Shown: positions 1 to 64,000, numbered from the stretch's first letter. The stretch is 64,000 nucleotides of DNA from an uncultured bacterium (GCA_965368975.1 CBDUPA010000010.1:128001-192000), one strand, 5' to 3'. The notes: generated by a model from the sequence alone, not told the origin. A program made the numbers and translations.

Positions 1-1280
1 ACCTGCTCGAAGGACAGGTGATCCTGGGTGGACCGGCGGAGGAGGAAGGTGAAAAACCACCGCCACCGCCCGACATTGATGGTCGGCTGGCGGCACGCGG
101 TCGCGACGTCTCGGCCGGCCTCGAAGTGCTGCCCGAGGCGGACTTCGTGATCCTCGACGACCTGATCGTCGATGGTTCGGCGTGCATCGGCTTCGACTGC
201 GTCAACGGCGAATCCTTCGGCTTCGACACCATCCGGCTGAAGGAGAACAACCTACGCATCAAGTTCGACGACACCTCGACCGCCGCTTCCTACCCACGCA
301 ATGACTGGCAGCTGACCGCCAACGACAGCGCCAACGGCGGCGCCAGCAAGTTCTCGATCGACGACATCAGCGGCGGCCGCACGCCGTTCACCGTCGAAGC
401 CAGTGCACCGAGCAACTCGCTGTACGTCGACGATTCCGGCCGCGTCGGCTTCGGAACTTCGACCCCGTACGTCGAGCTCCATACGGTCGATGGCGACACA
501 CCGACGGTGCGCCTGGAACAGACTGGAGCCTCGGGCTTCGCGCCCCAGAGCTGGGACGTCGCCGGCAACGAAACCAACTTCTTCGTCCGCGACGTCACCA
601 GCGGCTCGACCCTGCCGTTCCGCATCCGCCCGGGCGCTTCGAGCAGCTCGCTCTACATTGATTCCGACGACGACATCGGCATCGGCACGGCCAGCCCAAG
701 CGAAGACATCCACATCGTGCGCAACAGCGTACCAGTGGGCGTCAAGCTGGAAAACAGCGCTGACGGGCGCGACTGGTCGTTCAAGCTCAGCGGCAGCGGC
801 TTCGCCATCAACGAAGAGAGCGAAGCCTCGACCCTGCTGCTGCGCGACAGCGGTGAGATGCGCGTCGGCAACAACGGCACGGAGATGATGGTGCTGCAAA
901 CCGATGGCGACCTGATCATCGACGGTACCTTGACCGAGAACTCCAACGTCCATGCCAAGCAGGACTTCCAGCCGGTCGATCCGAACGCCGTACTGGAACG
1001 CCTGGCAGCGCTCGAGGTGACCACCTGGTCCTTCAAGCGCGACCCGACAGTGCGCCACATGGGGCCTACGGCCCAGGACTTCCGCGCCAGCTTCGGCCTC
1101 GGTGAGTTCGAAGACAAGCTCGCCCCGGTCGACGTGCGCGGTGTCACTCTGGCCGCCGTCCAGGCCCTCTACCAGCAGCTGCAGAACCAGGCCGAGCAAC
1201 TCGACGCTCTGCGCGCCGAGAACGCCACCCTGGTCGAACGCCTGACCGCCCTGGAGACGGCCGGCGTTGCGGCCCCGTAG
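1..1280 (+). CDS. S74 autochaperone-domain fibre protein, paralog 1 (5'-truncated by window edge)
   Basis: Frame is open from position 3 (LLEGQVILGG). Contains the DDLIVDGSACIGFDC..FGFDTIRLKENNLRI core, GxVGxGTxxP repeats, S74-type S-x4-K site (NSNVHAK), HMGPTAQDF motif and a C-terminal coiled coil. Confidence 0.85.
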   Translation, partial: LLEGQVILGGPAEEEGEKPPPPPDIDGRLAARGRDVSAGLEVLPEADFVILDDLIVDGSACIGFDCVNGESFGFDTIRLKENNLRIKFDDTSTAASYPRNDWQLTANDSANGGASKFSIDDISGGRTPFTVEASAPSNSLYVDDSGRVGFGTSTPYVELHTVDGDTPTVRLEQTGASGFAPQSWDVAGNETNFFVRDVTSGSTLPFRIRPGASSSSLYIDSDDDIGIGTASPSEDIHIVRNSVPVGVKLENSADGRDWSFKLSGSGFAINEESEASTLLLRDSGEMRVGNNGTEMMVLQTDGDLIIDGTLTENSNVHAKQDFQPVDPNAVLERLAALEVTTWSFKRDPTVRHMGPTAQDFRASFGLGEFEDKLAPVDVRGVTLAAVQALYQQLQNQAEQLDALRAENATLVERLTALETAGVAAP

Positions 1281-1380
1281 CTCCACCCGCCAACCCACAA
1301 CCCGCCCGCCACCTGCCTACCGGCGGCCGCCAAGGCCCAGCGCCAACCGCGGACCGCCGGTTCCTCGTTGGTAGGCATGC

Positions 1381-1449
1381 CGCCAGAAACAGCCCCTTTC
1401 CGTCAGAAAGAGCCCTTCCGTCAGAAAAGCCTCTCCCGTCAGAAAAAGC
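1381..1449 (+). repeat. Four imperfect direct repeats of CG(T/C)CAGAAA, period 20/18/18 bp
   Basis: Copies start at 1381, 1401, 1419 and 1437, about 80-150 bp upstream of the paralog 2 start. Confidence 0.75.
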
Positions 1450-1530
1450 GGATGCATTTCGAATGCACGAGTACCGGCTACTCAGCCGGCACTTCCATCA
1501 TCTATGACTTTCTACGGGAAGGAGACCACC

Positions 1531-3087
1531 GTGTATCGACGCCCTCTCATCCTCAGCCTGCTAGCCAGCCTGATCCTGGCTACAACTCTCTGCGCTGCAC
1601 CTCAGCCCGAACGGCAGAGCTATCCGGACGCGGCGAGCGGATCACTGGCCCAGCTCTATGCCACTGCTGGCGGCCTGCAAATCGTGCCGGAGACGTCGCG
1701 GCAGCGAGCGCGACTGGCCGTCTCGGGCCCGGACGGCTACCACCAGCAGGTCGAACTCGCTGACGGCAAGGCCTTCCACTGGTCCGCCTTCGACGCCGAC
1801 GGCCAACCGCGGCCGGATGGAGTCTATCGCTTCGAGCTGCACACCGGCACAGCCACCAGCCCCAGCGTCCAACGCGGGCACTTCCGGCTGCTCGCTGGTG
1901 ACGTGCAGCTACCGCTGAACCCGGACGCTCACCCCGAAACAACCCCCGACAAGGACCAGGTGTTCGCTGACGACGTCATTGCCGAGCGCGTGTGCGCCGG
2001 CACCAATTGTGCCAACGGAGAGACCTTCGGCTTCGAGGCCCTACGGCTGCACAGCTACAACAACCACATCGACTTCGTCGACAGCAGCGGCGCCAACTAC
2101 GCGACGCGCGACTGGCGACTGGAGGTCAACGACACCAGCTACCTCGGCAGCGATCGCTTCGCCGTGCGTGACGTCGACGCCGACACCCAGCCCTTCGGCC
2201 TGGCCGGTGGCGCGCCGGACTACAGCCTGTGGATCGACAGCAATGGCCGGCTCGGCCTGGGCACTTCGACTCCCGCCCAAGAGCTGCACATGCTGGGTAC
2301 CTCGCCGACCCTTCGCCTGGACCAGCCCGCGGGGGCTGGGATCACGGCACAGCGGTGGGATCTGGGCGTCAACACCGTCGGGCGCTTCCAGCTGCACGAC
2401 ATCAGCAACAGCTCGACGCCGATCAACCTCTATAGCGGCGCTCCCAGCTATAGCCTGTCGATCGATCCAGACGGCAATGTCGGCCTCGGTATCCAGGATC
2501 CCCTAACCGCCCTACACCTGGTTCGCGATGGCGCGCTGCAACTCAGAATGCAGAATACCAACATCAACAGCTACTGGGCCCTCGAAGTGAGCAACGGCGA
2601 CGTCTTCAGCATCGTGCGTCAGCAGCAGGGATCGTCGCTCCAGCTGCGCGCCGACGGCACCGTACGCCTGGGTCCCAACGGCACCGAGAAGTTCCTGCTG
2701 CAACCAGACGGTGACCTCGAGATCGCCGGAACCCTGACCCAGAACTCCGACGTCCACAGCAAGACCGGCTTCGCGGCAGTCGACCCGCAGAACATCCTCG
2801 AACAGGTCGCCGCCCTGCCGATCACCACCTGGACGTTCAAGAACGACGCCCAGCAGACCCGCCACATGGGACCGATGGCGCAGGACTTCCACGCCACCTT
2901 CGAACTCGGCGAACGGCCAGACCGGCTAGCTCCGGTCGATGTCGACGGCGTCACGCTGGCGGCGATCCAGGCGCTGTACCAGCAGTTGCAGGAGCAGCGT
3001 GCCGAACTCGACGCCCTGAGCGCCGAGAATGCCCTCCTGCGCACGCGCCTGGACCAGCTGGAGAGGAGCGAACCCCAGCACCCCTGA
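1531..3087 (+). CDS. Secreted S74 autochaperone-domain fibre protein, paralog 2 (most divergent)
   Basis: GTG start after AAGGAG RBS; signal peptide ..ILATTLCA; N-domain VSGPDG..PDGVYRFEL; CAGTNC; SDVHSK; HMGPMAQDF; coiled-coil tail. Confidence 0.85.
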   Translation: MYRRPLILSLLASLILATTLCAAPQPERQSYPDAASGSLAQLYATAGGLQIVPETSRQRARLAVSGPDGYHQQVELADGKAFHWSAFDADGQPRPDGVYRFELHTGTATSPSVQRGHFRLLAGDVQLPLNPDAHPETTPDKDQVFADDVIAERVCAGTNCANGETFGFEALRLHSYNNHIDFVDSSGANYATRDWRLEVNDTSYLGSDRFAVRDVDADTQPFGLAGGAPDYSLWIDSNGRLGLGTSTPAQELHMLGTSPTLRLDQPAGAGITAQRWDLGVNTVGRFQLHDISNSSTPINLYSGAPSYSLSIDPDGNVGLGIQDPLTALHLVRDGALQLRMQNTNINSYWALEVSNGDVFSIVRQQQGSSLQLRADGTVRLGPNGTEKFLLQPDGDLEIAGTLTQNSDVHSKTGFAAVDPQNILEQVAALPITTWTFKNDAQQTRHMGPMAQDFHATFELGERPDRLAPVDVDGVTLAAIQALYQQLQEQRAELDALSAENALLRTRLDQLERSEPQHP

Positions 3088-3257
3088 AGCCGTGGCGCCG
3101 GAGACGCGCGGGAGATTTTTTCTCGCCCGCTCTTGTCAGATCCTGGTCACGACCTGCGAAACCCAAAGCGAGAGTCGAGGAAAGACCCCGCGACTCTCAC
3201 AGGAACAGTAAGTCCCGCGGTGCCCCCCGACCCCGAGGTCGAACCGCGGTCACCACC

Positions 3258-3285
3258 GGGGCCGGGCGTGCCGGCCCCCTTTTTT
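3258..3285 (+). terminator. Rho-independent terminator after paralog 2
   Basis: GGGGCCGG-gcgtg-CCGGCCCC stem followed by CTTTTTT. Confidence 0.7.
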
Positions 3286-3460
3286 GTGCTTACTTTCCGC
3301 CTCGCAGCTACAACGAAGGCGCAAGCGGTATCGCACTTGCCATCTGCTGCCACCGTCCGGGAAAGACTACAACCGGTTGAGACCTTCTGTCCCGGAGCTT
3401 GCACGGGCGGCACGTCCCAAGAAGAGCCTCGAGCAGAAACAACCGAACCAGGAGGATCCC

Positions 3461-5068
3461 ATGCAGCAACTCCGAACCACGCTCTCTTTCCTACTCGTTC
3501 TCGCGTTGGTCGTAGCCACCCCCTCGTGGGCCAACCACTCGATCCAACCGCAGCTCGGGCCAGACTCCCTCGGCTTCGAAGTCTCCCTGCCCTATGGCGG
3601 CGCCAGCCTGGTGCTCCAGGGACCACAGGGGATACGTGTGGAACAGCACTTCGAGACCGGCGACACGCTTCGCCTGCAGTTGAGCCAGCACGCTCTGCCC
3701 GATGGGCTCTATACCTACGAACTGAGACTCGAACCTGCGAGCGGACCACGGACTCGCGGCCCACACACACTCTCGCAGGTAGCGCCGAGCCCGATGCCGA
3801 CAACCTCCGGCTACCTGCGTCTCGAAGGCGGACTCGTAGTCACGACATCCAGTACCGAGGTAGGAAGCAAGGACGTACGTGAACAGCGACCAACCAGCGG
3901 TCCAGAGATCGAGACAGAAGCGGATCAGATCATCCTCGACGACCTGATCGTCGATGGATCGCTGTGCGTCGGCACCAGCTGCGTCAACGGCGAGAGCTTC
4001 GGCACCGACACCATCCGCCTCAAGGAAGCCAATCTGCGCATCCATTTCCAGGACACATCGGTCTCCCCGTATCCGACCAACGATTGGCGCCTGATCGCCA
4101 ACGACAACACCAGCGGCGGCGCCGGCTATTTCTCGCTCGAAGACACGGACAACAGCTTCCGCCCGTTCACCATCGAAGCCGGGTCACGAGCCAATGCCCT
4201 GTACGTCGACAACAACGACAACGTGGGCCTGGGAACCGCAACACCGGCCAAACTACTGCACCTGCAAGACGGCGACACGCCGACGCTGCGCCTACAGCAG
4301 GACGGTTCCTCGTCGTTTTCGCCCCAGACCTGGGATCTCGGCGGCAACGAAGTCAACTTCTTCATCCGCGACACCGATACCGGAAACTACACCCTACGTG
4401 TAGACTCTGATGCCCCGAACCATGCGCTAGTGGTGTCCGACGGCGGCGAGATCGGCATCGGTACAGCTTCCCCGACCGGCGACTTGCACATGATCCGCTC
4501 CGGCGTGCCCGTGGACATCATCATGGCCGACAGCACGACCGGCCGCAACTGGAGCCTGCGCCTGAGCGGCAGTGGTTTCGCGGTCAGCAAGGCCAGTGAC
4601 GCCGCGGCCTTCCTGATCTTCGACGACGGCCGCGTGCGCATGGGCCCGAACGGCACCCAGAACTTCCTGCTCGCCACCAACGGCAACCTGACCATCGCCG
4701 GCAACCTCACCGAATTGTCCGACGTCAACGCCAAGCACCACTTCGAAGACATCGATACTGCCACGATCCTGGAGAGGCTTCAGCAGCTCCCCTTGAGCAC
4801 CTGGTCCTACCGAGACGACCCCGATTCCGTGCGCCATCTGGGGCCCACCGCACAGGAATTCCAAGAAGCTTTCGGCCTCGGAAACGGTGATCCGACCCAC
4901 ATCTCCGGCATGGATGTTCGTGGTGTCGCACTTGCCGCGATTCAGGAGCTCACTCAGAGATCTGATGCAAAAGAGCATGAAATCAAGGACTTGCGCCGCT
5001 CTCTCAGCGATCTACAGGCGCTCAACGAAGCTCTGCTTCGACGTGTTGAAGCCCTCGAAGCCCCCTGA
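3461..5068 (+). CDS. Secreted S74 autochaperone-domain fibre protein, paralog 3
   Basis: ATG at 3461 after GGAGG; signal peptide ..VATPSWA; PDGLYTYEL; DDLIVDGSLCVGTSC; SDVNAK; HLGPTAQEF. Confidence 0.88.
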   Translation: MQQLRTTLSFLLVLALVVATPSWANHSIQPQLGPDSLGFEVSLPYGGASLVLQGPQGIRVEQHFETGDTLRLQLSQHALPDGLYTYELRLEPASGPRTRGPHTLSQVAPSPMPTTSGYLRLEGGLVVTTSSTEVGSKDVREQRPTSGPEIETEADQIILDDLIVDGSLCVGTSCVNGESFGTDTIRLKEANLRIHFQDTSVSPYPTNDWRLIANDNTSGGAGYFSLEDTDNSFRPFTIEAGSRANALYVDNNDNVGLGTATPAKLLHLQDGDTPTLRLQQDGSSSFSPQTWDLGGNEVNFFIRDTDTGNYTLRVDSDAPNHALVVSDGGEIGIGTASPTGDLHMIRSGVPVDIIMADSTTGRNWSLRLSGSGFAVSKASDAAAFLIFDDGRVRMGPNGTQNFLLATNGNLTIAGNLTELSDVNAKHHFEDIDTATILERLQQLPLSTWSYRDDPDSVRHLGPTAQEFQEAFGLGNGDPTHISGMDVRGVALAAIQELTQRSDAKEHEIKDLRRSLSDLQALNEALLRRVEALEAP

Positions 5069-5498
5069 GCCTTAGCGCTGACGTAAAAAAGGACAGGTTC
5101 ACTGACGTTTTTCTGACGGCGGATACCTATAGTCAACCTCGTCATGTAGAAGACGCCACACACCGACACCGGACAGAGCCTACCGGCGGCCACCATAAAA
5201 GCCCCCAAAGTTCTTGTCCCGGTTTCCCGGCAAAGCGACACCCTACATACCAAAGGCACAACGGCAAGCCGATAACGTAGGAGCCCTGAAGGGCGAATCA
5301 CGAAGGCAAGCCAACGAGCCTAGGAGCTGAGGCCAAGAGCCTCACACTCCCGAGCCGAGAGACAGCGCAGCGACACACCCACGACGCTCACTCCAATGAC
5401 CGTCGCCGCGCATCCAAGGGTTCGTCAACGAGGTTATAAGTACCGGCGCCGACAAGCGCCAATTAGGTTTAACCCATTATCCGTCAAGGAGAACTCCC

Positions 5499-7109
5499 AT
5501 GCGTAACACGTTTGTGTTCCTGTCCGTACTGTGTCTCGTGGCAGCGCTGTGCGCTGCTCCCGCTATGGCCGAAAACGCCGCTACCGTCCAGATGGGCTCG
5601 CACGCGCTCAACGTGCAAGCCAACGTCGCCGCCAACGGCGCTACCGTTCGCATCTCGGGCCCGGGCGACTTCTACCTGCAGCGCGACATGAGCGAGAGCA
5701 GCTTCTCGATCGACACCGCCGGCATGACCGACGGCGTCTACACCTACGAGGTCACCCTGCATCCGCAGGCCCAGCGCACCAGCCGTGATGCGCAGGATCG
5801 CGCTCGTCAGAGCAACAACGCCGATATGACTGTCTCCGGCTACTTCCGCGTTTCCGGTGGCGGCATCGTCAACCCGGACGCGGCCGAAGAGAGCGCCGAC
5901 AAGGCTCAGACCTTCACCACCGACCTGATCGTCCAGGGTTCCGCCTGCGTCGGCATCGACTGCACCAGCAGCGAGAGCTTCGGCTCTGACACGATCCGCA
6001 TGAAGGAAAACAACCTGCGCATCCACTTCGACGACACTTCGTCGTCCGCCAGCTTCCCGAAGAACGACTGGCGCATCGTCGCCAACGACAGCAGCAACGG
6101 CGGTGCCGAGTACCTGCGTGTCGAGGACGCGACCAACAGCAAGCAGCCCTTCACCATCGAGGCCGGCGCGCAGAACCACACCCTGTACGTCGAGTCCGAC
6201 GGTGACGTCGGCATCAAGACCGCCAACCCGGTCGTCGACCTGCACATCGTCGAGGGCAACACCCCGACCCTGCGTCTCGAGCAGGACGGCTCGGACGGCT
6301 TCACCGCGCAGACCTGGGACCTGGCGGGTAACGAAACCAACTTCTTCCTGCGCGACGTCACCAACAGCTCGAAGCTGAGCTTCCGCGTCAAGCCGGGTGC
6401 GCCCGAGAACTCGATCTTCGTCGCCGCCAGCGGCTTCATTGGCATGGGTACCGCGAGCCCTGGGTCTGAGCTGCACATCAAGGCCTCTGCGACCCCGGAA
6501 CTGCGCTTCGAGGATGCGACCCGCACCTGGGCCCAGCGCATGAGCGGCAGCGGCTTGGCCTTCACCGCCCCGGGCGACACCGACGCCAGTTTCCTGATCC
6601 GTGACGACGGCGAAGTTCGCGTTGGCTCCAACGGCGCCGATGTGTTCGAAATCGAGGTCAATGGTGATCTGAAGTCCCGCGCCAACGGCGATGCCACCAC
6701 CACCAACCGCCTGTTCTTCGACGCCAGTGCTGGTGACCTGACCATCTTGGGTGACCTCAGCGCCGCCAACTTCTCCGGCTCGTCCGACCGCAACCTCAAG
6801 CACAACATCGAGCCGGTCGACACTGCCGAGGTCCTGGCCGCGGTCTCCCAGATGCCGATCAGCACCTGGTCCTACAAGACCGACGCCCCGAACATCCGCC
6901 ACATCGGCCCGATGGCTCAGGACTTCAAGGCCGCCTTCGACCTCGGCCAGCCCGAGACCCGCATCGGCGTCATGGATCTGAGCAGCGTGTCGCTGGCCGC
7001 GATCCAGGAGCTCAACAACCAGCTGCAAGAGAAGACCAACGAGGTCGAGGATCTCAAGCAGCGCATGGAGCAGCTGGAAACCGCTCTGCTCGCTCTGCAA
7101 CAGCAGTAA
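5499..7109 (+). CDS. Secreted S74 autochaperone-domain fibre protein, paralog 4
   Basis: AAGGAG RBS; signal peptide ..AAPAMA; DGVYTYEV; DLIVQGSACVGIDC; SDRNLK; HIGPMAQDF; strongly biased codon usage. Confidence 0.9.
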   Translation: MRNTFVFLSVLCLVAALCAAPAMAENAATVQMGSHALNVQANVAANGATVRISGPGDFYLQRDMSESSFSIDTAGMTDGVYTYEVTLHPQAQRTSRDAQDRARQSNNADMTVSGYFRVSGGGIVNPDAAEESADKAQTFTTDLIVQGSACVGIDCTSSESFGSDTIRMKENNLRIHFDDTSSSASFPKNDWRIVANDSSNGGAEYLRVEDATNSKQPFTIEAGAQNHTLYVESDGDVGIKTANPVVDLHIVEGNTPTLRLEQDGSDGFTAQTWDLAGNETNFFLRDVTNSSKLSFRVKPGAPENSIFVAASGFIGMGTASPGSELHIKASATPELRFEDATRTWAQRMSGSGLAFTAPGDTDASFLIRDDGEVRVGSNGADVFEIEVNGDLKSRANGDATTTNRLFFDASAGDLTILGDLSAANFSGSSDRNLKHNIEPVDTAEVLAAVSQMPISTWSYKTDAPNIRHIGPMAQDFKAAFDLGQPETRIGVMDLSSVSLAAIQELNNQLQEKTNEVEDLKQRMEQLETALLALQQQ

Positions 7110-7182
7110 GACCGAGGGATGAGAGCCACAAGGTGACGCCTTCTCATCCCCTGACCGATATCCCTATACTGACTTGATATAA

Positions 7183-7217
7183 CCGGGATTGGCTCCAGAG
7201 CCGATCCCGGCTTTTTC
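7183..7217 (+). terminator. Rho-independent terminator after paralog 4
   Basis: CCGGGATTGGCTC / GAGCCGATCCCGG stem followed by CTTTTT. A second hairpin, GGGATGAGA..TCTCATCCC, lies at 7116-7150. Confidence 0.75.
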
Positions 7218-7299
7218 TTGCCTGGCGTTCAGCACTGGATGTGGTTGTGGCCAGGCATGTTACGGCGGGCACGTAGGCAAGAGATACCCCGGCGTCCAC

Positions 7300-7328
7300 T
7301 TGCACTTTGGGCCCAAAAGCGCTTTAAT
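7300..7328 (+). promoter_or_regulatory. Candidate sigma70 promoter for paralog 5
   Basis: TTGCAC-N17-TTTAAT located between the upstream terminator and the GGAGG RBS. Confidence 0.45.
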
Positions 7329-7488
7329 GGAGCGGTTCTCGTAAACCGGCTTCGCCTACCCCGCTGGGTCGTTTCCCTTCGACGGCCTCAGTCAAAGCGG
7401 ACTCCGCCCCAGAAACGTACTCACTACGAGGGCGAGCCCACAGCGGCCGTAGACGAGCCAGCATCTCCCAACATGGAGGATACTTCCT

Positions 7489-9174
7489 ATGCAGCAATCC
7501 CTGCAGAAGACTCTGAAGCACCTTGCTTTCTCGACCCTGGCCCTCGCCCTGCTCCTCGCCGTGCCCGCTTCGGCTGGTATGCAGGCGCAGTTCTCGGGAA
7601 CCACCCTCAGCTTCCAGACCGACGCCACCTTCGAGAGTGGCTTTGTGCGCATCAGCGGCCCCAACGGAACCTTGATCGAGCGCAATCTCGGCGGCGACCT
7701 GAGCGTCGCCCTGCACCGCAACGACGGCGCCCCGCTGGCGGATGGCCTATACACCTACGAGCTGACCCTGACGCCACGCGTCGATCGCACCACCCGCGAG
7801 GCGATGAACAAGGCCAACACGGCCGAGCGCGGCCTCGAGCAGCGCCAGTTGCGCGACGACAACGCCCTGCGCGCCTCGGGCTCGTTCCGCATCCAGGGTG
7901 GCACCACCATCGACCCGAACGCCACCGAGGAGCAGCAGGACCGCACCGACTCCAACCCGGCGGACAAGGCCCAGGTCTTCGTCACCGATGTGGTCGTCCA
8001 GGGCTCGCTGTGCGCCGGCTTCGACTGCGTCAACGGTGAGAGCTTCGGTTTCGACACCATCCGCCTGAAGGAAAACAACCTGCGCATCCACTTCCAGGAT
8101 ACGTCGACTTCCGCCAGCTTCCCGACCAACGACTGGCGCATCGTGGCCAACGACTCGAGTAACGGCGGCGCCAACTACCTGGGCATCGAAGACTCCAACG
8201 CCGGCCGCATGCCCTTCCGCGTCGAGGCCGGTGCTCCGGCCAATGCGCTCTACGTCGAGGCGGACGGTGACGTCGGCATCAAGACCGCCAACCCGGTGGT
8301 CGACATCCACGTCGTCGAGGGCAACACCCCGACCCTGCGTCTCGAGCAGGACGGCTCGGACGGTTTCACCCCACAGACTTGGGACGTGGCCGGCAACGAA
8401 GCCAACTTCTTCATCCGCGACGCCACCAACGGCTCGGCTCTGGCCTTCCGTATCGAGCCCGGCGCCGACGAGAGTTCGATCCACATCGACGATGGCAACC
8501 GCGTCGGCTTCGGCACCAACAACCCGGCGACGGACATTCACGTGCGCAAGTCCGGTAACCCAGAATGGCGTATGGAGAACGCCTCCAACGGCAACAAGTG
8601 GACAACGCGCCTGAACAGCAGCGGCAGCCTGGTCTTCACGCGGAACGACAACGCTTCTGCCAGCATCCAGTTCGTCGATGACGGTGAGTTCCGTGTCGTT
8701 CCTCCGGGCGGCAACGCGACCTTCCAAGCCGACGCCAACGGTGACTTGCGCCTTCGCGCTCCGACCGACGCTCTGACCGGGCAGAAGTTCTTCTTCACGG
8801 CCAGCAACGGCAACCTGACCATTACTGGCACTCTCAACTCAGGTTCGGACGTGAACTCGAAGCACGGATTCGAGGAACTCGATGGCGCTGAGGTTCTTTC
8901 CAGAGTCCTTAGCCTACCTATCACCGAGTGGAGCTACAAGAACGACGATGCCAGTATCCGGCACATCGGTCCGATGGCTCAGGACTTCCATGCCGCCTTC
9001 GGCTTGGGCCAGTCCGAAACCACCATCAGCGTCACCGACATGGGTGGCATCTCCCTCGCCGCGATCCAGGCCCTGCATGCCGAGGTCGAGGAGAAGGACG
9101 CCAAGATCGACGATCTCGAACAGCGTATGGCGCAGCTGGAAGCCGCGCTGCTGGCCCTGCAGGCCCAGCAGTAA
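7489..9174 (+). CDS. Secreted S74 autochaperone-domain fibre protein, paralog 5
   Basis: GGAGG RBS; signal peptide ..AVPASA; ADGLYTYEL; GSLCAGFDCVNGESFGFDTIRLKENN; SDVNSK; HIGPMAQDF. Confidence 0.9.
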   Translation: MQQSLQKTLKHLAFSTLALALLLAVPASAGMQAQFSGTTLSFQTDATFESGFVRISGPNGTLIERNLGGDLSVALHRNDGAPLADGLYTYELTLTPRVDRTTREAMNKANTAERGLEQRQLRDDNALRASGSFRIQGGTTIDPNATEEQQDRTDSNPADKAQVFVTDVVVQGSLCAGFDCVNGESFGFDTIRLKENNLRIHFQDTSTSASFPTNDWRIVANDSSNGGANYLGIEDSNAGRMPFRVEAGAPANALYVEADGDVGIKTANPVVDIHVVEGNTPTLRLEQDGSDGFTPQTWDVAGNEANFFIRDATNGSALAFRIEPGADESSIHIDDGNRVGFGTNNPATDIHVRKSGNPEWRMENASNGNKWTTRLNSSGSLVFTRNDNASASIQFVDDGEFRVVPPGGNATFQADANGDLRLRAPTDALTGQKFFFTASNGNLTITGTLNSGSDVNSKHGFEELDGAEVLSRVLSLPITEWSYKNDDASIRHIGPMAQDFHAAFGLGQSETTISVTDMGGISLAAIQALHAEVEEKDAKIDDLEQRMAQLEAALLALQAQQ

Positions 9175-9219
9175 GTTTCCCGTAGCGTTCGCGCCGCCTT
9201 CCGGCGGTAGCGACAAGAG

Positions 9220-9252
9220 AACCGGAGTTGGCTCACGCTGGCTCCGGTTTTT
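9220..9252 (+). terminator. Rho-independent terminator after paralog 5
   Basis: AACCGGAG..CTCCGGTT stem followed by a T-tract. Confidence 0.7.
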
Positions 9253-9337
9253 CTTCGCCTGCAGAAAGCCCGCAGAAAGCACGCGGCAAGCCCGCGGAAA
9301 GCGAACAGCTCTCCCTAGCCTGAGAAGGGAGAAGGCG

Positions 9338-11284
9338 TCAGGCAGGAATCGGCCCGCGACGCTCGCTCTCTGACGGCAAAGGTGACGGCGCAGCAGACGA
9401 CGCAGCCGTACTCGGCTTGCCGGAGCGTTGGTAGCCAGGCACCAGGTCGGTGAACAGCCGCAGCACCGTCTCGACATCCTCGGCCGCGGCAGCAGCACCC
9501 AGACGCTCGACGTAGTCGTCGAGATCGGCACGCGGAGCCGGGCACTCGGCGACCGAAATCTTGCGGTCGACGCGCTGGTTGTTCTCTTCCTCCTCGGTGA
9601 GCAGCTCCTCGTACAGCTTCTCGCCCGGCCGCAGACCGACAATCTCGAGCTTGATGTCGACGTCCGGTGCCAGCCCGGACATCGTGATCATGTGCCGCGC
9701 CAGATCCAGGATCTTGATCTGCTCGCCCATCTCCAGCACACACAGCTCACCGTAGTCCGCGTAACCTGCCTTGAGCACCAGGCCGACCGCCTCACTGATG
9801 GTCATGAAGTAGCGTCGCACATCCGGATGCGTGACGGTCACCGGCCCACCAGCGGCGATCTGCTCACGGAACAGCGGCACCACCGAGCCGGCCGAGTCGA
9901 GCACGTTACCGAAGCGGACGGCCGTAAAGCGCGTCTTCGATCGCCGCGCCATCGAGCGCACCAGCATCTCCCCGACGCGCTTGCTGGCTCCCATGACGCT
10001 GGTCGGCCGCACGGCCTTGTCGGTGGAGATGAAGACGAAGCGTTCGGCCCCGAAATCGTGTGCCGCACGCGCCACGTGTCGCGTCCCCAACACGTTGTTC
10101 TTCACCGCCTCGCAGGGCGCTTGCTCCATCAGCGGTACGTGCTTGTGCGCGGCAGCGTGGAAGACGTCCTCAGGACGGTAGCGCTCGAACAGCTTGCGCA
10201 CCCGCGTCTCGTCGCGCACATCGGCGACCTCGGCCAGTACCTCGATCTCGGGATGTTCGCGCGCGAAGCGGCGCTTGAGCAGGTACATGCCGTTCTCGTT
10301 CATGTCGACCAGAACCAGCTGGCGCACTCCTGCTTCCAGCAACTGCTTGCAGATCTCGCTGCCGATCGAGCCGGCGCCGCCCGTGACCAACGCCACGCGC
10401 GAAACGATCGCGGCGGCGTCTTCACTGGTGGCGAAGCACACGGGTTCGCGCGGCAGCAGGTCCTCCGTCGAAAGATCCTGCAGCATCGAGGCCGAGGGCC
10501 GGTTATGGAAGTAGGTGTAGGACACCGGCAACATCTTGAACCGCAGCTTGAGGTCGGCACACACCGAGAGAATCTCGCGAATGCGCTGGGCAGAGAGTTC
10601 AGGGATCGCGATCAGCAGCTGCTCTACCTGGTGGCGCGAGACGATCTGCGGCAGCTGGGCGATACCGCCCAAGATCGGTTTGCCGTAGACGATCGTGCCG
10701 TGCTTGGTCGGATCGTCGTCGACAAACGCCACCACCTGGTAATGATGATCGTGCGAGCGTTGCAGGTCGCGCAGCAGCATCTCACCGGAGGCTCCGCCGC
10801 CGAGAATGACGGTGCGGGCCACGGTCGTCCGGCGCGCGCGGTCGCGGTCGGCGCGGTACATCCAGGCCAGGCGAGGCGCGAACCGTAGTGCCGCCATCAG
10901 CGCGACACTCAGCAGCAGCTCCAAGACCACCGCAGAGCGCGGCGGGAAGGTCAGCCGCGTCAGGAACAGGCCCATGACGAACAAGCCGGTACCGAGCAGT
11001 CCACTCAAGCCCACTCGCGCGCCGTCCGTCAAGCCCGAGAAGCGGAACGACCAGCGATGCACGCGCAGCAAGGCGCTGGCGGTGATGCGCGCCGCCGCCA
11101 GCAGCAGTAGGACCCAGCCCAGGTCTTTCCACCACGCGGCCGGGATGGCTCCCTCGAAGCGTAGGAGCAGGGCGAGCCACAACGACAACGCACCGAGAAA
11201 ACCATCGACCAGCAGGATGACGGCCTGGCGCAGCGGCGCCGAGCGCAGGAGACGATCACGAAGTTTTAGGTTGGCAGGAGTCAT
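9338..11284 (-). CDS. Membrane-anchored nucleotide-sugar 4,6-dehydratase (PglF/WbpM/CapD family)
   Basis: N-terminal TM helices; VTGGAGSIGSE, HAAAHKHVP, ISTDKAV, MGASK, VRFGNVL and GLRPGEKLYEEL motifs. Confidence 0.92.
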   Translation of the reverse strand: MTPANLKLRDRLLRSAPLRQAVILLVDGFLGALSLWLALLLRFEGAIPAAWWKDLGWVLLLLAAARITASALLRVHRWSFRFSGLTDGARVGLSGLLGTGLFVMGLFLTRLTFPPRSAVVLELLLSVALMAALRFAPRLAWMYRADRDRARRTTVARTVILGGGASGEMLLRDLQRSHDHHYQVVAFVDDDPTKHGTIVYGKPILGGIAQLPQIVSRHQVEQLLIAIPELSAQRIREILSVCADLKLRFKMLPVSYTYFHNRPSASMLQDLSTEDLLPREPVCFATSEDAAAIVSRVALVTGGAGSIGSEICKQLLEAGVRQLVLVDMNENGMYLLKRRFAREHPEIEVLAEVADVRDETRVRKLFERYRPEDVFHAAAHKHVPLMEQAPCEAVKNNVLGTRHVARAAHDFGAERFVFISTDKAVRPTSVMGASKRVGEMLVRSMARRSKTRFTAVRFGNVLDSAGSVVPLFREQIAAGGPVTVTHPDVRRYFMTISEAVGLVLKAGYADYGELCVLEMGEQIKILDLARHMITMSGLAPDVDIKLEIVGLRPGEKLYEELLTEEEENNQRVDRKISVAECPAPRADLDDYVERLGAAAAAEDVETVLRLFTDLVPGYQRSGKPSTAASSAAPSPLPSESERRGPIPA

Positions 11285-11433
11285 TCTCGGAGCTCGAGAT
11301 GGGCCACACAAGGCCCGAAGATAGAAAGTCGATCACGAGATCGCAGTACAGGTCGCTCGAGGGACCGTAGGATCGTTCGACCAAGGATCGCAAGAGATGT
11401 TGTCAATTCAGCATATCACGAAGACAATTCGAG

Positions 11434-12519
11434 TCAGCCTATCGACGCAGGACCGACCGACTGCCGCTCGCGTACGAGCGTGAAGCCCAACTGCAACACG
11501 AAGAGACCTCCCGCCGCCGCCAGCGCCCAGCCATCCGCCTGCCGAGTCAGGGCCAGCGTCGACGTCAGAACGGCCATTGCGCCGACCCCCGCGGCCACGG
11601 TCGCATGCCCCACACCACTCTGCACCAATCGCTGGTAGAGATGGCTCCGATGCGCCTGCCAGACTCGCTCACCACGCAGCAAGCGACGCAGCAGGGTGAA
11701 GGTCGCGTCAGCGAGAAAAGGCCAGAGGAAAAGAGCCACGTAGGGAATCAGCACGGCGGCCGTGAGCTGCCATTCGGCGGCAGGCTGGGAGGCGCCAGGC
11801 GTTGCCCCGAAGGTGAACGGAGCGGCGGCGACTAGGAGACCGAGAGAGCCGCTGCCCACATCCCCCAAGAACACCCGTGCCGGACGCCGCGCGCGCCAGT
11901 TGAACACCAGAAAGCCAGCACTCGCAGCTGCTAGCGCCGGGCCGAGCCAGCCCCAACACCCTGAAGCATGCAAGCCGTGATGCAGAACGCCCAGCGCCAC
12001 TCCGGCGATCAGCAGCTGCAAGCCGGTGATGCCGTCGATACCGTCCATGAAGTTGACAAAGTTGAGGACCGCCACCAGCCACAAGACGGCGAGTACCAAC
12101 CCCAGGGCCGCCGGCACCTCGACATCGAACGGCGCCGGCAGCGGCAGGCGCGACAGGCCGCCCGCCGGCACAGCGACGAGCAAGGCTGCCCCCAGGTGGA
12201 CAGCCAGACGGACACCGGAGGGAACGCTGCGGCGGTCGTCGAGCATCCCGACCACGGCTACCGCCGCCACCGCCGCGACTAGATTCCAAGGTGGCAGATT
12301 CCAAGGTGGTAGAAGCTCTCCACTCCACAACGCCACGACCGCACCAGCTGCCAGCAACCCCACAAGGATTCCCAGCCCACCACCACGCGGTGTCGGGATC
12401 TCGTGCGACGAGCGCTCGTTCGGCTGGTCCAGCAATTCGGCTCGGCGCAGCCAGCCGATCAACCAGCCGGTGGCCAGAGTGGAGACGACCAGCGCCGCGA
12501 CAGTGGGCAACCAAAGCAT
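11434..12519 (-). CDS. Undecaprenyl-phosphate HexNAc-1-P transferase (WbpL/WecA, MraY superfamily)
   Basis: DQPNERSSH..PTPRGGG, GMLDD, NFMDGIDG, FLGDVGS and AHRSHLYQRL motifs; multiple TM helices. Confidence 0.92.
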   Translation of the reverse strand: MLWLPTVAALVVSTLATGWLIGWLRRAELLDQPNERSSHEIPTPRGGGLGILVGLLAAGAVVALWSGELLPPWNLPPWNLVAAVAAVAVVGMLDDRRSVPSGVRLAVHLGAALLVAVPAGGLSRLPLPAPFDVEVPAALGLVLAVLWLVAVLNFVNFMDGIDGITGLQLLIAGVALGVLHHGLHASGCWGWLGPALAAASAGFLVFNWRARRPARVFLGDVGSGSLGLLVAAAPFTFGATPGASQPAAEWQLTAAVLIPYVALFLWPFLADATFTLLRRLLRGERVWQAHRSHLYQRLVQSGVGHATVAAGVGAMAVLTSTLALTRQADGWALAAAGGLFVLQLGFTLVRERQSVGPASIG

Positions 12520-13520
12520 CAGCGCTCCTCTCTCCCCTGCACCGACTTTCCCTGCACCGCGTCGTGCTCCAGGATCGCCGGTGCCAGCTGCGTCAGGTCG
12601 ACGGTCGGACGCCAGCCGGTGGCCGCCTCGAACGGTGCTCCGTCATAGACGGCATCCTCATCGAGCTTGGCCAGCACCTCTGAAGACCAGGGCAAGGGGC
12701 GCCCGAGCCAGCGCTCCCCCATGTCTCCGAGACGCGCCAGCAGACGTAGCGGGGCTCGCGGCCCCCACAGCGGGACCGCCCCCAGATGCGCGGCGTGACA
12801 CAGCGTCTCGCCGATCTCACGCAGGCTGTAAGGACGAGCGTCCGTGACGGTGAAGCGGTGGAACCCGCCTTGCAGTACGGCCTCCTCAAGCGTCGCCAGC
12901 ACGGCGGAAGCAGCATTGGGAGCAGCCAGTAGGGTGCGCCGGGCGACACCGCCGCCGATGTGCAGCGCGCAGCCGCGGCTCGCCAGCCACACCAGGCGTC
13001 CGAAATTGGCGCGCACTCCCGGTCCGTAGAGCAGGGGCAAGCGCAACGCGACCCCAGTGTGAGCCCTGGACTCCGCGGTCCAATCGCGCACCAAGGCTTC
13101 GGCCTGCCGCTTGGCCTGGCCGTAAAGCTTGTCGGATTCTCCACCTTCGTCTCGACTCCCGGCAAGGACGCTCGAGACCAGCACGACGCGCGACACTTGC
13201 CAGCTTGACGCGAGTTGCAGCACACGCCGCGTGCCCTCGACGTTGACTTGCCGCACGCGCGCTGCCATGTCCGGGCCCGGACGCGAATGCGCCAGCGCGG
13301 CGGCGTGGACGATGGCCGCGGGAGGCTCGCCGACAAGTTGCAGGCTCGCAGCAGCCTCGTCACCGATGTCGACCTGCCGCCATTGAACGGCGGGGCAGGA
13401 AAGCTCTCCAGGGTGCCGCCGGTACCAGGCTTCAACGTGCCAGCCGGTCGCCACCGCGGCCTCGACCAAGTAGCCGCCCAGGAATCCGCTGGCCCCGGTG
13501 ATCACAAGGCGGCGAGTCAT
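12519..13520 (-). CDS. NAD-dependent epimerase/dehydratase
   Basis: TGASGFLG Rossmann motif; YGQAK (YxxxK); LRLPLLYGPG. Confidence 0.88.
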   Translation of the reverse strand: MTRRLVITGASGFLGGYLVEAAVATGWHVEAWYRRHPGELSCPAVQWRQVDIGDEAAASLQLVGEPPAAIVHAAALAHSRPGPDMAARVRQVNVEGTRRVLQLASSWQVSRVVLVSSVLAGSRDEGGESDKLYGQAKRQAEALVRDWTAESRAHTGVALRLPLLYGPGVRANFGRLVWLASRGCALHIGGGVARRTLLAAPNAASAVLATLEEAVLQGGFHRFTVTDARPYSLREIGETLCHAAHLGAVPLWGPRAPLRLLARLGDMGERWLGRPLPWSSEVLAKLDEDAVYDGAPFEAATGWRPTVDLTQLAPAILEHDAVQGKSVQGREER

Positions 13521-14809
13521 GCTTGCACCTCACCGGACGTCCGTAGCAGTTCGGCGTAGAGCTCCAGGGTCTGCCGGTGCACCACGTCCTGGCTCAGCTC
13601 GCGGCACACCAGCTCACGGGCCCCCGCGGCCAGGCGTCGACGTCGCTCGGGATCACTCAGCAGGGCTTCGAGGGCATCCGCCAGTGCAGCGGCGTCGCGC
13701 ACGGGCACGAGGACTCCACTCACCTCCGGCTGGGCGATCTCGCGACAGCCCGGAATGTCCGTCGCGATCAAGGCTCGCTCACAGGCCGCGGCCTCGAGCA
13801 ACGACTTCGGCAACCCCTCATGGTAGCTCGGCAACACGGCCAGCAGGCTCTCGGCCCACACCTCGCGCACGTCCGCGACCTCACCCCGCCATTCAACCAG
13901 GCCTTCGTCCTGCCAGCGCTGTAGGGTGATTTCGTCCAGACACGCGGGATTCACTGGATCCCGGCGGCCGGCGAGCAGGCCACGCACCGGTTGACCGTCG
14001 ACGGCGAAGCCCCGGTCACGCAACAAGCGCAGGGCCTCGACGAACTCGACCACGCCCTTGTCGCGCAGCATACGACCGACCAGCGCCACCGTCGGAGGAA
14101 GCGCAGCGGCGCTCGGGTCCGAGTGTGCAGGTTCCGGGAGGGCATGGAAGTGCTCGACATCGACCCCCGAGCCACGCACCAGGCGCAGCGTCGAGGCAGG
14201 CAGCGACGCTTGTAGCCGTTCGAAGGTCTCAGGATTCTGCACCACCGTACGAACACTCTTCCCTCGAAACCATAGGCGCAACCAGAAACGCACCAGCGTC
14301 CGCACCACACGGTGCTTCCAGCCGCGAGCGAAGAAGAGATAGCCCAGGCCGCCAAAGGTATTGAGCACCGGAACACCGGCCAGACGACCAGCGCAGGTAC
14401 CGAGCAGGCACGGCTTCAGCGCCACGTTGTGGACCAGCCGCGGCCGCACCCGGCGCAAGATGCGCCACAAGGCCCAGACACCCGCCAGCGCACGGTCGGG
14501 CCGTAGACTGGAACGATCGAGCTGAAACGACACCAGGTGCAGCCCCGCGTCGGTGATCTCCCGAGCCCGCGTCCCCGGGCGTGTGGCAACCCAGACGTCG
14601 TACCCCGCGTCACGGGCGGCCAGGGCCAGCGGCAGACGATGTGACAGGAAGTACCAATCTTCGGTCACCACAAGCAGCAGGCGCGGCGCGTCTCCGGTCG
14701 GCCCCGGAGAGACTTCATCAGGTACCTGGCACCTCAAGATACGGCCTCGCGACCCAGGAACCGAATTATACTCAGCTTCATAGCCAAAAAGCCGAACATC
14801 ATTCGTCAT
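13517..14809 (-). CDS. Glycosyltransferase family 4 (PglA-like); exact start uncertain
   Basis: EDWYFLSHR, GSGVD, GRMLRDKG and PSYHEGLPKSLLEAAA motifs. Confidence 0.88.
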   Translation of the reverse strand: MTNDVRLFGYEAEYNSVPGSRGRILRCQVPDEVSPGPTGDAPRLLLVVTEDWYFLSHRLPLALAARDAGYDVWVATRPGTRAREITDAGLHLVSFQLDRSSLRPDRALAGVWALWRILRRVRPRLVHNVALKPCLLGTCAGRLAGVPVLNTFGGLGYLFFARGWKHRVVRTLVRFWLRLWFRGKSVRTVVQNPETFERLQASLPASTLRLVRGSGVDVEHFHALPEPAHSDPSAAALPPTVALVGRMLRDKGVVEFVEALRLLRDRGFAVDGQPVRGLLAGRRDPVNPACLDEITLQRWQDEGLVEWRGEVADVREVWAESLLAVLPSYHEGLPKSLLEAAACERALIATDIPGCREIAQPEVSGVLVPVRDAAALADALEALLSDPERRRRLAAGARELVCRELSQDVVHRQTLELYAELLRTSGEVQA

Positions 14810-15752
14810 CCGCCCTGAAACCATAGCCATAGCGAAGCATCAACCACCCCCCCAACCGGCCGATGCGACGCTGTTCGTCACGACTCAAGCCCTGCCGCCA
14901 AGAGGTGTCCTCGCGTAGCCGCAGAGGTCCCCCCAGGCGCAGGCGATTGCCCGCGACCTGGTGTCCGGCAGCCACCGCCTCGCCGGCAGCGACCGAACGC
15001 GCGACATCGCTCAAGTCGACGCCGGCTAGCTCGCCCAGGCGCACCAGCTCCGCTTCAGGTGCGTGGGTCAGATCTTCGTAGCGCAGCTGCAGACGGTTCT
15101 CCGGCGTCAGCTCACGCCAGGCCAGCCATTCGGTCGCCAGGTTCATGCCGTACCAGCCGAGCACCGAGCGGTCGACCGGCGTCGACGGCAGATCGTGCTG
15201 GACGCCGGCAGCGACGTCCTTCTGCAAACTCTTCTTGCGCGACCAGGCGACGCCGCGCAGATCGCGCACCAGGTGCACCAGGCGTAGGTCGCACCAGGGC
15301 ATGTGTGCCAGCGCCCAGGCGCGTGCCGGTAGCTTGGAGGCATCGACGATCACTCGGCTGCCGGCAGCCTCGCTCACGGCGCGCAGAAGCCGGAACGTCA
15401 GCTCGCTGTAGCGCTCGAAGGCCGCCGAGTTCCAGGCCAGGTCACCGAACATCGACGGCAGAGCGCGGTGTCCCTCGAAGCGATGTTGCAGCGCCACGTA
15501 CTCGTCCAGCAGGCCTTCTTCATCGGCCACGGAAGCGTACCAGCGCTCGCGAACCTCGGTCCAAAACGGGCACGCCGTTCCCAGCTCGCCGCACGCGCAG
15601 TACTGATCGGGCGACCAACGAGTGCGCGTCAAGTTGCACAGCTCCCCGGGGCTGACCAGGTCAGGATGGCGATCGAGCAAGATACTCAGAACGGTCGAGC
15701 CACTGCGGCCCGACCCTGCGATGTAGAGCACCCGAATCTGCGTGTCTGGCAT
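14799..15752 (-). CDS. PAPS-dependent sulfotransferase
   Basis: 5'-PSB loop AGSGRSGST; DASK; 3'-PB HLVRDLRGVAWS; RYEDL. Confidence 0.88.
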   Translation of the reverse strand: MPDTQIRVLYIAGSGRSGSTVLSILLDRHPDLVSPGELCNLTRTRWSPDQYCACGELGTACPFWTEVRERWYASVADEEGLLDEYVALQHRFEGHRALPSMFGDLAWNSAAFERYSELTFRLLRAVSEAAGSRVIVDASKLPARAWALAHMPWCDLRLVHLVRDLRGVAWSRKKSLQKDVAAGVQHDLPSTPVDRSVLGWYGMNLATEWLAWRELTPENRLQLRYEDLTHAPEAELVRLGELAGVDLSDVARSVAAGEAVAAGHQVAGNRLRLGGPLRLREDTSWRQGLSRDEQRRIGRLGGWLMLRYGYGFRADDE

Positions 15753-15775
15753 GACGACTTGCTACGGTTCGAGGC

Positions 15776-17821
15776 TCAGGCCGCGACCTGCGAAGACTCC
15801 ATCGACGATCCGTGATGACGTTCGAGCCATTGCTGGAAGACCAGCACGTCCCAAAGCCAGTAGTGCCAGTCACGTTGACCACCGAGGTGGTCTGCCCAGA
15901 GCTGGCGGATCGGTTCCGGCTGCAGCCATCCCTGGTCGCGCAGCCGCCGTTCGTCGAGCAGTTCTTCGGCCCACGGCCGCAGCGGTCCGCGCAGCCAATC
16001 GGCGAGCGGCACACCGAAGCCCATCTTGGGGCGCTCGATCAACTCGATCGGCAAGTGACGGGCGAGGATCTGGCGCAGCGCCCACTTGCCCTGTCCAGCT
16101 CCGGAGCCCTTGCCCGAACCACGCCCCTGACGCACCTTGAGTCGGCGCGGCAGACGCCAGGCCAGCTCCATCACGTGATGATCGAGCAGCGGCACCCGGC
16201 ACTCCAGGCCCACCGCCATGCTGGCACGGTCGACCTTGGTCAAGATGTCGTCCGGCAGGTAAGTGATCAGGTCCAGGTACATCATGTGATCGAGAATGTG
16301 CGGCACCTCGGGCCAAGCACTGGCGTCGGAGAGAGGCGTCGCTGGCTCGTGCCCACCCAGGACCACATCGTCCGGCCGCCGCCAATGCGACACCAGGCGC
16401 AGGTAGACGTCCTGGGGCTGTCGTAGGGTCAGCAGCTCGGTCAGCTTGTGCAGCTTGTCCCCCATCGAGAAGCGGCTGCGACGCCCCAGAAGACGCGGTC
16501 CCAGCCAGCCGAACAGGCCGTCCAGCACAGGGATCGGCACCCGTCGCAGCCCGCCGGCGACCAGCGTCCGAGCGGGGGCCGGTACACGGCGCATGGAACG
16601 CCACAGCTGCTGCAGCTGGAAGTAGCGGTGGTAGCCGCCGAACAGCTCGTCGCCGCCATCGCCGGACAGCGCAACGGTAACGTCGCGCCGTGCCAGCTGC
16701 GACACCAGGAAGGTAGGGACTTGGGAAACATCGGCGAACGGCTCGGTATAGATGTCCGCCAGCCGCGGCACGACGTCGAGCGCCTGCTGGCCGCTGACGT
16801 ACATCTCGGTGTGCTCTGTCCCCAGGTGTTCGGCGACGCGGCGCGCGAAGGGGGCTTCGTCGTAGCCCTCGGTGTCAAAGCCGATGCTGAAGGTACGCAC
16901 CGGCCGGGCGCTCTGGGACTGCATGAGGGCGACGACCAGCGAGGAGTCGATACCACCGGACAGAAAGGCGCCGAGCGGCACGTCGGACTCCAGGCGCAGG
17001 CGCACGGCCTCGCGCAGCTGATCTTCGAGGCGGTCGAGCAGCTCGCTGTCGCTCCCTTCGAGCGGCTCACGGACACCCTTCTCGACGATCGATCGAGCAT
17101 CCCAGAAGGCGGTAGGTTCGACCTCGGATCCGACAGCATGGCCTGACGCCACGGCGCGCCCGACATCCAACACCAGCAGGTGTGCCGGGGGCAGCTTACG
17201 GATGCCACGGTAGATCGAGTGCGGCGCCGGCACTGCCTTGAAGCGCAGGAACGACGCCAGCGCGTCGCGGTCGATCTCGCCGTCGAACGCAGGATGGGCC
17301 GCGAGTGCGCCGAGCTCAGAGCCGAAGACGAAGACACGCTGCCGGCCAGCTCCCATCCAGCCATAGTAGAGCGGCTTCTCACCGGCGCGATCACGCGCCA
17401 GGTAGAGACAGCGCTCGGCCCGATCCCAGAGCGCCAGCGCGAACATGCCGTTGGCGCGTTCGAGCGCCCCTTGGACACCCCAGCGGCAGCAGGCTTCGAG
17501 CAGCACTTCGGTGTCCGAATGGGTATCGAAGCTGTGTCCCAGGGCGCGCAGTTCCTGCTTCAGCGCGCGGAAGTTGTAGATCTCCCCGTTGAAACAGATG
17601 CAGTAGCGCCCATCGTGCGACCATTTGGGCTGACGGCCGCGTTCACTCAAATCGAGGATCGACAGCCGCCGGTGCCCGAAGCCGACACCGCTGTCCGGGT
17701 CGTACCAGACATCGGCATCGTCCGGCCCGCGGTGACGCAGGCGGTCGCTCATGGCGCGCAGGCGAGCCTTCGCTGCAGCTGGATCGAGGCCGGGATCGAG
17801 GTATCCGGTGATGCCGCACAT
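15776..17821 (-). CDS. asnB: Asparagine synthase (glutamine-hydrolysing) family amidotransferase, probably glycan-amidating
   Basis: MCGI N-terminus; HRGPD; NGEIYN; FLSGGIDSS; SGDGGDELFGGY; KVDRASM; located in a glycan locus. Confidence 0.92.
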   Translation of the reverse strand: MCGITGYLDPGLDPAAAKARLRAMSDRLRHRGPDDADVWYDPDSGVGFGHRRLSILDLSERGRQPKWSHDGRYCICFNGEIYNFRALKQELRALGHSFDTHSDTEVLLEACCRWGVQGALERANGMFALALWDRAERCLYLARDRAGEKPLYYGWMGAGRQRVFVFGSELGALAAHPAFDGEIDRDALASFLRFKAVPAPHSIYRGIRKLPPAHLLVLDVGRAVASGHAVGSEVEPTAFWDARSIVEKGVREPLEGSDSELLDRLEDQLREAVRLRLESDVPLGAFLSGGIDSSLVVALMQSQSARPVRTFSIGFDTEGYDEAPFARRVAEHLGTEHTEMYVSGQQALDVVPRLADIYTEPFADVSQVPTFLVSQLARRDVTVALSGDGGDELFGGYHRYFQLQQLWRSMRRVPAPARTLVAGGLRRVPIPVLDGLFGWLGPRLLGRRSRFSMGDKLHKLTELLTLRQPQDVYLRLVSHWRRPDDVVLGGHEPATPLSDASAWPEVPHILDHMMYLDLITYLPDDILTKVDRASMAVGLECRVPLLDHHVMELAWRLPRRLKVRQGRGSGKGSGAGQGKWALRQILARHLPIELIERPKMGFGVPLADWLRGPLRPWAEELLDERRLRDQGWLQPEPIRQLWADHLGGQRDWHYWLWDVLVFQQWLERHHGSSMESSQVAA

Positions 17822-17836
17822 ATCGCTTCGTCGAGG

Positions 17837-19204
17837 TCAGTCCGTGGTCGCGGCGTTCGAGGTTGTGCGGATGCGTTCCGCGGGTTCCCCCCCGAGCACT
17901 TCGCGGTAGAGCCGATCATACCGCTGCGCGATGCTGGAGAGCGAATACTCGCGCTCGACCCGCTGCCGTGCCGCGGCGCCGGAGCGTCGACGCTGTTCGG
18001 GCGACAGCTGTAACTGACGCCCGATGGCGGCGGCCAGCGCTTCGGCATCATTCGGCGGCACGACCTCGGCTCCGGCGCTGTTGCGGGCACTCGCCGCGGA
18101 ACTGGCGCCAGCGATTTCCCGCGTATCGCCGACGTCGGTGACGACACACGGCACAGCGCAGGCCATTGCTTCGCCCAGCACATTGGGGAATCCCTCACTG
18201 TAGCGCGACGCACTGCACGCGACATCGAGTGCTGCGGTCAGGCGCGGCACGTCCGTGCGTTCGCCCAGCGCGTGGACCCGTGCGCCGAGCCCCCCCGACA
18301 GGTGCGCGGCCAGTTCCGGTGCCTGAACTGTCACCCCCCTGCCGGCGAGCAGGAAGTGCACGGGCGCCTCCCCATGTCGCTCTCGAGCCAACTCTTCAGC
18401 CAACTCCTCAGCCAACAGCCTGGCGGCCGCATCGAGAAACACACCGTGCCCCTTGACTGCATGCAACCGGCCGATCAACCCGACCAGACGCGTCTCGGCC
18501 GAGAGCCCCAGCTCGGCGCGCACCGAGGCTCGCGCGTCGGCGTCCGGACGGAAACGCTCCAGGTCGAAACCATTCGGGATGTAGCAGCGCCGCGCCTCAC
18601 GATAGCCCAGCTCCGCGTGCTGCTGCAGGGACAACCGCGAGTTGTAGATGCCCGCGTCGACTCGGGGCGACGCCGGCGCCCCGGCCCGGACGACCAGCCG
18701 CGTCCCGCGCTTCTCTTTCTCCAATTCGCCGATCGATTTGCGCACGTTCCACAACACCGGTACCGCCGCGGGCGCCGTCAGCACCGCCGCCAGGTTGCCG
18801 TGGTGCATCCAGCCTTGGATCAGATCTGGTCGCAGCGCGTGCAGGCGTGCCCACAGGCGCGGCAGGGCGCGCAGCAGCGACAGTGCCGACCCACGCCGCA
18901 CTCCCAACTCGACGACCTCGGCACCGGTCTGCCGTAGTCGCGGCACCAGTTCCCCGCCGGAGAGCAGCGAGACGACCGTCCAGCGGTACCGCTCTCCGAG
19001 TTCGGAGCCGGCCAGCCGCAAGAGCATCATTTCGGCGCCTCCGACGTCGAGGCCGGTGATCACGTGGGTCAAGTGAGGCTGGAACAAGCTGAGAATACCC
19101 TGGGCAACGGTGCGAAATTTGCGGGTTGGGACCGTCTCTTTCGTCAGGAGGCTCGAGTCTAGCACCGGGGGCCCATCCTGGGACACGCGATCGTCTCGGC
19201 CCAA
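17837..19204 (-). CDS. Glycosyltransferase family 4 (WbnK-like); true start probably downstream of 19204
   Basis: ITGLDVGGAE, IPNGFD, GRLHAVKG and SEGFPNVLGEAMAC motifs. Confidence 0.85.
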   Translation of the reverse strand: MGRDDRVSQDGPPVLDSSLLTKETVPTRKFRTVAQGILSLFQPHLTHVITGLDVGGAEMMLLRLAGSELGERYRWTVVSLLSGGELVPRLRQTGAEVVELGVRRGSALSLLRALPRLWARLHALRPDLIQGWMHHGNLAAVLTAPAAVPVLWNVRKSIGELEKEKRGTRLVVRAGAPASPRVDAGIYNSRLSLQQHAELGYREARRCYIPNGFDLERFRPDADARASVRAELGLSAETRLVGLIGRLHAVKGHGVFLDAAARLLAEELAEELARERHGEAPVHFLLAGRGVTVQAPELAAHLSGGLGARVHALGERTDVPRLTAALDVACSASRYSEGFPNVLGEAMACAVPCVVTDVGDTREIAGASSAASARNSAGAEVVPPNDAEALAAAIGRQLQLSPEQRRRSGAAARQRVEREYSLSSIAQRYDRLYREVLGGEPAERIRTTSNAATTD

Positions 19205-19382
19205 GCTGGGCGGGGATTTCCAAGAATTGACGACTCTTGAATGACTCCAAGCAATGCTGTATGCTCTCTCCTCATTAGAGACTCTGGCGAATTACACGGG
19301 CTACGTCGAGTCATCGAAGCTCTGCAGATCGGCCCCCTCCCGAGCTGCCCACTGAGATTTAAGGACTTTGGGAGATTTCTCC

Positions 19383-20015
19383 ATGAAGCGACACTCCGTA
19401 CTCGCATCCGCCCTACTTGTACTCTGCGCCAGCTTCCTGTGCGCATCGGCCGCTTCGGCTCAGATGGCCGTCACGACGGCAGCCGCTCTCGAGGGTACCT
19501 ACGGTCTGCAGGCCACCAACAACGGCAAGGTCTACGTCGAAGACACCACACCTAGCGCCGAAACTCACTTCCTGGCCCGGTTCTGGTTCGATGCCAACGA
19601 CTACCTGATGTCGACGGTTGGCGCCGACGGCGACACGATCCGCATCTTCCAGGCACACGACACCAACACAGGTATCGCGATCCTGCGTATTTACCTGGTA
19701 CGTCGCCTATCGGCGGGTGGCAACCAGGTCTACCGTATCCGAACGTATGCCCGACGCGACGACGGCAGCATGGCTCGTGGTGAGAACCTGTCGCTGGCCA
19801 ACATCCCGCGCCATATCGAGCTCGAGTGGCAGGCATCTTCGGCTCCCGGAGCCAACGATGGCTTCGCCCGCCTGACGCGCCTCGACACCGGGCAAACACG
19901 CGAATCGACGGGCATCGACAACGATACCTACTCCATCGACCTGGTCCGCCTGGGTATCTTCGGTGGTGATGGCTCCGGCACCATCTACTTCGACAGCTAC
20001 GAATCGTTCCGCTGA
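19383..20015 (+). CDS. Secreted beta-sandwich protein of unknown function
   Basis: GGGAG RBS; signal peptide ..ASAASA; alternating beta-strand pattern ending GTIYFDSYESFR; typical codon usage. Confidence 0.7.
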   Translation: MKRHSVLASALLVLCASFLCASAASAQMAVTTAAALEGTYGLQATNNGKVYVEDTTPSAETHFLARFWFDANDYLMSTVGADGDTIRIFQAHDTNTGIAILRIYLVRRLSAGGNQVYRIRTYARRDDGSMARGENLSLANIPRHIELEWQASSAPGANDGFARLTRLDTGQTRESTGIDNDTYSIDLVRLGIFGGDGSGTIYFDSYESFR

Positions 20016-20148
20016 AGTGGGCTGGGGACTGCTCGTAGCGCAGAGCTGCGAGCGAAGCTCCACACGTCTGCCTCACAAGCGGAGCTGAGGAAACAGCCGA
20101 GTCGCCTAGCACGGCGCTTGGCTGTTTTCATTTGTACCGAGATCCACG

Positions 20149-21282
20149 ATGCTCCGTTCCTCTTCGCCGCCCCGGCGCCACCTAGCACTACTAGGCCCTT
20201 CTCTCGCGGGAGGAGGTGCTGAGCGCACTCTGCTGCACCTGACGATGGGCTATGCCGAGCAGGGACATCAGATCGACTTGCTGCTCTGCCGGGCAACCGG
20301 GCAGTACCTGGACAAGGTGCCGCCCGGCGTCAACATCGTGGACATGGCGGCCAAGCGCGTGGCCGCCTGCTTGCCGGCGCTGGCACGCTACCTACGCCGG
20401 CAGCGCCCCGACGGGCTCATTGCCGTGACCAGCGACGTGGCGCTGATCGCTCTGATGGCGCGCAGGCTGGCACGTGTGGACGTCCCGATCGTGGCGCGTC
20501 AGCAGATCACACCTCGCTGTTACTCTCTGCACACCTACCCCTTCCGGTGGCGCGCACGCCTGATGCGTCCACTGATGCGCTGGCTTTACCCCAAGGCGAC
20601 CTCGGTTGTCGGCGTCTCGAAGGGAACCGCACGCGACACGGAAGAGTTCGCTCAGCTGGCAGCCGGTAGCGCGCGCGTCGTCTACAGCCCGATCATCCGT
20701 CCTGGTCTGGACCAACTCGCGCAGCAATCCGTCGAACACCCGTGGTTGCAGCCGGCAGCAGACATTCCCGTTATCGTCTCGGCAGGTCGATTACACCCGC
20801 AGAAAGACTTCTCGACGCTGCTGCGGGCCTTCGCCCGAGTGCGCCAACAACGCCCGGCACGACTGCTGATCCTCGGCCAGGGCCCCGAACGCGCGACTCT
20901 CGAACAGTTGCGCAGTGAGCTGGGCCTGGACGCAGACGTCGATCTTCCCGGATTCGTCGACAACCCTTACGCCCACCTCGCCAAAGCGAGTCTCTTTGTT
21001 CTCTCGTCGCGCTGGGAAGGCTTGCCGACCGTCTTGGTCGAGGCCCTCTTCTGTGGCCTGCCGGTCGTGGCTACCGATGGTGCTGGTGACGGTGCACGCG
21101 AGGTTCTCCAAGACGGCGAATGGGGGCGCCTCGTTCCGGTGGGCGACATCGAGGCGCTGGCGGCAGCCATGCTTGGCGGTCTCGAAGGCAACCTGCCGAC
21201 GCCATCGGCCGCAACCTGGCAGCCCTTTACGCTCCAAGCGGCGCTGGACGGCTATCTACAGGCGCTGGCTCTGGTTCCGTAA
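20149..21282 (+). CDS. Glycosyltransferase family 4 (WabH-like)
   Basis: GGGAER, AGRLHPQKDF and SSRWEGLPTVLVEAL motifs. Confidence 0.88.
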   Translation: MLRSSSPPRRHLALLGPSLAGGGAERTLLHLTMGYAEQGHQIDLLLCRATGQYLDKVPPGVNIVDMAAKRVAACLPALARYLRRQRPDGLIAVTSDVALIALMARRLARVDVPIVARQQITPRCYSLHTYPFRWRARLMRPLMRWLYPKATSVVGVSKGTARDTEEFAQLAAGSARVVYSPIIRPGLDQLAQQSVEHPWLQPAADIPVIVSAGRLHPQKDFSTLLRAFARVRQQRPARLLILGQGPERATLEQLRSELGLDADVDLPGFVDNPYAHLAKASLFVLSSRWEGLPTVLVEALFCGLPVVATDGAGDGAREVLQDGEWGRLVPVGDIEALAAAMLGGLEGNLPTPSAATWQPFTLQAALDGYLQALALVP

Positions 21283-22573
21283 CTACGGCCGGGGACCTAG
21301 GAGCCCCCAGCAGCGCCTGCGTCAGGCTGCACCCCCAGAGCAGCAGGATCGCCCGATCGTGGACTACGGTGTGATCCACCATGCCACTGGCGGCAACCAG
21401 GAGGATCAGCACCAAGCCCGCTCGAAATCCAGCGCGCCAGAAGATCGCGAAACTCACCCCGAGCAGACAGAGATAGGCGAACAATCCAGGCAGGCCGAGA
21501 TTGACCCACAAGTCCATGTAGACGTTGTGCGGCCGTTGCTCGAAGCTCATCGAGAACGCAGTACCGTGCCCCCAGATCGGTTGCTCTCCAATCAGGGTGA
21601 GGTAGTCGTCGATCAAATCTTGGCGGTGATCCATCTTGGATAGGATGTCTTGCCCGAGGAACATGCCCAACCGCTGCTGCGCCTGATACCGACCGAACAT
21701 TCCGGGAGCATGTCGGAGCGCCAAGACCGACAGCGCCAGCACACCCACGATCGAGACCATGACGAGCCCGGCCACCACCAGCTTGCGCACCGGTATGCGA
21801 ACAGGCCCATCGGTGCCATCGGGGCGCACCGCAATCGAGACACAGTAGGCAAGGAGGAGCAAGAAGAAGAGCACGGCTCCTCCGCGAGACAGCGTGGCCA
21901 CGACTCCGGCGGCGGTCAACAACAGGCGCACGATGTCCCACCCGCGTAGGCGACGGTAGTACAGTCGCAGGCAGCACAGCAGCACGAGAATCGTCGCCGC
22001 GTTGTTCGCAACCTCGGCGAAGCCAGCGGCCCGTGCCAGCTGCTTGGACAGCGTACCCGGCTGGTATACGTCGACGGCAATCGAGGTCAAGAGCACGAGC
22101 CACGCCAGATCGATGGCCTTGGGCAGGTGACGGCGCAGCAACGGCGAAGTCGAGAGGAAGGCACCCGACAGCAGAATCCCGAAGTCCACCACGAGGAGCA
22201 GGATCTGTGTCAAGCCTCCTTCCCAGTAGGCCCGCGGTCGCGCCGCCTGCAGCAAGGAAATCGCCACCAACGCCCCAAACGACGCGAGAACTGGATTCAT
22301 GCCTGCCAGCAGCCGCCGCCAGTCCCGGTACGCTTGCACTCGTCCCACGCCCTCGGCGAGGGTGAAGACAGCGAACACAAGCGTACTGGCCCCCCACAGA
22401 AGGACCGGCCGTACCGGTAGCAGCTGCTGCTTGAACAACCAGTTGGCGGCGTAGGTGGCAAATAGAGCGAAGTGCAGACCCCACAAGGCCAGTAGCAGGC
22501 TGGAACCAAGATCGCTGAGTGGCAGACGCAGCAGCGCCGCTGACCGTGCAGCCCAACGCTGGCCTAGGCTCAA
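21227..22573 (-). CDS. O-antigen polymerase/ligase (Wzy/WaaL) family membrane protein
   Basis: About 11 TM segments; TLSRGG; PIWGHG..PHNVY..WVNLGLPG; likely TTG start in a TTGA overlap with the upstream stop. Confidence 0.8.
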   Translation of the reverse strand: MSLGQRWAARSAALLRLPLSDLGSSLLLALWGLHFALFATYAANWLFKQQLLPVRPVLLWGASTLVFAVFTLAEGVGRVQAYRDWRRLLAGMNPVLASFGALVAISLLQAARPRAYWEGGLTQILLLVVDFGILLSGAFLSTSPLLRRHLPKAIDLAWLVLLTSIAVDVYQPGTLSKQLARAAGFAEVANNAATILVLLCCLRLYYRRLRGWDIVRLLLTAAGVVATLSRGGAVLFFLLLLAYCVSIAVRPDGTDGPVRIPVRKLVVAGLVMVSIVGVLALSVLALRHAPGMFGRYQAQQRLGMFLGQDILSKMDHRQDLIDDYLTLIGEQPIWGHGTAFSMSFEQRPHNVYMDLWVNLGLPGLFAYLCLLGVSFAIFWRAGFRAGLVLILLVAASGMVDHTVVHDRAILLLWGCSLTQALLGAPRSPAVVTEPEPAPVDSRPAPLGA

Positions 22574-23679
22574 GGGAGGACTCCGGGCAGCGCGGCCGGT
22601 ACCAGGGAATCGGGGAGGCGGAAGCAAGAGAAGATCACATTCAGGCCGGCCCCTTCGGTATCGGCCTCCCACAGCAGCTGCTCCCGGCCCAGATCATAGA
22701 GTGCAACTCGACTGGCGCAAAGAGTTCCGGTGTTGCCGCCAAGACGGCGTCGCAACCAGCGCAAGTTCTGCCGGAAACGTGTCGGCCGCAAGCGCGAAAA
22801 ACCGACCAAGACCCGCTCGTCGTCCCACACGTCGAGTCCCCTGCACCAGCCCAACGGCCCGTCCTTACCGGAGAAGCTGTTCAGATTGCTGACGCGAGCG
22901 TCCGACGAACCGTCGGCATCCACCGCGACGATATGGCCGTCGACGGTGGTGAAGTACACGTGACGACCATGGACGACACCGTCGTGAGGCCGCTCTCGAT
23001 CGATCGCCAGTCGGCGAACAGCCCGATCCAGACCTGGAACGCCGCCCAAACGCACCGCGTCGCGCTGCTCGAAACGGGTGGCCCAGATCTCGGGGTGCGC
23101 CGGATCCCCCAATTCGAAGACGAAGTTCGGATGCGCGAGGTGGGGTTTGGTGGTCACTACCTTACGATAATCGATCGCGGGATCGAACCGAGCCCACGGA
23201 TCCTCTCCCAGCACATTCCAGACCTCGACGACTTCCCCTGCGGTCGTCATCTCCAACACCATGTCGAGTCCGGTGTTGGCAATCAGGAGGTTGCCGTTGG
23301 CGCGTGGCCGGACGTGGTGGACATCGTTGAACCACGGGTGAGTCAGGTAGCCGACCCTCTCGAACCCAGGTAACCGGTAGATCAGAATCTCGGTCTGCGT
23401 ACACACGTAGAGATGATCGTCGCGGAGAGTCGCGGCCTTGAACAGGATGCTCGGCCGGTCGTCAGCACAAACTTCTGGCGGCGACTCGTACTCCAACAAG
23501 GTCCGCCAACTGCCGTCCGCGAGGTCGCCGAGACAGATGGTCGCGAGGCCAGTACTGTGCCACTCGGGAACATCCAGAGCATTGCGCCGCTGCCGCCCGC
23601 CAACAGCCAGAATGTAGCGGCCGTCTTGGCGCAGTTCGGTCTTGGCGTTCGACGCGTCGAGGGAACGGGGCATAGACAT
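22570..23679 (-). CDS. Hypothetical beta-propeller protein in glycan locus
   Basis: Operonic overlaps on both sides; repeated beta-blade pattern (LYVCT, LLIANTG, VYFTT, WCRGL); conserved-looking His motifs NDVHH, AHPN and PHDG. Confidence 0.65.
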   Translation of the reverse strand: MSMPRSLDASNAKTELRQDGRYILAVGGRQRRNALDVPEWHSTGLATICLGDLADGSWRTLLEYESPPEVCADDRPSILFKAATLRDDHLYVCTQTEILIYRLPGFERVGYLTHPWFNDVHHVRPRANGNLLIANTGLDMVLEMTTAGEVVEVWNVLGEDPWARFDPAIDYRKVVTTKPHLAHPNFVFELGDPAHPEIWATRFEQRDAVRLGGVPGLDRAVRRLAIDRERPHDGVVHGRHVYFTTVDGHIVAVDADGSSDARVSNLNSFSGKDGPLGWCRGLDVWDDERVLVGFSRLRPTRFRQNLRWLRRRLGGNTGTLCASRVALYDLGREQLLWEADTEGAGLNVIFSCFRLPDSLVPAALPGVLP

Positions 23680-25922
23680 CAGGTCTTCCGGCGCCAGCGA
23701 TCCAGGTCGAGCCCGGTCAGAGCTTCGAGTTCGTCGATCTTGGGAGCGAAGTACCTGTTCAGGCGCTCCCGCGTCTCGGTGCGCATCGGCGGATAGGTCA
23801 AACTTCTGAGATTGACGCGATCCACCAACGCCACCAAGCGAGGCAGACGCTCGCGCAGCGGCAGGAAGAAGCGTTGCAGGATCGGCAGTCGCGGTTCGAG
23901 AGCTGCGTTCCGATGCTGTGGTTTGGCCAGCGGCTGCGGTTCCAGATCCAGGAAGCGCCAGACCTGGTCCATCAACGCCCTCGGGTCTTGCCCCAAGTCG
24001 TCCTGCAGCACGATCAGGATCTGCTCGCGCTCGAAGATCTCAAAGTAGCGCCGAATCTGGTGCGCATAGTCTCCACGCGCCAGATACGAGAAGTTACGCC
24101 GATCCCGGTTGCCTTGGTCGATCCGCTCGGCTTCCCGTTCGAGCGCTTGCTCGAAGCTCAGGGTCTCGAAGCCGTATCGTCGCTGGTGCCAATAGTGCGA
24201 GTATGCGCGATCGACCGGGTGCCGCAGGATGAAGAGCAGGCGCGCCTCGGGCAAGACGGCGTGCAACCGCAGCGGCACGCGTGGCTCGAAGAGGTACAGT
24301 GGCGACGTCTGAGCGACGATGCGTTCCCCGTTCCAACCCTGAAACAGGGACCGGTACCAGTCCAGGCCACGCGCATAGTGAGCGTCGATGTCGAAGAAGT
24401 GGATCTCTTGCGGTTTCGGTGGAAGGTAGATGTCCGGGTGCTGCGCCAGCATGTAGTGCAGCGATGTCGTCCCCGAGCGCTGGGCACCGCCGATCACGAG
24501 ATTCGGCAGCGGCGCCGAGGCCGCTGCTGGTGGCGCGTCCCGACCGACGAACGAATCGAGCAGAAGGCGCAGTCCGCCGATGGGTCCCAATGGATCGCCA
24601 GAGACCGGAGCAAAGATCGACGAATTGATACCGAGGCGTCGACGCACCTCCCACCAGGTCCAGAGGTTCTTGAGCGCGATCAAGATCGACGTGACCGCAG
24701 CGGCACCTTCGAGACCAAACATGTAGACCGCGGGTACGTTGAAGAGCAGATTCAGTACGACCGTCACACTCATGATGCGGGCACTGACCTGGGCATTGCC
24801 CGTCATGTTCAGCAGGTAGCCGACCGGACCGGTACCGGCACTGACGAGCTGCCCCAGAGCCATGATCCACAAAACGGCCAAGCCGTGGCCATAGCTGGGA
24901 TCGAAGAACTCGAGCAAGGGCCCACCCAACGCCAACAGCAGCACCGCCAACAGCACGGCGATCAGACTTGCGCCCCAGACACTGAGACTGACAATTCGCT
25001 GCAACTCGAGCGTCTTCTTCTGGGCGTGCAGCTCGGAAATCAAGGGGGCCGCGATCGTGTTGCCCGCCGTCAAACCGAAGGGAATCAGGCCCGTCAGCCG
25101 CGTGGCGAGAAAGTACAGACCGACCTCCGTGCGACCGACCAGAATGCCGATCACCAGAACGTCGACCTGATTGAGCAACGGGCTGAGGCCGGACACCAAC
25201 AAGAGTGAGCGAGATTCGCGCCACCAGCGGCCGAGATCGTAGACCGGCGTCGCACGCGACACCTCGGATGGTACTGCCGAGGACTGCCAGAACAGCGCTA
25301 CGACCCAGGCACTGAGCGAGCCGAGCACCAGCAACAGGACTCCCAGCGGCGCCTCGGGGACAAACTCCTGGCCCGCAAGCTCGGCGAGCAGCAAGGCGAA
25401 ACCGACCGAGGCGAGCGTCACGGTCGGGCGTAGTACCTGCTCCGGCAACTGGGCACGTACGACATGCCGCAAGCCGCGCAGCGTGCCCGTCGGGATACCG
25501 AGTAAGGTTCCTATCAGCACCAGAGCGCTCATCCACAGCGCGGCCTGGAACTCCTGCGGTGCCAGCGAGTCTCCGATCACCAGCGCCACCAACGCCACCA
25601 CGGCGCCGAGCAGGACACCCGAACAGGTGGCGATCTGCCAGGCGCGCCGCAGCAGGCCGTGGAACAAATCCCAGCGTGCTTCCACCCGGTACTGCGCGAC
25701 GAAACGCACCATCGCGGTGTCCAGGCCCAGCCGCGCAAAGAGCACGATCACCTGCGACCAGACAAGCAAGTACGCAACGATGCCGTACTGCGTTGCCCCC
25801 AGCCAGCGCACGAGGATCCAGTGCAGCAGCAGCTGCAGCGCCATCCCAGCAGCGCGCACGGCGAAACTCGCCGTGGCGCCCCGCACGAGAACCGTATCGA
25901 GCTCGTGGCGCCCCGCCTTCAC
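23679..25922 (-). CDS. Wzx-type flippase fused to a C-terminal sulfotransferase
   Basis: First ~440 aa are an MOP/Wzx multi-TM region. C-terminal ~275 aa carry IGGAQRSGTTSL, EIHFFD, ILRHPVDRAYSHY and YLARGDY. Confidence 0.85.
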   Translation of the reverse strand: MKAGRHELDTVLVRGATASFAVRAAGMALQLLLHWILVRWLGATQYGIVAYLLVWSQVIVLFARLGLDTAMVRFVAQYRVEARWDLFHGLLRRAWQIATCSGVLLGAVVALVALVIGDSLAPQEFQAALWMSALVLIGTLLGIPTGTLRGLRHVVRAQLPEQVLRPTVTLASVGFALLLAELAGQEFVPEAPLGVLLLVLGSLSAWVVALFWQSSAVPSEVSRATPVYDLGRWWRESRSLLLVSGLSPLLNQVDVLVIGILVGRTEVGLYFLATRLTGLIPFGLTAGNTIAAPLISELHAQKKTLELQRIVSLSVWGASLIAVLLAVLLLALGGPLLEFFDPSYGHGLAVLWIMALGQLVSAGTGPVGYLLNMTGNAQVSARIMSVTVVLNLLFNVPAVYMFGLEGAAAVTSILIALKNLWTWWEVRRRLGINSSIFAPVSGDPLGPIGGLRLLLDSFVGRDAPPAAASAPLPNLVIGGAQRSGTTSLHYMLAQHPDIYLPPKPQEIHFFDIDAHYARGLDWYRSLFQGWNGERIVAQTSPLYLFEPRVPLRLHAVLPEARLLFILRHPVDRAYSHYWHQRRYGFETLSFEQALEREAERIDQGNRDRRNFSYLARGDYAHQIRRYFEIFEREQILIVLQDDLGQDPRALMDQVWRFLDLEPQPLAKPQHRNAALEPRLPILQRFFLPLRERLPRLVALVDRVNLRSLTYPPMRTETRERLNRYFAPKIDELEALTGLDLDRWRRKT

Positions 25923-26959
25923 CGAGCCGCCTCTCCTTCGGCCACCGAAGGCGCCAGGTAGTCGTCAGCGGTGTACTGCAAGCCCTCTTCGAGCGCTACC
26001 GTGGGACGGTAGCCCAACGCTCGCGTGCTGCGCGCCAGATCCGCCAGCGACGCGCGCACGTCGCCGGCGCGCGGCGGCTCGTGGATCGCCTCGGGACCGC
26101 TGCCGACGACATCGCGGATCGTCGATGCCAGCTCCAACACCGTAGTGCCGCGACCGCCGCCGACGTTGTAGACCGCTTCCTCGGTGCTCACCGCTGCCGC
26201 GGGCGCACTGCCGGCCAGCAGGTTGGCACGCACCGCGTCGGCGACGAAGGTGAAGTCGCGACTCTGGCCGCCGTCGCCGTAGATGACCGGCGCCTGGCCC
26301 TCGACCAGCGCCTGGAAGAAGCGCGGAATGACCGCCGCGTAGGGCCCCTTCGGACTCTGCCGCGGGCCGTAGACATTGAAGTACCGCAGACCCGCGATCT
26401 GCATGCCGTAGCAGCGCCGGAAGACCTGGGCGAGTTCCTCGTTCATCGCCTTGGACAGGGCGTAGGGTGACAGTGGCTCCCCTTCCTGACCTTCCGTGCG
26501 TGGCAGACGCGGGTCCTCGCCGTAGACGCTCGATGACGAAGCGTAGACCACGCGCTCGACCTCGGCGTCGCGGGCGGCGGCGAATACGTTGGCAGTGCCA
26601 CTGACGTTGATCGCCAGGCTGGTCGCAGGATCGGCCATTGATCTAGGTACCGAGCCGCGCGCCGCCTGGTGGAACACGTGGCTGACGCCCTCGGCGGCCC
26701 GCTGGCACGCGGCGAGGTCACGGATATCGCCCTCGACCCACTCCAACCGGCCCACGGCTTGCGCGGCCTGCAGGTTCTCCACGCGGCCGCTCGACAGATC
26801 GTCGAGCACCCGCACTTCGGCACCGGCGCCGAGCAGAGCGTCGACCAGGTGCGAGCCAATGAAGCCGGCCCCGCCGGTCACCAACACCCGCTTTCCTCGC
26901 CAGACGGCGAGGTCCAGGTCTCGGCTGTAGTCGTGGTCAAGCTTTGACGACATTCTCAT
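25919..26959 (-). CDS. UDP-GlcNAc(A) 4-epimerase (WbpP-like SDR)
   Basis: TGGAGFIGS, HQAARGSVPRS, YASSSSVYG, SPYALSK and LRYFNVYGPRQ motifs. Confidence 0.9.
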   Translation of the reverse strand: MRMSSKLDHDYSRDLDLAVWRGKRVLVTGGAGFIGSHLVDALLGAGAEVRVLDDLSSGRVENLQAAQAVGRLEWVEGDIRDLAACQRAAEGVSHVFHQAARGSVPRSMADPATSLAINVSGTANVFAAARDAEVERVVYASSSSVYGEDPRLPRTEGQEGEPLSPYALSKAMNEELAQVFRRCYGMQIAGLRYFNVYGPRQSPKGPYAAVIPRFFQALVEGQAPVIYGDGGQSRDFTFVADAVRANLLAGSAPAAAVSTEEAVYNVGGGRGTTVLELASTIRDVVGSGPEAIHEPPRAGDVRASLADLARSTRALGYRPTVALEEGLQYTADDYLAPSVAEGEAAR

Positions 26960-28256
26960 GCTCCTCGCGGTACATGCCGCGCGTGTCGAGGATCAAAGGG
27001 GCGTGCTCCAGCACAGCCTGGTAATCGACGCCCGAATGATCGGTGATCAGCAGCACGGCGTCGGCGGCGCGCAGCGTCTCCGGCTCGAGCTCCCGCGACT
27101 CCATGGCGGGCAGGTTCGGCCAGGTGCGCATCGTCGGCGCCACCGGCACGTGCGGATCGTGGTACTGGATCTCGGCGCCGAGTTCGAGGAGCTGATCGAT
27201 GATCTCGAACGCCGGACTCTCGCGCGGATCGTCGATGTCCTTCTTGTAAGCCAGCCCGAGAATGAGCACCCGGCTGCCATGCACCGTCTTGCCGCGACGG
27301 TTGAGCGCGCGAACGAGCTTGTCGACTACGTAGCGCGGCATCTCGACGTTGACTTGCCCGGCCAGCTCGACGAAGCGTGGTGTCACGCCATGCTCCCGCG
27401 CCTTCCACGAGAGGTAGAAAGGGTCGACCGGAATACAGTGGCCACCCCAGCCTGGACCGGGCGTGAAGCGCACGAAGCCGAACGGCTTGGTAGCAGCGGC
27501 GTCGAGCACGTCCCACACGTCGATACCCATGGCGTCGTAGACCACCTTGAGCTCATTGACCAACGCGATGTTGACGGCTCGGAAGATGTTCTCGGTCAGC
27601 TTTGTGGCCTCGGCGGTGCGCGCGTTGGCCACGCGTACGGCGCGGGTGAACGCACGGCTGTACACGGCCTCGGCGAGATCCCCCGAGATCTCGTCGACAC
27701 CGCCGACAACCTTGGGAATGTCGCGCGTGGTGAACTTCTCGTTGCCGGGATCCTCGCGCTCAGGCGAAAAGGCGAGAAAGAAGTCTTCACCACACGTCAA
27801 ACCGCCGGCTTCCAGCCGCGGGCACAGGAGCTCACCCGTGGTACCGGGGTAGGTCGTCGACTCGAGAATCACCAACTGACCGGACCGGAGCCGCGACGCC
27901 AGCGTGTCGGCCGTGCGCTCCAGGTAGCTCAGGTCCGGTTCCCGGTGCGCGGTCAGCGGCGTCGGCACGCAGATGATCACCACGTCGACATCGGCCAGGC
28001 GGTCGAAGTCGGCGCTGGCACTGAAGCGCTGAGCCGCCTGCATATCGTGCAGACGCTGGGCATCGAGGTGACGGATGTAGCAACGACCCTCGGCCAGAGC
28101 TTCGATCTTCGCCTGGTCGACATCGAAGCCGAGCACCGTATACCCAGCCTCGGCGAAGGTCAGGGCCACGGGCAAACCCACATAGCCAAGACCGATGACG
28201 CCCAAGCGGGCCGAACCGTTGCCGATACTCTCTGCCAGCTTGGCAGCGTGACTCAT
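26937..28256 (-). CDS. UDP-N-acetyl-hexosamine 6-dehydrogenase (WbpA/WecC family)
   Basis: GLGYVGLP, CVPTP, ESTTYPGTT, SPEREDPGN and GGHCIPVDP motifs. Confidence 0.92.
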   Translation of the reverse strand: MSHAAKLAESIGNGSARLGVIGLGYVGLPVALTFAEAGYTVLGFDVDQAKIEALAEGRCYIRHLDAQRLHDMQAAQRFSASADFDRLADVDVVIICVPTPLTAHREPDLSYLERTADTLASRLRSGQLVILESTTYPGTTGELLCPRLEAGGLTCGEDFFLAFSPEREDPGNEKFTTRDIPKVVGGVDEISGDLAEAVYSRAFTRAVRVANARTAEATKLTENIFRAVNIALVNELKVVYDAMGIDVWDVLDAAATKPFGFVRFTPGPGWGGHCIPVDPFYLSWKAREHGVTPRFVELAGQVNVEMPRYVVDKLVRALNRRGKTVHGSRVLILGLAYKKDIDDPRESPAFEIIDQLLELGAEIQYHDPHVPVAPTMRTWPNLPAMESRELEPETLRAADAVLLITDHSGVDYQAVLEHAPLILDTRGMYREEHENVVKA

Positions 28257-28283
28257 GGTCGCATACTCCTCAGGTTTCCAGCT

Positions 28284-30014
28284 CTAGGTGTCCAGCTGGG
28301 CTCCGATATAGCCTTCGCTTTCCAAGTGCAGTAGCACCTGTTGGGCAGCTTCCTCCGGACTCACGTCGGTGGTGTCGAGGTGGACCTCCGCGTCAGCGGG
28401 TTCTTCGTAGGGGTCCGAAATGCCGGTGAACTCGGCAATGATACCCGCCCGCGCCTTGGCGTACAGTCCCTTGCGGTCCCGCCCTTCACAGGTCTCGAGC
28501 GGCGTCGCCACGTGCACCAGCACGAAACCACCCCCCGCCTCCACCATCTGCCGCACTTCGCGGCGCACATCGTCGTACGGCGCGATCGGCGCGCACAACG
28601 CGATGCCACCGTTCTTGGTGATCTCGGAAGCGACGAAGCCGATGCGCCGGATGTTGATGTCGCGGTGCTCCTTGGAGAAGCCCAGCTCCGACGACAGGTT
28701 CGTGCGCACGATGTCGCCGTCGAGCAGCGTGACCGGGCGCCCCCCCATTTCCATCAGTTTGGTCATCAGCACATTGGCGACCGTCGACTTGCCCGCTCCC
28801 GAGAGGCCGGTGAAAAAGACGGTGAAACCCTGCCTGTGGCGCGGCGGGAAGGTCCTACGCAGCTCCTGCGCCACCTCCGAGAAGGTGAACCATTCTGGCA
28901 ACTCCCGGCCATCGGCCAGGCGTCGCCGCAACTGGGTACCAGACAGAGTCAGAACGCGTTCCCCATCGCGCACCTCGTCCTCGGTGACGTACTTGTCGCG
29001 CTCTTCGACGTACACCATCATGCGGAACGGCACCATCTCGATCGCCAGCTCTTCCTGGTGCGCACGCAGCAACTCCTGCGCATCGTACGGACCATAGAAC
29101 GGCTTGCCCTCCGCGTCGACCCCTGGGCCGGCATGGTCGCGGCCAACGATGAAGTGACTGCAGCCGTAGTTCTTGCGGATGATCGCGTGCCACAGCGCCT
29201 CGCGCGGCCCGGCCATGCGCATCGCCAGCGGCAGCAGCGACAGGGCCACCGTCTGCTGCGGATAGCGACCGAGCACGGCCTGGTAGGCGCGCACCCGCGT
29301 GTAGTGATCGACATCACCCGGCTTGGTCAAACCGACCACCGGATGGATGAGCAGGTTGGCCTCCAGATCGCGAGCGGCGCGCAGGGTCAGTTCCTGGTGC
29401 GCACGGTGCATCGGGTTGCGCGTCTGGAACGCGACCACCTTGCGCCAGCCCATGCGCGAAAGTTCGAAGCGCAGCTCGGCCGGCGTGTGGCGCAGCGTCC
29501 GGAAGTCGTAGTGCACTGGCGCCTCGACGCCCTCGACACGGCCACCCAAGTACACCGGCCGGGTCGCGTCCAGCAGTTGCGCGACGCCCGGATGATGGCG
29601 ATCCCGCGTGCCGTAGACCGCTTCGGCCTCGACCTCGCGGTCCGGCGTCCAGATGTCCTCGACGTGCAGCACCGCCAGCATGACACCTTCCGGATCGCGC
29701 AACGCGACCTTGCCACCGGTGGCCAGCTCGGCCGCGAACTCTTCGTCCACGTCGAGCATGATCGGGATCGGCCACAGCTCGCCCGATGCCAGGCGCATGT
29801 CCTTGCACACAGCCTCGTAGTCGGCGCGCCCGAGGAAGCCTTCGAGCGGCGAGAAGCCACCGCACAGCAGCAGCTCGAGGTCGCGGAGCTGACGCGGCGT
29901 CAGGCTCAGGGACAACCAGTCGCGCGAAGCTTCACGCAGTTCAGCGGCCCGCTCGAGGACCGCCATCAAATTGACCAGCTGGCCACCATGAGGAGAGTTC
30001 AAATGTCCGGACAC
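28284..30014 (-). CDS. sat: Bifunctional sulfate adenylyltransferase / adenylylsulfate kinase (PAPS synthase)
   Basis: AFQTRNPMHRAH and HFIVGRDHAG (ATP sulfurylase); FTGLSGAGKST, LDGDIVR and FTGISDPYE (APS kinase). Confidence 0.95.
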   Translation of the reverse strand: MSGHLNSPHGGQLVNLMAVLERAAELREASRDWLSLSLTPRQLRDLELLLCGGFSPLEGFLGRADYEAVCKDMRLASGELWPIPIMLDVDEEFAAELATGGKVALRDPEGVMLAVLHVEDIWTPDREVEAEAVYGTRDRHHPGVAQLLDATRPVYLGGRVEGVEAPVHYDFRTLRHTPAELRFELSRMGWRKVVAFQTRNPMHRAHQELTLRAARDLEANLLIHPVVGLTKPGDVDHYTRVRAYQAVLGRYPQQTVALSLLPLAMRMAGPREALWHAIIRKNYGCSHFIVGRDHAGPGVDAEGKPFYGPYDAQELLRAHQEELAIEMVPFRMMVYVEERDKYVTEDEVRDGERVLTLSGTQLRRRLADGRELPEWFTFSEVAQELRRTFPPRHRQGFTVFFTGLSGAGKSTVANVLMTKLMEMGGRPVTLLDGDIVRTNLSSELGFSKEHRDINIRRIGFVASEITKNGGIALCAPIAPYDDVRREVRQMVEAGGGFVLVHVATPLETCEGRDRKGLYAKARAGIIAEFTGISDPYEEPADAEVHLDTTDVSPEEAAQQVLLHLESEGYIGAQLDT

Positions 30015-30250
30015 GTCGACTCCTTCCTGACTATCTTGTACAGCCGACTCAGTGCTTGATCGTTACAGCTCTCGCGGACAGCGCACTGCCGCACGGGGCG
30101 CGATCGATATGGGGCCCTGGCCACTGGGCCGTGACCCCACGGTGAGCTCAGCCAAGTATGAAGCGTAAATGGGTAGTGAGAATTCGATCCGAGAGAATCG
30201 TGGTGTTGAAACGGGTTTCGAGAGTGAGTTCGCGGTCGGGCCAGCGGGGA

Positions 30251-31813
30251 TCAGCTGTGGTTCCAGCGCCTCAGTTCGAGCCCGAGAGCCAGCAGCAGTC
30301 CGGCCAGGTTGCCGGCCAGAAAAGCCAAGACCGACTTGAAGAGGGGGGCTTGCTGTGTCGCCCCCAAAGGCTTGGAGGCTTCGATGCCAATGCTGACCGC
30401 GGGAGCGGCGAGTTGGGCACTGAGAAGGCGGCCATCGAGATAGCCAGGGAGCAGCATCTCGGCTTCCTTCTGTAGGCGGTCGATCTCGCGCTCGACCTGC
30501 TCGAGCTCCAGCTCGGCCTGCCGCTCATGTGCGCTGCGCTCTTCCAACCAGGCCTCGCTCAGCGCGTCCAACCCGTCCGATCGCTGGCGGCTGAGCAGCT
30601 CCAGACCGCTCTCCCGGGCGCGACGAACCGCGTCGACGAGGGTACGCGCCGCCTGCACCTCCGTGTCCAGACGATCCACCTCCTCGGACAAGGCCGTACG
30701 CTGGGCTTCCAGAGACTCGCGAGGCGCCAGCGTCGTCAATAGGTCGATCTCCAGCAGCGCCGCTCGTGTCGACAGCTCCTCATAGAGTGGATTCGGCTCC
30801 TGCTGGACGAGCTGGAGAGTCTGCCAGTTCACGTCACTCTGCGGCGCGGAGGCGTCCTGCCCGACCACCAACTTCCACACCGTGTCGTCGTTGACCGACT
30901 TGCGCGTCTCGACGATCCGGGGAGTGCCGGCCAGCTGTGCCTTGGTCGCCTGTAGCCGCTGCGTCATGACTTCGGCTTCTCGGTCCAGCTTGGCCAGGCG
31001 TGTCTCGAGCTGCCCGAGCGCACCTTGGCGTGCCTCCAGGTGTGCTCTGCGGCTGACCAGTCGCGCCTCAGAGATGGCACTATTGAGCCGCTCGCGGGTC
31101 ACCTCCTGGTGCTCCGACTCCAGGCGTTCGGTCTCTGCACGGTGGTCTTCCAGCCTTGCCCGCCAGCTTCCGTTCAGCTGCAGACGCGCGAGGCCCGCGG
31201 CGTCCTGCTGTGCCACCCGGCGCTGTTCCAGTTCCGCCAAGCGTTCATCGAGTTCTGGGTAGCGATCTTCCAACCGGCGAATCGGTTCCAAGATGCCCTG
31301 GCGCGACAACTGCTCCGCCTGCTCACGGAACACCTCGGCCCACGTATTGGCAGCCGCCTGTGCCAGTTCGGGCGTCGAGCACAGTGCGACCAATTGCACC
31401 AGCGAAGCCTGCGGTGCTTCACCACGGCGACGCGCCGGCGAGATGAGAATCTGGCTACTGAGGTTCTTGCCCACTTGTAGGCGCTCGTTGCCCAGAACCC
31501 CTTGTTCGCGCAGGCGTTGCCGAGTTTCGCCGATCACGACAGGCGACTCGAGCAGGCGCTGGTACGCCTCGGGGGCCAGCGAAATCGGCGCCAGCGACTT
31601 CAGCTCCACGGGCTCGGGACTCAGCAGCAGGCTCGCCATCGCCCGATACATGGGTGGCTGCAGGCTGACGAAAACCCACACCACGGCTGCAGCCAGCACA
31701 CCCGGGCCCAGCAAGAGCCACCAACGGCGGCGGACGAAGCCGACCAGGTCACCGAGCGTCAGACCTGCTTCGGCCGACGGATGGACTTCGGAAGGTGCGG
31801 GAGCGTGATCCAT
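30251..31813 (-). CDS. Wzz/polysaccharide co-polymerase-like chain-length determinant with long coiled coil
   Basis: N-terminal TM followed by PPMYRAMASL; ~350 aa coiled coil; C-terminal TM; no Walker A kinase domain. Confidence 0.75.
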   Translation of the reverse strand: MDHAPAPSEVHPSAEAGLTLGDLVGFVRRRWWLLLGPGVLAAAVVWVFVSLQPPMYRAMASLLLSPEPVELKSLAPISLAPEAYQRLLESPVVIGETRQRLREQGVLGNERLQVGKNLSSQILISPARRRGEAPQASLVQLVALCSTPELAQAAANTWAEVFREQAEQLSRQGILEPIRRLEDRYPELDERLAELEQRRVAQQDAAGLARLQLNGSWRARLEDHRAETERLESEHQEVTRERLNSAISEARLVSRRAHLEARQGALGQLETRLAKLDREAEVMTQRLQATKAQLAGTPRIVETRKSVNDDTVWKLVVGQDASAPQSDVNWQTLQLVQQEPNPLYEELSTRAALLEIDLLTTLAPRESLEAQRTALSEEVDRLDTEVQAARTLVDAVRRARESGLELLSRQRSDGLDALSEAWLEERSAHERQAELELEQVEREIDRLQKEAEMLLPGYLDGRLLSAQLAAPAVSIGIEASKPLGATQQAPLFKSVLAFLAGNLAGLLLALGLELRRWNHS

Positions 31814-31995
31814 GATGGAGGTCGTTGGAACAAGGGCCGGCCAATCTCGTTCGAGCACAGCGCCGTTCGTTTCAATCCGGGAAGCTATCATACAGCCGCC
31901 CCCTTTGACCTCCGACCGGCAGCCACAGTCGCTATGGTACCTTCACCGTTTCCGGGCGCATGCCGTGTCCCGGGTGTCGATGGAAGGATTGCACG

Positions 31996-32586
31996 ATGCC
32001 GCTGGTAGAGCCTCTGTCTCCTGATGCCAACCCGGACGTCCGCGAACTCGCAGAGTTCTTCAACGAGACTCTGGGCTTCTGCCCCAACAGCGTGCTGACC
32101 ATGCAGCATCGCCCTGCCATCGCCCGCGCCTTCATCAACCTGAACATGGCCGTCATGGAGAATCACGGCCGGGTGACGAGCGCACTCAAGCGGCTGATCG
32201 GCTTCGTCGCCAGCCATGCGGCCGGCTGTCGCTACTGCCAGGCGCACACGATCCGTGCCGCCGAACGCTACGGCGCCGAGCAGGATCAACTCGAACATAT
32301 CTGGGAGTATCGTCATCATCCCGCCTTCAGTGAGGCAGAGCGAGCCGCCCTCGACCTGGCAGTGGCCGCCGCGACGGTACCGAATACGGTCGACGAGGCG
32401 CTACAGACGCGGCTGCGCGAGCACTGGGACGAAGGTGAGATTGTCGAGATCTTGGGCGTCATCGCCCTCTTCGGCTACCTCAACCGCTGGAATGACAGCA
32501 TGGCCACGACGCTCGAGGAAGGTGCTGTCGAGTCCGGCCAGCAATGGCTGACGCACGGTGGCTGGGAGCGCGGCAAGCACAGCTGA
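31996..32586 (+). CDS. Carboxymuconolactone decarboxylase / AhpD-like peroxidase family protein
   Basis: GFCPNS, GCRYCQAH (CxxC) and LFGYLNRWND motifs. Confidence 0.85.
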   Translation: MPLVEPLSPDANPDVRELAEFFNETLGFCPNSVLTMQHRPAIARAFINLNMAVMENHGRVTSALKRLIGFVASHAAGCRYCQAHTIRAAERYGAEQDQLEHIWEYRHHPAFSEAERAALDLAVAAATVPNTVDEALQTRLREHWDEGEIVEILGVIALFGYLNRWNDSMATTLEEGAVESGQQWLTHGGWERGKHS

Positions 32587-32772
32587 AGCTCCTCATTTCG
32601 CCCCGCCTCGAAACGGACTGCTGCCCTCACCGGCAGCAGTTTTTCCATTTTTTCGAGCCACAGGCGACATGGTCCGCTCCTCAATGTCGTCTATCTACAG
32701 ACAGGCACACATCACCCGCGCCCTGGTGCGCTCCACGAGTGGAGAGAACGCACCGGAGAAAGGAGCCTGTCC

Positions 32773-34332
32773 ATGCTTGCCCGTGCCACGACCGCGACCC
32801 CCTGGGGCATCGAAGCCCGCAGCGTCCACATCGAAGTCGACGTCTACAACGGTCTACCGCAGACACAGATCGTCGGCCTTCCCGACACCGCCGTACGCGA
32901 GAGCCGCGAGCGCGTGCGCTCCGCGGTCAAGAACTGCGGCTTCGACCTGCCACCGCGCGCCATTATCGTCAACCTGGCTCCCGCCGACCTGCGCAAGGAA
33001 GGCAACCACCTCGACCTCGCCATCGCACTCGCCCTACTGGTGGGCTACGGCCACCTGCCACAGAACCTGCTCGACCAGCGTCTGGTCTGCGGCGAGTTGG
33101 GCCTCGATGGCACCGTCCGGCCCGTGCGCGGTGGACTCGCCCTCGCCGAGTTGGGCCAGCAGCTTGGCGTGCGCGAAGTCCTCCTGCCCGCCGACAGCGC
33201 GCCCGAAGCCGCGGCACTCGGCGGCACCCCGGTCATTCCCGTGCACACCCTCGGTGAAGTCGTCGCTCACCTGCGCGGAGAGGCTACCCTCCCAGCGACC
33301 AACAGCCACGATCGTCCCCCTCGCTGCATCCCCGAACACGGCATTCCCGACCTCGGCGAAGTGCGTGCACAGGAAGGCGCCAAGCGCGCCCTCGAAATTG
33401 CCGCCGCTGGCGCTCACAACTTGCTCCTGGTAGGCCCTCCCGGCTCCGGCAAGACCATGCTCGCCCGCCGCCTGCCGAGCCTGCTGCCACCCCTCGAACA
33501 AAGCGAGGCGATCGAGGTCACCAAGGTCTACTCCGTCGTCGCCGACCAACCTCCCGCCGGCCTCGTCCAGCAACGCCCCTTCCGCAGCCCCCATCCCGGC
33601 ATCAGTACTGCCGGCCTGATCGGCGGTGGCTCGATCCCGCGTCCCGGGGAGGTCAGCCTGGCGCATCACGGTGTGCTGTTCCTCGATGAGTTCCCCGAGT
33701 TCCGGCGCGATACGCTGGAATCTCTGCGCCAGCCCCTGGAAGAAGGTCGTGTCACCGTCGTACGTGCGGCGGCTCGCCTGACGTTCCCGGCACGATTCGC
33801 CTTGGTAGCCGCCATGAATCCATGTCCATGCGGCCATCAGGGAGATCCGCGCTCGAGCTGCCGCTGCCAACCGCAGCAGATCGAACGCTACCGCAGCCGC
33901 ATCAGCGGCCCCCTGTTGGACCGCATCGACCTGCATGTCGAGGTACCCGCGGTCACCCTGAACGATCTGCGCTCCAAAGCCGGCGAACCCTCCGCCACCG
34001 TCGCGGCCCGCGTGCGCGAGGCCCGCCAGCGTCAGCTCGCGCGTTTCCGCGCGACTTCACGCACCGTCGAAGGCAAGATCTCCCTGTCCACGACCGTCAA
34101 CGCGGCGATGGGACCCGCCGACGTGCGTCGCTGGTGCAGTGTCGACGCCGAGACCCACAGCTTGCTCGACCGCGCCTTCGAAAAGCTGGGGCTTTCCGCC
34201 CGCGCACTCGAACGCGTCTTGAAAGTCGCCCGCACCATCGCCGACCTGGCCGGTGAGGAAGCCATCCGTTCCGGGCACGTCCTGGAAGCCGTCCAGTACC
34301 GCACTCTCGATCGGCGCGTCCCGGGAACCTGA
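32773..34332 (+). CDS. comM: YifB/ComM Mg-chelatase-like AAA+ ATPase
   Basis: VGLPDTAVRESRER, NLAPADLRKEG, GPPGSGKT, RPGEVSLAHHGVLFLDE, AMNPCPCG and SGPLLDRID motifs. Confidence 0.95.
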   Translation: MLARATTATPWGIEARSVHIEVDVYNGLPQTQIVGLPDTAVRESRERVRSAVKNCGFDLPPRAIIVNLAPADLRKEGNHLDLAIALALLVGYGHLPQNLLDQRLVCGELGLDGTVRPVRGGLALAELGQQLGVREVLLPADSAPEAAALGGTPVIPVHTLGEVVAHLRGEATLPATNSHDRPPRCIPEHGIPDLGEVRAQEGAKRALEIAAAGAHNLLLVGPPGSGKTMLARRLPSLLPPLEQSEAIEVTKVYSVVADQPPAGLVQQRPFRSPHPGISTAGLIGGGSIPRPGEVSLAHHGVLFLDEFPEFRRDTLESLRQPLEEGRVTVVRAAARLTFPARFALVAAMNPCPCGHQGDPRSSCRCQPQQIERYRSRISGPLLDRIDLHVEVPAVTLNDLRSKAGEPSATVAARVREARQRQLARFRATSRTVEGKISLSTTVNAAMGPADVRRWCSVDAETHSLLDRAFEKLGLSARALERVLKVARTIADLAGEEAIRSGHVLEAVQYRTLDRRVPGT

Positions 34333-35520
34333 GATGGGCCGTGCTCTGCGCTACGTACCCCCTGGCGGCGCGCTGGTCGAAGTCACCACGCGCACGGTCC
34401 ACAGCCGTTACCTGCTGCGTCCTACCAGCTGGGTCAACGAATCCATCGTCGGAGTTCTCGGGCGGGGCCGGCGTCGCGTCCCGGATCTTCGGCTATGCAG
34501 TCTCGTCTTCCTGTCGAACCACTACCACCTGCTCCTCTGGGTACCCAATGCGAAAGCGCTACGCACGTTCATGGAGTTCGTCAACTCCAACCTGGCACGC
34601 GAGGTCGGAAGGATCGTGGGGTGGCGCGAGAAATTCTGGTCGCGTCGCTATCAGCACGTCGTCGTCAGCCAGGAACCGCAGGCACAGGTCGAACGCCTAC
34701 GCTACATCCTGTCGCACGGCGTCAAAGAGGACCTCGTCCACAAAGCCGAAGACTGGCCGGGCGTCCACGGCATTCGCAACCTGCTATATGGCGAGGCTTT
34801 GCTCGGCTATTGGTTCGACCGCAGCCAGGAGTACGCGGCTCGGCAACGTGGAGAATCCTACGAGCGTCTCACCCACGCCACGCCTGAGACTCTGCACTTG
34901 GATCCGCTCCCCTGCTGGCGTCATCTGAGCGTCGAGGAACGTCGCGAGCAGGTGCGGCAGCTGTTGGCGGAGATCGAGATCGAGCACCGGGAGCGTCGAG
35001 TCCGCGAGCGCAATAGAGTTTTGGGCGTCAATGGCGTCAAGGCACAGCATGTCCACGAGCGTCCCCGCAAGACCAAGAAGTCCCTGGCACCTCGTTGTCA
35101 CGCAGTGAGTAGGTCGGCGCGGCGGGAGTTGAAGCAGGCGTACGCCGCATTCCGCGCCGCATTCCGGGATGCGGCGCAAGCCTTGCTCGCGGGCGATCGT
35201 ACTGCCAAGTTCCCTGAAGGCAGCTTTCCGCCAGCGCTTCCGTTCATCGTCCCGAATCTGCTGGCTCGCCCGCAGCCGACCTGATCATAGAAACCTGCAA
35301 GGCAACCCCGAGCAAGACGTGCTGGCCCGGTAGGACAGCGCGACAGATGAGGTGCGCTCGGAATCCCCGATTTCTATGGTCACAGACCACGGGAAGGTCG
35401 AGGGTGCGTTGCCTTGCCTTGAACCCGGTACCCCAGAACCTTCGAAAGGTCAGGGTCTTGGCCTTCCCTCCGCTCTCCGACGACCAGCAAGGTTGGATTC
35501 CCTCGATGTCCCTGGCACCT
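34318..35520. mobile_element. Candidate Y1-transposase element bounded by 13-bp near-identical direct repeats
   Basis: GTCCCGGGAACCT (34318-34330) and GTCCCTGGCACCT (35508-35520) flank the transposase. Confidence 0.45.
34334..35284 (+). CDS. HUH (Y1) transposase, RAYT / IS200-like with C-terminal extension
   Basis: VEVTTR; LSNHYHLLL (HUH motif); FWSRRY; RLRYILSHGVKEDLV (catalytic Tyr helix); C-terminal FPEGSFPP. Confidence 0.85.
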   Translation: MGRALRYVPPGGALVEVTTRTVHSRYLLRPTSWVNESIVGVLGRGRRRVPDLRLCSLVFLSNHYHLLLWVPNAKALRTFMEFVNSNLAREVGRIVGWREKFWSRRYQHVVVSQEPQAQVERLRYILSHGVKEDLVHKAEDWPGVHGIRNLLYGEALLGYWFDRSQEYAARQRGESYERLTHATPETLHLDPLPCWRHLSVEERREQVRQLLAEIEIEHRERRVRERNRVLGVNGVKAQHVHERPRKTKKSLAPRCHAVSRSARRELKQAYAAFRAAFRDAAQALLAGDRTAKFPEGSFPPALPFIVPNLLARPQPT

Positions 35521-35578
35521 TTTTGGACAGTCGGAACGCTGCCTGCGCAGCCAGCACAGGAGACCGTATAATGTGCCG

Positions 35579-35992
35579 ATGAAACAGATTCCCTTGCTCC
35601 TGCTGGGCCTGGCCCTGCTCCTGCCCCTCCCCGCCGGCACTCTCGCTGCCGACGACTCGACTCCCACGGACAGCCGAACGCTGACGGGAGAGTACTTCTG
35701 GCAAGATGCCGATTTGCATGGCGACCTCGAGGCCGTGTTCACGCCGACGGGCGAAAACGAGTGGAGCGTCGAGTTCCACTTCACCTTCCGCGATCGGCCA
35801 CGCACCTACTCTGGAACCGCGATGGGTAACCTGGAGACCGGTAGCCTTGATGGCACAGTGTATGGCGAGAGTCGCCGAGGCCAACGTGAATGGGTCTTCC
35901 GCGGAAGTTTCGAGGACGGCACCTTCCGAGGCGACCACGCCGAGATGGAAGATGGCGAGGAGATCCCCTCGGGCACTCTGACACTGCATTGA
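35579..35992 (+). CDS. Small secreted hypothetical protein (beta-rich)
   Basis: Signal peptide ..PAGTLA; Gly-rich beta strands; followed by a terminator hairpin. Confidence 0.7.
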   Translation: MKQIPLLLLGLALLLPLPAGTLAADDSTPTDSRTLTGEYFWQDADLHGDLEAVFTPTGENEWSVEFHFTFRDRPRTYSGTAMGNLETGSLDGTVYGESRRGQREWVFRGSFEDGTFRGDHAEMEDGEEIPSGTLTLH

Positions 35993-36029
35993 CCCCCACC
36001 GCCTTGACGCGGCATCAACGCTCGGAAAC

Positions 36030-36059
36030 AACGGCCCCGCCTCCGGGGCCGTTTCCTTT
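36030..36059 (+). terminator. Rho-independent terminator
   Basis: AACGGCCCC..GGGGCCGTT stem followed by TCCTTT. Confidence 0.55.
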
Positions 36060-36277
36060 GGTCCCGTCTTGGCGCTGCCACCTCCACCACCCTCCCCAAG
36101 AGCTAGACGGTGCGGCAGCGCCGCCCTCCTCCATGCCCCATCCTGCTGAGTTTTCCAGCCCGCGACCGCCCCTCTTGCGGCCGTGCACCACGTTCTCCGC
36201 AACGCCCGGCCCAACCCTCCGCACCCCCGCCCCCTTCGCGCGAAAACGCGCACACTCCAGAGAAACACCACCAATTA

Positions 36278-36374
36278 CTGCGCGATTTCGCGCAGCTCGT
36301 TTCTGCGCACTCCACGGGAAAGCCCTGAAACTGGCGTAATCAGGGCTCGATTGCAACCTGGCAGACAAATTGCA
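36278..36374 (+). promoter_or_regulatory. Candidate sigma54 promoter with upstream palindromic activator site
   Basis: TGGCAGACAAATTGCA (GG-N10-GC) at 36359-36374; inverted repeat CTGCGCGA-tt-TCGCGCAG at 36278-36295. Confidence 0.45.
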
Positions 36375-36484
36375 GTCACCCTATATCCGAAAGGATTTGT
36401 ACTCGACTCCCATGAAGCTAGCAGCCACTTTGCCTCGGAGTACATCACTTGAAGCAGCACACTGATTTCCAGAAAGGAAGCACG

Positions 36485-39370
36485 ATGAACGCCTCAACCC
36501 ATACCTTGCGCCTTGTTGTTTCCGCGTTTCTTCTCGCTGTCGTGCTCGCCGCGACCGCAACGCCTACTCAGGCAATGGCCCCAACGCAGCTTCCCGGCCT
36601 CGACCGGCCGGTGACCGTCATTGAGGACACGGAAGGCATTCCGCACATCTACGCCACGACCGAGCAGGACGCCTACTATCTGCTCGGCTACCTGCACGCC
36701 CGCGACCGCTACTTCGCCATGGATTTCTACCGTCACCTGTTCAGCGGCCGCCTGGCTGAACTCCTCGGGGCCGGAGCCCTGAGCTCCGACTTCCAGCTCC
36801 GCGCGTTCAACCTCAGCACGATCTCAGAGGCCAACGCCGACGCGCTTCCGCAGGTGACCCAGGATTGGCTGCAGGCCTACTCCGACGGAATCAACGCCTA
36901 CGTGCAGAACAATCCCCTGCCGATCGAGTACACGCTCTTCGAACTCACCCATTCCAGCATTTCTCCGTGGACGCCGGCCGACAGCATCATGATGTGGAAG
37001 GGCTTTGCGGCCGGTGCCTGGCTGGACTTGAAAGAACTCCAGAACACCCTGACGCTGTTCGACTACCAAGCAGCGTCGAGCCAGAACAAAGCCATCTCGT
37101 TCAATGGCAGCAGCCTGTACACCGACGATGTGCACCGTTCCGCGCCCTTCCTACCCGCGGTGATCGTTCCCGAAGGCGAAGGCTCTCGCCAGAGCTTGCG
37201 CACCGCCGAGACCACGACACCTCCGAACGCTCGCAGCCGCAGTCGCATCGACAGCAGCTACCTGCGCCCCGAAACGCTGGAGCTGGCCGCCGAGTACCGC
37301 CGGCAAGCCCTCGAGAATCAGGTCCTGCAAGAGGTCGTCATCGACACCAGCAAGGGCAGCAACTGGTGGCTGATCTCCGGCGACTTGACGGAAGACGGAC
37401 AGCCCCTGTTCGCAGGCGACCCGCACCAACCCGTCACCATGCCCACGATCCTCTATGAAGCTCATCTGCACGTGAACGGCAGGCCCACCGAGCGGCTCAA
37501 CGCCAGCGGCGGCACGTTCCCCGGAATCCCAGTCACCGTGGTGGGTTGCAGCGACCACCATTGCTGGAGCGCCACCAACAGCAGTCATGACGTCTCAGAC
37601 ATCTTCCAAGAGCTCGTAGTCTTCGACAACGGCGAACCGGTCGCCACGCTGTACCAAGGGCAGCAGGAACCACTCAATGCTGTCGACCACACGTTCGCGG
37701 CCAATGTCATCGGTGACGGCGTCCCTGACAATCCGTCGACCGTGACCCAGGCGCGCTTCTACTACGTACCTCGGCGCAGCAACGGACCTATGCTCTCGAT
37801 TGGCACACCAGTCGACGGAGTCGCCGTGGGTCTGTCCGTACAGTACGTCGGCTGGCAGCCCCATCTGGACCTCGAAGGTCTGCGCCGGCTCCCCCGGGTA
37901 GATAGCCCCGAAGCCTTCAACACTGCCATCGAGCACATCAAGGAGTGGATCCTCAACTTCGGGTACGTCGACACGGACGGCAACATCGCCTACCGCGTCA
38001 GCGGCTCGGTCCCCTTGCGTGACGACCTGCAGAACCTGGGGGCTCCGGAGGGTCTGCCTCCCTTCTTCCTGCGTGACGGCACGGGCAACCTGCGCCATGA
38101 GTGGCTGCCGGAACAGGAGTCGGCCGATCCTCTGAACCTACAGCCCTACGCCATCCTGCCTGCCCGCGAGATGCCGCAAGTGGCAAACCCGCGCCAAGGC
38201 TTCATCGTCAGCGCCAACAACGACCCGGTCGGCAACACGATCGACAACGATCCGATCAACCAGCTACGCGATGACGGCGGCATCTTCTACCTCGGCTACC
38301 AGTACGCTGGAATCCGCGCCGCCAAGATCCAACAGCAGCTGAGCCAGATGCTGGGAGACGACGGCTTCATCAGCCTGGAAGAAATCCGCCAGGTACAAGG
38401 GAACTCGCAGATGCTGGATGCCGAGGCTCTGCTCCCGTTCCTCCTGGAGGCGTACACCAATGCTTCCACTGGCGGGGCGGAACCGCAGCTGGCCGCCCTG
38501 GCCGCGGACCCACGCGTAGCCGAAGCCATGAGCCGCTTGGCGAGCTGGGATTTCTCGACACCGACTGGCTTGCAAGCCGGCTTCGATCAGGGCGACGACC
38601 CTTCGAACCTCGCGACTCCGAGCCACCAGGAGATCGCCAACAGCGTCGCGACCACGATCTACTCGGTGTGGCGCGGTCAAGCCGTACGCCAGATCATCGA
38701 TGCTCCCTTGCTCGCACTGGGCTTCGGACAACAGACCCTGCCGCAGGACCGTGTAGCTATGAACAGCCTGTTCAACCTGCTACAGAGCTTCGACCTGAAC
38801 GAGGGCTTCGGCGCCTCCGGCATCGACTTCTTCCCGATCGAAGGCATCGACCGCGACACGGCACGCGACTTGACGCTGCTGCGATCTCTGCGCGACGCGC
38901 TCGACTTGCTGGCTGGACCGGCCTTCGCTGACGCCTTCAGCAACTCGACTGATCAAGATGATTACCGCTGGGGCAAGCTGCATCGCATCACCTTTAACCA
39001 CTTGGTGCTCCCCACTTTCAGCGTGCCTCCAGCGGGCGGCTTCCAGAACGTGGCGACCAATCTGCCCGGAATCGCGGTGGATGGAGGCTACGCCACGATC
39101 GACCAGGCCAACCACAACGTCCGTGGCGACAATGCCGGTGCCTTCACCTTCAGCGTGCCTCCGGGCCGCAGGGGAATCGCCTCTCTGTCGCGCAACGGCG
39201 TCGAAGCACTGCAGATCCTGCCCGGTGGCAATGCCGGGGATCCGTCGAACCCCTACTTCACCAACCAGATGGGCCGGTACTTGACGAATCAGTACGCGCC
39301 AGTACCGCTGTCTGTCGGCGAGGTGATGAGCGTACGACAGAGCCAGAGTCTGTTCCTACCGGCCCATTGA
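36485..39370 (+). CDS. Secreted penicillin acylase / AHL-acylase family Ntn-hydrolase (S45)
   Basis: Signal peptide; DTEGIPHIYA; GYLHARDR; autocleavage site KG|SNWW; GDPH; SANND; WGKLH; LPGGNAG. Confidence 0.9.
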   Translation: MNASTHTLRLVVSAFLLAVVLAATATPTQAMAPTQLPGLDRPVTVIEDTEGIPHIYATTEQDAYYLLGYLHARDRYFAMDFYRHLFSGRLAELLGAGALSSDFQLRAFNLSTISEANADALPQVTQDWLQAYSDGINAYVQNNPLPIEYTLFELTHSSISPWTPADSIMMWKGFAAGAWLDLKELQNTLTLFDYQAASSQNKAISFNGSSLYTDDVHRSAPFLPAVIVPEGEGSRQSLRTAETTTPPNARSRSRIDSSYLRPETLELAAEYRRQALENQVLQEVVIDTSKGSNWWLISGDLTEDGQPLFAGDPHQPVTMPTILYEAHLHVNGRPTERLNASGGTFPGIPVTVVGCSDHHCWSATNSSHDVSDIFQELVVFDNGEPVATLYQGQQEPLNAVDHTFAANVIGDGVPDNPSTVTQARFYYVPRRSNGPMLSIGTPVDGVAVGLSVQYVGWQPHLDLEGLRRLPRVDSPEAFNTAIEHIKEWILNFGYVDTDGNIAYRVSGSVPLRDDLQNLGAPEGLPPFFLRDGTGNLRHEWLPEQESADPLNLQPYAILPAREMPQVANPRQGFIVSANNDPVGNTIDNDPINQLRDDGGIFYLGYQYAGIRAAKIQQQLSQMLGDDGFISLEEIRQVQGNSQMLDAEALLPFLLEAYTNASTGGAEPQLAALAADPRVAEAMSRLASWDFSTPTGLQAGFDQGDDPSNLATPSHQEIANSVATTIYSVWRGQAVRQIIDAPLLALGFGQQTLPQDRVAMNSLFNLLQSFDLNEGFGASGIDFFPIEGIDRDTARDLTLLRSLRDALDLLAGPAFADAFSNSTDQDDYRWGKLHRITFNHLVLPTFSVPPAGGFQNVATNLPGIAVDGGYATIDQANHNVRGDNAGAFTFSVPPGRRGIASLSRNGVEALQILPGGNAGDPSNPYFTNQMGRYLTNQYAPVPLSVGEVMSVRQSQSLFLPAH

Positions 39371-39407
39371 GCCTGGGCTGCCTACCCTACCTACGACCCT
39401 CGGCAAG

Positions 39408-39438
39408 ACGCCCTCGTCCGCACAGCGGGCGAGGGCGT
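39408..39438. terminator. Hairpin between convergent genes (probable bidirectional terminator)
   Basis: ACGCCCTCGTCCGC-aca-GCGGGCGAGGGCGT. Confidence 0.6.
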
Positions 39439-39470
39439 TCCTCATTGTAGGCCGCTGAACTCCGCAGCCC

Positions 39471-40022
39471 TCAGGGATTGTTGCGCAGCAGACCGAAGCC
39501 GCGTTGGATGTTGACGTTGATCAAGCTCCACTCGCCAGCCGGACGGTAGTAGAAGAACTCCCACATGATCGGAGCCTGCTGGTACTTCGCCACGTAGAGC
39601 AAGCGCAGCAGGGACTCGCCAAAGCGGTCTTCGCGCAGCCGCTCGAAGCCGACCGGCACGCCGAACAGCCCTTCCAGGGCCACCACCTGATCGCCGATCT
39701 TCTTGGCGGCCTCGCCATCACGCTGAGCGATCAGTGAACCCGCCATCAGGGTTTCCGCCGCGCCCGTGCGAACGGCTTCGTCGTCGCTGCGGAGGGCATC
39801 CAGGAACGTCTCGCTGTGTCCTCGCGGCTCGATCGGGGCCGCCGTAGCAGGAGACGCCGCTTCAGCATCTGCCGGAGCTGCGCCTTCGGCAACCTCCGCG
39901 ACCGGCTCTTGAGCCAGCAAGTTCGGGGGTGCCAGCAGCACCGCCAAGCACCAACCTAGTGCAATCATCCAGGACAAAGCCGATGTGCGGCGAGCGGCGG
40001 ACAAGCGTGATTCGATAGTCAT
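39471..40022 (-). CDS. Secreted hypothetical protein
   Basis: Signal peptide, Ala/Pro/Glu linker, and a compact alpha/beta domain ending WEFFYYRPAGEWSL. Confidence 0.65.
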   Translation of the reverse strand: MTIESRLSAARRTSALSWMIALGWCLAVLLAPPNLLAQEPVAEVAEGAAPADAEAASPATAAPIEPRGHSETFLDALRSDDEAVRTGAAETLMAGSLIAQRDGEAAKKIGDQVVALEGLFGVPVGFERLREDRFGESLLRLLYVAKYQQAPIMWEFFYYRPAGEWSLINVNIQRGFGLLRNNP

Positions 40023-40119
40023 CTGTGGGTCACCTCCATAGTCTCAGATTGCGGTCGGACACGGCATTCTACTCCGCATCGATCCTGAACGTGCCAGCCC
40101 TGCGGTATCCTGGAACGGC

Positions 40120-41955
40120 ATGTTCGACCGAACAACCCGGACCTTCGCGGGCCTGATCGCCGCACTCGTGGTGGTTCCGTACGCCACCCTCAGCCTCGAC
40201 TTGCAGACTGGCATGGTGGTGCAGGCAATCTTGCTGCTGACGTTGACCTCGAGCCTGCTCGCCTGGGGCCTGGTCTGCCGACGCCCCGAGCAAGCCCGCC
40301 CCCGAGCATGGAGTGGCCTGAGGTCTATCGTTTGGCAACGCCTGGCCCCGCGTGACCTAGCCAATTCCGGGCTCTGGCTGTACAGCGGAGCGATCGCCTG
40401 GGGAGCTAGCGTCGCCCTGCTGCTTGGCAACGACATCATCCTGCTCAGTGGTCAGGTCGTCGCCATGGGACTCTTACCCCTCGGTTTCGTTGCCGGCCGT
40501 CTACACCCGCGCGGCACCCTGGCCCGCGGCCTGATCCTGGGAACTGGCGTAGCGGTCTCCGCCGCGGTGGTGTTGCACTTGGTGGCATGGTTGGCTGCCG
40601 CCGCTGCCGGCCGGCCGGTGGTGCGCCTGTTCCTGGCCAAGTCCGTGGGCGTGGTGGGCTTGATCCCAATGGTGTTCCTGCTGCTGCTCAGCGTCCGCAA
40701 CGCGCGCTCCGTGGCGCCGAAACTACGGTGGCTGTGCGACACGGCACTCATCCTGTCAGCGATCTACCTCCTGGGTTCCGGAGTGCGTGGAGCTTGGTTG
40801 AGCCTCGGGTTCGCCACCCTGCTGTGGAGCGGGCTTTTCCTCCTCCGGGCTGCGGCACAACAGCGCCTGCGCCTGTTACGCCGTGCGGGCTTGTGTGTGC
40901 TGGCGGCAACGCTGCTCGGCGCCCTTGTGCTCGGCCTGCCCGCTTGGTGGTTGCAGCAGCCGCACGACAATCTGCTCCCCCAAGGCGAGCACCCAGCGAC
41001 CTGGCTGCTGGCTTCCGAGGTCGGCTTCCACGCGACCTCGCCCCATGTCGAGCCCCCATCGCGCATCGACTGGGACGAATCGATCCACGACCAAGAGGTA
41101 CCGCTTGCCTTGGATCTGGACCTCGACCGTACTTACCGCCTGCGCGCCTGGGTGCACGGCCATCCTTCCAGCCTCGCCTACGTTGCGCTGCGCTGGCGGG
41201 ACAGCGAAGGGCACCTACTGCACCACCCGCTGGACGCGCGCGCGCAGCCGTGGCCCCAGCTACAAGTCGTAACCGCGATTGACCGCCCACCCACGCAAAG
41301 CCGAAGCGCCTCGCTGCATTTTGGAGTTCCGAAGTACCGCTCGGATCATCGTGACCCACCCAAGGGGGTATGGATGCTGGAGCGAGTCGAGCTGCACGAC
41401 CTCGGCCCTGCCTGGGCAGCCCCTTTCTGGCGTCAAGTCGACTACACGCTCGCACGCTTGAAGACCCTGCTCCCAGGTGCACAGCCAAGCGCGAGACCCT
41501 CGATCGACTATCGCTGGCTGGAAACGCGCACCCTGCTGCACCGCTTCACTGCCGCCTCCTGGCCACTGCAGCTCGCCGGCCATGGCCTCGGTGCCACCTA
41601 CGAATTGAAGAGCGATCCAGATTCCGAGTTGCCGGTCGAACATCTCACCGGACGTCTCGATGCTGCGCAGCTGAACTACATCCACAACTTTTACGCCTTC
41701 TTGCTCTACAAGCTCGGCGCCGTCGGCACGCTGCTGGTCATCGCCGCGCTGACCTTGTGGATCGGCCGTGCGATCTGGCCGTTCCGGCGTCGGCAGACCA
41801 AGGACGACCTGCTTGAACACCTACCGGCGGCAGTACTTTCGATTCTCGTGGCCTACCTCGTATGGGCCGTGAGTTCGCCAGAACTGATCAACTTCCGGAT
41901 TGCGCCACTGCTCGGCCTCCTCCTCGCATCGACGCTATCCCTGCGCAACGGGTGA
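40120..41955 (+). CDS. O-antigen ligase / O-oligosaccharyltransferase-like membrane protein with inserted periplasmic beta-domain
   Basis: Multi-TM; GSGVRGAW; SIDYRWLE; AGHGLG; YIHNFYAFLLYKLG; ~150 aa soluble insert. Confidence 0.7.
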   Translation: MFDRTTRTFAGLIAALVVVPYATLSLDLQTGMVVQAILLLTLTSSLLAWGLVCRRPEQARPRAWSGLRSIVWQRLAPRDLANSGLWLYSGAIAWGASVALLLGNDIILLSGQVVAMGLLPLGFVAGRLHPRGTLARGLILGTGVAVSAAVVLHLVAWLAAAAAGRPVVRLFLAKSVGVVGLIPMVFLLLLSVRNARSVAPKLRWLCDTALILSAIYLLGSGVRGAWLSLGFATLLWSGLFLLRAAAQQRLRLLRRAGLCVLAATLLGALVLGLPAWWLQQPHDNLLPQGEHPATWLLASEVGFHATSPHVEPPSRIDWDESIHDQEVPLALDLDLDRTYRLRAWVHGHPSSLAYVALRWRDSEGHLLHHPLDARAQPWPQLQVVTAIDRPPTQSRSASLHFGVPKYRSDHRDPPKGVWMLERVELHDLGPAWAAPFWRQVDYTLARLKTLLPGAQPSARPSIDYRWLETRTLLHRFTAASWPLQLAGHGLGATYELKSDPDSELPVEHLTGRLDAAQLNYIHNFYAFLLYKLGAVGTLLVIAALTLWIGRAIWPFRRRQTKDDLLEHLPAAVLSILVAYLVWAVSSPELINFRIAPLLGLLLASTLSLRNG

Positions 41956-42288
41956 GCACTTCTTATCACTTTACCTGCGCACTCGATTACCAAGGCGGAA
42001 AACCTTGACAGTACGGAACAGTTTCTGTCCCGCTTTCCCTCCGGCACCACACCACACCCTATAGACAAGCTCTATCAGGGGCGGTAGCCTGTCTCCGAAG
42101 TCATGGACCTACTTGGAGTACTCTCGTCTTGAACATTCGCCCACAAGCTTGGTACGGCAGATCCTTACGAGACGAGTCTCCGTGCTTCTCACTACCCCGT
42201 TGATAGATCAGAAAATCAAACAATATCGATCTAATCAATGTTACACCCGAACAACACCGAAACTGAAAACCACGAAGGAGCTATGCCC

Positions 42289-44007
42289 ATGAAGATGACA
42301 TCTCGCTGTACTTCTACGCTCTTGATGCTGGCCGCGCTGGCCATGCTCACCCTCCCCGCCATCGCCAACGACCAAGTCATGGACGTCAAGGCCGAGGGTT
42401 CGATGCTGATCTTCACTCCGCTGATGGAGTACGAGAGCATCGAGCTGGTGGTCACCGGCCCCAAGCGCACCTTGACCCGCAACATCTACGCCAACGGCAA
42501 GCAATTCGCCTGGGACGTATTCGACCAGAGCGGCAAGGCACGCCCGGACGGTCCCTACACCTTCCAGCTGCGCGTCACCCCGATCATCGATGCCGAAGCC
42601 AAGGAGATGCTGCAGGCTGCCCGCTTCAAGGGCAACGAAGACGAGACCTTCGTCCAGCTGTGCGAGGAAGGCCGCATCCCAGATGGCCCGATCACCCAGA
42701 ACGGCTACTTCCTGATCATCAAGTCCGAGCTGGTCATGGGTGGGGAAACCGAGAAGACCGCCGCCGAGCAGCGCCAGGCGCGCAGTGAAGATGCCGACAA
42801 GGGCCTCGAGGTTTCTCCCGAAGCCGACTTCGTGATCAACGACGACCTGATCGTCGATGGCTCGGCTTGCATCGGTTTCGACTGCGTCAACGGTGAGAGC
42901 TTCGGCTTCGACACCATCCGACTCAAGGAAAACAACCTGCGCATCAAGTTCGAAGACACCTCCGTCGCCGCTTCCTTCCCGACCACCGACTGGCAGCTGA
43001 CCGCCAACGCCAGCGCCAACGGCGGCGCCAGCAAGTTCTCGATCGACGACATCAGCGGTGGTCGCACGCCGTTTACCGTCGAGGCCAACGCGCCCAGCCA
43101 CTCGCTGTACGTTGACGATGGCGGCCGCATCGGCAACGGCACCTCGACTCCGTCGGTGGAGATCCACACCGTCGACGGCGACACCCCGACCCTGCGTTTG
43201 CAGCAGGACGGGTCCTCCGGCTTCGCGCCCCAGACCTGGGACGTGGCCGGTAACGAGACCAACTTCTTCATCCGCGACGTGACCAACGGCTCGACGCTCC
43301 CCTTCCGTATCCGTCCGGGCGCGTCGACGAGTGCCATCTTCATCGACGTCGACAGCGACATCGGCTTCGGCACCGCCTCGCCGGACGAAGACCTCCACAT
43401 CGTGCGCAGCGCGGTGCCGATCGGTGTCAAGCTAGAGAACAGCGCCGATAACCGCAACTGGACCTTCAAGATGAGCGGCAGCGGTTTCGCCGTCAACGAA
43501 GATGCCGAAGCCTCGACCTTGCTGCTGCGCGACAGCGGCGAGATGCGCGTCGGTAACGATGGCGCCGAGGAATTCGTCGTGCGCTCGAACGGTGACACCG
43601 AGATCGACGGCAACCTCGATGTCGATGGCGACATCACCGCCACCGGCACGATCTCCGACCGTGACCGCAAGCAGCAGATCGTCAACGTTGACGGCGCCGA
43701 CGTGCTGTCCAAGGTGCTGGCCCTGCCGGTCTCCACGTGGGTCTACAACCACCAGACCGAGGTTCGCCACATCGGCCCGATGGCGCAGGACTTCCACGCC
43801 GCCTTCGGTCTCGGTACCGAGCGTTCGATCGGCCTGACCGACCTCGGCGGCCTGTCGCTGGCTGCGATCCAGGAACTGCACCAGCAGTTCGAGTCGCAGC
43901 TCGAGAACAAGGACGCTGAGCTCGAGCAACTTCGTACCGAGAGCGCCGAGATGCAGCAGCGCCTGGAGGCCCTCGAGGCCGCCCTGCTGGCCCTACAGCA
44001 GAACTGA
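42289..44007 (+). CDS. Secreted S74 autochaperone-domain fibre protein, paralog 6
   Basis: AAGGAG RBS; signal peptide ..LPAIA; PDGPYTFQL; core near-identical to paralog 1; SDRDRK; HIGPMAQDF. Confidence 0.9.
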   Translation: MKMTSRCTSTLLMLAALAMLTLPAIANDQVMDVKAEGSMLIFTPLMEYESIELVVTGPKRTLTRNIYANGKQFAWDVFDQSGKARPDGPYTFQLRVTPIIDAEAKEMLQAARFKGNEDETFVQLCEEGRIPDGPITQNGYFLIIKSELVMGGETEKTAAEQRQARSEDADKGLEVSPEADFVINDDLIVDGSACIGFDCVNGESFGFDTIRLKENNLRIKFEDTSVAASFPTTDWQLTANASANGGASKFSIDDISGGRTPFTVEANAPSHSLYVDDGGRIGNGTSTPSVEIHTVDGDTPTLRLQQDGSSGFAPQTWDVAGNETNFFIRDVTNGSTLPFRIRPGASTSAIFIDVDSDIGFGTASPDEDLHIVRSAVPIGVKLENSADNRNWTFKMSGSGFAVNEDAEASTLLLRDSGEMRVGNDGAEEFVVRSNGDTEIDGNLDVDGDITATGTISDRDRKQQIVNVDGADVLSKVLALPVSTWVYNHQTEVRHIGPMAQDFHAAFGLGTERSIGLTDLGGLSLAAIQELHQQFESQLENKDAELEQLRTESAEMQQRLEALEAALLALQQN

Positions 44008-44055
44008 TCCGAAGCACCCGAGTTCAACTGAACTCGCGGAGAGCTTGTAAAGATC

Positions 44056-44094
44056 AAGGCCGGCCAGATCGTTGGATCTGCCGGCCTTCTCTTT
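44056..44094 (+). terminator. Rho-independent terminator after paralog 6
   Basis: AAGGCCGGC-CAGATC..GATCT-GCCGGCCTT followed by CTCTTT. Confidence 0.65.
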
Positions 44095-44245
44095 GCCTCG
44101 GCCCCTCCTGGCAGTCAGATCTGCCACCAGTGGTGCGAAGTTCTTCTATAGCTACCCCCGGGGCGCTCGGCCCCTCCTAGCTTTCGCCGTGAGCTATCCA
44201 GCTCTCGCGGAGGAGCCATCTTGATCTATAAGGAGACCCTTTACC

Positions 44246-45967
44246 ATGCAGCTACAACCCGTCCCCTCATCGCGCCAAAGCGTCTTACCCCTGACTCTCT
44301 GCGCTCTTCTCGCGCTGGCGATCTTCGCCACCCCAGTCTCCGCGGCTGAAACGATCGCTGAATTCAACGCCGAGGGCTCCATGCTGATCTTCGAGCCGGC
44401 AATGGAGTACGAAAGCGTCACGCTCAGCGTACGCGGCCCCAAGCTCACATTCACCGAAGACGCCTACGCCAGCGGTAAGAGCTTCGCCTGGGATGCCTTC
44501 GATGCCGAAGGTCGTGCACGGCCTGACGGCGCCTATACCTTCGAACTCCGCGTCACCCCGATCATCGACCCCGAAGCCAAGGACATGCTCGCTGACGCCC
44601 GAGCCAAGGGAAACGAAGCGGAGGTCTTCGTGGCCCTGTGCGAGGAAGGCCGCGTGCCGGAAGGCCCCATCACCCAGAACGGGTACTTCCAGCTCAGCCG
44701 CGGCAACGTGATTCTCAGCTTCGATACCGAGAAGAACAGTGACCTGGACGATCCCCAAAGCCGCGTCGATCGCGAGGCCCGGCAAGGTATCACGGACTCA
44801 CCCGACAAGCAGTTGATCACTGGCGACCTGACGGTGCGCAACAGCCTGTGCATCGGCTTCGACTGCCTACACCCCGAGAGCTTCAGTTTCGACACCGTAC
44901 GCCTGAAGGAGAACAACCTGCGTATCCACTTCGACGATACGTCCACCGTAGGCTCCTTCCCCAGGACTGACTGGCGCATCCAGATCAACGACAGCGCCAA
45001 TGGCGGCGGCTCTTACTTCGGAGTCGTCGACGCCTCGGCAAACCGGCGCTCGTTCTCCATCGAGGCCAACGCTCCGTCCCACTCGCTGTACGTCGACGAC
45101 GGCGGCCGCCTCGGTCTTGGCACCTCGACACCAGTGGTCGACATCCACGCCGTGTCCGGCAATACGCCAACCTTGCGCCTGGAGCAGAACGGTTCGTCCG
45201 GGTTCGCACCGCAAACCTGGGACGTGGCGGGTAACGAAACCAGTTTCTTCATTCGCGACGCCACCAACGGCTCAACGCTGCCTTTCCGCATCCGCCCAGG
45301 CGCTGGTAGCCAGTCCCTGGTCATCGACCAGGATGGAGACATCGGCGTCGGCACTCTGTCGCCCAGCGAGGACATCCACGTCCGGCGTAGCGGCGTACCG
45401 ATCGGCGTCAAGCTAGAGAACAGCGCCGATGGACGAGACTGGTCATTCAAACTCAGCGGCAGCGGCTTTGCCATCAACGAGGAGGCCGAAGCCTCGACGC
45501 TGCTGCTGCGCGACAGTGGCGAGATGCGGGTTGGCAACAACGGCGCCGAAGAATTCGTGGTGCGTGCCAACGGCGACACGGAGATCGACGGCAACCTGGA
45601 TGTCGATGGTGACATCACCGCCACCGGTACCATCTCCGACCGCAACCGCAAGCAGCAGATCGTCGAGGTCGATGGTGCCGACGTACTGGCCAAGGTGCTG
45701 GCCCTGCCCGTATCCACCTGGGTCTACAACCACCAAACCGAAGTCCGCCACATCGGCCCGATGGCCCAGGACTTCCACGCCGCCTTCGGACTCGGCACCG
45801 AGCGCTCGATCGGCCTGACCGATCTCGGTGGCCTGTCCCTGGCCGCGATCCAGGAGCTGAACGAGCAGTTCGAGCAGAGGCTCGAAGCCAAGGACGCACA
45901 GATCGACGAGATGCAGCAGCGCCTCGAAGTGCTGGAAGCGGCCTTGCTGCAACTACAACAACAGTAA
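44246..45967 (+). CDS. Secreted S74 autochaperone-domain fibre protein, paralog 7
   Basis: AAGGAG RBS; signal peptide ..TPVSA; PDGAYTFEL; SLCIGFDC; SDRNRK; HIGPMAQDF. Confidence 0.9.
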   Translation: MQLQPVPSSRQSVLPLTLCALLALAIFATPVSAAETIAEFNAEGSMLIFEPAMEYESVTLSVRGPKLTFTEDAYASGKSFAWDAFDAEGRARPDGAYTFELRVTPIIDPEAKDMLADARAKGNEAEVFVALCEEGRVPEGPITQNGYFQLSRGNVILSFDTEKNSDLDDPQSRVDREARQGITDSPDKQLITGDLTVRNSLCIGFDCLHPESFSFDTVRLKENNLRIHFDDTSTVGSFPRTDWRIQINDSANGGGSYFGVVDASANRRSFSIEANAPSHSLYVDDGGRLGLGTSTPVVDIHAVSGNTPTLRLEQNGSSGFAPQTWDVAGNETSFFIRDATNGSTLPFRIRPGAGSQSLVIDQDGDIGVGTLSPSEDIHVRRSGVPIGVKLENSADGRDWSFKLSGSGFAINEEAEASTLLLRDSGEMRVGNNGAEEFVVRANGDTEIDGNLDVDGDITATGTISDRNRKQQIVEVDGADVLAKVLALPVSTWVYNHQTEVRHIGPMAQDFHAAFGLGTERSIGLTDLGGLSLAAIQELNEQFEQRLEAKDAQIDEMQQRLEVLEAALLQLQQQ

Positions 45968-46011
45968 GGAAACTCATCCTTCCACACGGCGGCGAAAGCC
46001 GTACGAGCAAG

Positions 46012-46045
46012 GCCGGCTCGATCTTCGGATCCAGCCGGCTTTTTC
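46012..46045 (+). terminator. Rho-independent terminator after paralog 7
   Basis: GCCGGCT-CGATC-ttcg-GATC-CAGCCGGC (UUCG loop) followed by TTTTT. Confidence 0.7.
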
Positions 46046-46137
46046 TTGGCTCGTCGGCTGTCAGAGCTGTGACCTCAGGAGCGAACTCCAAGCGTCTGTA
46101 CATCTCTCTACACCTCACCTCAATGGAGGATCTTCCT

Positions 46138-47907
46138 ATGCAGCCGACTTGTTTCCGTACCTGGCAGCGCACCTGCACGCCCCTGCTGGCGCTCGCCCTC
46201 GCCGTACTCCCCTGGGCCACGTCTCCTGCCCTCGCCGACGACGATGTGGCCCGCGTCACCGCCGAGAGTTCCGTACTGGTCTTCGAGCCAAGCATGAGCT
46301 ACGACAGCGTCGTGCTCAGCGTCAGTGGCCCCAAACTCACCCGCACCGAGACTATGGTCGCCGGCGGCAAGGGCTTCATCTGGGACGTCTTCGACACCCA
46401 GGGCCAGCCCCGCCCCGATGGCATCTACACCTATGAACTCCGCGTCAATCCCGTGATCGACGCGGAAGCACGCAACATGCTCGCCGACGCCCGCGTCAAG
46501 GGCAACGAGGAAGAGGTCTTCCTGGCTCTCTGTGCTGAAGGACGCGTGCCCGACGGTGCCATCTCGCAGAGCGGCTATTTCCTGGTCTCCAAGAGCGCAA
46601 TCGTGCTCGACGCCGAGAGCGAGGAAAAGAGCGCCGATGCCGACAGCAACGACGAACGAATCGCTCGCGGTGATGCCGGCTTCGAGACCTCACCCGCGAA
46701 CCCAGACAAGCAGCTGATCACGGGTGATTTGACTGTGCGCCACAGCCTGTGCGTGGGCACTGACTGCCTGCATCCCGAGGCCTTCGGTTTCGACACCGTG
46801 CGCCTCAAAGAGAACAATCTGCGTATCCACTTCGACGATACGTCCGCCAACAACTTCCCGAGCAACGACTGGCGTGTTCAGATCAATGATAGTGCCAACG
46901 GTGGCGGCTCCTACTACTCGGTGGTCGACGCCACCGCCGGTCGTCGCAACTTCACCATCGAGGCCGGCGCTCCCAGCCACGCCCTCTACGTAGACAGCAG
47001 CGGCGACGCGGGCTTCGGCACCTCGACACCGGTCGTGGATCTCCACGTCGTCGACGGCGATTCGCCGACGCTGCGCTTGGAGCAGAACGCCTCGTCCGGC
47101 TTCCAGCCGCAAACCTGGGACCTGGCCGGGAACGAGACCAGCTTCTTCATTCGCGACGCCACCAACGGCTCGACCCTGCCCTTCCGGATTCGGCCGGGCG
47201 CGGCCAGCCAGGCCTTGGTCATCGATACCGACAGCGACATCGGCCTCGGAACCCTGTCTCCCAGCGAAGACCTCCACATCGTGCGCAGCGCGGTGCCAAT
47301 CGGCGTCAAGCTGGAAAACAGTGCCGATGGCCGAGACTGGTCTTTCAAGCTCAGCGGCAGCGGCTTCGCGATCAACGAAGAGGCTGAAGCTTCCACCCTG
47401 CTTCTGCGGGATAGTGGTGAGATGCGCGTCGGCAACAACGGCGCCGAGGAGTTCGTGGTGCGCGCCAATGGCGACACCGAAATCGATGGCGACCTCGATG
47501 TCGACGGCAACATCTCGGCCACCGGCATGATCTCCGACCGCCACCGCAAGGCCGAGTTCGCCGAAGTCGACGGCAGCGAAGTCCTGGAGCAGGTGCTGGC
47601 TCTGCCGGTCACCACCTGGATCTACAAGGATCGCGAGGGTGTACGCCACATCGGCCCGATGGCGCAGGATCTCCACGCTACTTTCGGACTGGGCACTGAG
47701 GAATCGATCGGCCTGGGCGACTTGGGCGGCCTGTCGCTAGCGGCGATCCAGCAGCTCCATCGCGACTTCGAGCGCCAGCTCGAGAACAAGGACCAAGAAC
47801 TCCAGCAGCTGCGCGCCGAGAGCGACCAGCTGCGGGCCGAGAGCACCGCCATGCAGACGCGTCTGGCAGCGCTCGAGGCAGCTCTGCTGTCTCTGCAGCA
47901 GAACTGA
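46138..47907 (+). CDS. Secreted S74 autochaperone-domain fibre protein, paralog 8
   Basis: GGAGG RBS and ATG at 46138; signal peptide ..SPALA; PDGIYTYEL; SLCVGTDC; SDRHRK; HIGPMAQDL. Confidence 0.9.
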   Translation: MQPTCFRTWQRTCTPLLALALAVLPWATSPALADDDVARVTAESSVLVFEPSMSYDSVVLSVSGPKLTRTETMVAGGKGFIWDVFDTQGQPRPDGIYTYELRVNPVIDAEARNMLADARVKGNEEEVFLALCAEGRVPDGAISQSGYFLVSKSAIVLDAESEEKSADADSNDERIARGDAGFETSPANPDKQLITGDLTVRHSLCVGTDCLHPEAFGFDTVRLKENNLRIHFDDTSANNFPSNDWRVQINDSANGGGSYYSVVDATAGRRNFTIEAGAPSHALYVDSSGDAGFGTSTPVVDLHVVDGDSPTLRLEQNASSGFQPQTWDLAGNETSFFIRDATNGSTLPFRIRPGAASQALVIDTDSDIGLGTLSPSEDLHIVRSAVPIGVKLENSADGRDWSFKLSGSGFAINEEAEASTLLLRDSGEMRVGNNGAEEFVVRANGDTEIDGDLDVDGNISATGMISDRHRKAEFAEVDGSEVLEQVLALPVTTWIYKDREGVRHIGPMAQDLHATFGLGTEESIGLGDLGGLSLAAIQQLHRDFERQLENKDQELQQLRAESDQLRAESTAMQTRLAALEAALLSLQQN

Positions 47908-47955
47908 TCCACCCTACCTACCCGGGCACGGGCCTGGCTCGTGCACCGTCCCCTA

Positions 47956-47983
47956 GGCCGGGAGACCTTCGGGTCTTCCGGCC
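47956..47983. terminator. UUCG hairpin between convergent paralog 8 and glgC
   Basis: GGCCGGGAGACC-ttcg-GGTCTTCCGGCC. Confidence 0.6.
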
Positions 47984-48026
47984 CCTCCTTCCCTCTGATA
48001 CCTCGGGCGGGCTCAGAGCACGGGCG

Positions 48027-49295
48027 TCAGAGCACCGTCCCCGGTGGCACGACCGCCGCCCGCGGAATGACGATGACACCACCGCGGATGGCGTAGAAAT
48101 CGCCGTCCTCATCCTCCACCCCACGGTGGTTGACCAGCTCGCAGCCGTCTCCAATGCGGGCGTTGGTGTCAATGATGGCACCTTCGATCCTACAGCCGCG
48201 CCCGACGCCGACCGGCACGTCGCTGTCGGCGTGCTCGGCGTAAATGTCGTAGGAGTTGGCCCCCATCATCACCGTTCGCTGGAGCACCGAGCCCTCGCGG
48301 ATGCGCGAGCGAATCCCGATCACGCTCTCGTCGATACGACGGCCGGTAATGACACTGCCCTCGCACAGCACCGAGTGGTTGACTTCACAATGCTGCAGCT
48401 TGGTGCCGGGCAGGAAGCGGGGATGCGTAAAGATCGGGTGCAGGGCATCATAGAGGTTGAGCGGCGGCAGTGGCGCCGCCAGTTCCAAGTTCGCGTGGTG
48501 GAATGCCGGGATGGTTCCGATGTCGCGCCAGTAGCCAGTATAGCCGTAGGCGAAGACCCGGTAATCGTGGATCGCCCGCGGGATCACTTCCTTGCCGAAG
48601 TCAGTGGCGTCCGTACCGCGCAGCGACTCCTGCAGCGGCTCGGTATCGAAGATGTAGATCCCCATGCTAGCCAGCAACGAGGGCTCCTCGACCTCGTAGC
48701 CGAGACGCGCCAGTGCGTCCGGCTCCAGGGTCAGGGCATCCAGAACCTCGGGCTCCGTGGGTTTCTCGACGAACTCGATGATGCGACCGTCGGCCGCGAC
48801 CTTCATGATGCCGAGACCCGACGCTTCGGCGCGGCTCACGGGCTTGACGGCGATACTGATCTCGGCCTGGCGCTGCCGGTGCAAGTCGAGAAACTCGCGC
48901 AGGTCCATCGAGTACAGCTGGTCGCCGGAAAGCACCATCACTTGCTTGGCGTGCCAGTAGGTCAGGCGGTCCAGGTTCTGGCGCACGGCATCGGCAGTGC
49001 CCTGGTACCAATCGGTGCTGTCGAGGGTCTGCTCCGCCGCCAGAATATTGACGAAACCCTCGCGGAAGTGGTCGAAGCGGAAGGTCTGTGCGATGTGCCG
49101 GTGCAGACTCGCGCTGTTGAACTGGGTCAAGACGTAGATACGGTCGATGTTGGCGTGCAGGCTGTTGCTGATCGGGATGTCGATCAGCCGGAACTTGCCC
49201 CCCACGGGCACCGAGGGCTTGGCCCGCTCGCGGGTCAACGGCCACAACCGGGTCCCCTGACCACCACCCAAGACAGCTGTCACTACGTCATTCAT
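48027..49295 (-). CDS. glgC: Glucose-1-phosphate adenylyltransferase (ADP-glucose pyrophosphorylase)
   Basis: LGGGQGTRLWPLT..RAKP, WYQGTADAVRQN, LSGDQLY, EKP, DFGKEVIP and YWRDIGT motifs. Confidence 0.95.
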   Translation of the reverse strand: MNDVVTAVLGGGQGTRLWPLTRERAKPSVPVGGKFRLIDIPISNSLHANIDRIYVLTQFNSASLHRHIAQTFRFDHFREGFVNILAAEQTLDSTDWYQGTADAVRQNLDRLTYWHAKQVMVLSGDQLYSMDLREFLDLHRQRQAEISIAVKPVSRAEASGLGIMKVAADGRIIEFVEKPTEPEVLDALTLEPDALARLGYEVEEPSLLASMGIYIFDTEPLQESLRGTDATDFGKEVIPRAIHDYRVFAYGYTGYWRDIGTIPAFHHANLELAAPLPPLNLYDALHPIFTHPRFLPGTKLQHCEVNHSVLCEGSVITGRRIDESVIGIRSRIREGSVLQRTVMMGANSYDIYAEHADSDVPVGVGRGCRIEGAIIDTNARIGDGCELVNHRGVEDEDGDFYAIRGGVIVIPRAAVVPPGTVL

Positions 49296-49484
49296 ACCGT
49301 GCCGTCCCCCTCTGATCATGCCCACCTGCTCTCTGCCTCGCCGTTTATCTGTCCTTCTCTCGGCGCCGCCCTCTGTCGCTGCCGATCACGGTGTCGCTGC
49401 CACTACATGCCCCCGATCATACCGACTCTCGTGCCACCTGGGGACGCTTCCGCAACCACCCCCCTCAGCAAGACCGCTCCCTCT

Positions 49485-50486
49485 TCATGGATTCTTACCG
49501 CACAGGCTCCACGCCAGACCCAGCAGCGCCGGCGTCGGGTGCACGACGAGACGCACCGGCACGGATTCCAGGTAGCCGCGAAAACGCCCCTTGTCGGCGT
49601 AGCGCGTCCAGAACAGGTCTCGCCGGAAAGCCGCGCCCATGTGTGGCAGGACACCACCTCCAACGAACAAACCACCGCGTGCACCGAGTGTCAGCACTAG
49701 GTCACCGGCCACCGCGCCGAGCAGAGAGGCGAACACCTCGACCGCCTCGCGTGCCTGTTCCGACAAGCGGCTCCGCAGGGTCACCTCCACCGGCCGCATC
49801 GCCTCGGGCGCCGTGCCGTCGAGGTCGCAGATGGCCCGGTACAGACGGACCAGACCGGGGCCGGAGAGCACCCTCTCCGCCGAAACGGTGCCAAACTCCC
49901 GACGCAGCACCCCCAGGATCCGCCACTCGCGCTCACTGCCCGCCGCCAGATCGCGGTGACCGCCTTCGCTGGCCAGCGGCAACCAACCACCGGAACCATC
50001 AGGCACCAAGCCGGACACACCCAGGCCGGTACCCGGCCCCAACAGTGCAATCGGCGCCGCCGGCTCGGCGCTGACTTCGGCCTCTGGCGGACTGAGCAGC
50101 GTCGTCTCATTGTCTCTCAAGAGTGGCAAGGACAGCGCCAGGGCAGTGAAGTCGTTGATCACGACCAAGCGCTGCAGTTCCAAACAACGCTGCAACGCCG
50201 AGATCGAGAAACTCCAGCTCGGGCGGTTGGTGAGTGCGACCTCATCACCAAGGATCGGGGTTGCCAGCGCCACGGCCGCGCGCGTCGGCGGCTCGGTCAG
50301 GGTCAGGCTGGCGAGATAAGCCTTGGCGGCATCGGTCAAGCTCGCATAGTCGTCACAGCTCAGGATGCGTTGGGCGTGCAGCCGGCCATCGCGCGTCACC
50401 ACCGCGAAACGCGCGTTACTAGCTCCAACGTCCGCCACCCACCACCGAGGTTCTTCTGGCGCCGGTTCACGGAGCCCAGTAGACAC
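49485..50486 (-). CDS. glk: Glucokinase
   Basis: ADVGASNARF, INDF, GPGTGLG, EGGH and SAERVLSGPGL motifs. Confidence 0.93.
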   Translation of the reverse strand: MSTGLREPAPEEPRWWVADVGASNARFAVVTRDGRLHAQRILSCDDYASLTDAAKAYLASLTLTEPPTRAAVALATPILGDEVALTNRPSWSFSISALQRCLELQRLVVINDFTALALSLPLLRDNETTLLSPPEAEVSAEPAAPIALLGPGTGLGVSGLVPDGSGGWLPLASEGGHRDLAAGSEREWRILGVLRREFGTVSAERVLSGPGLVRLYRAICDLDGTAPEAMRPVEVTLRSRLSEQAREAVEVFASLLGAVAGDLVLTLGARGGLFVGGGVLPHMGAAFRRDLFWTRYADKGRFRGYLESVPVRLVVHPTPALLGLAWSLCGKNP

Positions 50487-51177
50487 GGACGGTCACCTCT
50501 GGATCGTGCAGCAGCGCACGGATCGGGCGCTCCTCGACCGAGCCACGTCCGAGTGCCTGATGGTACGAGTACCACTTCTCCTGACCGAGGATCAGCAGAT
50601 ACACACGGCGGGCTGCACGAAGAGCTGGCAGGGTCAAGCTGATACGAGCCGCCGGCTGATCCGGCGGGTGTACGGGATGGCACAGGTGGCCACTCTCCAG
50701 ATCCATGGCCGCCGACAGTTCCGGTGCCCCGGGAAACAGCGACGCGATGTGACCGTCGTTGCCCATACCCAGCACCGCAACATCGAACGGCTGCGGAATC
50801 TGTGCCAGGCGAGCCTCACAGGCTGACCACCCGTCCTCGGGCGTCGCACCGGGCGTCTTGAGCCCCACGAACTTGCTCCGCGCCGCCTCATGAATCAAGA
50901 AGCGTCGCGCCGCCAAACCTTCGTGGCTCTCGGGATCGTCGACCGGCAGCCACCATTCGTCAGACAGGGTGACCCAGATCATCTCCCAGCTCATCATTTT
51001 GTGACTCAGCACCTCGAACAAGGGCGCCGGCGTCGAACCGCCGGGTAACACCAGGCTGCCGCACCCGCGCTCGACGATCGCCAGATCGAGCTGGTCGATG
51101 ATGTCGACCGCCAGATCACGGAACAAGAATCGGTGCTCCTCGTAGCGCTGCTCGATGATCATGATCGGCGCGAGCAT
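50467..51177 (-). CDS. pgl: 6-phosphogluconolactonase
   Basis: PGGSTP, LGMGNDGHIASLFP and RISLT motifs. Confidence 0.92.
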   Translation of the reverse strand: MLAPIMIIEQRYEEHRFLFRDLAVDIIDQLDLAIVERGCGSLVLPGGSTPAPLFEVLSHKMMSWEMIWVTLSDEWWLPVDDPESHEGLAARRFLIHEAARSKFVGLKTPGATPEDGWSACEARLAQIPQPFDVAVLGMGNDGHIASLFPGAPELSAAMDLESGHLCHPVHPPDQPAARISLTLPALRAARRVYLLILGQEKWYSYHQALGRGSVEERPIRALLHDPEVTVRVYWAP

Positions 51178-51283
51178 ACCTTAGATCGTCGTTCGAGTAG
51201 CGCTGCTGCGAAGACGTAGCCGACGCTCCCGCACACGTCGGGCTCCACTTGGGCGCCGACACGGGGCAGGATAGACTGAAGGC

Positions 51284-52372
51284 ATGGAAGGTCACCCTCT
51301 CCGAGAGCTCACTGTCCGTGGCTTCAAGTCGCTGCGCGATCAGAAGATCGAATTCCACCCCTTGAACATCCTGATCGGCGCCAACGGTTCCGGCAAGTCG
51401 AACTTCATCGAAGTCTTCCGACTTTTGCATGCCCTAGAGCAGAATCGACTCCGGAGCTACACGCGCGAAGCGGGAGGCGCAGATTCGCTCTTGCACCATG
51501 GCGGCAAGGTCACCGAACAGATCGAGATCGCGGCATGGTTTGGTCCCAATGGCTACGCATGCACGCTGCAACCAGACCCGGACGATCTATTCTTCTTCTC
51601 GGAGGAAGTGACCTTCTTCCACGATACGAGTTACCTCGAGCCCTACGACAACTATCTAGGCAGCGCGCACCAAGAAAGCCGCCTCGGCACCACAGGAATC
51701 GACAAGTACATCCGCTCTTCCTTCAAGAGCTGGCAGCTCTACCACTTCCACGATGTCGGGCGCACCGCGCACGTCAAGAAGACCTGCAACGTCAACGACA
51801 ACCAGTTTCTGCGTCCGGATGCCGCCAATCTCGCGGCCTTCCTACTCGCCCTGCGCGAGAACTTCCCGGACGAATATCGCAACATCGTCGACACCATCCG
51901 CTTGGCTGCCCCCTTCTTCGACGACTTCATACTGGAACCGGTGCGGGAAAAGCCGGACACGCTGCGACTGGAGTGGCGCGAACGCGATTCCGAGAAGTAC
52001 TTCAACGCTCACGATCTCTCTGACGGTACGCTGCGCTTCATTTGCATCGCTACATTACTGATGCAGCCACGTGAGCTGCTGCCATCCATGATCTTGCTCG
52101 ACGAGCCCGAACTCGGTCTACATCCGTACGCCATCGCACTGCTCGCCGACTTACTGAGTAGTGCCTCTGAGAGTACAAGGGTCCTTGCCGCGACACAGAG
52201 CGTCAACCTGATCGACCACCTGGAGTTGGAGCACCTCATCGTGGCAGACCGCGAAGGCGGCGAGACAAGTCTCCATCGTCCGGATCCCGACTTCCTTCGC
52301 ACCTGGCTGAGCGAGTATTCGCTGGGCCAGGTATGGGAAAAGAATCTGATGGGTGGGCGACCGGGGCGATGA
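51284..52372 (+). CDS. AAA_21 / AbiEii-like ABC ATPase
   Basis: Walker A GANGSGKS; LSDGT signature; Walker B LLDEPELGLHP; ATQS. Confidence 0.88.
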   Translation: MEGHPLRELTVRGFKSLRDQKIEFHPLNILIGANGSGKSNFIEVFRLLHALEQNRLRSYTREAGGADSLLHHGGKVTEQIEIAAWFGPNGYACTLQPDPDDLFFFSEEVTFFHDTSYLEPYDNYLGSAHQESRLGTTGIDKYIRSSFKSWQLYHFHDVGRTAHVKKTCNVNDNQFLRPDAANLAAFLLALRENFPDEYRNIVDTIRLAAPFFDDFILEPVREKPDTLRLEWRERDSEKYFNAHDLSDGTLRFICIATLLMQPRELLPSMILLDEPELGLHPYAIALLADLLSSASESTRVLAATQSVNLIDHLELEHLIVADREGGETSLHRPDPDFLRTWLSEYSLGQVWEKNLMGGRPGR

Positions 52373-53028
52373 AGCGCGGCTACATCCTGGTCGAGGGACA
52401 GACCGAGGAAGCCTTCGTCAAGGAACTCCTTTCGCCCAGCCTCCTTCCGCAACTGTCCCTGCAACCGATCGTCATCACCACTAGCCGCGATCGAAAGGGT
52501 CTCAAATACCGCGGTGGCTCGACGAGTTTCGCCAAGATCAAGAGCCAGGTACACGCACTGCTAGGAGATCGGGCAGCTGCCGTGGTGACGACGATGATCG
52601 ACCTTTACGCCCTCCCCGAGGACTTTCCACAACTAGCTCAGGCTCCCAACAAGGCTTACGAGCGGGTCGAGTTCCTGGAAGCACAGTTCACGGCTTCGAT
52701 CAGCGATCATAGATTCGTGCCGTTCCTCATGCTGCACGAATTCGAAGCCCTGCTCCTCGCTTCACCTCAGCACCTGCAACAGAGGTTTCCCGAGCGCTCA
52801 GTGGAGCGCACAACTCAGACCTGGCTACAAAACGTAGAGTCCCCGGAAGAGATCAACGGTGGTCGGGATACACATCCTTCTGCCCGACTGCAAGACCTCG
52901 TACCAGAGTTTCGCAAGACACGTGATGGTCCTCTGATCGTGCAGCGAGTCGGCTTGAGAAAGCTACGGCAAAGCTGCCCTCACCTCGAACGCCGGCTCAC
53001 ACAGCTGGAAGCCCTCGGCGAGAAATAG
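52369..53028 (+). CDS. DUF4276 family (TOPRIM-like) protein
   Basis: ATGA overlap with the ATPase; VEGQTEE, TMIDLYALP, HEFEALL, PEEIN..PSARL and CPH motifs. Confidence 0.8.
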   Translation: MKRGYILVEGQTEEAFVKELLSPSLLPQLSLQPIVITTSRDRKGLKYRGGSTSFAKIKSQVHALLGDRAAAVVTTMIDLYALPEDFPQLAQAPNKAYERVEFLEAQFTASISDHRFVPFLMLHEFEALLLASPQHLQQRFPERSVERTTQTWLQNVESPEEINGGRDTHPSARLQDLVPEFRKTRDGPLIVQRVGLRKLRQSCPHLERRLTQLEALGEK

Positions 53029-53034
53029 GCGGCC

Positions 53035-53430
53035 TCACTCAGCAGCCGCCAAGTCAGCGCTGAAGGCTCCGGCACCGCTCCAGGCCACCTGCAAGACGGC
53101 ACCGAGGACCGCGATCGGCAGCAGGATCGTGGGCTCGTCGCTCCAGTCGTGCACCATGTGCGCGTGGATGGCGACGGCCATGATGGCCAGCGACACGACG
53201 GCTCCGACGCGAGCGAAGAGCCCTAGCAGCAGCGACAGGCCGGCCAGCACCTCGAGTACCGGCACGACCGTGCCGAGAAGCTCAGGGAACGGAATGCCGG
53301 CACCTTCGAGAATGGGCTGCATCGGGGCCATGCCCAGCAGGTGCTGGGCGCCGATACCGATCAACGGCAACGACGCGATGACGCGAATGGCAGTCAAATG
53401 ACGAGCGGAACTGGTGGTGCGAAGACCCAT
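53035..53430 (-). CDS. DoxX family membrane protein
   Basis: Four TM helices; EVLAGL..GLFAR; GAGAFSAD. Confidence 0.85.
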   Translation of the reverse strand: MGLRTTSSARHLTAIRVIASLPLIGIGAQHLLGMAPMQPILEGAGIPFPELLGTVVPVLEVLAGLSLLLGLFARVGAVVSLAIMAVAIHAHMVHDWSDEPTILLPIAVLGAVLQVAWSGAGAFSADLAAAE

Positions 53431-53495
53431 GGCAGGCTCCTTGGCGGGCGCTTGGACAGAAATGGAAGAGCGCGACGCAGCGGATGGCAGGAATT

Positions 53496-55889
53496 CTAGA
53501 TCAAGCGCGGGCGGAAGCCGTCGATGGTCTCCTCCACCAGCAGGAGATGGAAACCGCGGCGGGCCCCGAGCCTCACGAATCCCTGGTACCCCATGGACTT
53601 GTCGAGACCCAGCAGGCGGTTGCCCAAGCCCTGGTGCAGCTGGCCGCGATAGGCCTCGACGACCTCGGTGTCGAAGCTCGGAGCGATCAGAAAGGCTCCT
53701 CCGACGTCCCCGCGCTGCGTACGGGCTTGTTTGGCTTGCTTGATCGTCTCGAGCTCCGCGTGGAAGGTCGCGGTATCCATGCGCGGCAGGCGCCGAGCGA
53801 CGTGCAGCAGCTTGCCCTCTTCGTCTTGGGTCGCCAGGTCGAAGTAGTCACGCTCGGCACTGCCGGGGCGCTCCAGCTGGGTGTACAGACGCGCTTGTCG
53901 CACCAGCAACAGCCAGTCACCGAGATACTTCCAGCCGTCGGCTTGCTGACGCTCCACCAGTAGCCGCGGCAAGTCTTCGAGCATCCAGCGCAGGAACCGC
54001 GCCATGGGCCCTTGCTCGACTCCGGCCGGCCCGACGCTCGCCCGCCGTGGCGGCTGGAAGGCGAGGCGAAACAGCGGTGACGCCTCGGAGGTGAGACCGC
54101 CGGTCGCCTCGAAGGTACCGGTGAGCGTCGACGACGAGCCACTACCGCTACCGGACATCGCGGCGGCGGCGCGCTCGGGGGTCGCAACGACGTCCAGATC
54201 TGCGAAGGCCAGGGGATACCACGACGCCGGCGGCTCGAAACGCGGCGGCGTGACGCACGCGGTGATTCCCGGGGTGCGCAGCCAAGACGCCAGATTGTCC
54301 GGCTGCGATGCTGTCTGAGCTGTTGTTGTCAGAGTTGTTGCCGTCGGAGTCGGCATCGTCGGCCAGGCGCCGCTGAGCAGTACCATCTCGGTGCGCGCAC
54401 CGTCGAGCAGGATCAACCCGAAGGCGTCCTTGGCCAGCTGACCTCCGTTCAAGTGCACGACACCGCGAAAGCCCTGTCTCTGCAACTTACCAGCAAAGGC
54501 GGCCAGGTTGACCACCTCTGAATCCAGGTCTCGGTGCAGCGGCTCAGCCGGACGAAGCGCGCTGGCCAGCAAGCACACGAAAGCCTCGCCGTGGTCTGGC
54601 GGCGCCGCGTGCAGGCGCACCTCGCCGCGGTCCGGCAGCTCACCCTCGGGCTGAGCCTGGCCGCTCTCGACATCGACGACAGTCAACAAGACGCCTCTCT
54701 CGACCAGCAACAGGTACTTGTCGAAACGGGCAGCACCAGCGAAGGCAGGCGCGTGAAGAGGGGCTTCCAGGAGCTTCTTCAGGAAGTCGTCGCGCTCTTG
54801 GACGCCGGCAACCTGCACCGGCCACGATTCGACAAGGGCGCGAACCGCCTGGAAGCGGTTGCGTGCCTGTGGCGCCGAGAAGAAGTCAACCGGTACCGCC
54901 AGCACACGCGAAGGACTCGCCCCGTCCACCTCGGCAGAGCCCACCAGGCTGCCCTCAGCAACAGGACCTGCAGCCCCCGTGCGCGGCACCGCCCCAGCCA
55001 CGGAGGTGTCGTGATCTTGGCGGTCAAACCCCACGAGCCCCAAGCGCTGGCGCAGGTCGAAGGCCATCTCGCGCGCGGTGGCAAAGCGTGCCTCCCGGTC
55101 CTTGGCCAGGGCCTTGTGGACCCACGGGTCGAGCGCGGCCGGCAGGCGCGGGTCCCGCTCGGTCACCGGCACCGGTGGCCGAGCGAACATGGCGTTGATC
55201 AACTGTGCCAGGTTGTCGCCATCCCAAGGAAGCTGGCGGGAGACCAGCTGGTAGAAGACGACCGCCGCCGCGAATAAATCCGCGCGCCCGTCGACCGGCT
55301 CGCCCTGCAATTGCTCGGGCGAAGCGTAGCGCGGTGTCGCCAGGACCGAACCGGCCACGGTCTCGACCAGCGATCGGCCCTGCAGCCGAGCAATGCCAAA
55401 GTCGGTGACCTTGAGCTGCCCGCTGTCGAGCAGCATCAGGTTGGAGGGCTTGATATCCCGGTGCACCACACCCGCTGTATGCGCCGCCTCCAAGACGTCC
55501 AGGAGATCGAACAGGTGAGCCGCGGCGCGTGCCGGCGGCAAGGGCGCGTCGGCGTCGATCAGGGCTTCGAACGTGCGGCCTTCCAGCCACTCCATGACGA
55601 TGTAGAGCTGCCCGCTCACCTTGTCGACACGGTGGATCGTCGCTACCCCCGGATGGGATAGAGCTGCCGCCGCGCGCGCCTCCTGCAGGAAGCGCTTCGA
55701 GGCCTCGTCATCGCCGCCACCGCTGCTGCCTTGCTCGGCATCCGGCTTCAGGAACTTGATCGCCACCGGCCGATCGAGATTGATGTCGATCGCCCGGTAC
55801 ACCACTCCCATCGCTCCGGCGCCGGCCTGGCGTTCGATGCGATAGGGAAATTCCCGGCTGGCGCTGGGAAGCGAAGCTGCGGACGTCAT
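53496..55889 (-). CDS. Cytoplasmic Hanks-type Ser/Thr kinase with ~480 aa uncharacterised C-terminal region
   Basis: GAGAMGVVY, VAIK, HRDIKPSN, DFG and YASPE motifs; AGGAG RBS before the ATG at 55889; no TM segment. Confidence 0.88.
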   Translation of the reverse strand: MTSAASLPSASREFPYRIERQAGAGAMGVVYRAIDINLDRPVAIKFLKPDAEQGSSGGGDDEASKRFLQEARAAAALSHPGVATIHRVDKVSGQLYIVMEWLEGRTFEALIDADAPLPPARAAAHLFDLLDVLEAAHTAGVVHRDIKPSNLMLLDSGQLKVTDFGIARLQGRSLVETVAGSVLATPRYASPEQLQGEPVDGRADLFAAAVVFYQLVSRQLPWDGDNLAQLINAMFARPPVPVTERDPRLPAALDPWVHKALAKDREARFATAREMAFDLRQRLGLVGFDRQDHDTSVAGAVPRTGAAGPVAEGSLVGSAEVDGASPSRVLAVPVDFFSAPQARNRFQAVRALVESWPVQVAGVQERDDFLKKLLEAPLHAPAFAGAARFDKYLLLVERGVLLTVVDVESGQAQPEGELPDRGEVRLHAAPPDHGEAFVCLLASALRPAEPLHRDLDSEVVNLAAFAGKLQRQGFRGVVHLNGGQLAKDAFGLILLDGARTEMVLLSGAWPTMPTPTATTLTTTAQTASQPDNLASWLRTPGITACVTPPRFEPPASWYPLAFADLDVVATPERAAAAMSGSGSGSSSTLTGTFEATGGLTSEASPLFRLAFQPPRRASVGPAGVEQGPMARFLRWMLEDLPRLLVERQQADGWKYLGDWLLLVRQARLYTQLERPGSAERDYFDLATQDEEGKLLHVARRLPRMDTATFHAELETIKQAKQARTQRGDVGGAFLIAPSFDTEVVEAYRGQLHQGLGNRLLGLDKSMGYQGFVRLGARRGFHLLLVEETIDGFRPRLI

Positions 55890-56125
55890 ACTCTGGGCTC
55901 CTGTTGGGCTCTTGAACTCGGCGTTCGAGGGTCTAGGGTCAACCGGACCCTCGCACAGCGAGGATTGTAGCGGGTTCCGCCCTAGGTACAATACGCGGCT
56001 AGTGCAGCAAAGGATGTGCTGCCATCTTCCCCTCTAACGAGTTTCTCGGCTATACTCCAGAGGTCTTTCGAGACACATTTTATGTTTGGGTTGTTTGAAC
56101 CCGCCGGATTTCTAGAGGACATGCC

Positions 56126-56788
56126 ATGCCCGACTCGGTCGACCCGACCGGGGAAGCGGTCGTTCGTCCACATTCCGGTGGACCCTCCCCCAGCGAGAAT
56201 CCGGCACGCCGCAGCGCGCTGACCTGGCTTTCGAGCCTCGGTCTGATCGCGGCCCTGGCGGCTGCCTACGGCACCTTCGCAGCTTTCCTGGCACGCTTCG
56301 TCTACCCCGCGCGGCCTCCGGCGAAAGGCTGGATGTACGTCACGCGCGCCTCCCGGCTCGAGAGTGGCACGTCGCTTCTCTACCGTACTCCCGCGGGCGC
56401 CACCGTCACGCTAGCGCGCAAGAAGGTAGACGCCGGCACGTTCAGCGAAAGCACCGACGACGCCTTTATCGCACTCTCCAGCACCTGCCCGCACCTCGGC
56501 TGTCAGGTCCACTGGCAACCGGTGCACGACCGCTTCTTCTGCCCCTGCCACAACGGCATCTTCGATCCGCAGGGAACCGCGATCTCCGGTCCGCCGGCGG
56601 AAGCCGGGCAATCTCTGCCACGCTATGCGCTGAAGGTCGAGGACGACCTGCTGTACATCGAAGTGCCGATGGACGAGCTGGCCATGGGGCCGGGCGAGAT
56701 CCTGGAGCCACCGCCGATGTGCCCGGGGCCGGGGCACGATCCGTGCTTGCAGCCACCGACGCTGCGCCCCCGGGTCGAGGAAGCCTGA
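56126..56788 (+). CDS. Rieske 2Fe-2S subunit of a Rieske/cytochrome b complex
   Basis: Tat-like RRSAL plus TM anchor; CPHLGC and CPCHNG boxes. Confidence 0.92.
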   Translation: MPDSVDPTGEAVVRPHSGGPSPSENPARRSALTWLSSLGLIAALAAAYGTFAAFLARFVYPARPPAKGWMYVTRASRLESGTSLLYRTPAGATVTLARKKVDAGTFSESTDDAFIALSSTCPHLGCQVHWQPVHDRFFCPCHNGIFDPQGTAISGPPAEAGQSLPRYALKVEDDLLYIEVPMDELAMGPGEILEPPPMCPGPGHDPCLQPPTLRPRVEEA

Positions 56789-56792
56789 AGCC

Positions 56793-57839
56793 ATGAAGGT
56801 CCTGACCTGGTTCCAAGATCGCCTGCCGATCTCCGGCGAACAACTGCGCGAGCTGACCAACGAACCTGTCCCCAACCACATGAAGCGCTGGTGGTTCGCG
56901 CTCGGCGGCACACCGGCCTATCTGTTCGTTGTCCAGGTCGTTACCGGCATCCTGCTCGCCATCTACTACAAGCCATCGCCGGAAACAGCCTACGAGTCGG
57001 TGCGCTACATCACCGAAGAAGCTTCTTACGGCTGGTTGCTTCGCGGCATCCACAAGTGGGGCGCGACGCTGATGATCGCAGCGGTGATCCTGCACCAGAT
57101 GCGGGTCTTCTTCACCGGCGCCTACCGCAAGCCGCGCGAGATCAACTGGATCATCGGCATGAGCTTGCTGTCGTGCACACTGGTTCTCGGCTTCACCGGC
57201 TACTGCCTGGTGTACGAACAGCTGAGTTACTGGGGCGCGGCCGTGGGCGCCAACATCGCCGGCAGCGTGCCGTTCGTCGGCGAACTGGCCAAGGAACTCC
57301 TGCTCGGCGGTGAGGTCTACAACGCCAACACCCTGCCGCGCTTCTTCGTGCTACACGCGGCCGTGCTGCCCGGCATCCTGGTGCTCTTGATCCTGATCCA
57401 CATCGCGATCATCCGCATGCAGGGCGTCAGTGAGCTGCGCTTCGCTGACCAGCCCGAGGACAAGCCGAAGCACTTCAACTTCTTCCCCGATCACATGATG
57501 AGCGAGCTGATGATCGGCCTGGTGCTGATGATCCTGCTCACGTTCTTGGCGACCGTCGCGCCGCCCATCCTGGGCCCCCGCGCCGATCCACTGACCACGC
57601 CCGAGATCATCAAGCCGGAGTGGTTCTTCTACGTCACCTTCCGCTGGCTGAAACTGTTCTCCGGCACCGTGGCCATCCTCTCGACCGGCTTCATCGTCTT
57701 CGTCATGTTCGCCTGGCCCTTCATCGACCAGCAGATCCGCCGCCGTACGCGCTATCAGGAAGCCAGCGTGTGGATCGGCATCCTGGCTGTCCTGACACTC
57801 ATCGGCCTGACCCTATGGGAGGCCATCGCGGCCCACTGA
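56793..57839 (+). CDS. Cytochrome b (b6 and subunit IV in one chain)
   Basis: Heme His in GIHKW, LHQMR, LHAAV and IHIA; GFTGY; SYWG; IKPEWF (PEWY-like Qo motif). Confidence 0.92.
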   Translation: MKVLTWFQDRLPISGEQLRELTNEPVPNHMKRWWFALGGTPAYLFVVQVVTGILLAIYYKPSPETAYESVRYITEEASYGWLLRGIHKWGATLMIAAVILHQMRVFFTGAYRKPREINWIIGMSLLSCTLVLGFTGYCLVYEQLSYWGAAVGANIAGSVPFVGELAKELLLGGEVYNANTLPRFFVLHAAVLPGILVLLILIHIAIIRMQGVSELRFADQPEDKPKHFNFFPDHMMSELMIGLVLMILLTFLATVAPPILGPRADPLTTPEIIKPEWFFYVTFRWLKLFSGTVAILSTGFIVFVMFAWPFIDQQIRRRTRYQEASVWIGILAVLTLIGLTLWEAIAAH

Positions 57840-57857
57840 GGCCCGTGAGGAAAACTC

Positions 57858-59495
57858 ATGACCCTAGAGCAAAAGCGTTGGATTCTCATTGCCCTGTCCC
57901 TGCTGTTTCTAGTCTCGCTGCTGATCGTCCAGAAACTGGAGGTCGAGCGGCGGCTGGCCGAGGCAGGAGTGACGTCTCATGCGGTAGCCGTTCCTGCTTC
58001 GTCGCGTCAGTGCGTCGACTGCCACGCTAAGTCGAACCCCGGCATCGCCGACCACTGGCGCGGTAGCCCGCACGCGGTGGCCGGCGTCGCCTGCGTCGAG
58101 TGTCACCAAGCCCAGACCGGGGACGCCGATGGCTTCGACCATTACGGAGTGCACATCGCCACCGTCGTGACGCCGCGCGACTGCGCCACCTGCCACGTCG
58201 ACGTCGGTGCCGAGTTCGAGCGCAGCCATCACGCGGCCGCTGGCAACATCCTGGCCTCGCTGGACAACTTCCTGGCCGAGACGGTCGAGGGCGCGCGCGC
58301 GCCGTTCAACCCACACAGTCCGACGCCAGGCATGGTCGTCGACCAGGTCAACGGCTTGGCCAGTGCCTTCTCGGGCTGCCAACAGTGCCACGGCAGCAAG
58401 GTCGCGCTGGTCGCCGTCGACGGTGAACCGATCACTGTCGACGACCTGCAGCCGGGACCGGACGGTCAGCCGACCAACCTCGACGCCGTCGGACGCATCG
58501 CACGAGACGACAGTGGACGCCCCCGGTTCCATCCGGGAACCTGGCCCAACACCGGTATCGGCCGGCTCAACCTGGATGGCTCGCGCGGCTCCTGCAGCGC
58601 CTGCCACAGTCGTCACGACTTCTCGCCGCGGCGCGCCCGCCAGCCCGAGAACTGCGGCAAGTGTCACCTGGGTCCGGACCATCCACAGAAGGAAATCTAC
58701 GAAGAATCCAAGCATGGCGTCGCCTATCGTGATCTGCGCGAGCACATGAATTTGGACGCCCCGGACTGGGTGCTGGGCGAGGACTACAGTCAGGCACCGA
58801 CCTGCGCCACCTGCCACATGTCCGGCCACAGCCGCAACGGCGGCAAGGTGACCCACGATCCCGGCGAGCGCATCTCGTGGACCAACCGGCCACCGATCAG
58901 CCTGGTCATGGACACCGACGTCAACGGCAGCATCGTCACCAGCCTGGACCCGGCCGAGCGGCAAGCGCTGATCGTAGATACAGCCCAGCAGAAGCGTCAG
59001 CGCATGAAGGACGTCTGCTCACACTGCCACACGCCGGACTACGTCAACTCCTTCTATCGCCAGTACGACGACCTGGTGGTGCTGTACAACGAGAAGTTCG
59101 CCAAGTCGGGACAGGCGATCATCAACGCGCTCAAGAACGAGGGCCTGCTGACACCGACCCAGTTCGACGAAGAGATCGAGTGGACCTGGTTCTACCTATG
59201 GCATCACGAGGGGCGCAGGGCACGCCACGGTGCCTCGATGATGGCACCGGACTACACCCACTGGCACGGCATGTTCGAGGTCGCCGAACGCTTCTACATG
59301 GAGCTGATTCCACAGGCGCGCGAGCTGATCTCGCACGGACGCGACCACGGTCAGGCCGCTGCTGCGGCGCGCGTCGAGACGGTGGTCAACGGCATCCTCG
59401 CTCGTCCCGAGCACACCTGGTTCGAAGAGGGTGCGGCCGAGCAAATGGCAGCCATTCGGGCCGCCATGGAAGAACGTTACGGGCAGGGAGACTGA
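57858..59495 (+). CDS. Membrane-anchored octaheme cytochrome c, hydroxylamine oxidoreductase (HAO) family, probably reductive type
   Basis: Eight CxxCH motifs; CGKCHLGPDHPQKEIYEESKHG; HHEGRRARHGASMMAPDYTHWHG. Confidence 0.85.
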   Translation: MTLEQKRWILIALSLLFLVSLLIVQKLEVERRLAEAGVTSHAVAVPASSRQCVDCHAKSNPGIADHWRGSPHAVAGVACVECHQAQTGDADGFDHYGVHIATVVTPRDCATCHVDVGAEFERSHHAAAGNILASLDNFLAETVEGARAPFNPHSPTPGMVVDQVNGLASAFSGCQQCHGSKVALVAVDGEPITVDDLQPGPDGQPTNLDAVGRIARDDSGRPRFHPGTWPNTGIGRLNLDGSRGSCSACHSRHDFSPRRARQPENCGKCHLGPDHPQKEIYEESKHGVAYRDLREHMNLDAPDWVLGEDYSQAPTCATCHMSGHSRNGGKVTHDPGERISWTNRPPISLVMDTDVNGSIVTSLDPAERQALIVDTAQQKRQRMKDVCSHCHTPDYVNSFYRQYDDLVVLYNEKFAKSGQAIINALKNEGLLTPTQFDEEIEWTWFYLWHHEGRRARHGASMMAPDYTHWHGMFEVAERFYMELIPQARELISHGRDHGQAAAAARVETVVNGILARPEHTWFEEGAAEQMAAIRAAMEERYGQGD

Positions 59496-59504
59496 GGTGA
59501 GATC

Positions 59505-61862
59505 ATGAGTATCGATCGACGTAGCTTCCTGAAAGTCTTGGGATCCGCCGTCCCGGTTGCCGCACTCTCGTGCCGCGACCAGGAAGAAGTCGAACGGCTG
59601 GCAGCGCAAGACGGCAGCGCGCAAATCTCCGGCGACGGCGTCACCTGGGGCAAGGCACCGTGCCGCTACTGCGGTACCGGCTGTGGTGTCGAAGTGGCGG
59701 TCAAGGACCAACGCGTAGTCGCCGTGCGCGGCGACGAGAAGAGCCCGGTCAACCGCGGCTTGCTGTGCGTCAAGGGCTATCACTTGCCAGGCTTCCTCTA
59801 CGGCGAAGACCGCTTGCTCTACCCCATGCGCCGTCTCCCAGGCGGCAAGACCGAGCGCTTGAGCTGGGAGCAGGCCCTGGACCTGATCGCCGACAAGTTC
59901 CAAGGCGCCCTCGACCAGCACGGTCCGGACTCCGTGGCGGTCTACGGCTCCGGCCAGTGGACGGTCTTCGACGGCTATGCCGCCCTCAAGTGGGTCAAGG
60001 GCGGCATGCGCAGCAACAATCTCGACCCCAATGCCCGCCTGTGTATGGCCAGCGCCGTCATGGGCTTCGTCACACAGTTCCAGAGCGACGAGCCAATGGG
60101 CTGCTACGACGATTTCGAGCATGGTGACGACTTCGTGCTCTGGGGCAACAACATGGCCGAGATGCACCCGGTCCTGTTCAGCCGCATCCTCGACACGCAG
60201 CGCAAGCGCCCGGGCGTGCGCATCATCGACATCGCGACGCGGCGCACACCGACCAGCCAGTACGCGGACCTCTACGTCGAATTCCGTCCCGGCACCGACC
60301 TGGCCCTGGCCAACGGCATCCTGCACTTGCTGATCGCCAATGGCAAAGTCGACCAGGCGTTCGTGCGTGAGAACCTGGTTTTCCGCCGGGGCATCGAGGA
60401 TCTCGACGAGATCGGGTACGGCTGCTACGGCGACAACGCCGATCGCTACACCTTCAAGGACCGTGCTGAGGAAGCCTCCTTCGACGAGTTGAAGGCCTTC
60501 CTGGACGACTACACCCCGGCACGCGTGGCCGAGATCAGCGGCGTTCCCGAGGCACAGATCCGTGCCCTGGCCGACCTGTACGGCGACCGCGGGCGCGGCA
60601 CCGTCAGCCTTTGGTGCATGGGAGTCAACCAGCACACCCGTGGCACCTGGATGAACAATCTGATCACCGACCTGCATCTGGTGACCGGCAAGATCAGCCG
60701 TCCGGGGAACAACCCCTTCAGCCTCACGGGTCAGCCCTCGGCCTGCGGCACGGTGCGCGAGGTCGGCACCCTGGCCAACCGCCTACCGGCCGACATGGTC
60801 GTCAACAAGCCCGAGCACCGTGCCGAAGTGGAGAAGGCCTGGGGCCTCGAACCCGGCAGCCTGAATCCGACTCCCGGCTACCACGCCGTCGACATGTTCC
60901 GGGCCCTCCAACGCGGCGACGTCAAAGCGATGTGGATCCAGACCACCAACCCCTGGGTCAGCCTGCCCAACCTGCACCGCTTCGACCGTCAGCCCGGCGA
61001 CGGTCGCTTCGTCGTCGTCAGCGACATCTACCCGACGCCCACCACCGCCGTCGCCGATCTGGTGCTGCCATCCGCCGCTTGGGTCGAGCGCGAAGGCGTC
61101 TTCGGCAACAGTGAGCGGCGCACACAGCAGTGGAACCAGCTGGTGCCGCCGCCGGGGGAAGCCACGGAAGACGCCTGGCAGATGATCGAGGTCGCCAAGC
61201 GCATGGGCATGGGGCACCTGTTCCCGTGGTCCGAAGACGAGTGGCACGAGAAGATGTGGGAAGAGTACCGGGGCTTCACCGTCAACAAGGGCAAGGATCT
61301 GGCCACCTACACGCAGCTGCGCGAATCGCGGGGGCTGCGCTGGCCGGTGGTCGATGGCCAGGAAACCCTCTACCGCTACGGTGCCGGCTACGACCCCTAT
61401 GTCGAAAAGGACGAGGGCGTGCACTTCTACAAAGCCAAAGGCTACGGCCAGCGCGCCGCCGTCTGGCTGCGCCCGTACCACCCACCAGCCGAAGTGCCCG
61501 ACGACGAGTACCCCTTCTGGCTGTGCACCGGCCGCATCCTCGAGCACTGGCACACGGGCTCGATGACTCGCCGCGTGCCGCAGTTGCATCGCGCCGCGCC
61601 GGAAGCCTACGCCGAACTCAACCGCGCCGACGCCATTGAGCTCGGCGTCCAGCACGGTGGTCGCATTCGCCTGGTCAGCCGCCGCGGCTCCATGGAGCTA
61701 CGCGCCCACATCGACCAGCGTGGCCAGCCCCCCCGTGGCAGCGTCTTCGTGCCGTTCTTCGACGAGAGTCTGAAGATCAACGAGCTGACCCTTGACGCCA
61801 TGGACAACATCAGCAAGGAGCCGGACTACAAGAAGTGCGCCGTCCGGGTAGAAAGAGCATGA
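59505..61862 (+). CDS. napA: Periplasmic nitrate reductase catalytic subunit
   Basis: Tat motif DRRSFLK; CRYCGTGC..C; GSGQWT; DPNARLCMASA; WGNNMAEMHP; SLTGQPSACGTVREVG; SKEPDYKKCAV. Confidence 0.92.
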   Translation: MSIDRRSFLKVLGSAVPVAALSCRDQEEVERLAAQDGSAQISGDGVTWGKAPCRYCGTGCGVEVAVKDQRVVAVRGDEKSPVNRGLLCVKGYHLPGFLYGEDRLLYPMRRLPGGKTERLSWEQALDLIADKFQGALDQHGPDSVAVYGSGQWTVFDGYAALKWVKGGMRSNNLDPNARLCMASAVMGFVTQFQSDEPMGCYDDFEHGDDFVLWGNNMAEMHPVLFSRILDTQRKRPGVRIIDIATRRTPTSQYADLYVEFRPGTDLALANGILHLLIANGKVDQAFVRENLVFRRGIEDLDEIGYGCYGDNADRYTFKDRAEEASFDELKAFLDDYTPARVAEISGVPEAQIRALADLYGDRGRGTVSLWCMGVNQHTRGTWMNNLITDLHLVTGKISRPGNNPFSLTGQPSACGTVREVGTLANRLPADMVVNKPEHRAEVEKAWGLEPGSLNPTPGYHAVDMFRALQRGDVKAMWIQTTNPWVSLPNLHRFDRQPGDGRFVVVSDIYPTPTTAVADLVLPSAAWVEREGVFGNSERRTQQWNQLVPPPGEATEDAWQMIEVAKRMGMGHLFPWSEDEWHEKMWEEYRGFTVNKGKDLATYTQLRESRGLRWPVVDGQETLYRYGAGYDPYVEKDEGVHFYKAKGYGQRAAVWLRPYHPPAEVPDDEYPFWLCTGRILEHWHTGSMTRRVPQLHRAAPEAYAELNRADAIELGVQHGGRIRLVSRRGSMELRAHIDQRGQPPRGSVFVPFFDESLKINELTLDAMDNISKEPDYKKCAVRVERA

Positions 61863-62473
61863 AGATCCAGCCGGCGCGTCGCGTCGTGCTCGTGGTCGCC
61901 CTGGCCGGCCTTTTCGGTTGCGACGCCGGCTCCGAATGGGTAGCGGTACCCGGCGGCGACGGAGTCGTCAAGTCGGCCAGCGACGTGCGCGACGCCCGTC
62001 GCGCCTATGACGGAGCACCACCGGTGATCCCGCACGAACCCCTCGGTGCTCCCTGCACCTCCTGCCACAACCAGGAAGGTCTGGCCGTCGTCGATCTCGG
62101 CTACGCCCCGCCGTCGCCCCACGGCCAGACCGCGGGCATGGGCGAGTTCGCGCGCTGCCAGCAATGCCACGTCTTCCAAGCCGAAGTCGGTCCGTGGCGC
62201 GGAAGTCGTTTCGCCAGTCTGCCGGTGCATACGACTCCGCGTGCCGGTACCCGAGCCTATGCCGGTGCCCCCCCCACCCTGCCACACCCGGCCTTCGGCC
62301 ACGAGAACTGCCTGGCCTGCCACAGTGGACCGGCGGCGCGGGAAGAGATCCGCACCACCCACCCGGAGCGTCGACGCTGCCAGCAGTGTCACGTCCCCCA
62401 GGCCTCGACGGCCACCGTCTCCATGACCCCCTTCACCACTGCCGCTGAACCTTCAGGAGCCTCCGCGCTATGA
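61859..62473 (+). CDS. napB: NapB-like cytochrome c with four CxxCH motifs (duplicated diheme unit), probable lipoprotein
   Basis: ATGA overlap with napA; GLFGC lipobox; two copies of RAYxGAPPxxPH..CxxCH..H..RCQQCHV. Confidence 0.8.
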   Translation: MKIQPARRVVLVVALAGLFGCDAGSEWVAVPGGDGVVKSASDVRDARRAYDGAPPVIPHEPLGAPCTSCHNQEGLAVVDLGYAPPSPHGQTAGMGEFARCQQCHVFQAEVGPWRGSRFASLPVHTTPRAGTRAYAGAPPTLPHPAFGHENCLACHSGPAAREEIRTTHPERRRCQQCHVPQASTATVSMTPFTTAAEPSGASAL

Positions 62474-63696
62474 GCCGCATCGCTTGCCTCTGCACCCTGC
62501 TCTCTGCTTCTCTGCTCCTCGCCCTCCTGCTCCACGCTCCGTCCGCGGCCGCCCAGGACGCTCCGCGCTTCTTCCAGGACGGCAAGGTCTCCCTCGACCT
62601 GCGCTACCGCGTCGAGTCGGTCGACGATGATCGCCAGGCCAAAGACGCCTTCGCCTCCACGTTGCGCACCGCTCTCGGTCTGCGCAGTGCCGAAGTGAAT
62701 GGCTTCAGCGTCTACCTGGAAGCCGAGAATGTCACGGCCCTAGGAAATGAAGACGGTTATCGCAATGCTGGTGCCGGCAGCCTGAACAATGGCGTCAGCG
62801 GCCGGCCCGTCGTGGCCGATCCGGAATTGACCGAGGTCAACCAAGCGTACGGCCGCTATCAACGCGAGGGCCTGCAACTGACTCTGGGCCGCCAGGAGAT
62901 CTTGCTCGGCGATCAACGCTATGTCGGCGCGGTCGGCTGGCGTCAGAACCACCAGAGCTTCGACGCTCTACGTCTCGAGTGGAAGGCCAGTGATCGGTTC
63001 CGTCTCGACTACAGCTTCGTCGACAACACCAATCGCATCTTCGGCGACAACAAGCAGATGGCCAGCCACCTGCTCTACCTTCCCGTGCAACTGACAGCTG
63101 ACGTTCAACTCACCGCCTATTCTTTTCTCCTCGACTACGATCGGCCCGCTGACGCGCACCTCTCCACGGCCACCTTCGGGGCCGAGTTGAGCGGCAAGCT
63201 GGCTGCTGGTCAGCTACGTTTCGAGGCCGAGTATGCCAGCCAGCAGGACCACGCCGACAACCCGAATCGCGTGCGGGCGGACTACCTGAAACTGAGCGCC
63301 GGCACATCGCTGGGCTCAGGAACTGGAGGAGTCAACCTCGACGTCGCCTACGAAGTCCTGGAGGGTAGCTTCGAAGACGGTCGTTTCCTGACACCCTTGG
63401 CGACCTTACACAAGTTCAACGGCTGGGCCGACCTCTTCCTGGTGACACCACCCCAGGGCCTGGAAGACCTCAGCATCAGTCTGGCCGGTAAGCAGGGACA
63501 AGTCGCCTGGAGACTCACCTGGCACGATTTCCAGGCCGAGAGCACCAGCATCGACTACGGCCAGGAAATCGACGTCCTGCTCACCTACAAAGCGCCATGG
63601 GGACAGACCTTCGGCGTCAAGGGAATGTTCTACGACGCCGACGATTTCGCGGCGGACATCGCGAAGGTAGCGGTGTGGTCAGGGTTCCGGTTCTGA
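62470..63696 (+). CDS. Outer-membrane beta-barrel, alginate-export family
   Basis: Signal peptide; LRYRVE; TEVNQAY; GRQEI..DQRYVGAVGWRQNHQSFDA; TPLATLHKFNGWAD; C-terminal Phe. Confidence 0.85.
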   Translation: MSRIACLCTLLSASLLLALLLHAPSAAAQDAPRFFQDGKVSLDLRYRVESVDDDRQAKDAFASTLRTALGLRSAEVNGFSVYLEAENVTALGNEDGYRNAGAGSLNNGVSGRPVVADPELTEVNQAYGRYQREGLQLTLGRQEILLGDQRYVGAVGWRQNHQSFDALRLEWKASDRFRLDYSFVDNTNRIFGDNKQMASHLLYLPVQLTADVQLTAYSFLLDYDRPADAHLSTATFGAELSGKLAAGQLRFEAEYASQQDHADNPNRVRADYLKLSAGTSLGSGTGGVNLDVAYEVLEGSFEDGRFLTPLATLHKFNGWADLFLVTPPQGLEDLSISLAGKQGQVAWRLTWHDFQAESTSIDYGQEIDVLLTYKAPWGQTFGVKGMFYDADDFAADIAKVAVWSGFRF

Positions 63697-63784
63697 GGCA
63701 GAGCGAGCTCTGACTGATTGGCCGTGCTTTCGTCGAGGTAGAACTTCGGCCTTCCAGCGGCGTACAGAAAGCAGATGACTTCGC

Positions 63785-63798
63785 CGTTGACGTCAACG
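63785..63798. promoter_or_regulatory. Perfect 14-bp palindrome, possible operator
   Basis: CGTTGACGTCAACG, 90 bp upstream of the small ORF at 63888. Confidence 0.3.
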
Positions 63799-63887
63799 AA
63801 GTACCGGTTGGACCGGGGCTTCGGCCAACGTTGACTACCCTGAGCCTACAAGCTCGACCTTCGACTCACTCTGCTCTGGAGACCACA

Positions 63888-64000
63888 ATGAAGAAATCCT
63901 ATCGACACACGCGCAAGAAGCTCAGCCTGCACCGGGAAACGCTGCACGAGCTGGCTTTGATCGAGGTGGAGGGTGGCACCGGCACGACCACAACCACCCT
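63888..64000 (+). CDS. Putative RiPP (class I lanthipeptide-like) precursor, 3'-truncated
   Basis: GGAG RBS; translates as MKKSYRHTRKKLSLHRETLHELALIEVEGG-TGTTTTT..; KKLxLxxETL leader, GG cleavage motif and Thr-rich core. Confidence 0.65.
   Translation, partial: MKKSYRHTRKKLSLHRETLHELALIEVEGGTGTTTTT

Follow-up and report, generated by a model that had tools for sequence, protein, structure and literature searches.

A candidate host family of exported, self-cleaving trimeric fibres encoded in two gene arrays of an uncultured bacterium

The window, as we call the whole 64,000-nucleotide stretch of DNA analysed here (GCA_965368975.1 CBDUPA010000010.1:128001-192000), carries eight paralogous fibre ORFs, F1 to F8, all on the plus strand and arranged in two arrays, five genes at 1-9174 and three at 42289-47907. 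Reading ribosome sites together with signal peptides shifted several starts inward (1531 or 1504, 3461, 42289 and 46138). The features of the locus are as follows, bit scores being those against the Pfam model PF13884 (Peptidase_S74).

1..1280, plus strand (window ORF 3-1280): F1; PF13884 35.2 bits, Ser codon 942-944, Lys codon 957-959, C-x4-C 183-200
1531..3087, plus strand (alternative start 1504): F2; PF13884 36.5 bits, Ser codon 2746-2748, C-x4-C 1993-2010
3258..3278, plus strand: terminator-like GC hairpin with T-run after F2, listed by the hairpin scan
3461..5068, plus strand (ORF from 3284): F3; PF13884 40.4 bits, Ser codon 4718-4720, C-x4-C 3965-3982
5499..7109, plus strand: F4, 536 aa, the paralog used for modelling; PF13884 53.4 bits; signal peptide at about residues 1-24, Ig-like N-domain at about 25-125, linker, core 134-256 (C150/C155), capping loops at 237 and 314, Ser429/Lys434, S74 plus helix 429-536
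7183-7210: terminator-like hairpin after F4, listed by the hairpin scan
7489..9174, plus strand: F5; PF13884 38.6 bits, Ser codon 8845-8847, C-x4-C 8011-8028
9338..31891: polysaccharide gene cluster between the arrays, assigned with Pfam and NCBIfam
40120..41955, plus strand: ORF of 611 aa immediately upstream of array 2, weakly matching Wzy_C (O-antigen-ligase-like)
42289..44007, plus strand (ORF from 42238): F6, opening array 2; PF13884 37.8 bits, Ser codon 43654-43656, C-x4-C 42868-42885
44058-44086: terminator-like hairpin after F6, within which the scan listed just a 5-pair stem at 44071-44085
44246..45967, plus strand: F7; PF13884 39.8 bits, Ser codon 45635-45637, C-x4-C 44849-44866
46011-46039: terminator-like hairpin after F7, read from a sequence alignment and absent from the scan listings
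46138..47907, plus strand (ORF from 46069): F8; PF13884 36.2 bits, Ser codon 47533-47535, C-x4-C 46750-46767

F1 has its 5' end outside the window, 417 nt to the left; the extended frame is complete, includes a signal peptide and measures 565 aa from its refined start. With refined starts the paralogs are 518-589 aa long, and all eight starts sit 5-10 nt past an (A/G)GGAG-type ribosome site, which in F2 precedes the GTG at 1531. Of the eight paralogs F2 diverges most, with the longest branch of the tree. The hairpins suggest that several of the fibre genes may be separate transcription units.

We found one common architecture in the eight proteins. At every N-terminus, K/R residues are followed by a hydrophobic core of 12 residues (mean Kyte-Doolittle 2.4-3.2) and by an AxA-type site, features on which our own heuristic, not SignalP, calls Sec-type signal peptides. 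A previous reading of this DNA, made from the sequence only, had assigned such peptides to the seven complete copies; the heuristic agrees, and adds the first copy once this is extended leftward. At the other end, all eight paralogs match PF13884 with 35.2-53.4 bits, where the cut-off is 22, and the match begins at the Ser; this bears out the proposal of eight similarly built paralogs in two arrays. The S-x4-K strings quoted in support of it were exact (SNVHAK, SDVHSK, SDVNAK, SDRNLK, SDVNSK, SDRDRK, SDRNRK and SDRHRK); Ser and Lys of this motif are invariant in an alignment of 77 family sequences, and in a profile of the eight the Lys aligns with that of the MyRF chain 7DC3. Per paralog there is an Ig-like N-domain, one C-x4-C, one HxGPxAQxF/L motif, a C-terminal helix and two capping-loop motifs ([VILA]GxG/K[TI]xxPxxx(x)[LI]H) 76-77 residues apart, so that the beta repeats first described as two or three are present, but number two per protein. 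Chance likeness is excluded, since over their whole length the others share 45-66% identity with the first paralog. A genome-wide count had also been suggested, and a scan of the source genome (7,125,974 bases, 99.3% complete) returned exactly 8 PF13884 matches, all of them these fibre genes within the window arrays.

Identity between paralogs varies along the chain: N-domains share 17-57%, tips 26-91% and cores 36-89%; F5 is 53% identical to F4. From core to tip the DNA of F1 is 80-91% identical to that of F6, and its S74 part is closer to F2. Judged by these comparisons, F1 is a recombinant mosaic of F6-like and F2-like parts. In the tree the fibre paralogs group by genome, and we infer that the arrays arose separately in different genomes.

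The AF2 model of the F4 monomer was moderate (mean pLDDT 74.7, pTM 0.37) and weak over residues 130-430. Its N-domain is an Ig/FN3-like sandwich with look-alikes in the PDB (Z 10.3 to 3SD2). The modelled C-terminus (residues 411-525) superposes on the MyRF ICA domain 7DC3_B with rmsd 2.2 A over 115 aligned residues and Z 8.1, which is near the level where chance arrangements begin, and the assignment of the S74 fold therefore leans on the sequence match too. Foldseek searches with the same model found Bd2133 (8OND_B, probability 0.99), the T5 L-shaped fibre with its chaperone (4UW8_A, probability 0.87) and 7DC3_C (TM 0.57). Modelled as a trimer, residues 204-536 of F4 gave ipSAE values of 0.89, 0.88 and 0.89 in three runs, a score that may be partly owed to likeness with solved S74 trimers, while the best of 3 controls gave 0.00; of proteins solved as pairs of one chain, 20 of 30 attained the ipSAE mark, and of those solved as single chains 1 of 23 did. 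The trimer runs had at least 97% contact agreement and partner pLDDT of at least 91, and more than 1,000 contacts spanned residue 215 to 534, the pattern expected of an intertwined fibre. In this sense the trimeric fibre, which had been set beforehand as a check, is predicted in silico (ipSAE 0.89 versus 0.00).

The surroundings of the arrays are not those of a phage. Pfam revealed no phage genes among the 36 other long ORFs of the window, none of the 14 ORFs of the 20 kb left flank was a phage gene, and seven unannotated window ORFs had 0 PHROG matches; the absence of phage context noted earlier thus extends leftward, and phage genes just left of the window, named beforehand as the contrary finding, were not seen. 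Because the S74 proteins carry Sec-type signal peptides and lie outside a phage context, we take the fibre genes to be host genes rather than prophage cargo. The cluster at 9338..31891 encodes Polysacc_synt_2, a WecA-like GT4 enzyme, epimerases, three GT1 enzymes, two sulfotransferase domains (one fused to a Wzx-like flippase), an AsnB-type amidotransferase, a Wzy_C protein, a UDP-sugar dehydrogenase and PAPS synthase. We regard it as context, any functional link to the fibres being putative. The Wzy_C match of the ORF at 40120..41955 (E 3e-4, 21 bits) is below the cut-off of 31.7; this ORF had no NCBIfam or PHROG match and grouped with nothing from 75 related loci, in a clustering that joined window ORFs only to gene groups of other kinds. 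Elsewhere, on contig C3 (the fibres being on C10), the source genome has an eCIS-like locus with a sheath, a gp19-like tube, an AAA ATPase and an eCIS_core protein. For type II secretion, the source genome gave no GspG (PF08334) match and no GspD match reaching the cut-off, so that the fibres may stay periplasmic or use some other outer-membrane route.

The family, which on sequence evidence is defined by the conserved C-x4-C core domain, comprises at least 2,093 clusters at 50% identity. Within the order 33 of 41 genomes have it, as do 25 of 301 sampled genomes of the phylum, and it also occurs in Pseudomonadota, Verrucomicrobiota, Bacteroidota and others; it is not peculiar to this lineage. 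Of the sequence-only reading, the S74 domain, signal peptides, non-phage setting, likeness to Bdellovibrio fibres and predicted trimer stand, while domestication and a surface-adhesin role, which it also put forward, are putative. NCBI names the members 'tail fiber domain-containing protein', and arrays reach 9-10 genes. In related Proteobacteria the N-domain and core are separate ORFs, with signal-peptide-like N-termini on both in all 10 pairs listed, and in such split forms the conserved core directly follows the signal peptide. Next to the arrays, five Rhodobacteraceae loci carry type II secretion genes (gspG to gspL) together with a prepilin peptidase.

Taken together, these observations make it fairly likely that the eight genes are one host family of exported, self-cleaving trimeric beta-helix fibres that bind outside the cytoplasm. 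Each protein would leave the cytoplasm by its Sec signal peptide, and outside it three chains would join via the C-terminal S74 intramolecular-chaperone domain and a helix of about 45 residues. The chaperone would template an intertwined triple beta-helix, its repeats of about 76 residues each closed by a capping loop (VGxGTxxPxxxLH). The Ser-x4-Lys dyad would then cut the chain at Ser and free a chaperone piece of 108-124 residues; cleavage at Ser with chaperone release is established for phage endosialidase and Bdellovibrio Bd3182. The product would be a short mature trimer with three variable Ig-like domains on acidic linkers at its N-terminal end, followed by the conserved core, whose Cys-x4-Cys loop likely forms a disulfide in the exported protein, and with a variable tip exposed by cleavage. 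Such a fibre may serve in surface adhesion, or it may cross-link extracellular matrix or polysaccharide, and the diversity of N-domain and tip, reshuffled by recombination, may provide a repertoire of specificities. No anchor (lipobox, PEP-CTERM or similar) was seen in the fibre proteins.

Rather than adhering to foreign surfaces, the fibres might be directed at the polysaccharide of the cell itself, here probably sulfated, and bind, organise or trim it, for instance as a capsule or exopolysaccharide tether or as a depolymerase; we hold this to be rather unlikely. It is a special case of the exported-fibre explanation more than a strict alternative to it. The arrays bracket a polysaccharide cluster with PAPS synthase and two sulfotransferase domains, and in one relative (G003) fibre genes likewise flank a glycan cluster (GT enzymes, CMP-sugar synthase, ABC-2 exporter and methyltransferases), whereas in two others (G002 and G005) the neighbours of the arrays are FG-GAP/ASPIC and TPR genes. 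Of 75 related loci, 24 have one or more GT, NDP-sugar epimerase or DegT-type genes within 10 kb, although these genes are common and the figure may be due to chance. Solved S74 fibres have glycan-binding clefts, and so does Bd3182 as discussed in passages of the paper on Bdellovibrio fibres (PMC10769870). The glycan-directed reading is opposed by the domain searches, which detected no glycosidase or lyase family in the fibre proteins, and by the mature part, predicted to be short (about 380-440 residues) and without a recognisable catalytic domain.

Recognition of prey, as in Bdellovibrio, for predation or antagonism on other bacteria seems improbable to us. The closest solved and characterised relatives are indeed Bdellovibrio fibres, an expanded, mosaic repertoire would suit many targets, and several carrier groups, among them Lysobacter, Wenzhouxiangella and Saprospiraceae, include predatory or lytic members. 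However, there is no sign of predation for the source lineage, ordinary heterotrophs (Ruegeria, Shewanella and Pseudoalteromonas) are carriers as well, and the proteins are about half the length given for the Bdellovibrio fibres.

We consider it very improbable that the fibres are supplied in trans to an eCIS or tailocin encoded elsewhere in the genome. The eCIS-like locus described above would allow it, and some eCIS tail fibres end in S74 and have short 'mini-fibre' formats, according to passages of PMC12923769. Among 41 relatives, whose kinship makes them non-independent (one genus accounts for 5 of the 8 fibre-less genomes), all 18 that bear a sheath gene have fibres and none of the 8 without fibres has a sheath, so a link to injection systems is possible; against this, a sheath match was absent from 15 of the 33 fibre-bearing relatives, some of them assembled in 1-5 contigs. 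Contractile injection particles assemble in the cytoplasm, and the Sec-type signal peptides on all eight fibres argue against such a partnership, as do the different contigs of the two loci and arrays of up to 9-10 genes, which far exceed one particle's need. Remnants or cargo of a decayed prophage have next to no probability, for although the C-terminal ~60% of the fibres weakly resembles phage tail-fibre PHROGs (best E 6.5e-14) and 31 of 50,697 phage records, none of these records covers at least 80% of F4, and this origin is contradicted by the lack of phage genes in the 64 kb window and the 20 kb to its left, by eight intact frames that all have signal peptides, by the even G+C of the window (0.61-0.69) and by conservation across the order (33/41).

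Returning to exported host fibres as the preferred explanation, a bolder extension of it can be put forward, which we ourselves think doubtful. The fibres could be the first noticed members of a very large phage-independent class of exported, self-cleaving 'mini-fibres' with a separable Ig-like module and a Cys-loop core, exported by type II secretion at least in Rhodobacteraceae and acting as matrix cross-linkers or lectins together with FG-GAP/ASPIC (CRTAC1-like) proteins and the polysaccharide of the cell itself (sulfated in this case), their recombining tandem arrays forming a strain-specific repertoire. If so, the S74 fibre would count as a matrix or adhesion device of bacteria in general, not as a speciality of phages or predators. 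The family is in any case very large and unstudied in bacteria, its sole characterised relatives being Bdellovibrio's prey-binding fibres.

Among known systems, the eCIS fibres are alike in their bacterial genomes, S74 terminus and short format, but, in the passages of PMC12923769, they belong to eCIS operons and have baseplate-attachment domains, while the proteins described here have signal peptides and are encoded apart from the eCIS. No baseplate-attachment domain (eBAP1-5) was among the Pfam matches of the paralogs. The animal MyRF ICA shares an S74-type self-cleaving trimerisation domain outside phages (cleavage being predicted in our case); MyRF is, however, a eukaryotic membrane-bound transcription factor, and the architecture outside the S74 region is not shared. 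With the endosialidase of phage K1F and the T5 L-shaped fibre pb1 (PF13884), the fibres have in common the S74 domain with its Ser-Lys dyad, an intertwined beta-helix upstream of it and, as predicted here, chaperone-driven trimerisation and self-release. They differ in having a signal peptide instead of a virion-attachment domain, and no phage neighbours; the best phage match, Synechococcus phage S-B28 gp08, has 72% cover and 25% identity.

The mosaic adhesive trimers (MATs) of Bdellovibrio bacteriovorus, with an S74 subgroup that includes Bd3182 (Caulton et al. 2024, PMC10769870), are the nearest comparison. Passages of that paper describe proteins of about 1,000 aa whose N-domain is invariant, cell-proximal and without PDB homologues, a domain of about 130 aa that is beta-rich and conserved, homologous among MATs, right after the signal peptide, and a capping loop of the form V-G-G/N-pi-x-x-P-x-x-x-L (PMC10769870). 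The fibres of the window are about half as long (518-589 aa), and when the family core was sought in proteins of 939-2,680 aa, 1 protein was found to have it. In our fibres the first domain is a variable Ig-like one, followed by the conserved 122-residue core with C-x4-C, and the variable Ig/FN3-like N-module is a separate gene in other phyla, in contrast to the invariant N-domain of the MATs as those passages put it; orientation and anchoring may therefore differ. Also, carriers of the family are mostly not known predators. On the other side, both families, so far as those passages describe the MATs, are chromosomal, multi-copy and mosaic, with a signal peptide (here by heuristic), a beta-helical trimer (predicted in our case) that has capping loops of one kind and a C-terminal S74 domain with SDxxxK. 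The earlier comparison with MAT fibres was apt, since the best solved match to the profile of the eight is Bd2133 (8OND, E 4.8e-9), through the capping-loop repeats, followed by MyRF (7DC3, E 0.0046) and Bd3182 (8OJN, E 0.0049). By profile and fold matches the MAT fibres Bd2133 and Bd3182, together with MyRF, are the closest solved relatives, and our best reading of the eight proteins is that of a compact MAT-like variant.

We found that the eight genes are best explained as encoding host-encoded, Sec-exported, self-cleaving homotrimeric beta-helix fibres, which would form an eight-member recombining repertoire and be compact relatives of the mosaic adhesive trimer (MAT) fibres of Bdellovibrio. 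The observation made by the sequence-only reading, of eight S74 fibre paralogs in two arrays and devoid of phage context, was confirmed. All eight ORFs belong to two tandem arrays:

1-9174, + strand: first array, five fibre genes (F1-F5)
1-1280, + strand: F1, interrupted by the window edge
1531-3087, + strand: F2
5499-7109, + strand: F4, 536 aa, the modelled copy
42289-47907, + strand: second array, three fibre genes (F6-F8)
42289-44007, + strand: F6

Each of them matches Pfam Peptidase_S74 (35.2-53.4 bits, curated cut-off 22), in agreement with the family assignment proposed for the eight, and a scan of the whole assembly (7.13 Mb, 59 contigs, 99.3% complete) gave exactly eight S74 matches, all of them F1-F8, which sets the genome-wide number of paralogs at eight. 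An alignment and a motif script showed one C-x4-C, one S-x4-K and one HxGPxAQxF/L motif per protein, and the F4 model has a long C-terminal helix (residues 491-535); the motifs listed previously, with the exact S-x4-K strings, are thus borne out. Capping-loop motifs of the VGxGTxxPxxxLH type were also present in all the proteins as announced, but their number is two per protein, 76-77 residues apart, and not two to three. Cleavage would occur at the Ser of the S-x4-K motif, and the two cysteines (C150 and C155 in F4) may form a disulfide. None of the NCBIfam models fits the fibres, giving sub-threshold noise only.

Several of the longest ORFs begin upstream of the likely true start. Each of the eight genes has an internal ATG/GTG 5-10 nt downstream of an (A/G)GGAG-type ribosome site, the sole element conserved among the eight upstream regions, where no shared promoter motif was found and sigma-70-like sites were not above shuffled controls. 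From the refined starts, all the proteins open with K/R residues, after which come a hydrophobic run of 12 residues (mean Kyte-Doolittle 2.4-3.2) and an AxA-type site (for example ASA/AD, AMA/E or ALA/D). These three features constitute our own heuristic for signal peptides, used instead of SignalP, and they uphold the signal peptides claimed earlier for the seven complete copies and predict one for F1 too, which is whole in the genome and begins 417 nt further left. GC-rich hairpins and T-runs were found downstream of F2, F4, F6 and F7, suggesting that several fibre genes are separately transcribed; the hairpin scans list those of F2 and F4 in full and that of F6 as an inner 5-pair stem only, and the F7 hairpin was read off the alignment and positioned by script. 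Among sequencing runs, one DNA run matched with a 0.07 share of words and no RNA run was listed as a match.

By Pfam, the 36 other long ORFs of the window are ordinary chromosomal genes, among them a penicillin amidase, glycogen and glucose genes and a Ser/Thr kinase, and signalling proteins occur in the 20 kb on its left side, along with a TonB receptor, an M23 peptidase and a debranching enzyme. No phage gene was found among these 36 ORFs or in those 20 kb, so that the absence of phage context holds in the window and immediately left of it. In the same line, a PHROG search of the seven unannotated window ORFs returned no match, and G+C is even over the window (0.61-0.69). A polysaccharide cluster separates the two arrays:

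9338-31891: polysaccharide cluster (Pfam), between the two arrays
14799-15752: sulfotransferase, within the polysaccharide cluster
15776-17821: AsnB-type amidotransferase, nearest to the XrtA/PEP-CTERM type and below its cut-off
21227-22672: Wzy_C protein
23679-25922: fusion of a Wzx-like flippase and a sulfotransferase domain, 747 aa
28284-30014: bifunctional ATP sulfurylase/APS kinase (NF004040, 934 bits)

This sulfation toolkit suggests that the cluster may produce a sulfated exopolysaccharide or O-antigen. Further along the window, the stretch 34253-35284 resembles a REP-associated tyrosine transposase weakly and below the cut-off (37 bits against 80), and an AAA_21 ATPase with a DUF4276 protein at 51284-53028 matches HEC-01A (465 bits) and HEC-01B (239 bits), a candidate defence pair of PADLOC. 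The 831-aa Ser/Thr kinase at 53496-55991 carries a C-terminal DUF7527, and its kinase domain scores 273 bits with the PADLOC PD-T4-6 models, a match that may be due to the kinase fold alone. A respiratory-type cluster at 56126-63696 encodes a Rieske protein, cytochrome b, a multihaem cytochrome, a molybdopterin oxidoreductase, a NapB-like cytochrome and an Alginate_exp-like outer-membrane protein.

Self-cleaving S74 fibres are textbook phage parts. When F4 was compared with 50,697 phage records, 31 matched at E 1e-3 or better and none covered 80% or more of the protein. The widest match was gp08 of Synechococcus phage S-B28 (72% cover, 25% identity), whose alignment follows a series of beta-helix repeats and pairs the C-x4-C segment of F4 with a capping-loop segment of gp08. 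The conserved 122-residue core accordingly appears to be a first helix repeat that has diverged. The PHROG matches of the eight paralogs are weak (best E 6.5e-14 to ~1e-6) and fall mostly on the C-terminal 60%.

An AlphaFold2 monomer model of F4, built on an alignment of 77 sequences, reached a mean pLDDT of 74.7 and a pTM of 0.37. Confidence was high at the N-terminal beta-sandwich (~30-125) and the C-terminal S74 part (~430-536) and low between them, as would be expected if the middle folds solely as an intertwined trimer. The structural relatives of the model are the following:

N-domain: DUF3244 protein 3SD2, Z 10.3, rmsd 2.4 A over 82 residues, Ig-like sandwich
N-domain: T9SS substrate C-terminal domains, 8GL6_D, Z 9.3
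N-domain: FN3 domains, Z ~8
Middle: Bdellovibrio Bd2133 fibre, 8OND_B, probability 0.99
C-terminus: MyRF ICA domain 7DC3_B, Z 8.1, rmsd 2.2 A over 115 residues
C-terminus: T5 L-shaped fibre with chaperone, 4UW8, by Foldseek

The Ig-like fold of the N-domain is common and uninformative on function. The sequence-only reading had expected a trimeric model and, in agreement, three copies of F4 residues 204-536 were predicted to associate with ipSAE values of 0.89, 0.88 and 0.89 (0.00 in the best of three controls), a mark attained among proteins of solved structure by 20 of 30 one-chain pairs and by one of 23 single chains. Between trimer runs at least 97% of the contacts agree, the partner pLDDT is at least 91, and contacts span the whole modelled stretch (residues 215-534). 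These predictions support that F4 would form a homotrimer, and the score may be partly owed to likeness to solved S74 trimers.

Homologues were found in 33 of the 41 genomes of the same order (24 of 28 genera), often in arrays. Of 301 genomes sampled evenly over the phylum, 25 carry the core domain with an E value no higher than 1e-15; most of these have 1-3 copies, and the genome described here is the highest of the sample with 8, up to 14 candidates having been scored per genome. The collection of named species gave at least 568 relatives among 620 candidate stretches. The 75 loci retained bear titles of Acidobacteriota (including Thermoanaerobaculia, Holophagales, Vicinamibacterales and Aminicenantes) as well as of Gamma- and Alphaproteobacteria, Verrucomicrobiota, Bacteroidota and Desulfatiglandales. 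A word-based search with 8,000 candidates scored gave at least 2,834 clusters of proteins with an E value of 1e-10 or lower, the named ones being titled "tail fiber domain-containing protein". All S74 clusters from the ESM Atlas were unnamed and mainly of Acidobacteriota; together with the nearest named relatives, they indicate Acidobacteriota as the phylum to which the window belongs. Against 1.84 billion representatives, the core profile found 51,349 matches at E 1e-3, 12,348 at 1e-10 and 2,093 at 1e-30, the weaker ones including long proteins that match the capping-loop repeat alone; the family thus comprises at least 2,093 clusters at 50% identity. In the literature collection searched, no paper on the family outside Bdellovibrio and no functional study was found; the supplement of Caulton et al., 2024 (PMC10769870) may already name relatives, its supplementary tables 3 and 4 being said to list fibres from other bacteria.

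Strong core matches fall into two architectures. In the core-only one, the core sits at residue ~20-35 of a protein of ~400 aa; in the fused one it sits at ~130-220 of a protein of ~510-650 aa with the N-domain attached. At many proteobacterial loci the N-domain is an ORF of its own (~140-170 aa) that directly precedes a core-only gene, for example at L054:2161-3854, L065:9971-11692 and L026:9433-11182. Both ORFs open with signal-peptide-like sequences in all 10 split pairs printed, which makes the Ig-like module a separable part, probably with export of its own. The core was also sought in long proteins (939-2,680 aa), and the single match is weak evidence either way. The matches among the representatives also include giant proteins of 1,701-4,928 aa that string together S74, matrixin, dockerin, Calx-beta and FG-GAP domains; these resemble several genes run together and were not used as architectures.

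Among the eight paralogs the core is the most alike segment (36-89% identity), and the N-domain (17-57%) and the tip before the cleavage Ser (26-91%) are the least alike. F1 is a mosaic, recombinant gene. Its DNA is 80-91% identical to that of F6, 40 kb apart, from core to tip, and past the tip identity is 47-60% at the start of the S74 part and 52-71% further on; against the adjacent F2 the pattern is reversed, with 51-63% from core to tip and then 64-76% in the S74 part. A quick maximum-likelihood tree was computed for 54 full-length family members, taking ORFs of at least 330 aa that span more than 300 profile positions and leaving out the window-cut copy of F1. All eight window paralogs and two proteins of a related genome (G005) form one supported group (SH-aLRT 96). 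Paralogs of other genomes are mostly grouped by genome, indicating that the arrays were expanded or homogenised separately in each lineage. The eight fibres may serve as a repertoire with an extracellular binding role.

Recurrent neighbours were obtained by clustering the ORFs of the 75 loci. A CRTAC1-like protein with FG-GAP and UnbV_ASPIC domains lies within 10 kb in 31 of them, in several phyla, mostly on the same strand and at 3 kb or less, and it often has TPR repeats or adjoins a TPR protein (large FG-GAP/ASPIC examples are L066:11736-14873 and L020:234-3797). The genome described here has 18 ASPIC matches, 17 of them above cut-off and none on the window contig. At least one glycosyltransferase, NDP-sugar epimerase or DegT-type gene is present in 24 of the 75 loci, a count without control that may be due to chance. 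Among relatives in the window's own family, G003 resembles the present genome, its fibre genes flanking a glycan cluster on both sides, and G002 and G005 have ASPIC and TPR neighbours rather than such a cluster.

In five Rhodobacteraceae loci the arrays directly follow type II secretion genes, the upstream 10 kb holding gspG, J, K and L, minor pseudopilins, a prepilin peptidase and two Sel1-repeat proteins; two loci (L028, L047) were annotated by Pfam and three (L062, L073, L075) by BLAST cluster membership only, and all five are kin and count as about one observation. Type II secretion is a possible export route for these fibres. In our genome GspG (PF08334) has no match and GspD (TIGR02517) five partial matches, none at cut-off, so a periplasmic location of its fibres is possible. 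T2SSK (PF03934) was discarded as a marker, being uninformative with matches in 10 of 14 control genomes.

Another contig of this genome, C3, carries at ~36.7-47.7 kb (L100:8750-19724) a locus resembling an extracellular contractile injection system (eCIS), with a sheath, a gp19-like tube, an AAA ATPase and an eCIS_core protein, and the fibres could be regarded as parts of such a system. A sheath match occurs in 18 of the 41 relatives, all 18 of them with fibres, and in none of the eight fibre-less genomes, five of which are of one genus. However, 15 of the 33 fibre-bearing genomes have no sheath match, assemblies of 1-5 contigs included; this, together with the signal peptides of the fibres and the location of their genes apart from the eCIS-like locus, argues against the fibres being components of such a system, although the co-occurrence may point to a link.

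To our knowledge, S74 fibres on a bacterium's own surface were demonstrated only in 2024, in one predator. The window presents this principle in a compact version and in a lineage without sign of predation; the version is common, being found in several phyla and frequently in arrays. If they are exported adhesins or matrix components, these fibres would be overlooked, abundant surface devices of sediment and marine bacteria. This would be easily testable because Ser cleavage can be followed by simple biochemistry and there are several cultured carriers, among them Ruegeria aquimaris, Marinicella litoralis, Shewanella maritima and Lewinella cohaerens. Annotators should not take an S74 "tail fibre" bearing a signal peptide as a sign of a prophage.

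The nearest characterised relatives were reached with a profile of the eight paralogs against all PDB sequences, which gave Bd2133 (8OND) as the best match (E 4.8e-9), followed by MyRF (E 0.0046) and Bd3182 (8OJN, E 0.0049), with alignments on the capping-loop repeats and the S-x4-K region. A profile was needed since a single-sequence PDB search with the S74 part of F4 returned only a coiled coil (E 0.54). In Caulton et al., 2024 (PMC10769870), the MAT family is marked by a signal peptide and a conserved beta-rich N-domain of ~130 aa, the body is a trimeric beta-helix that meanders and has capping loops of the form V-G-G/N-pi-x-x-P-x-x-x-L, and 13 of 21 members have an S74 domain with SDxxxK, cleaving at Ser. 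Whereas the MAT N-domain is described there as invariant and without PDB homologues, the first domain of the window fibres is a variable Ig-like module, and these fibres, at about half the MAT length, share with those of Bdellovibrio the signal peptide, the capping loops and the S74 end.
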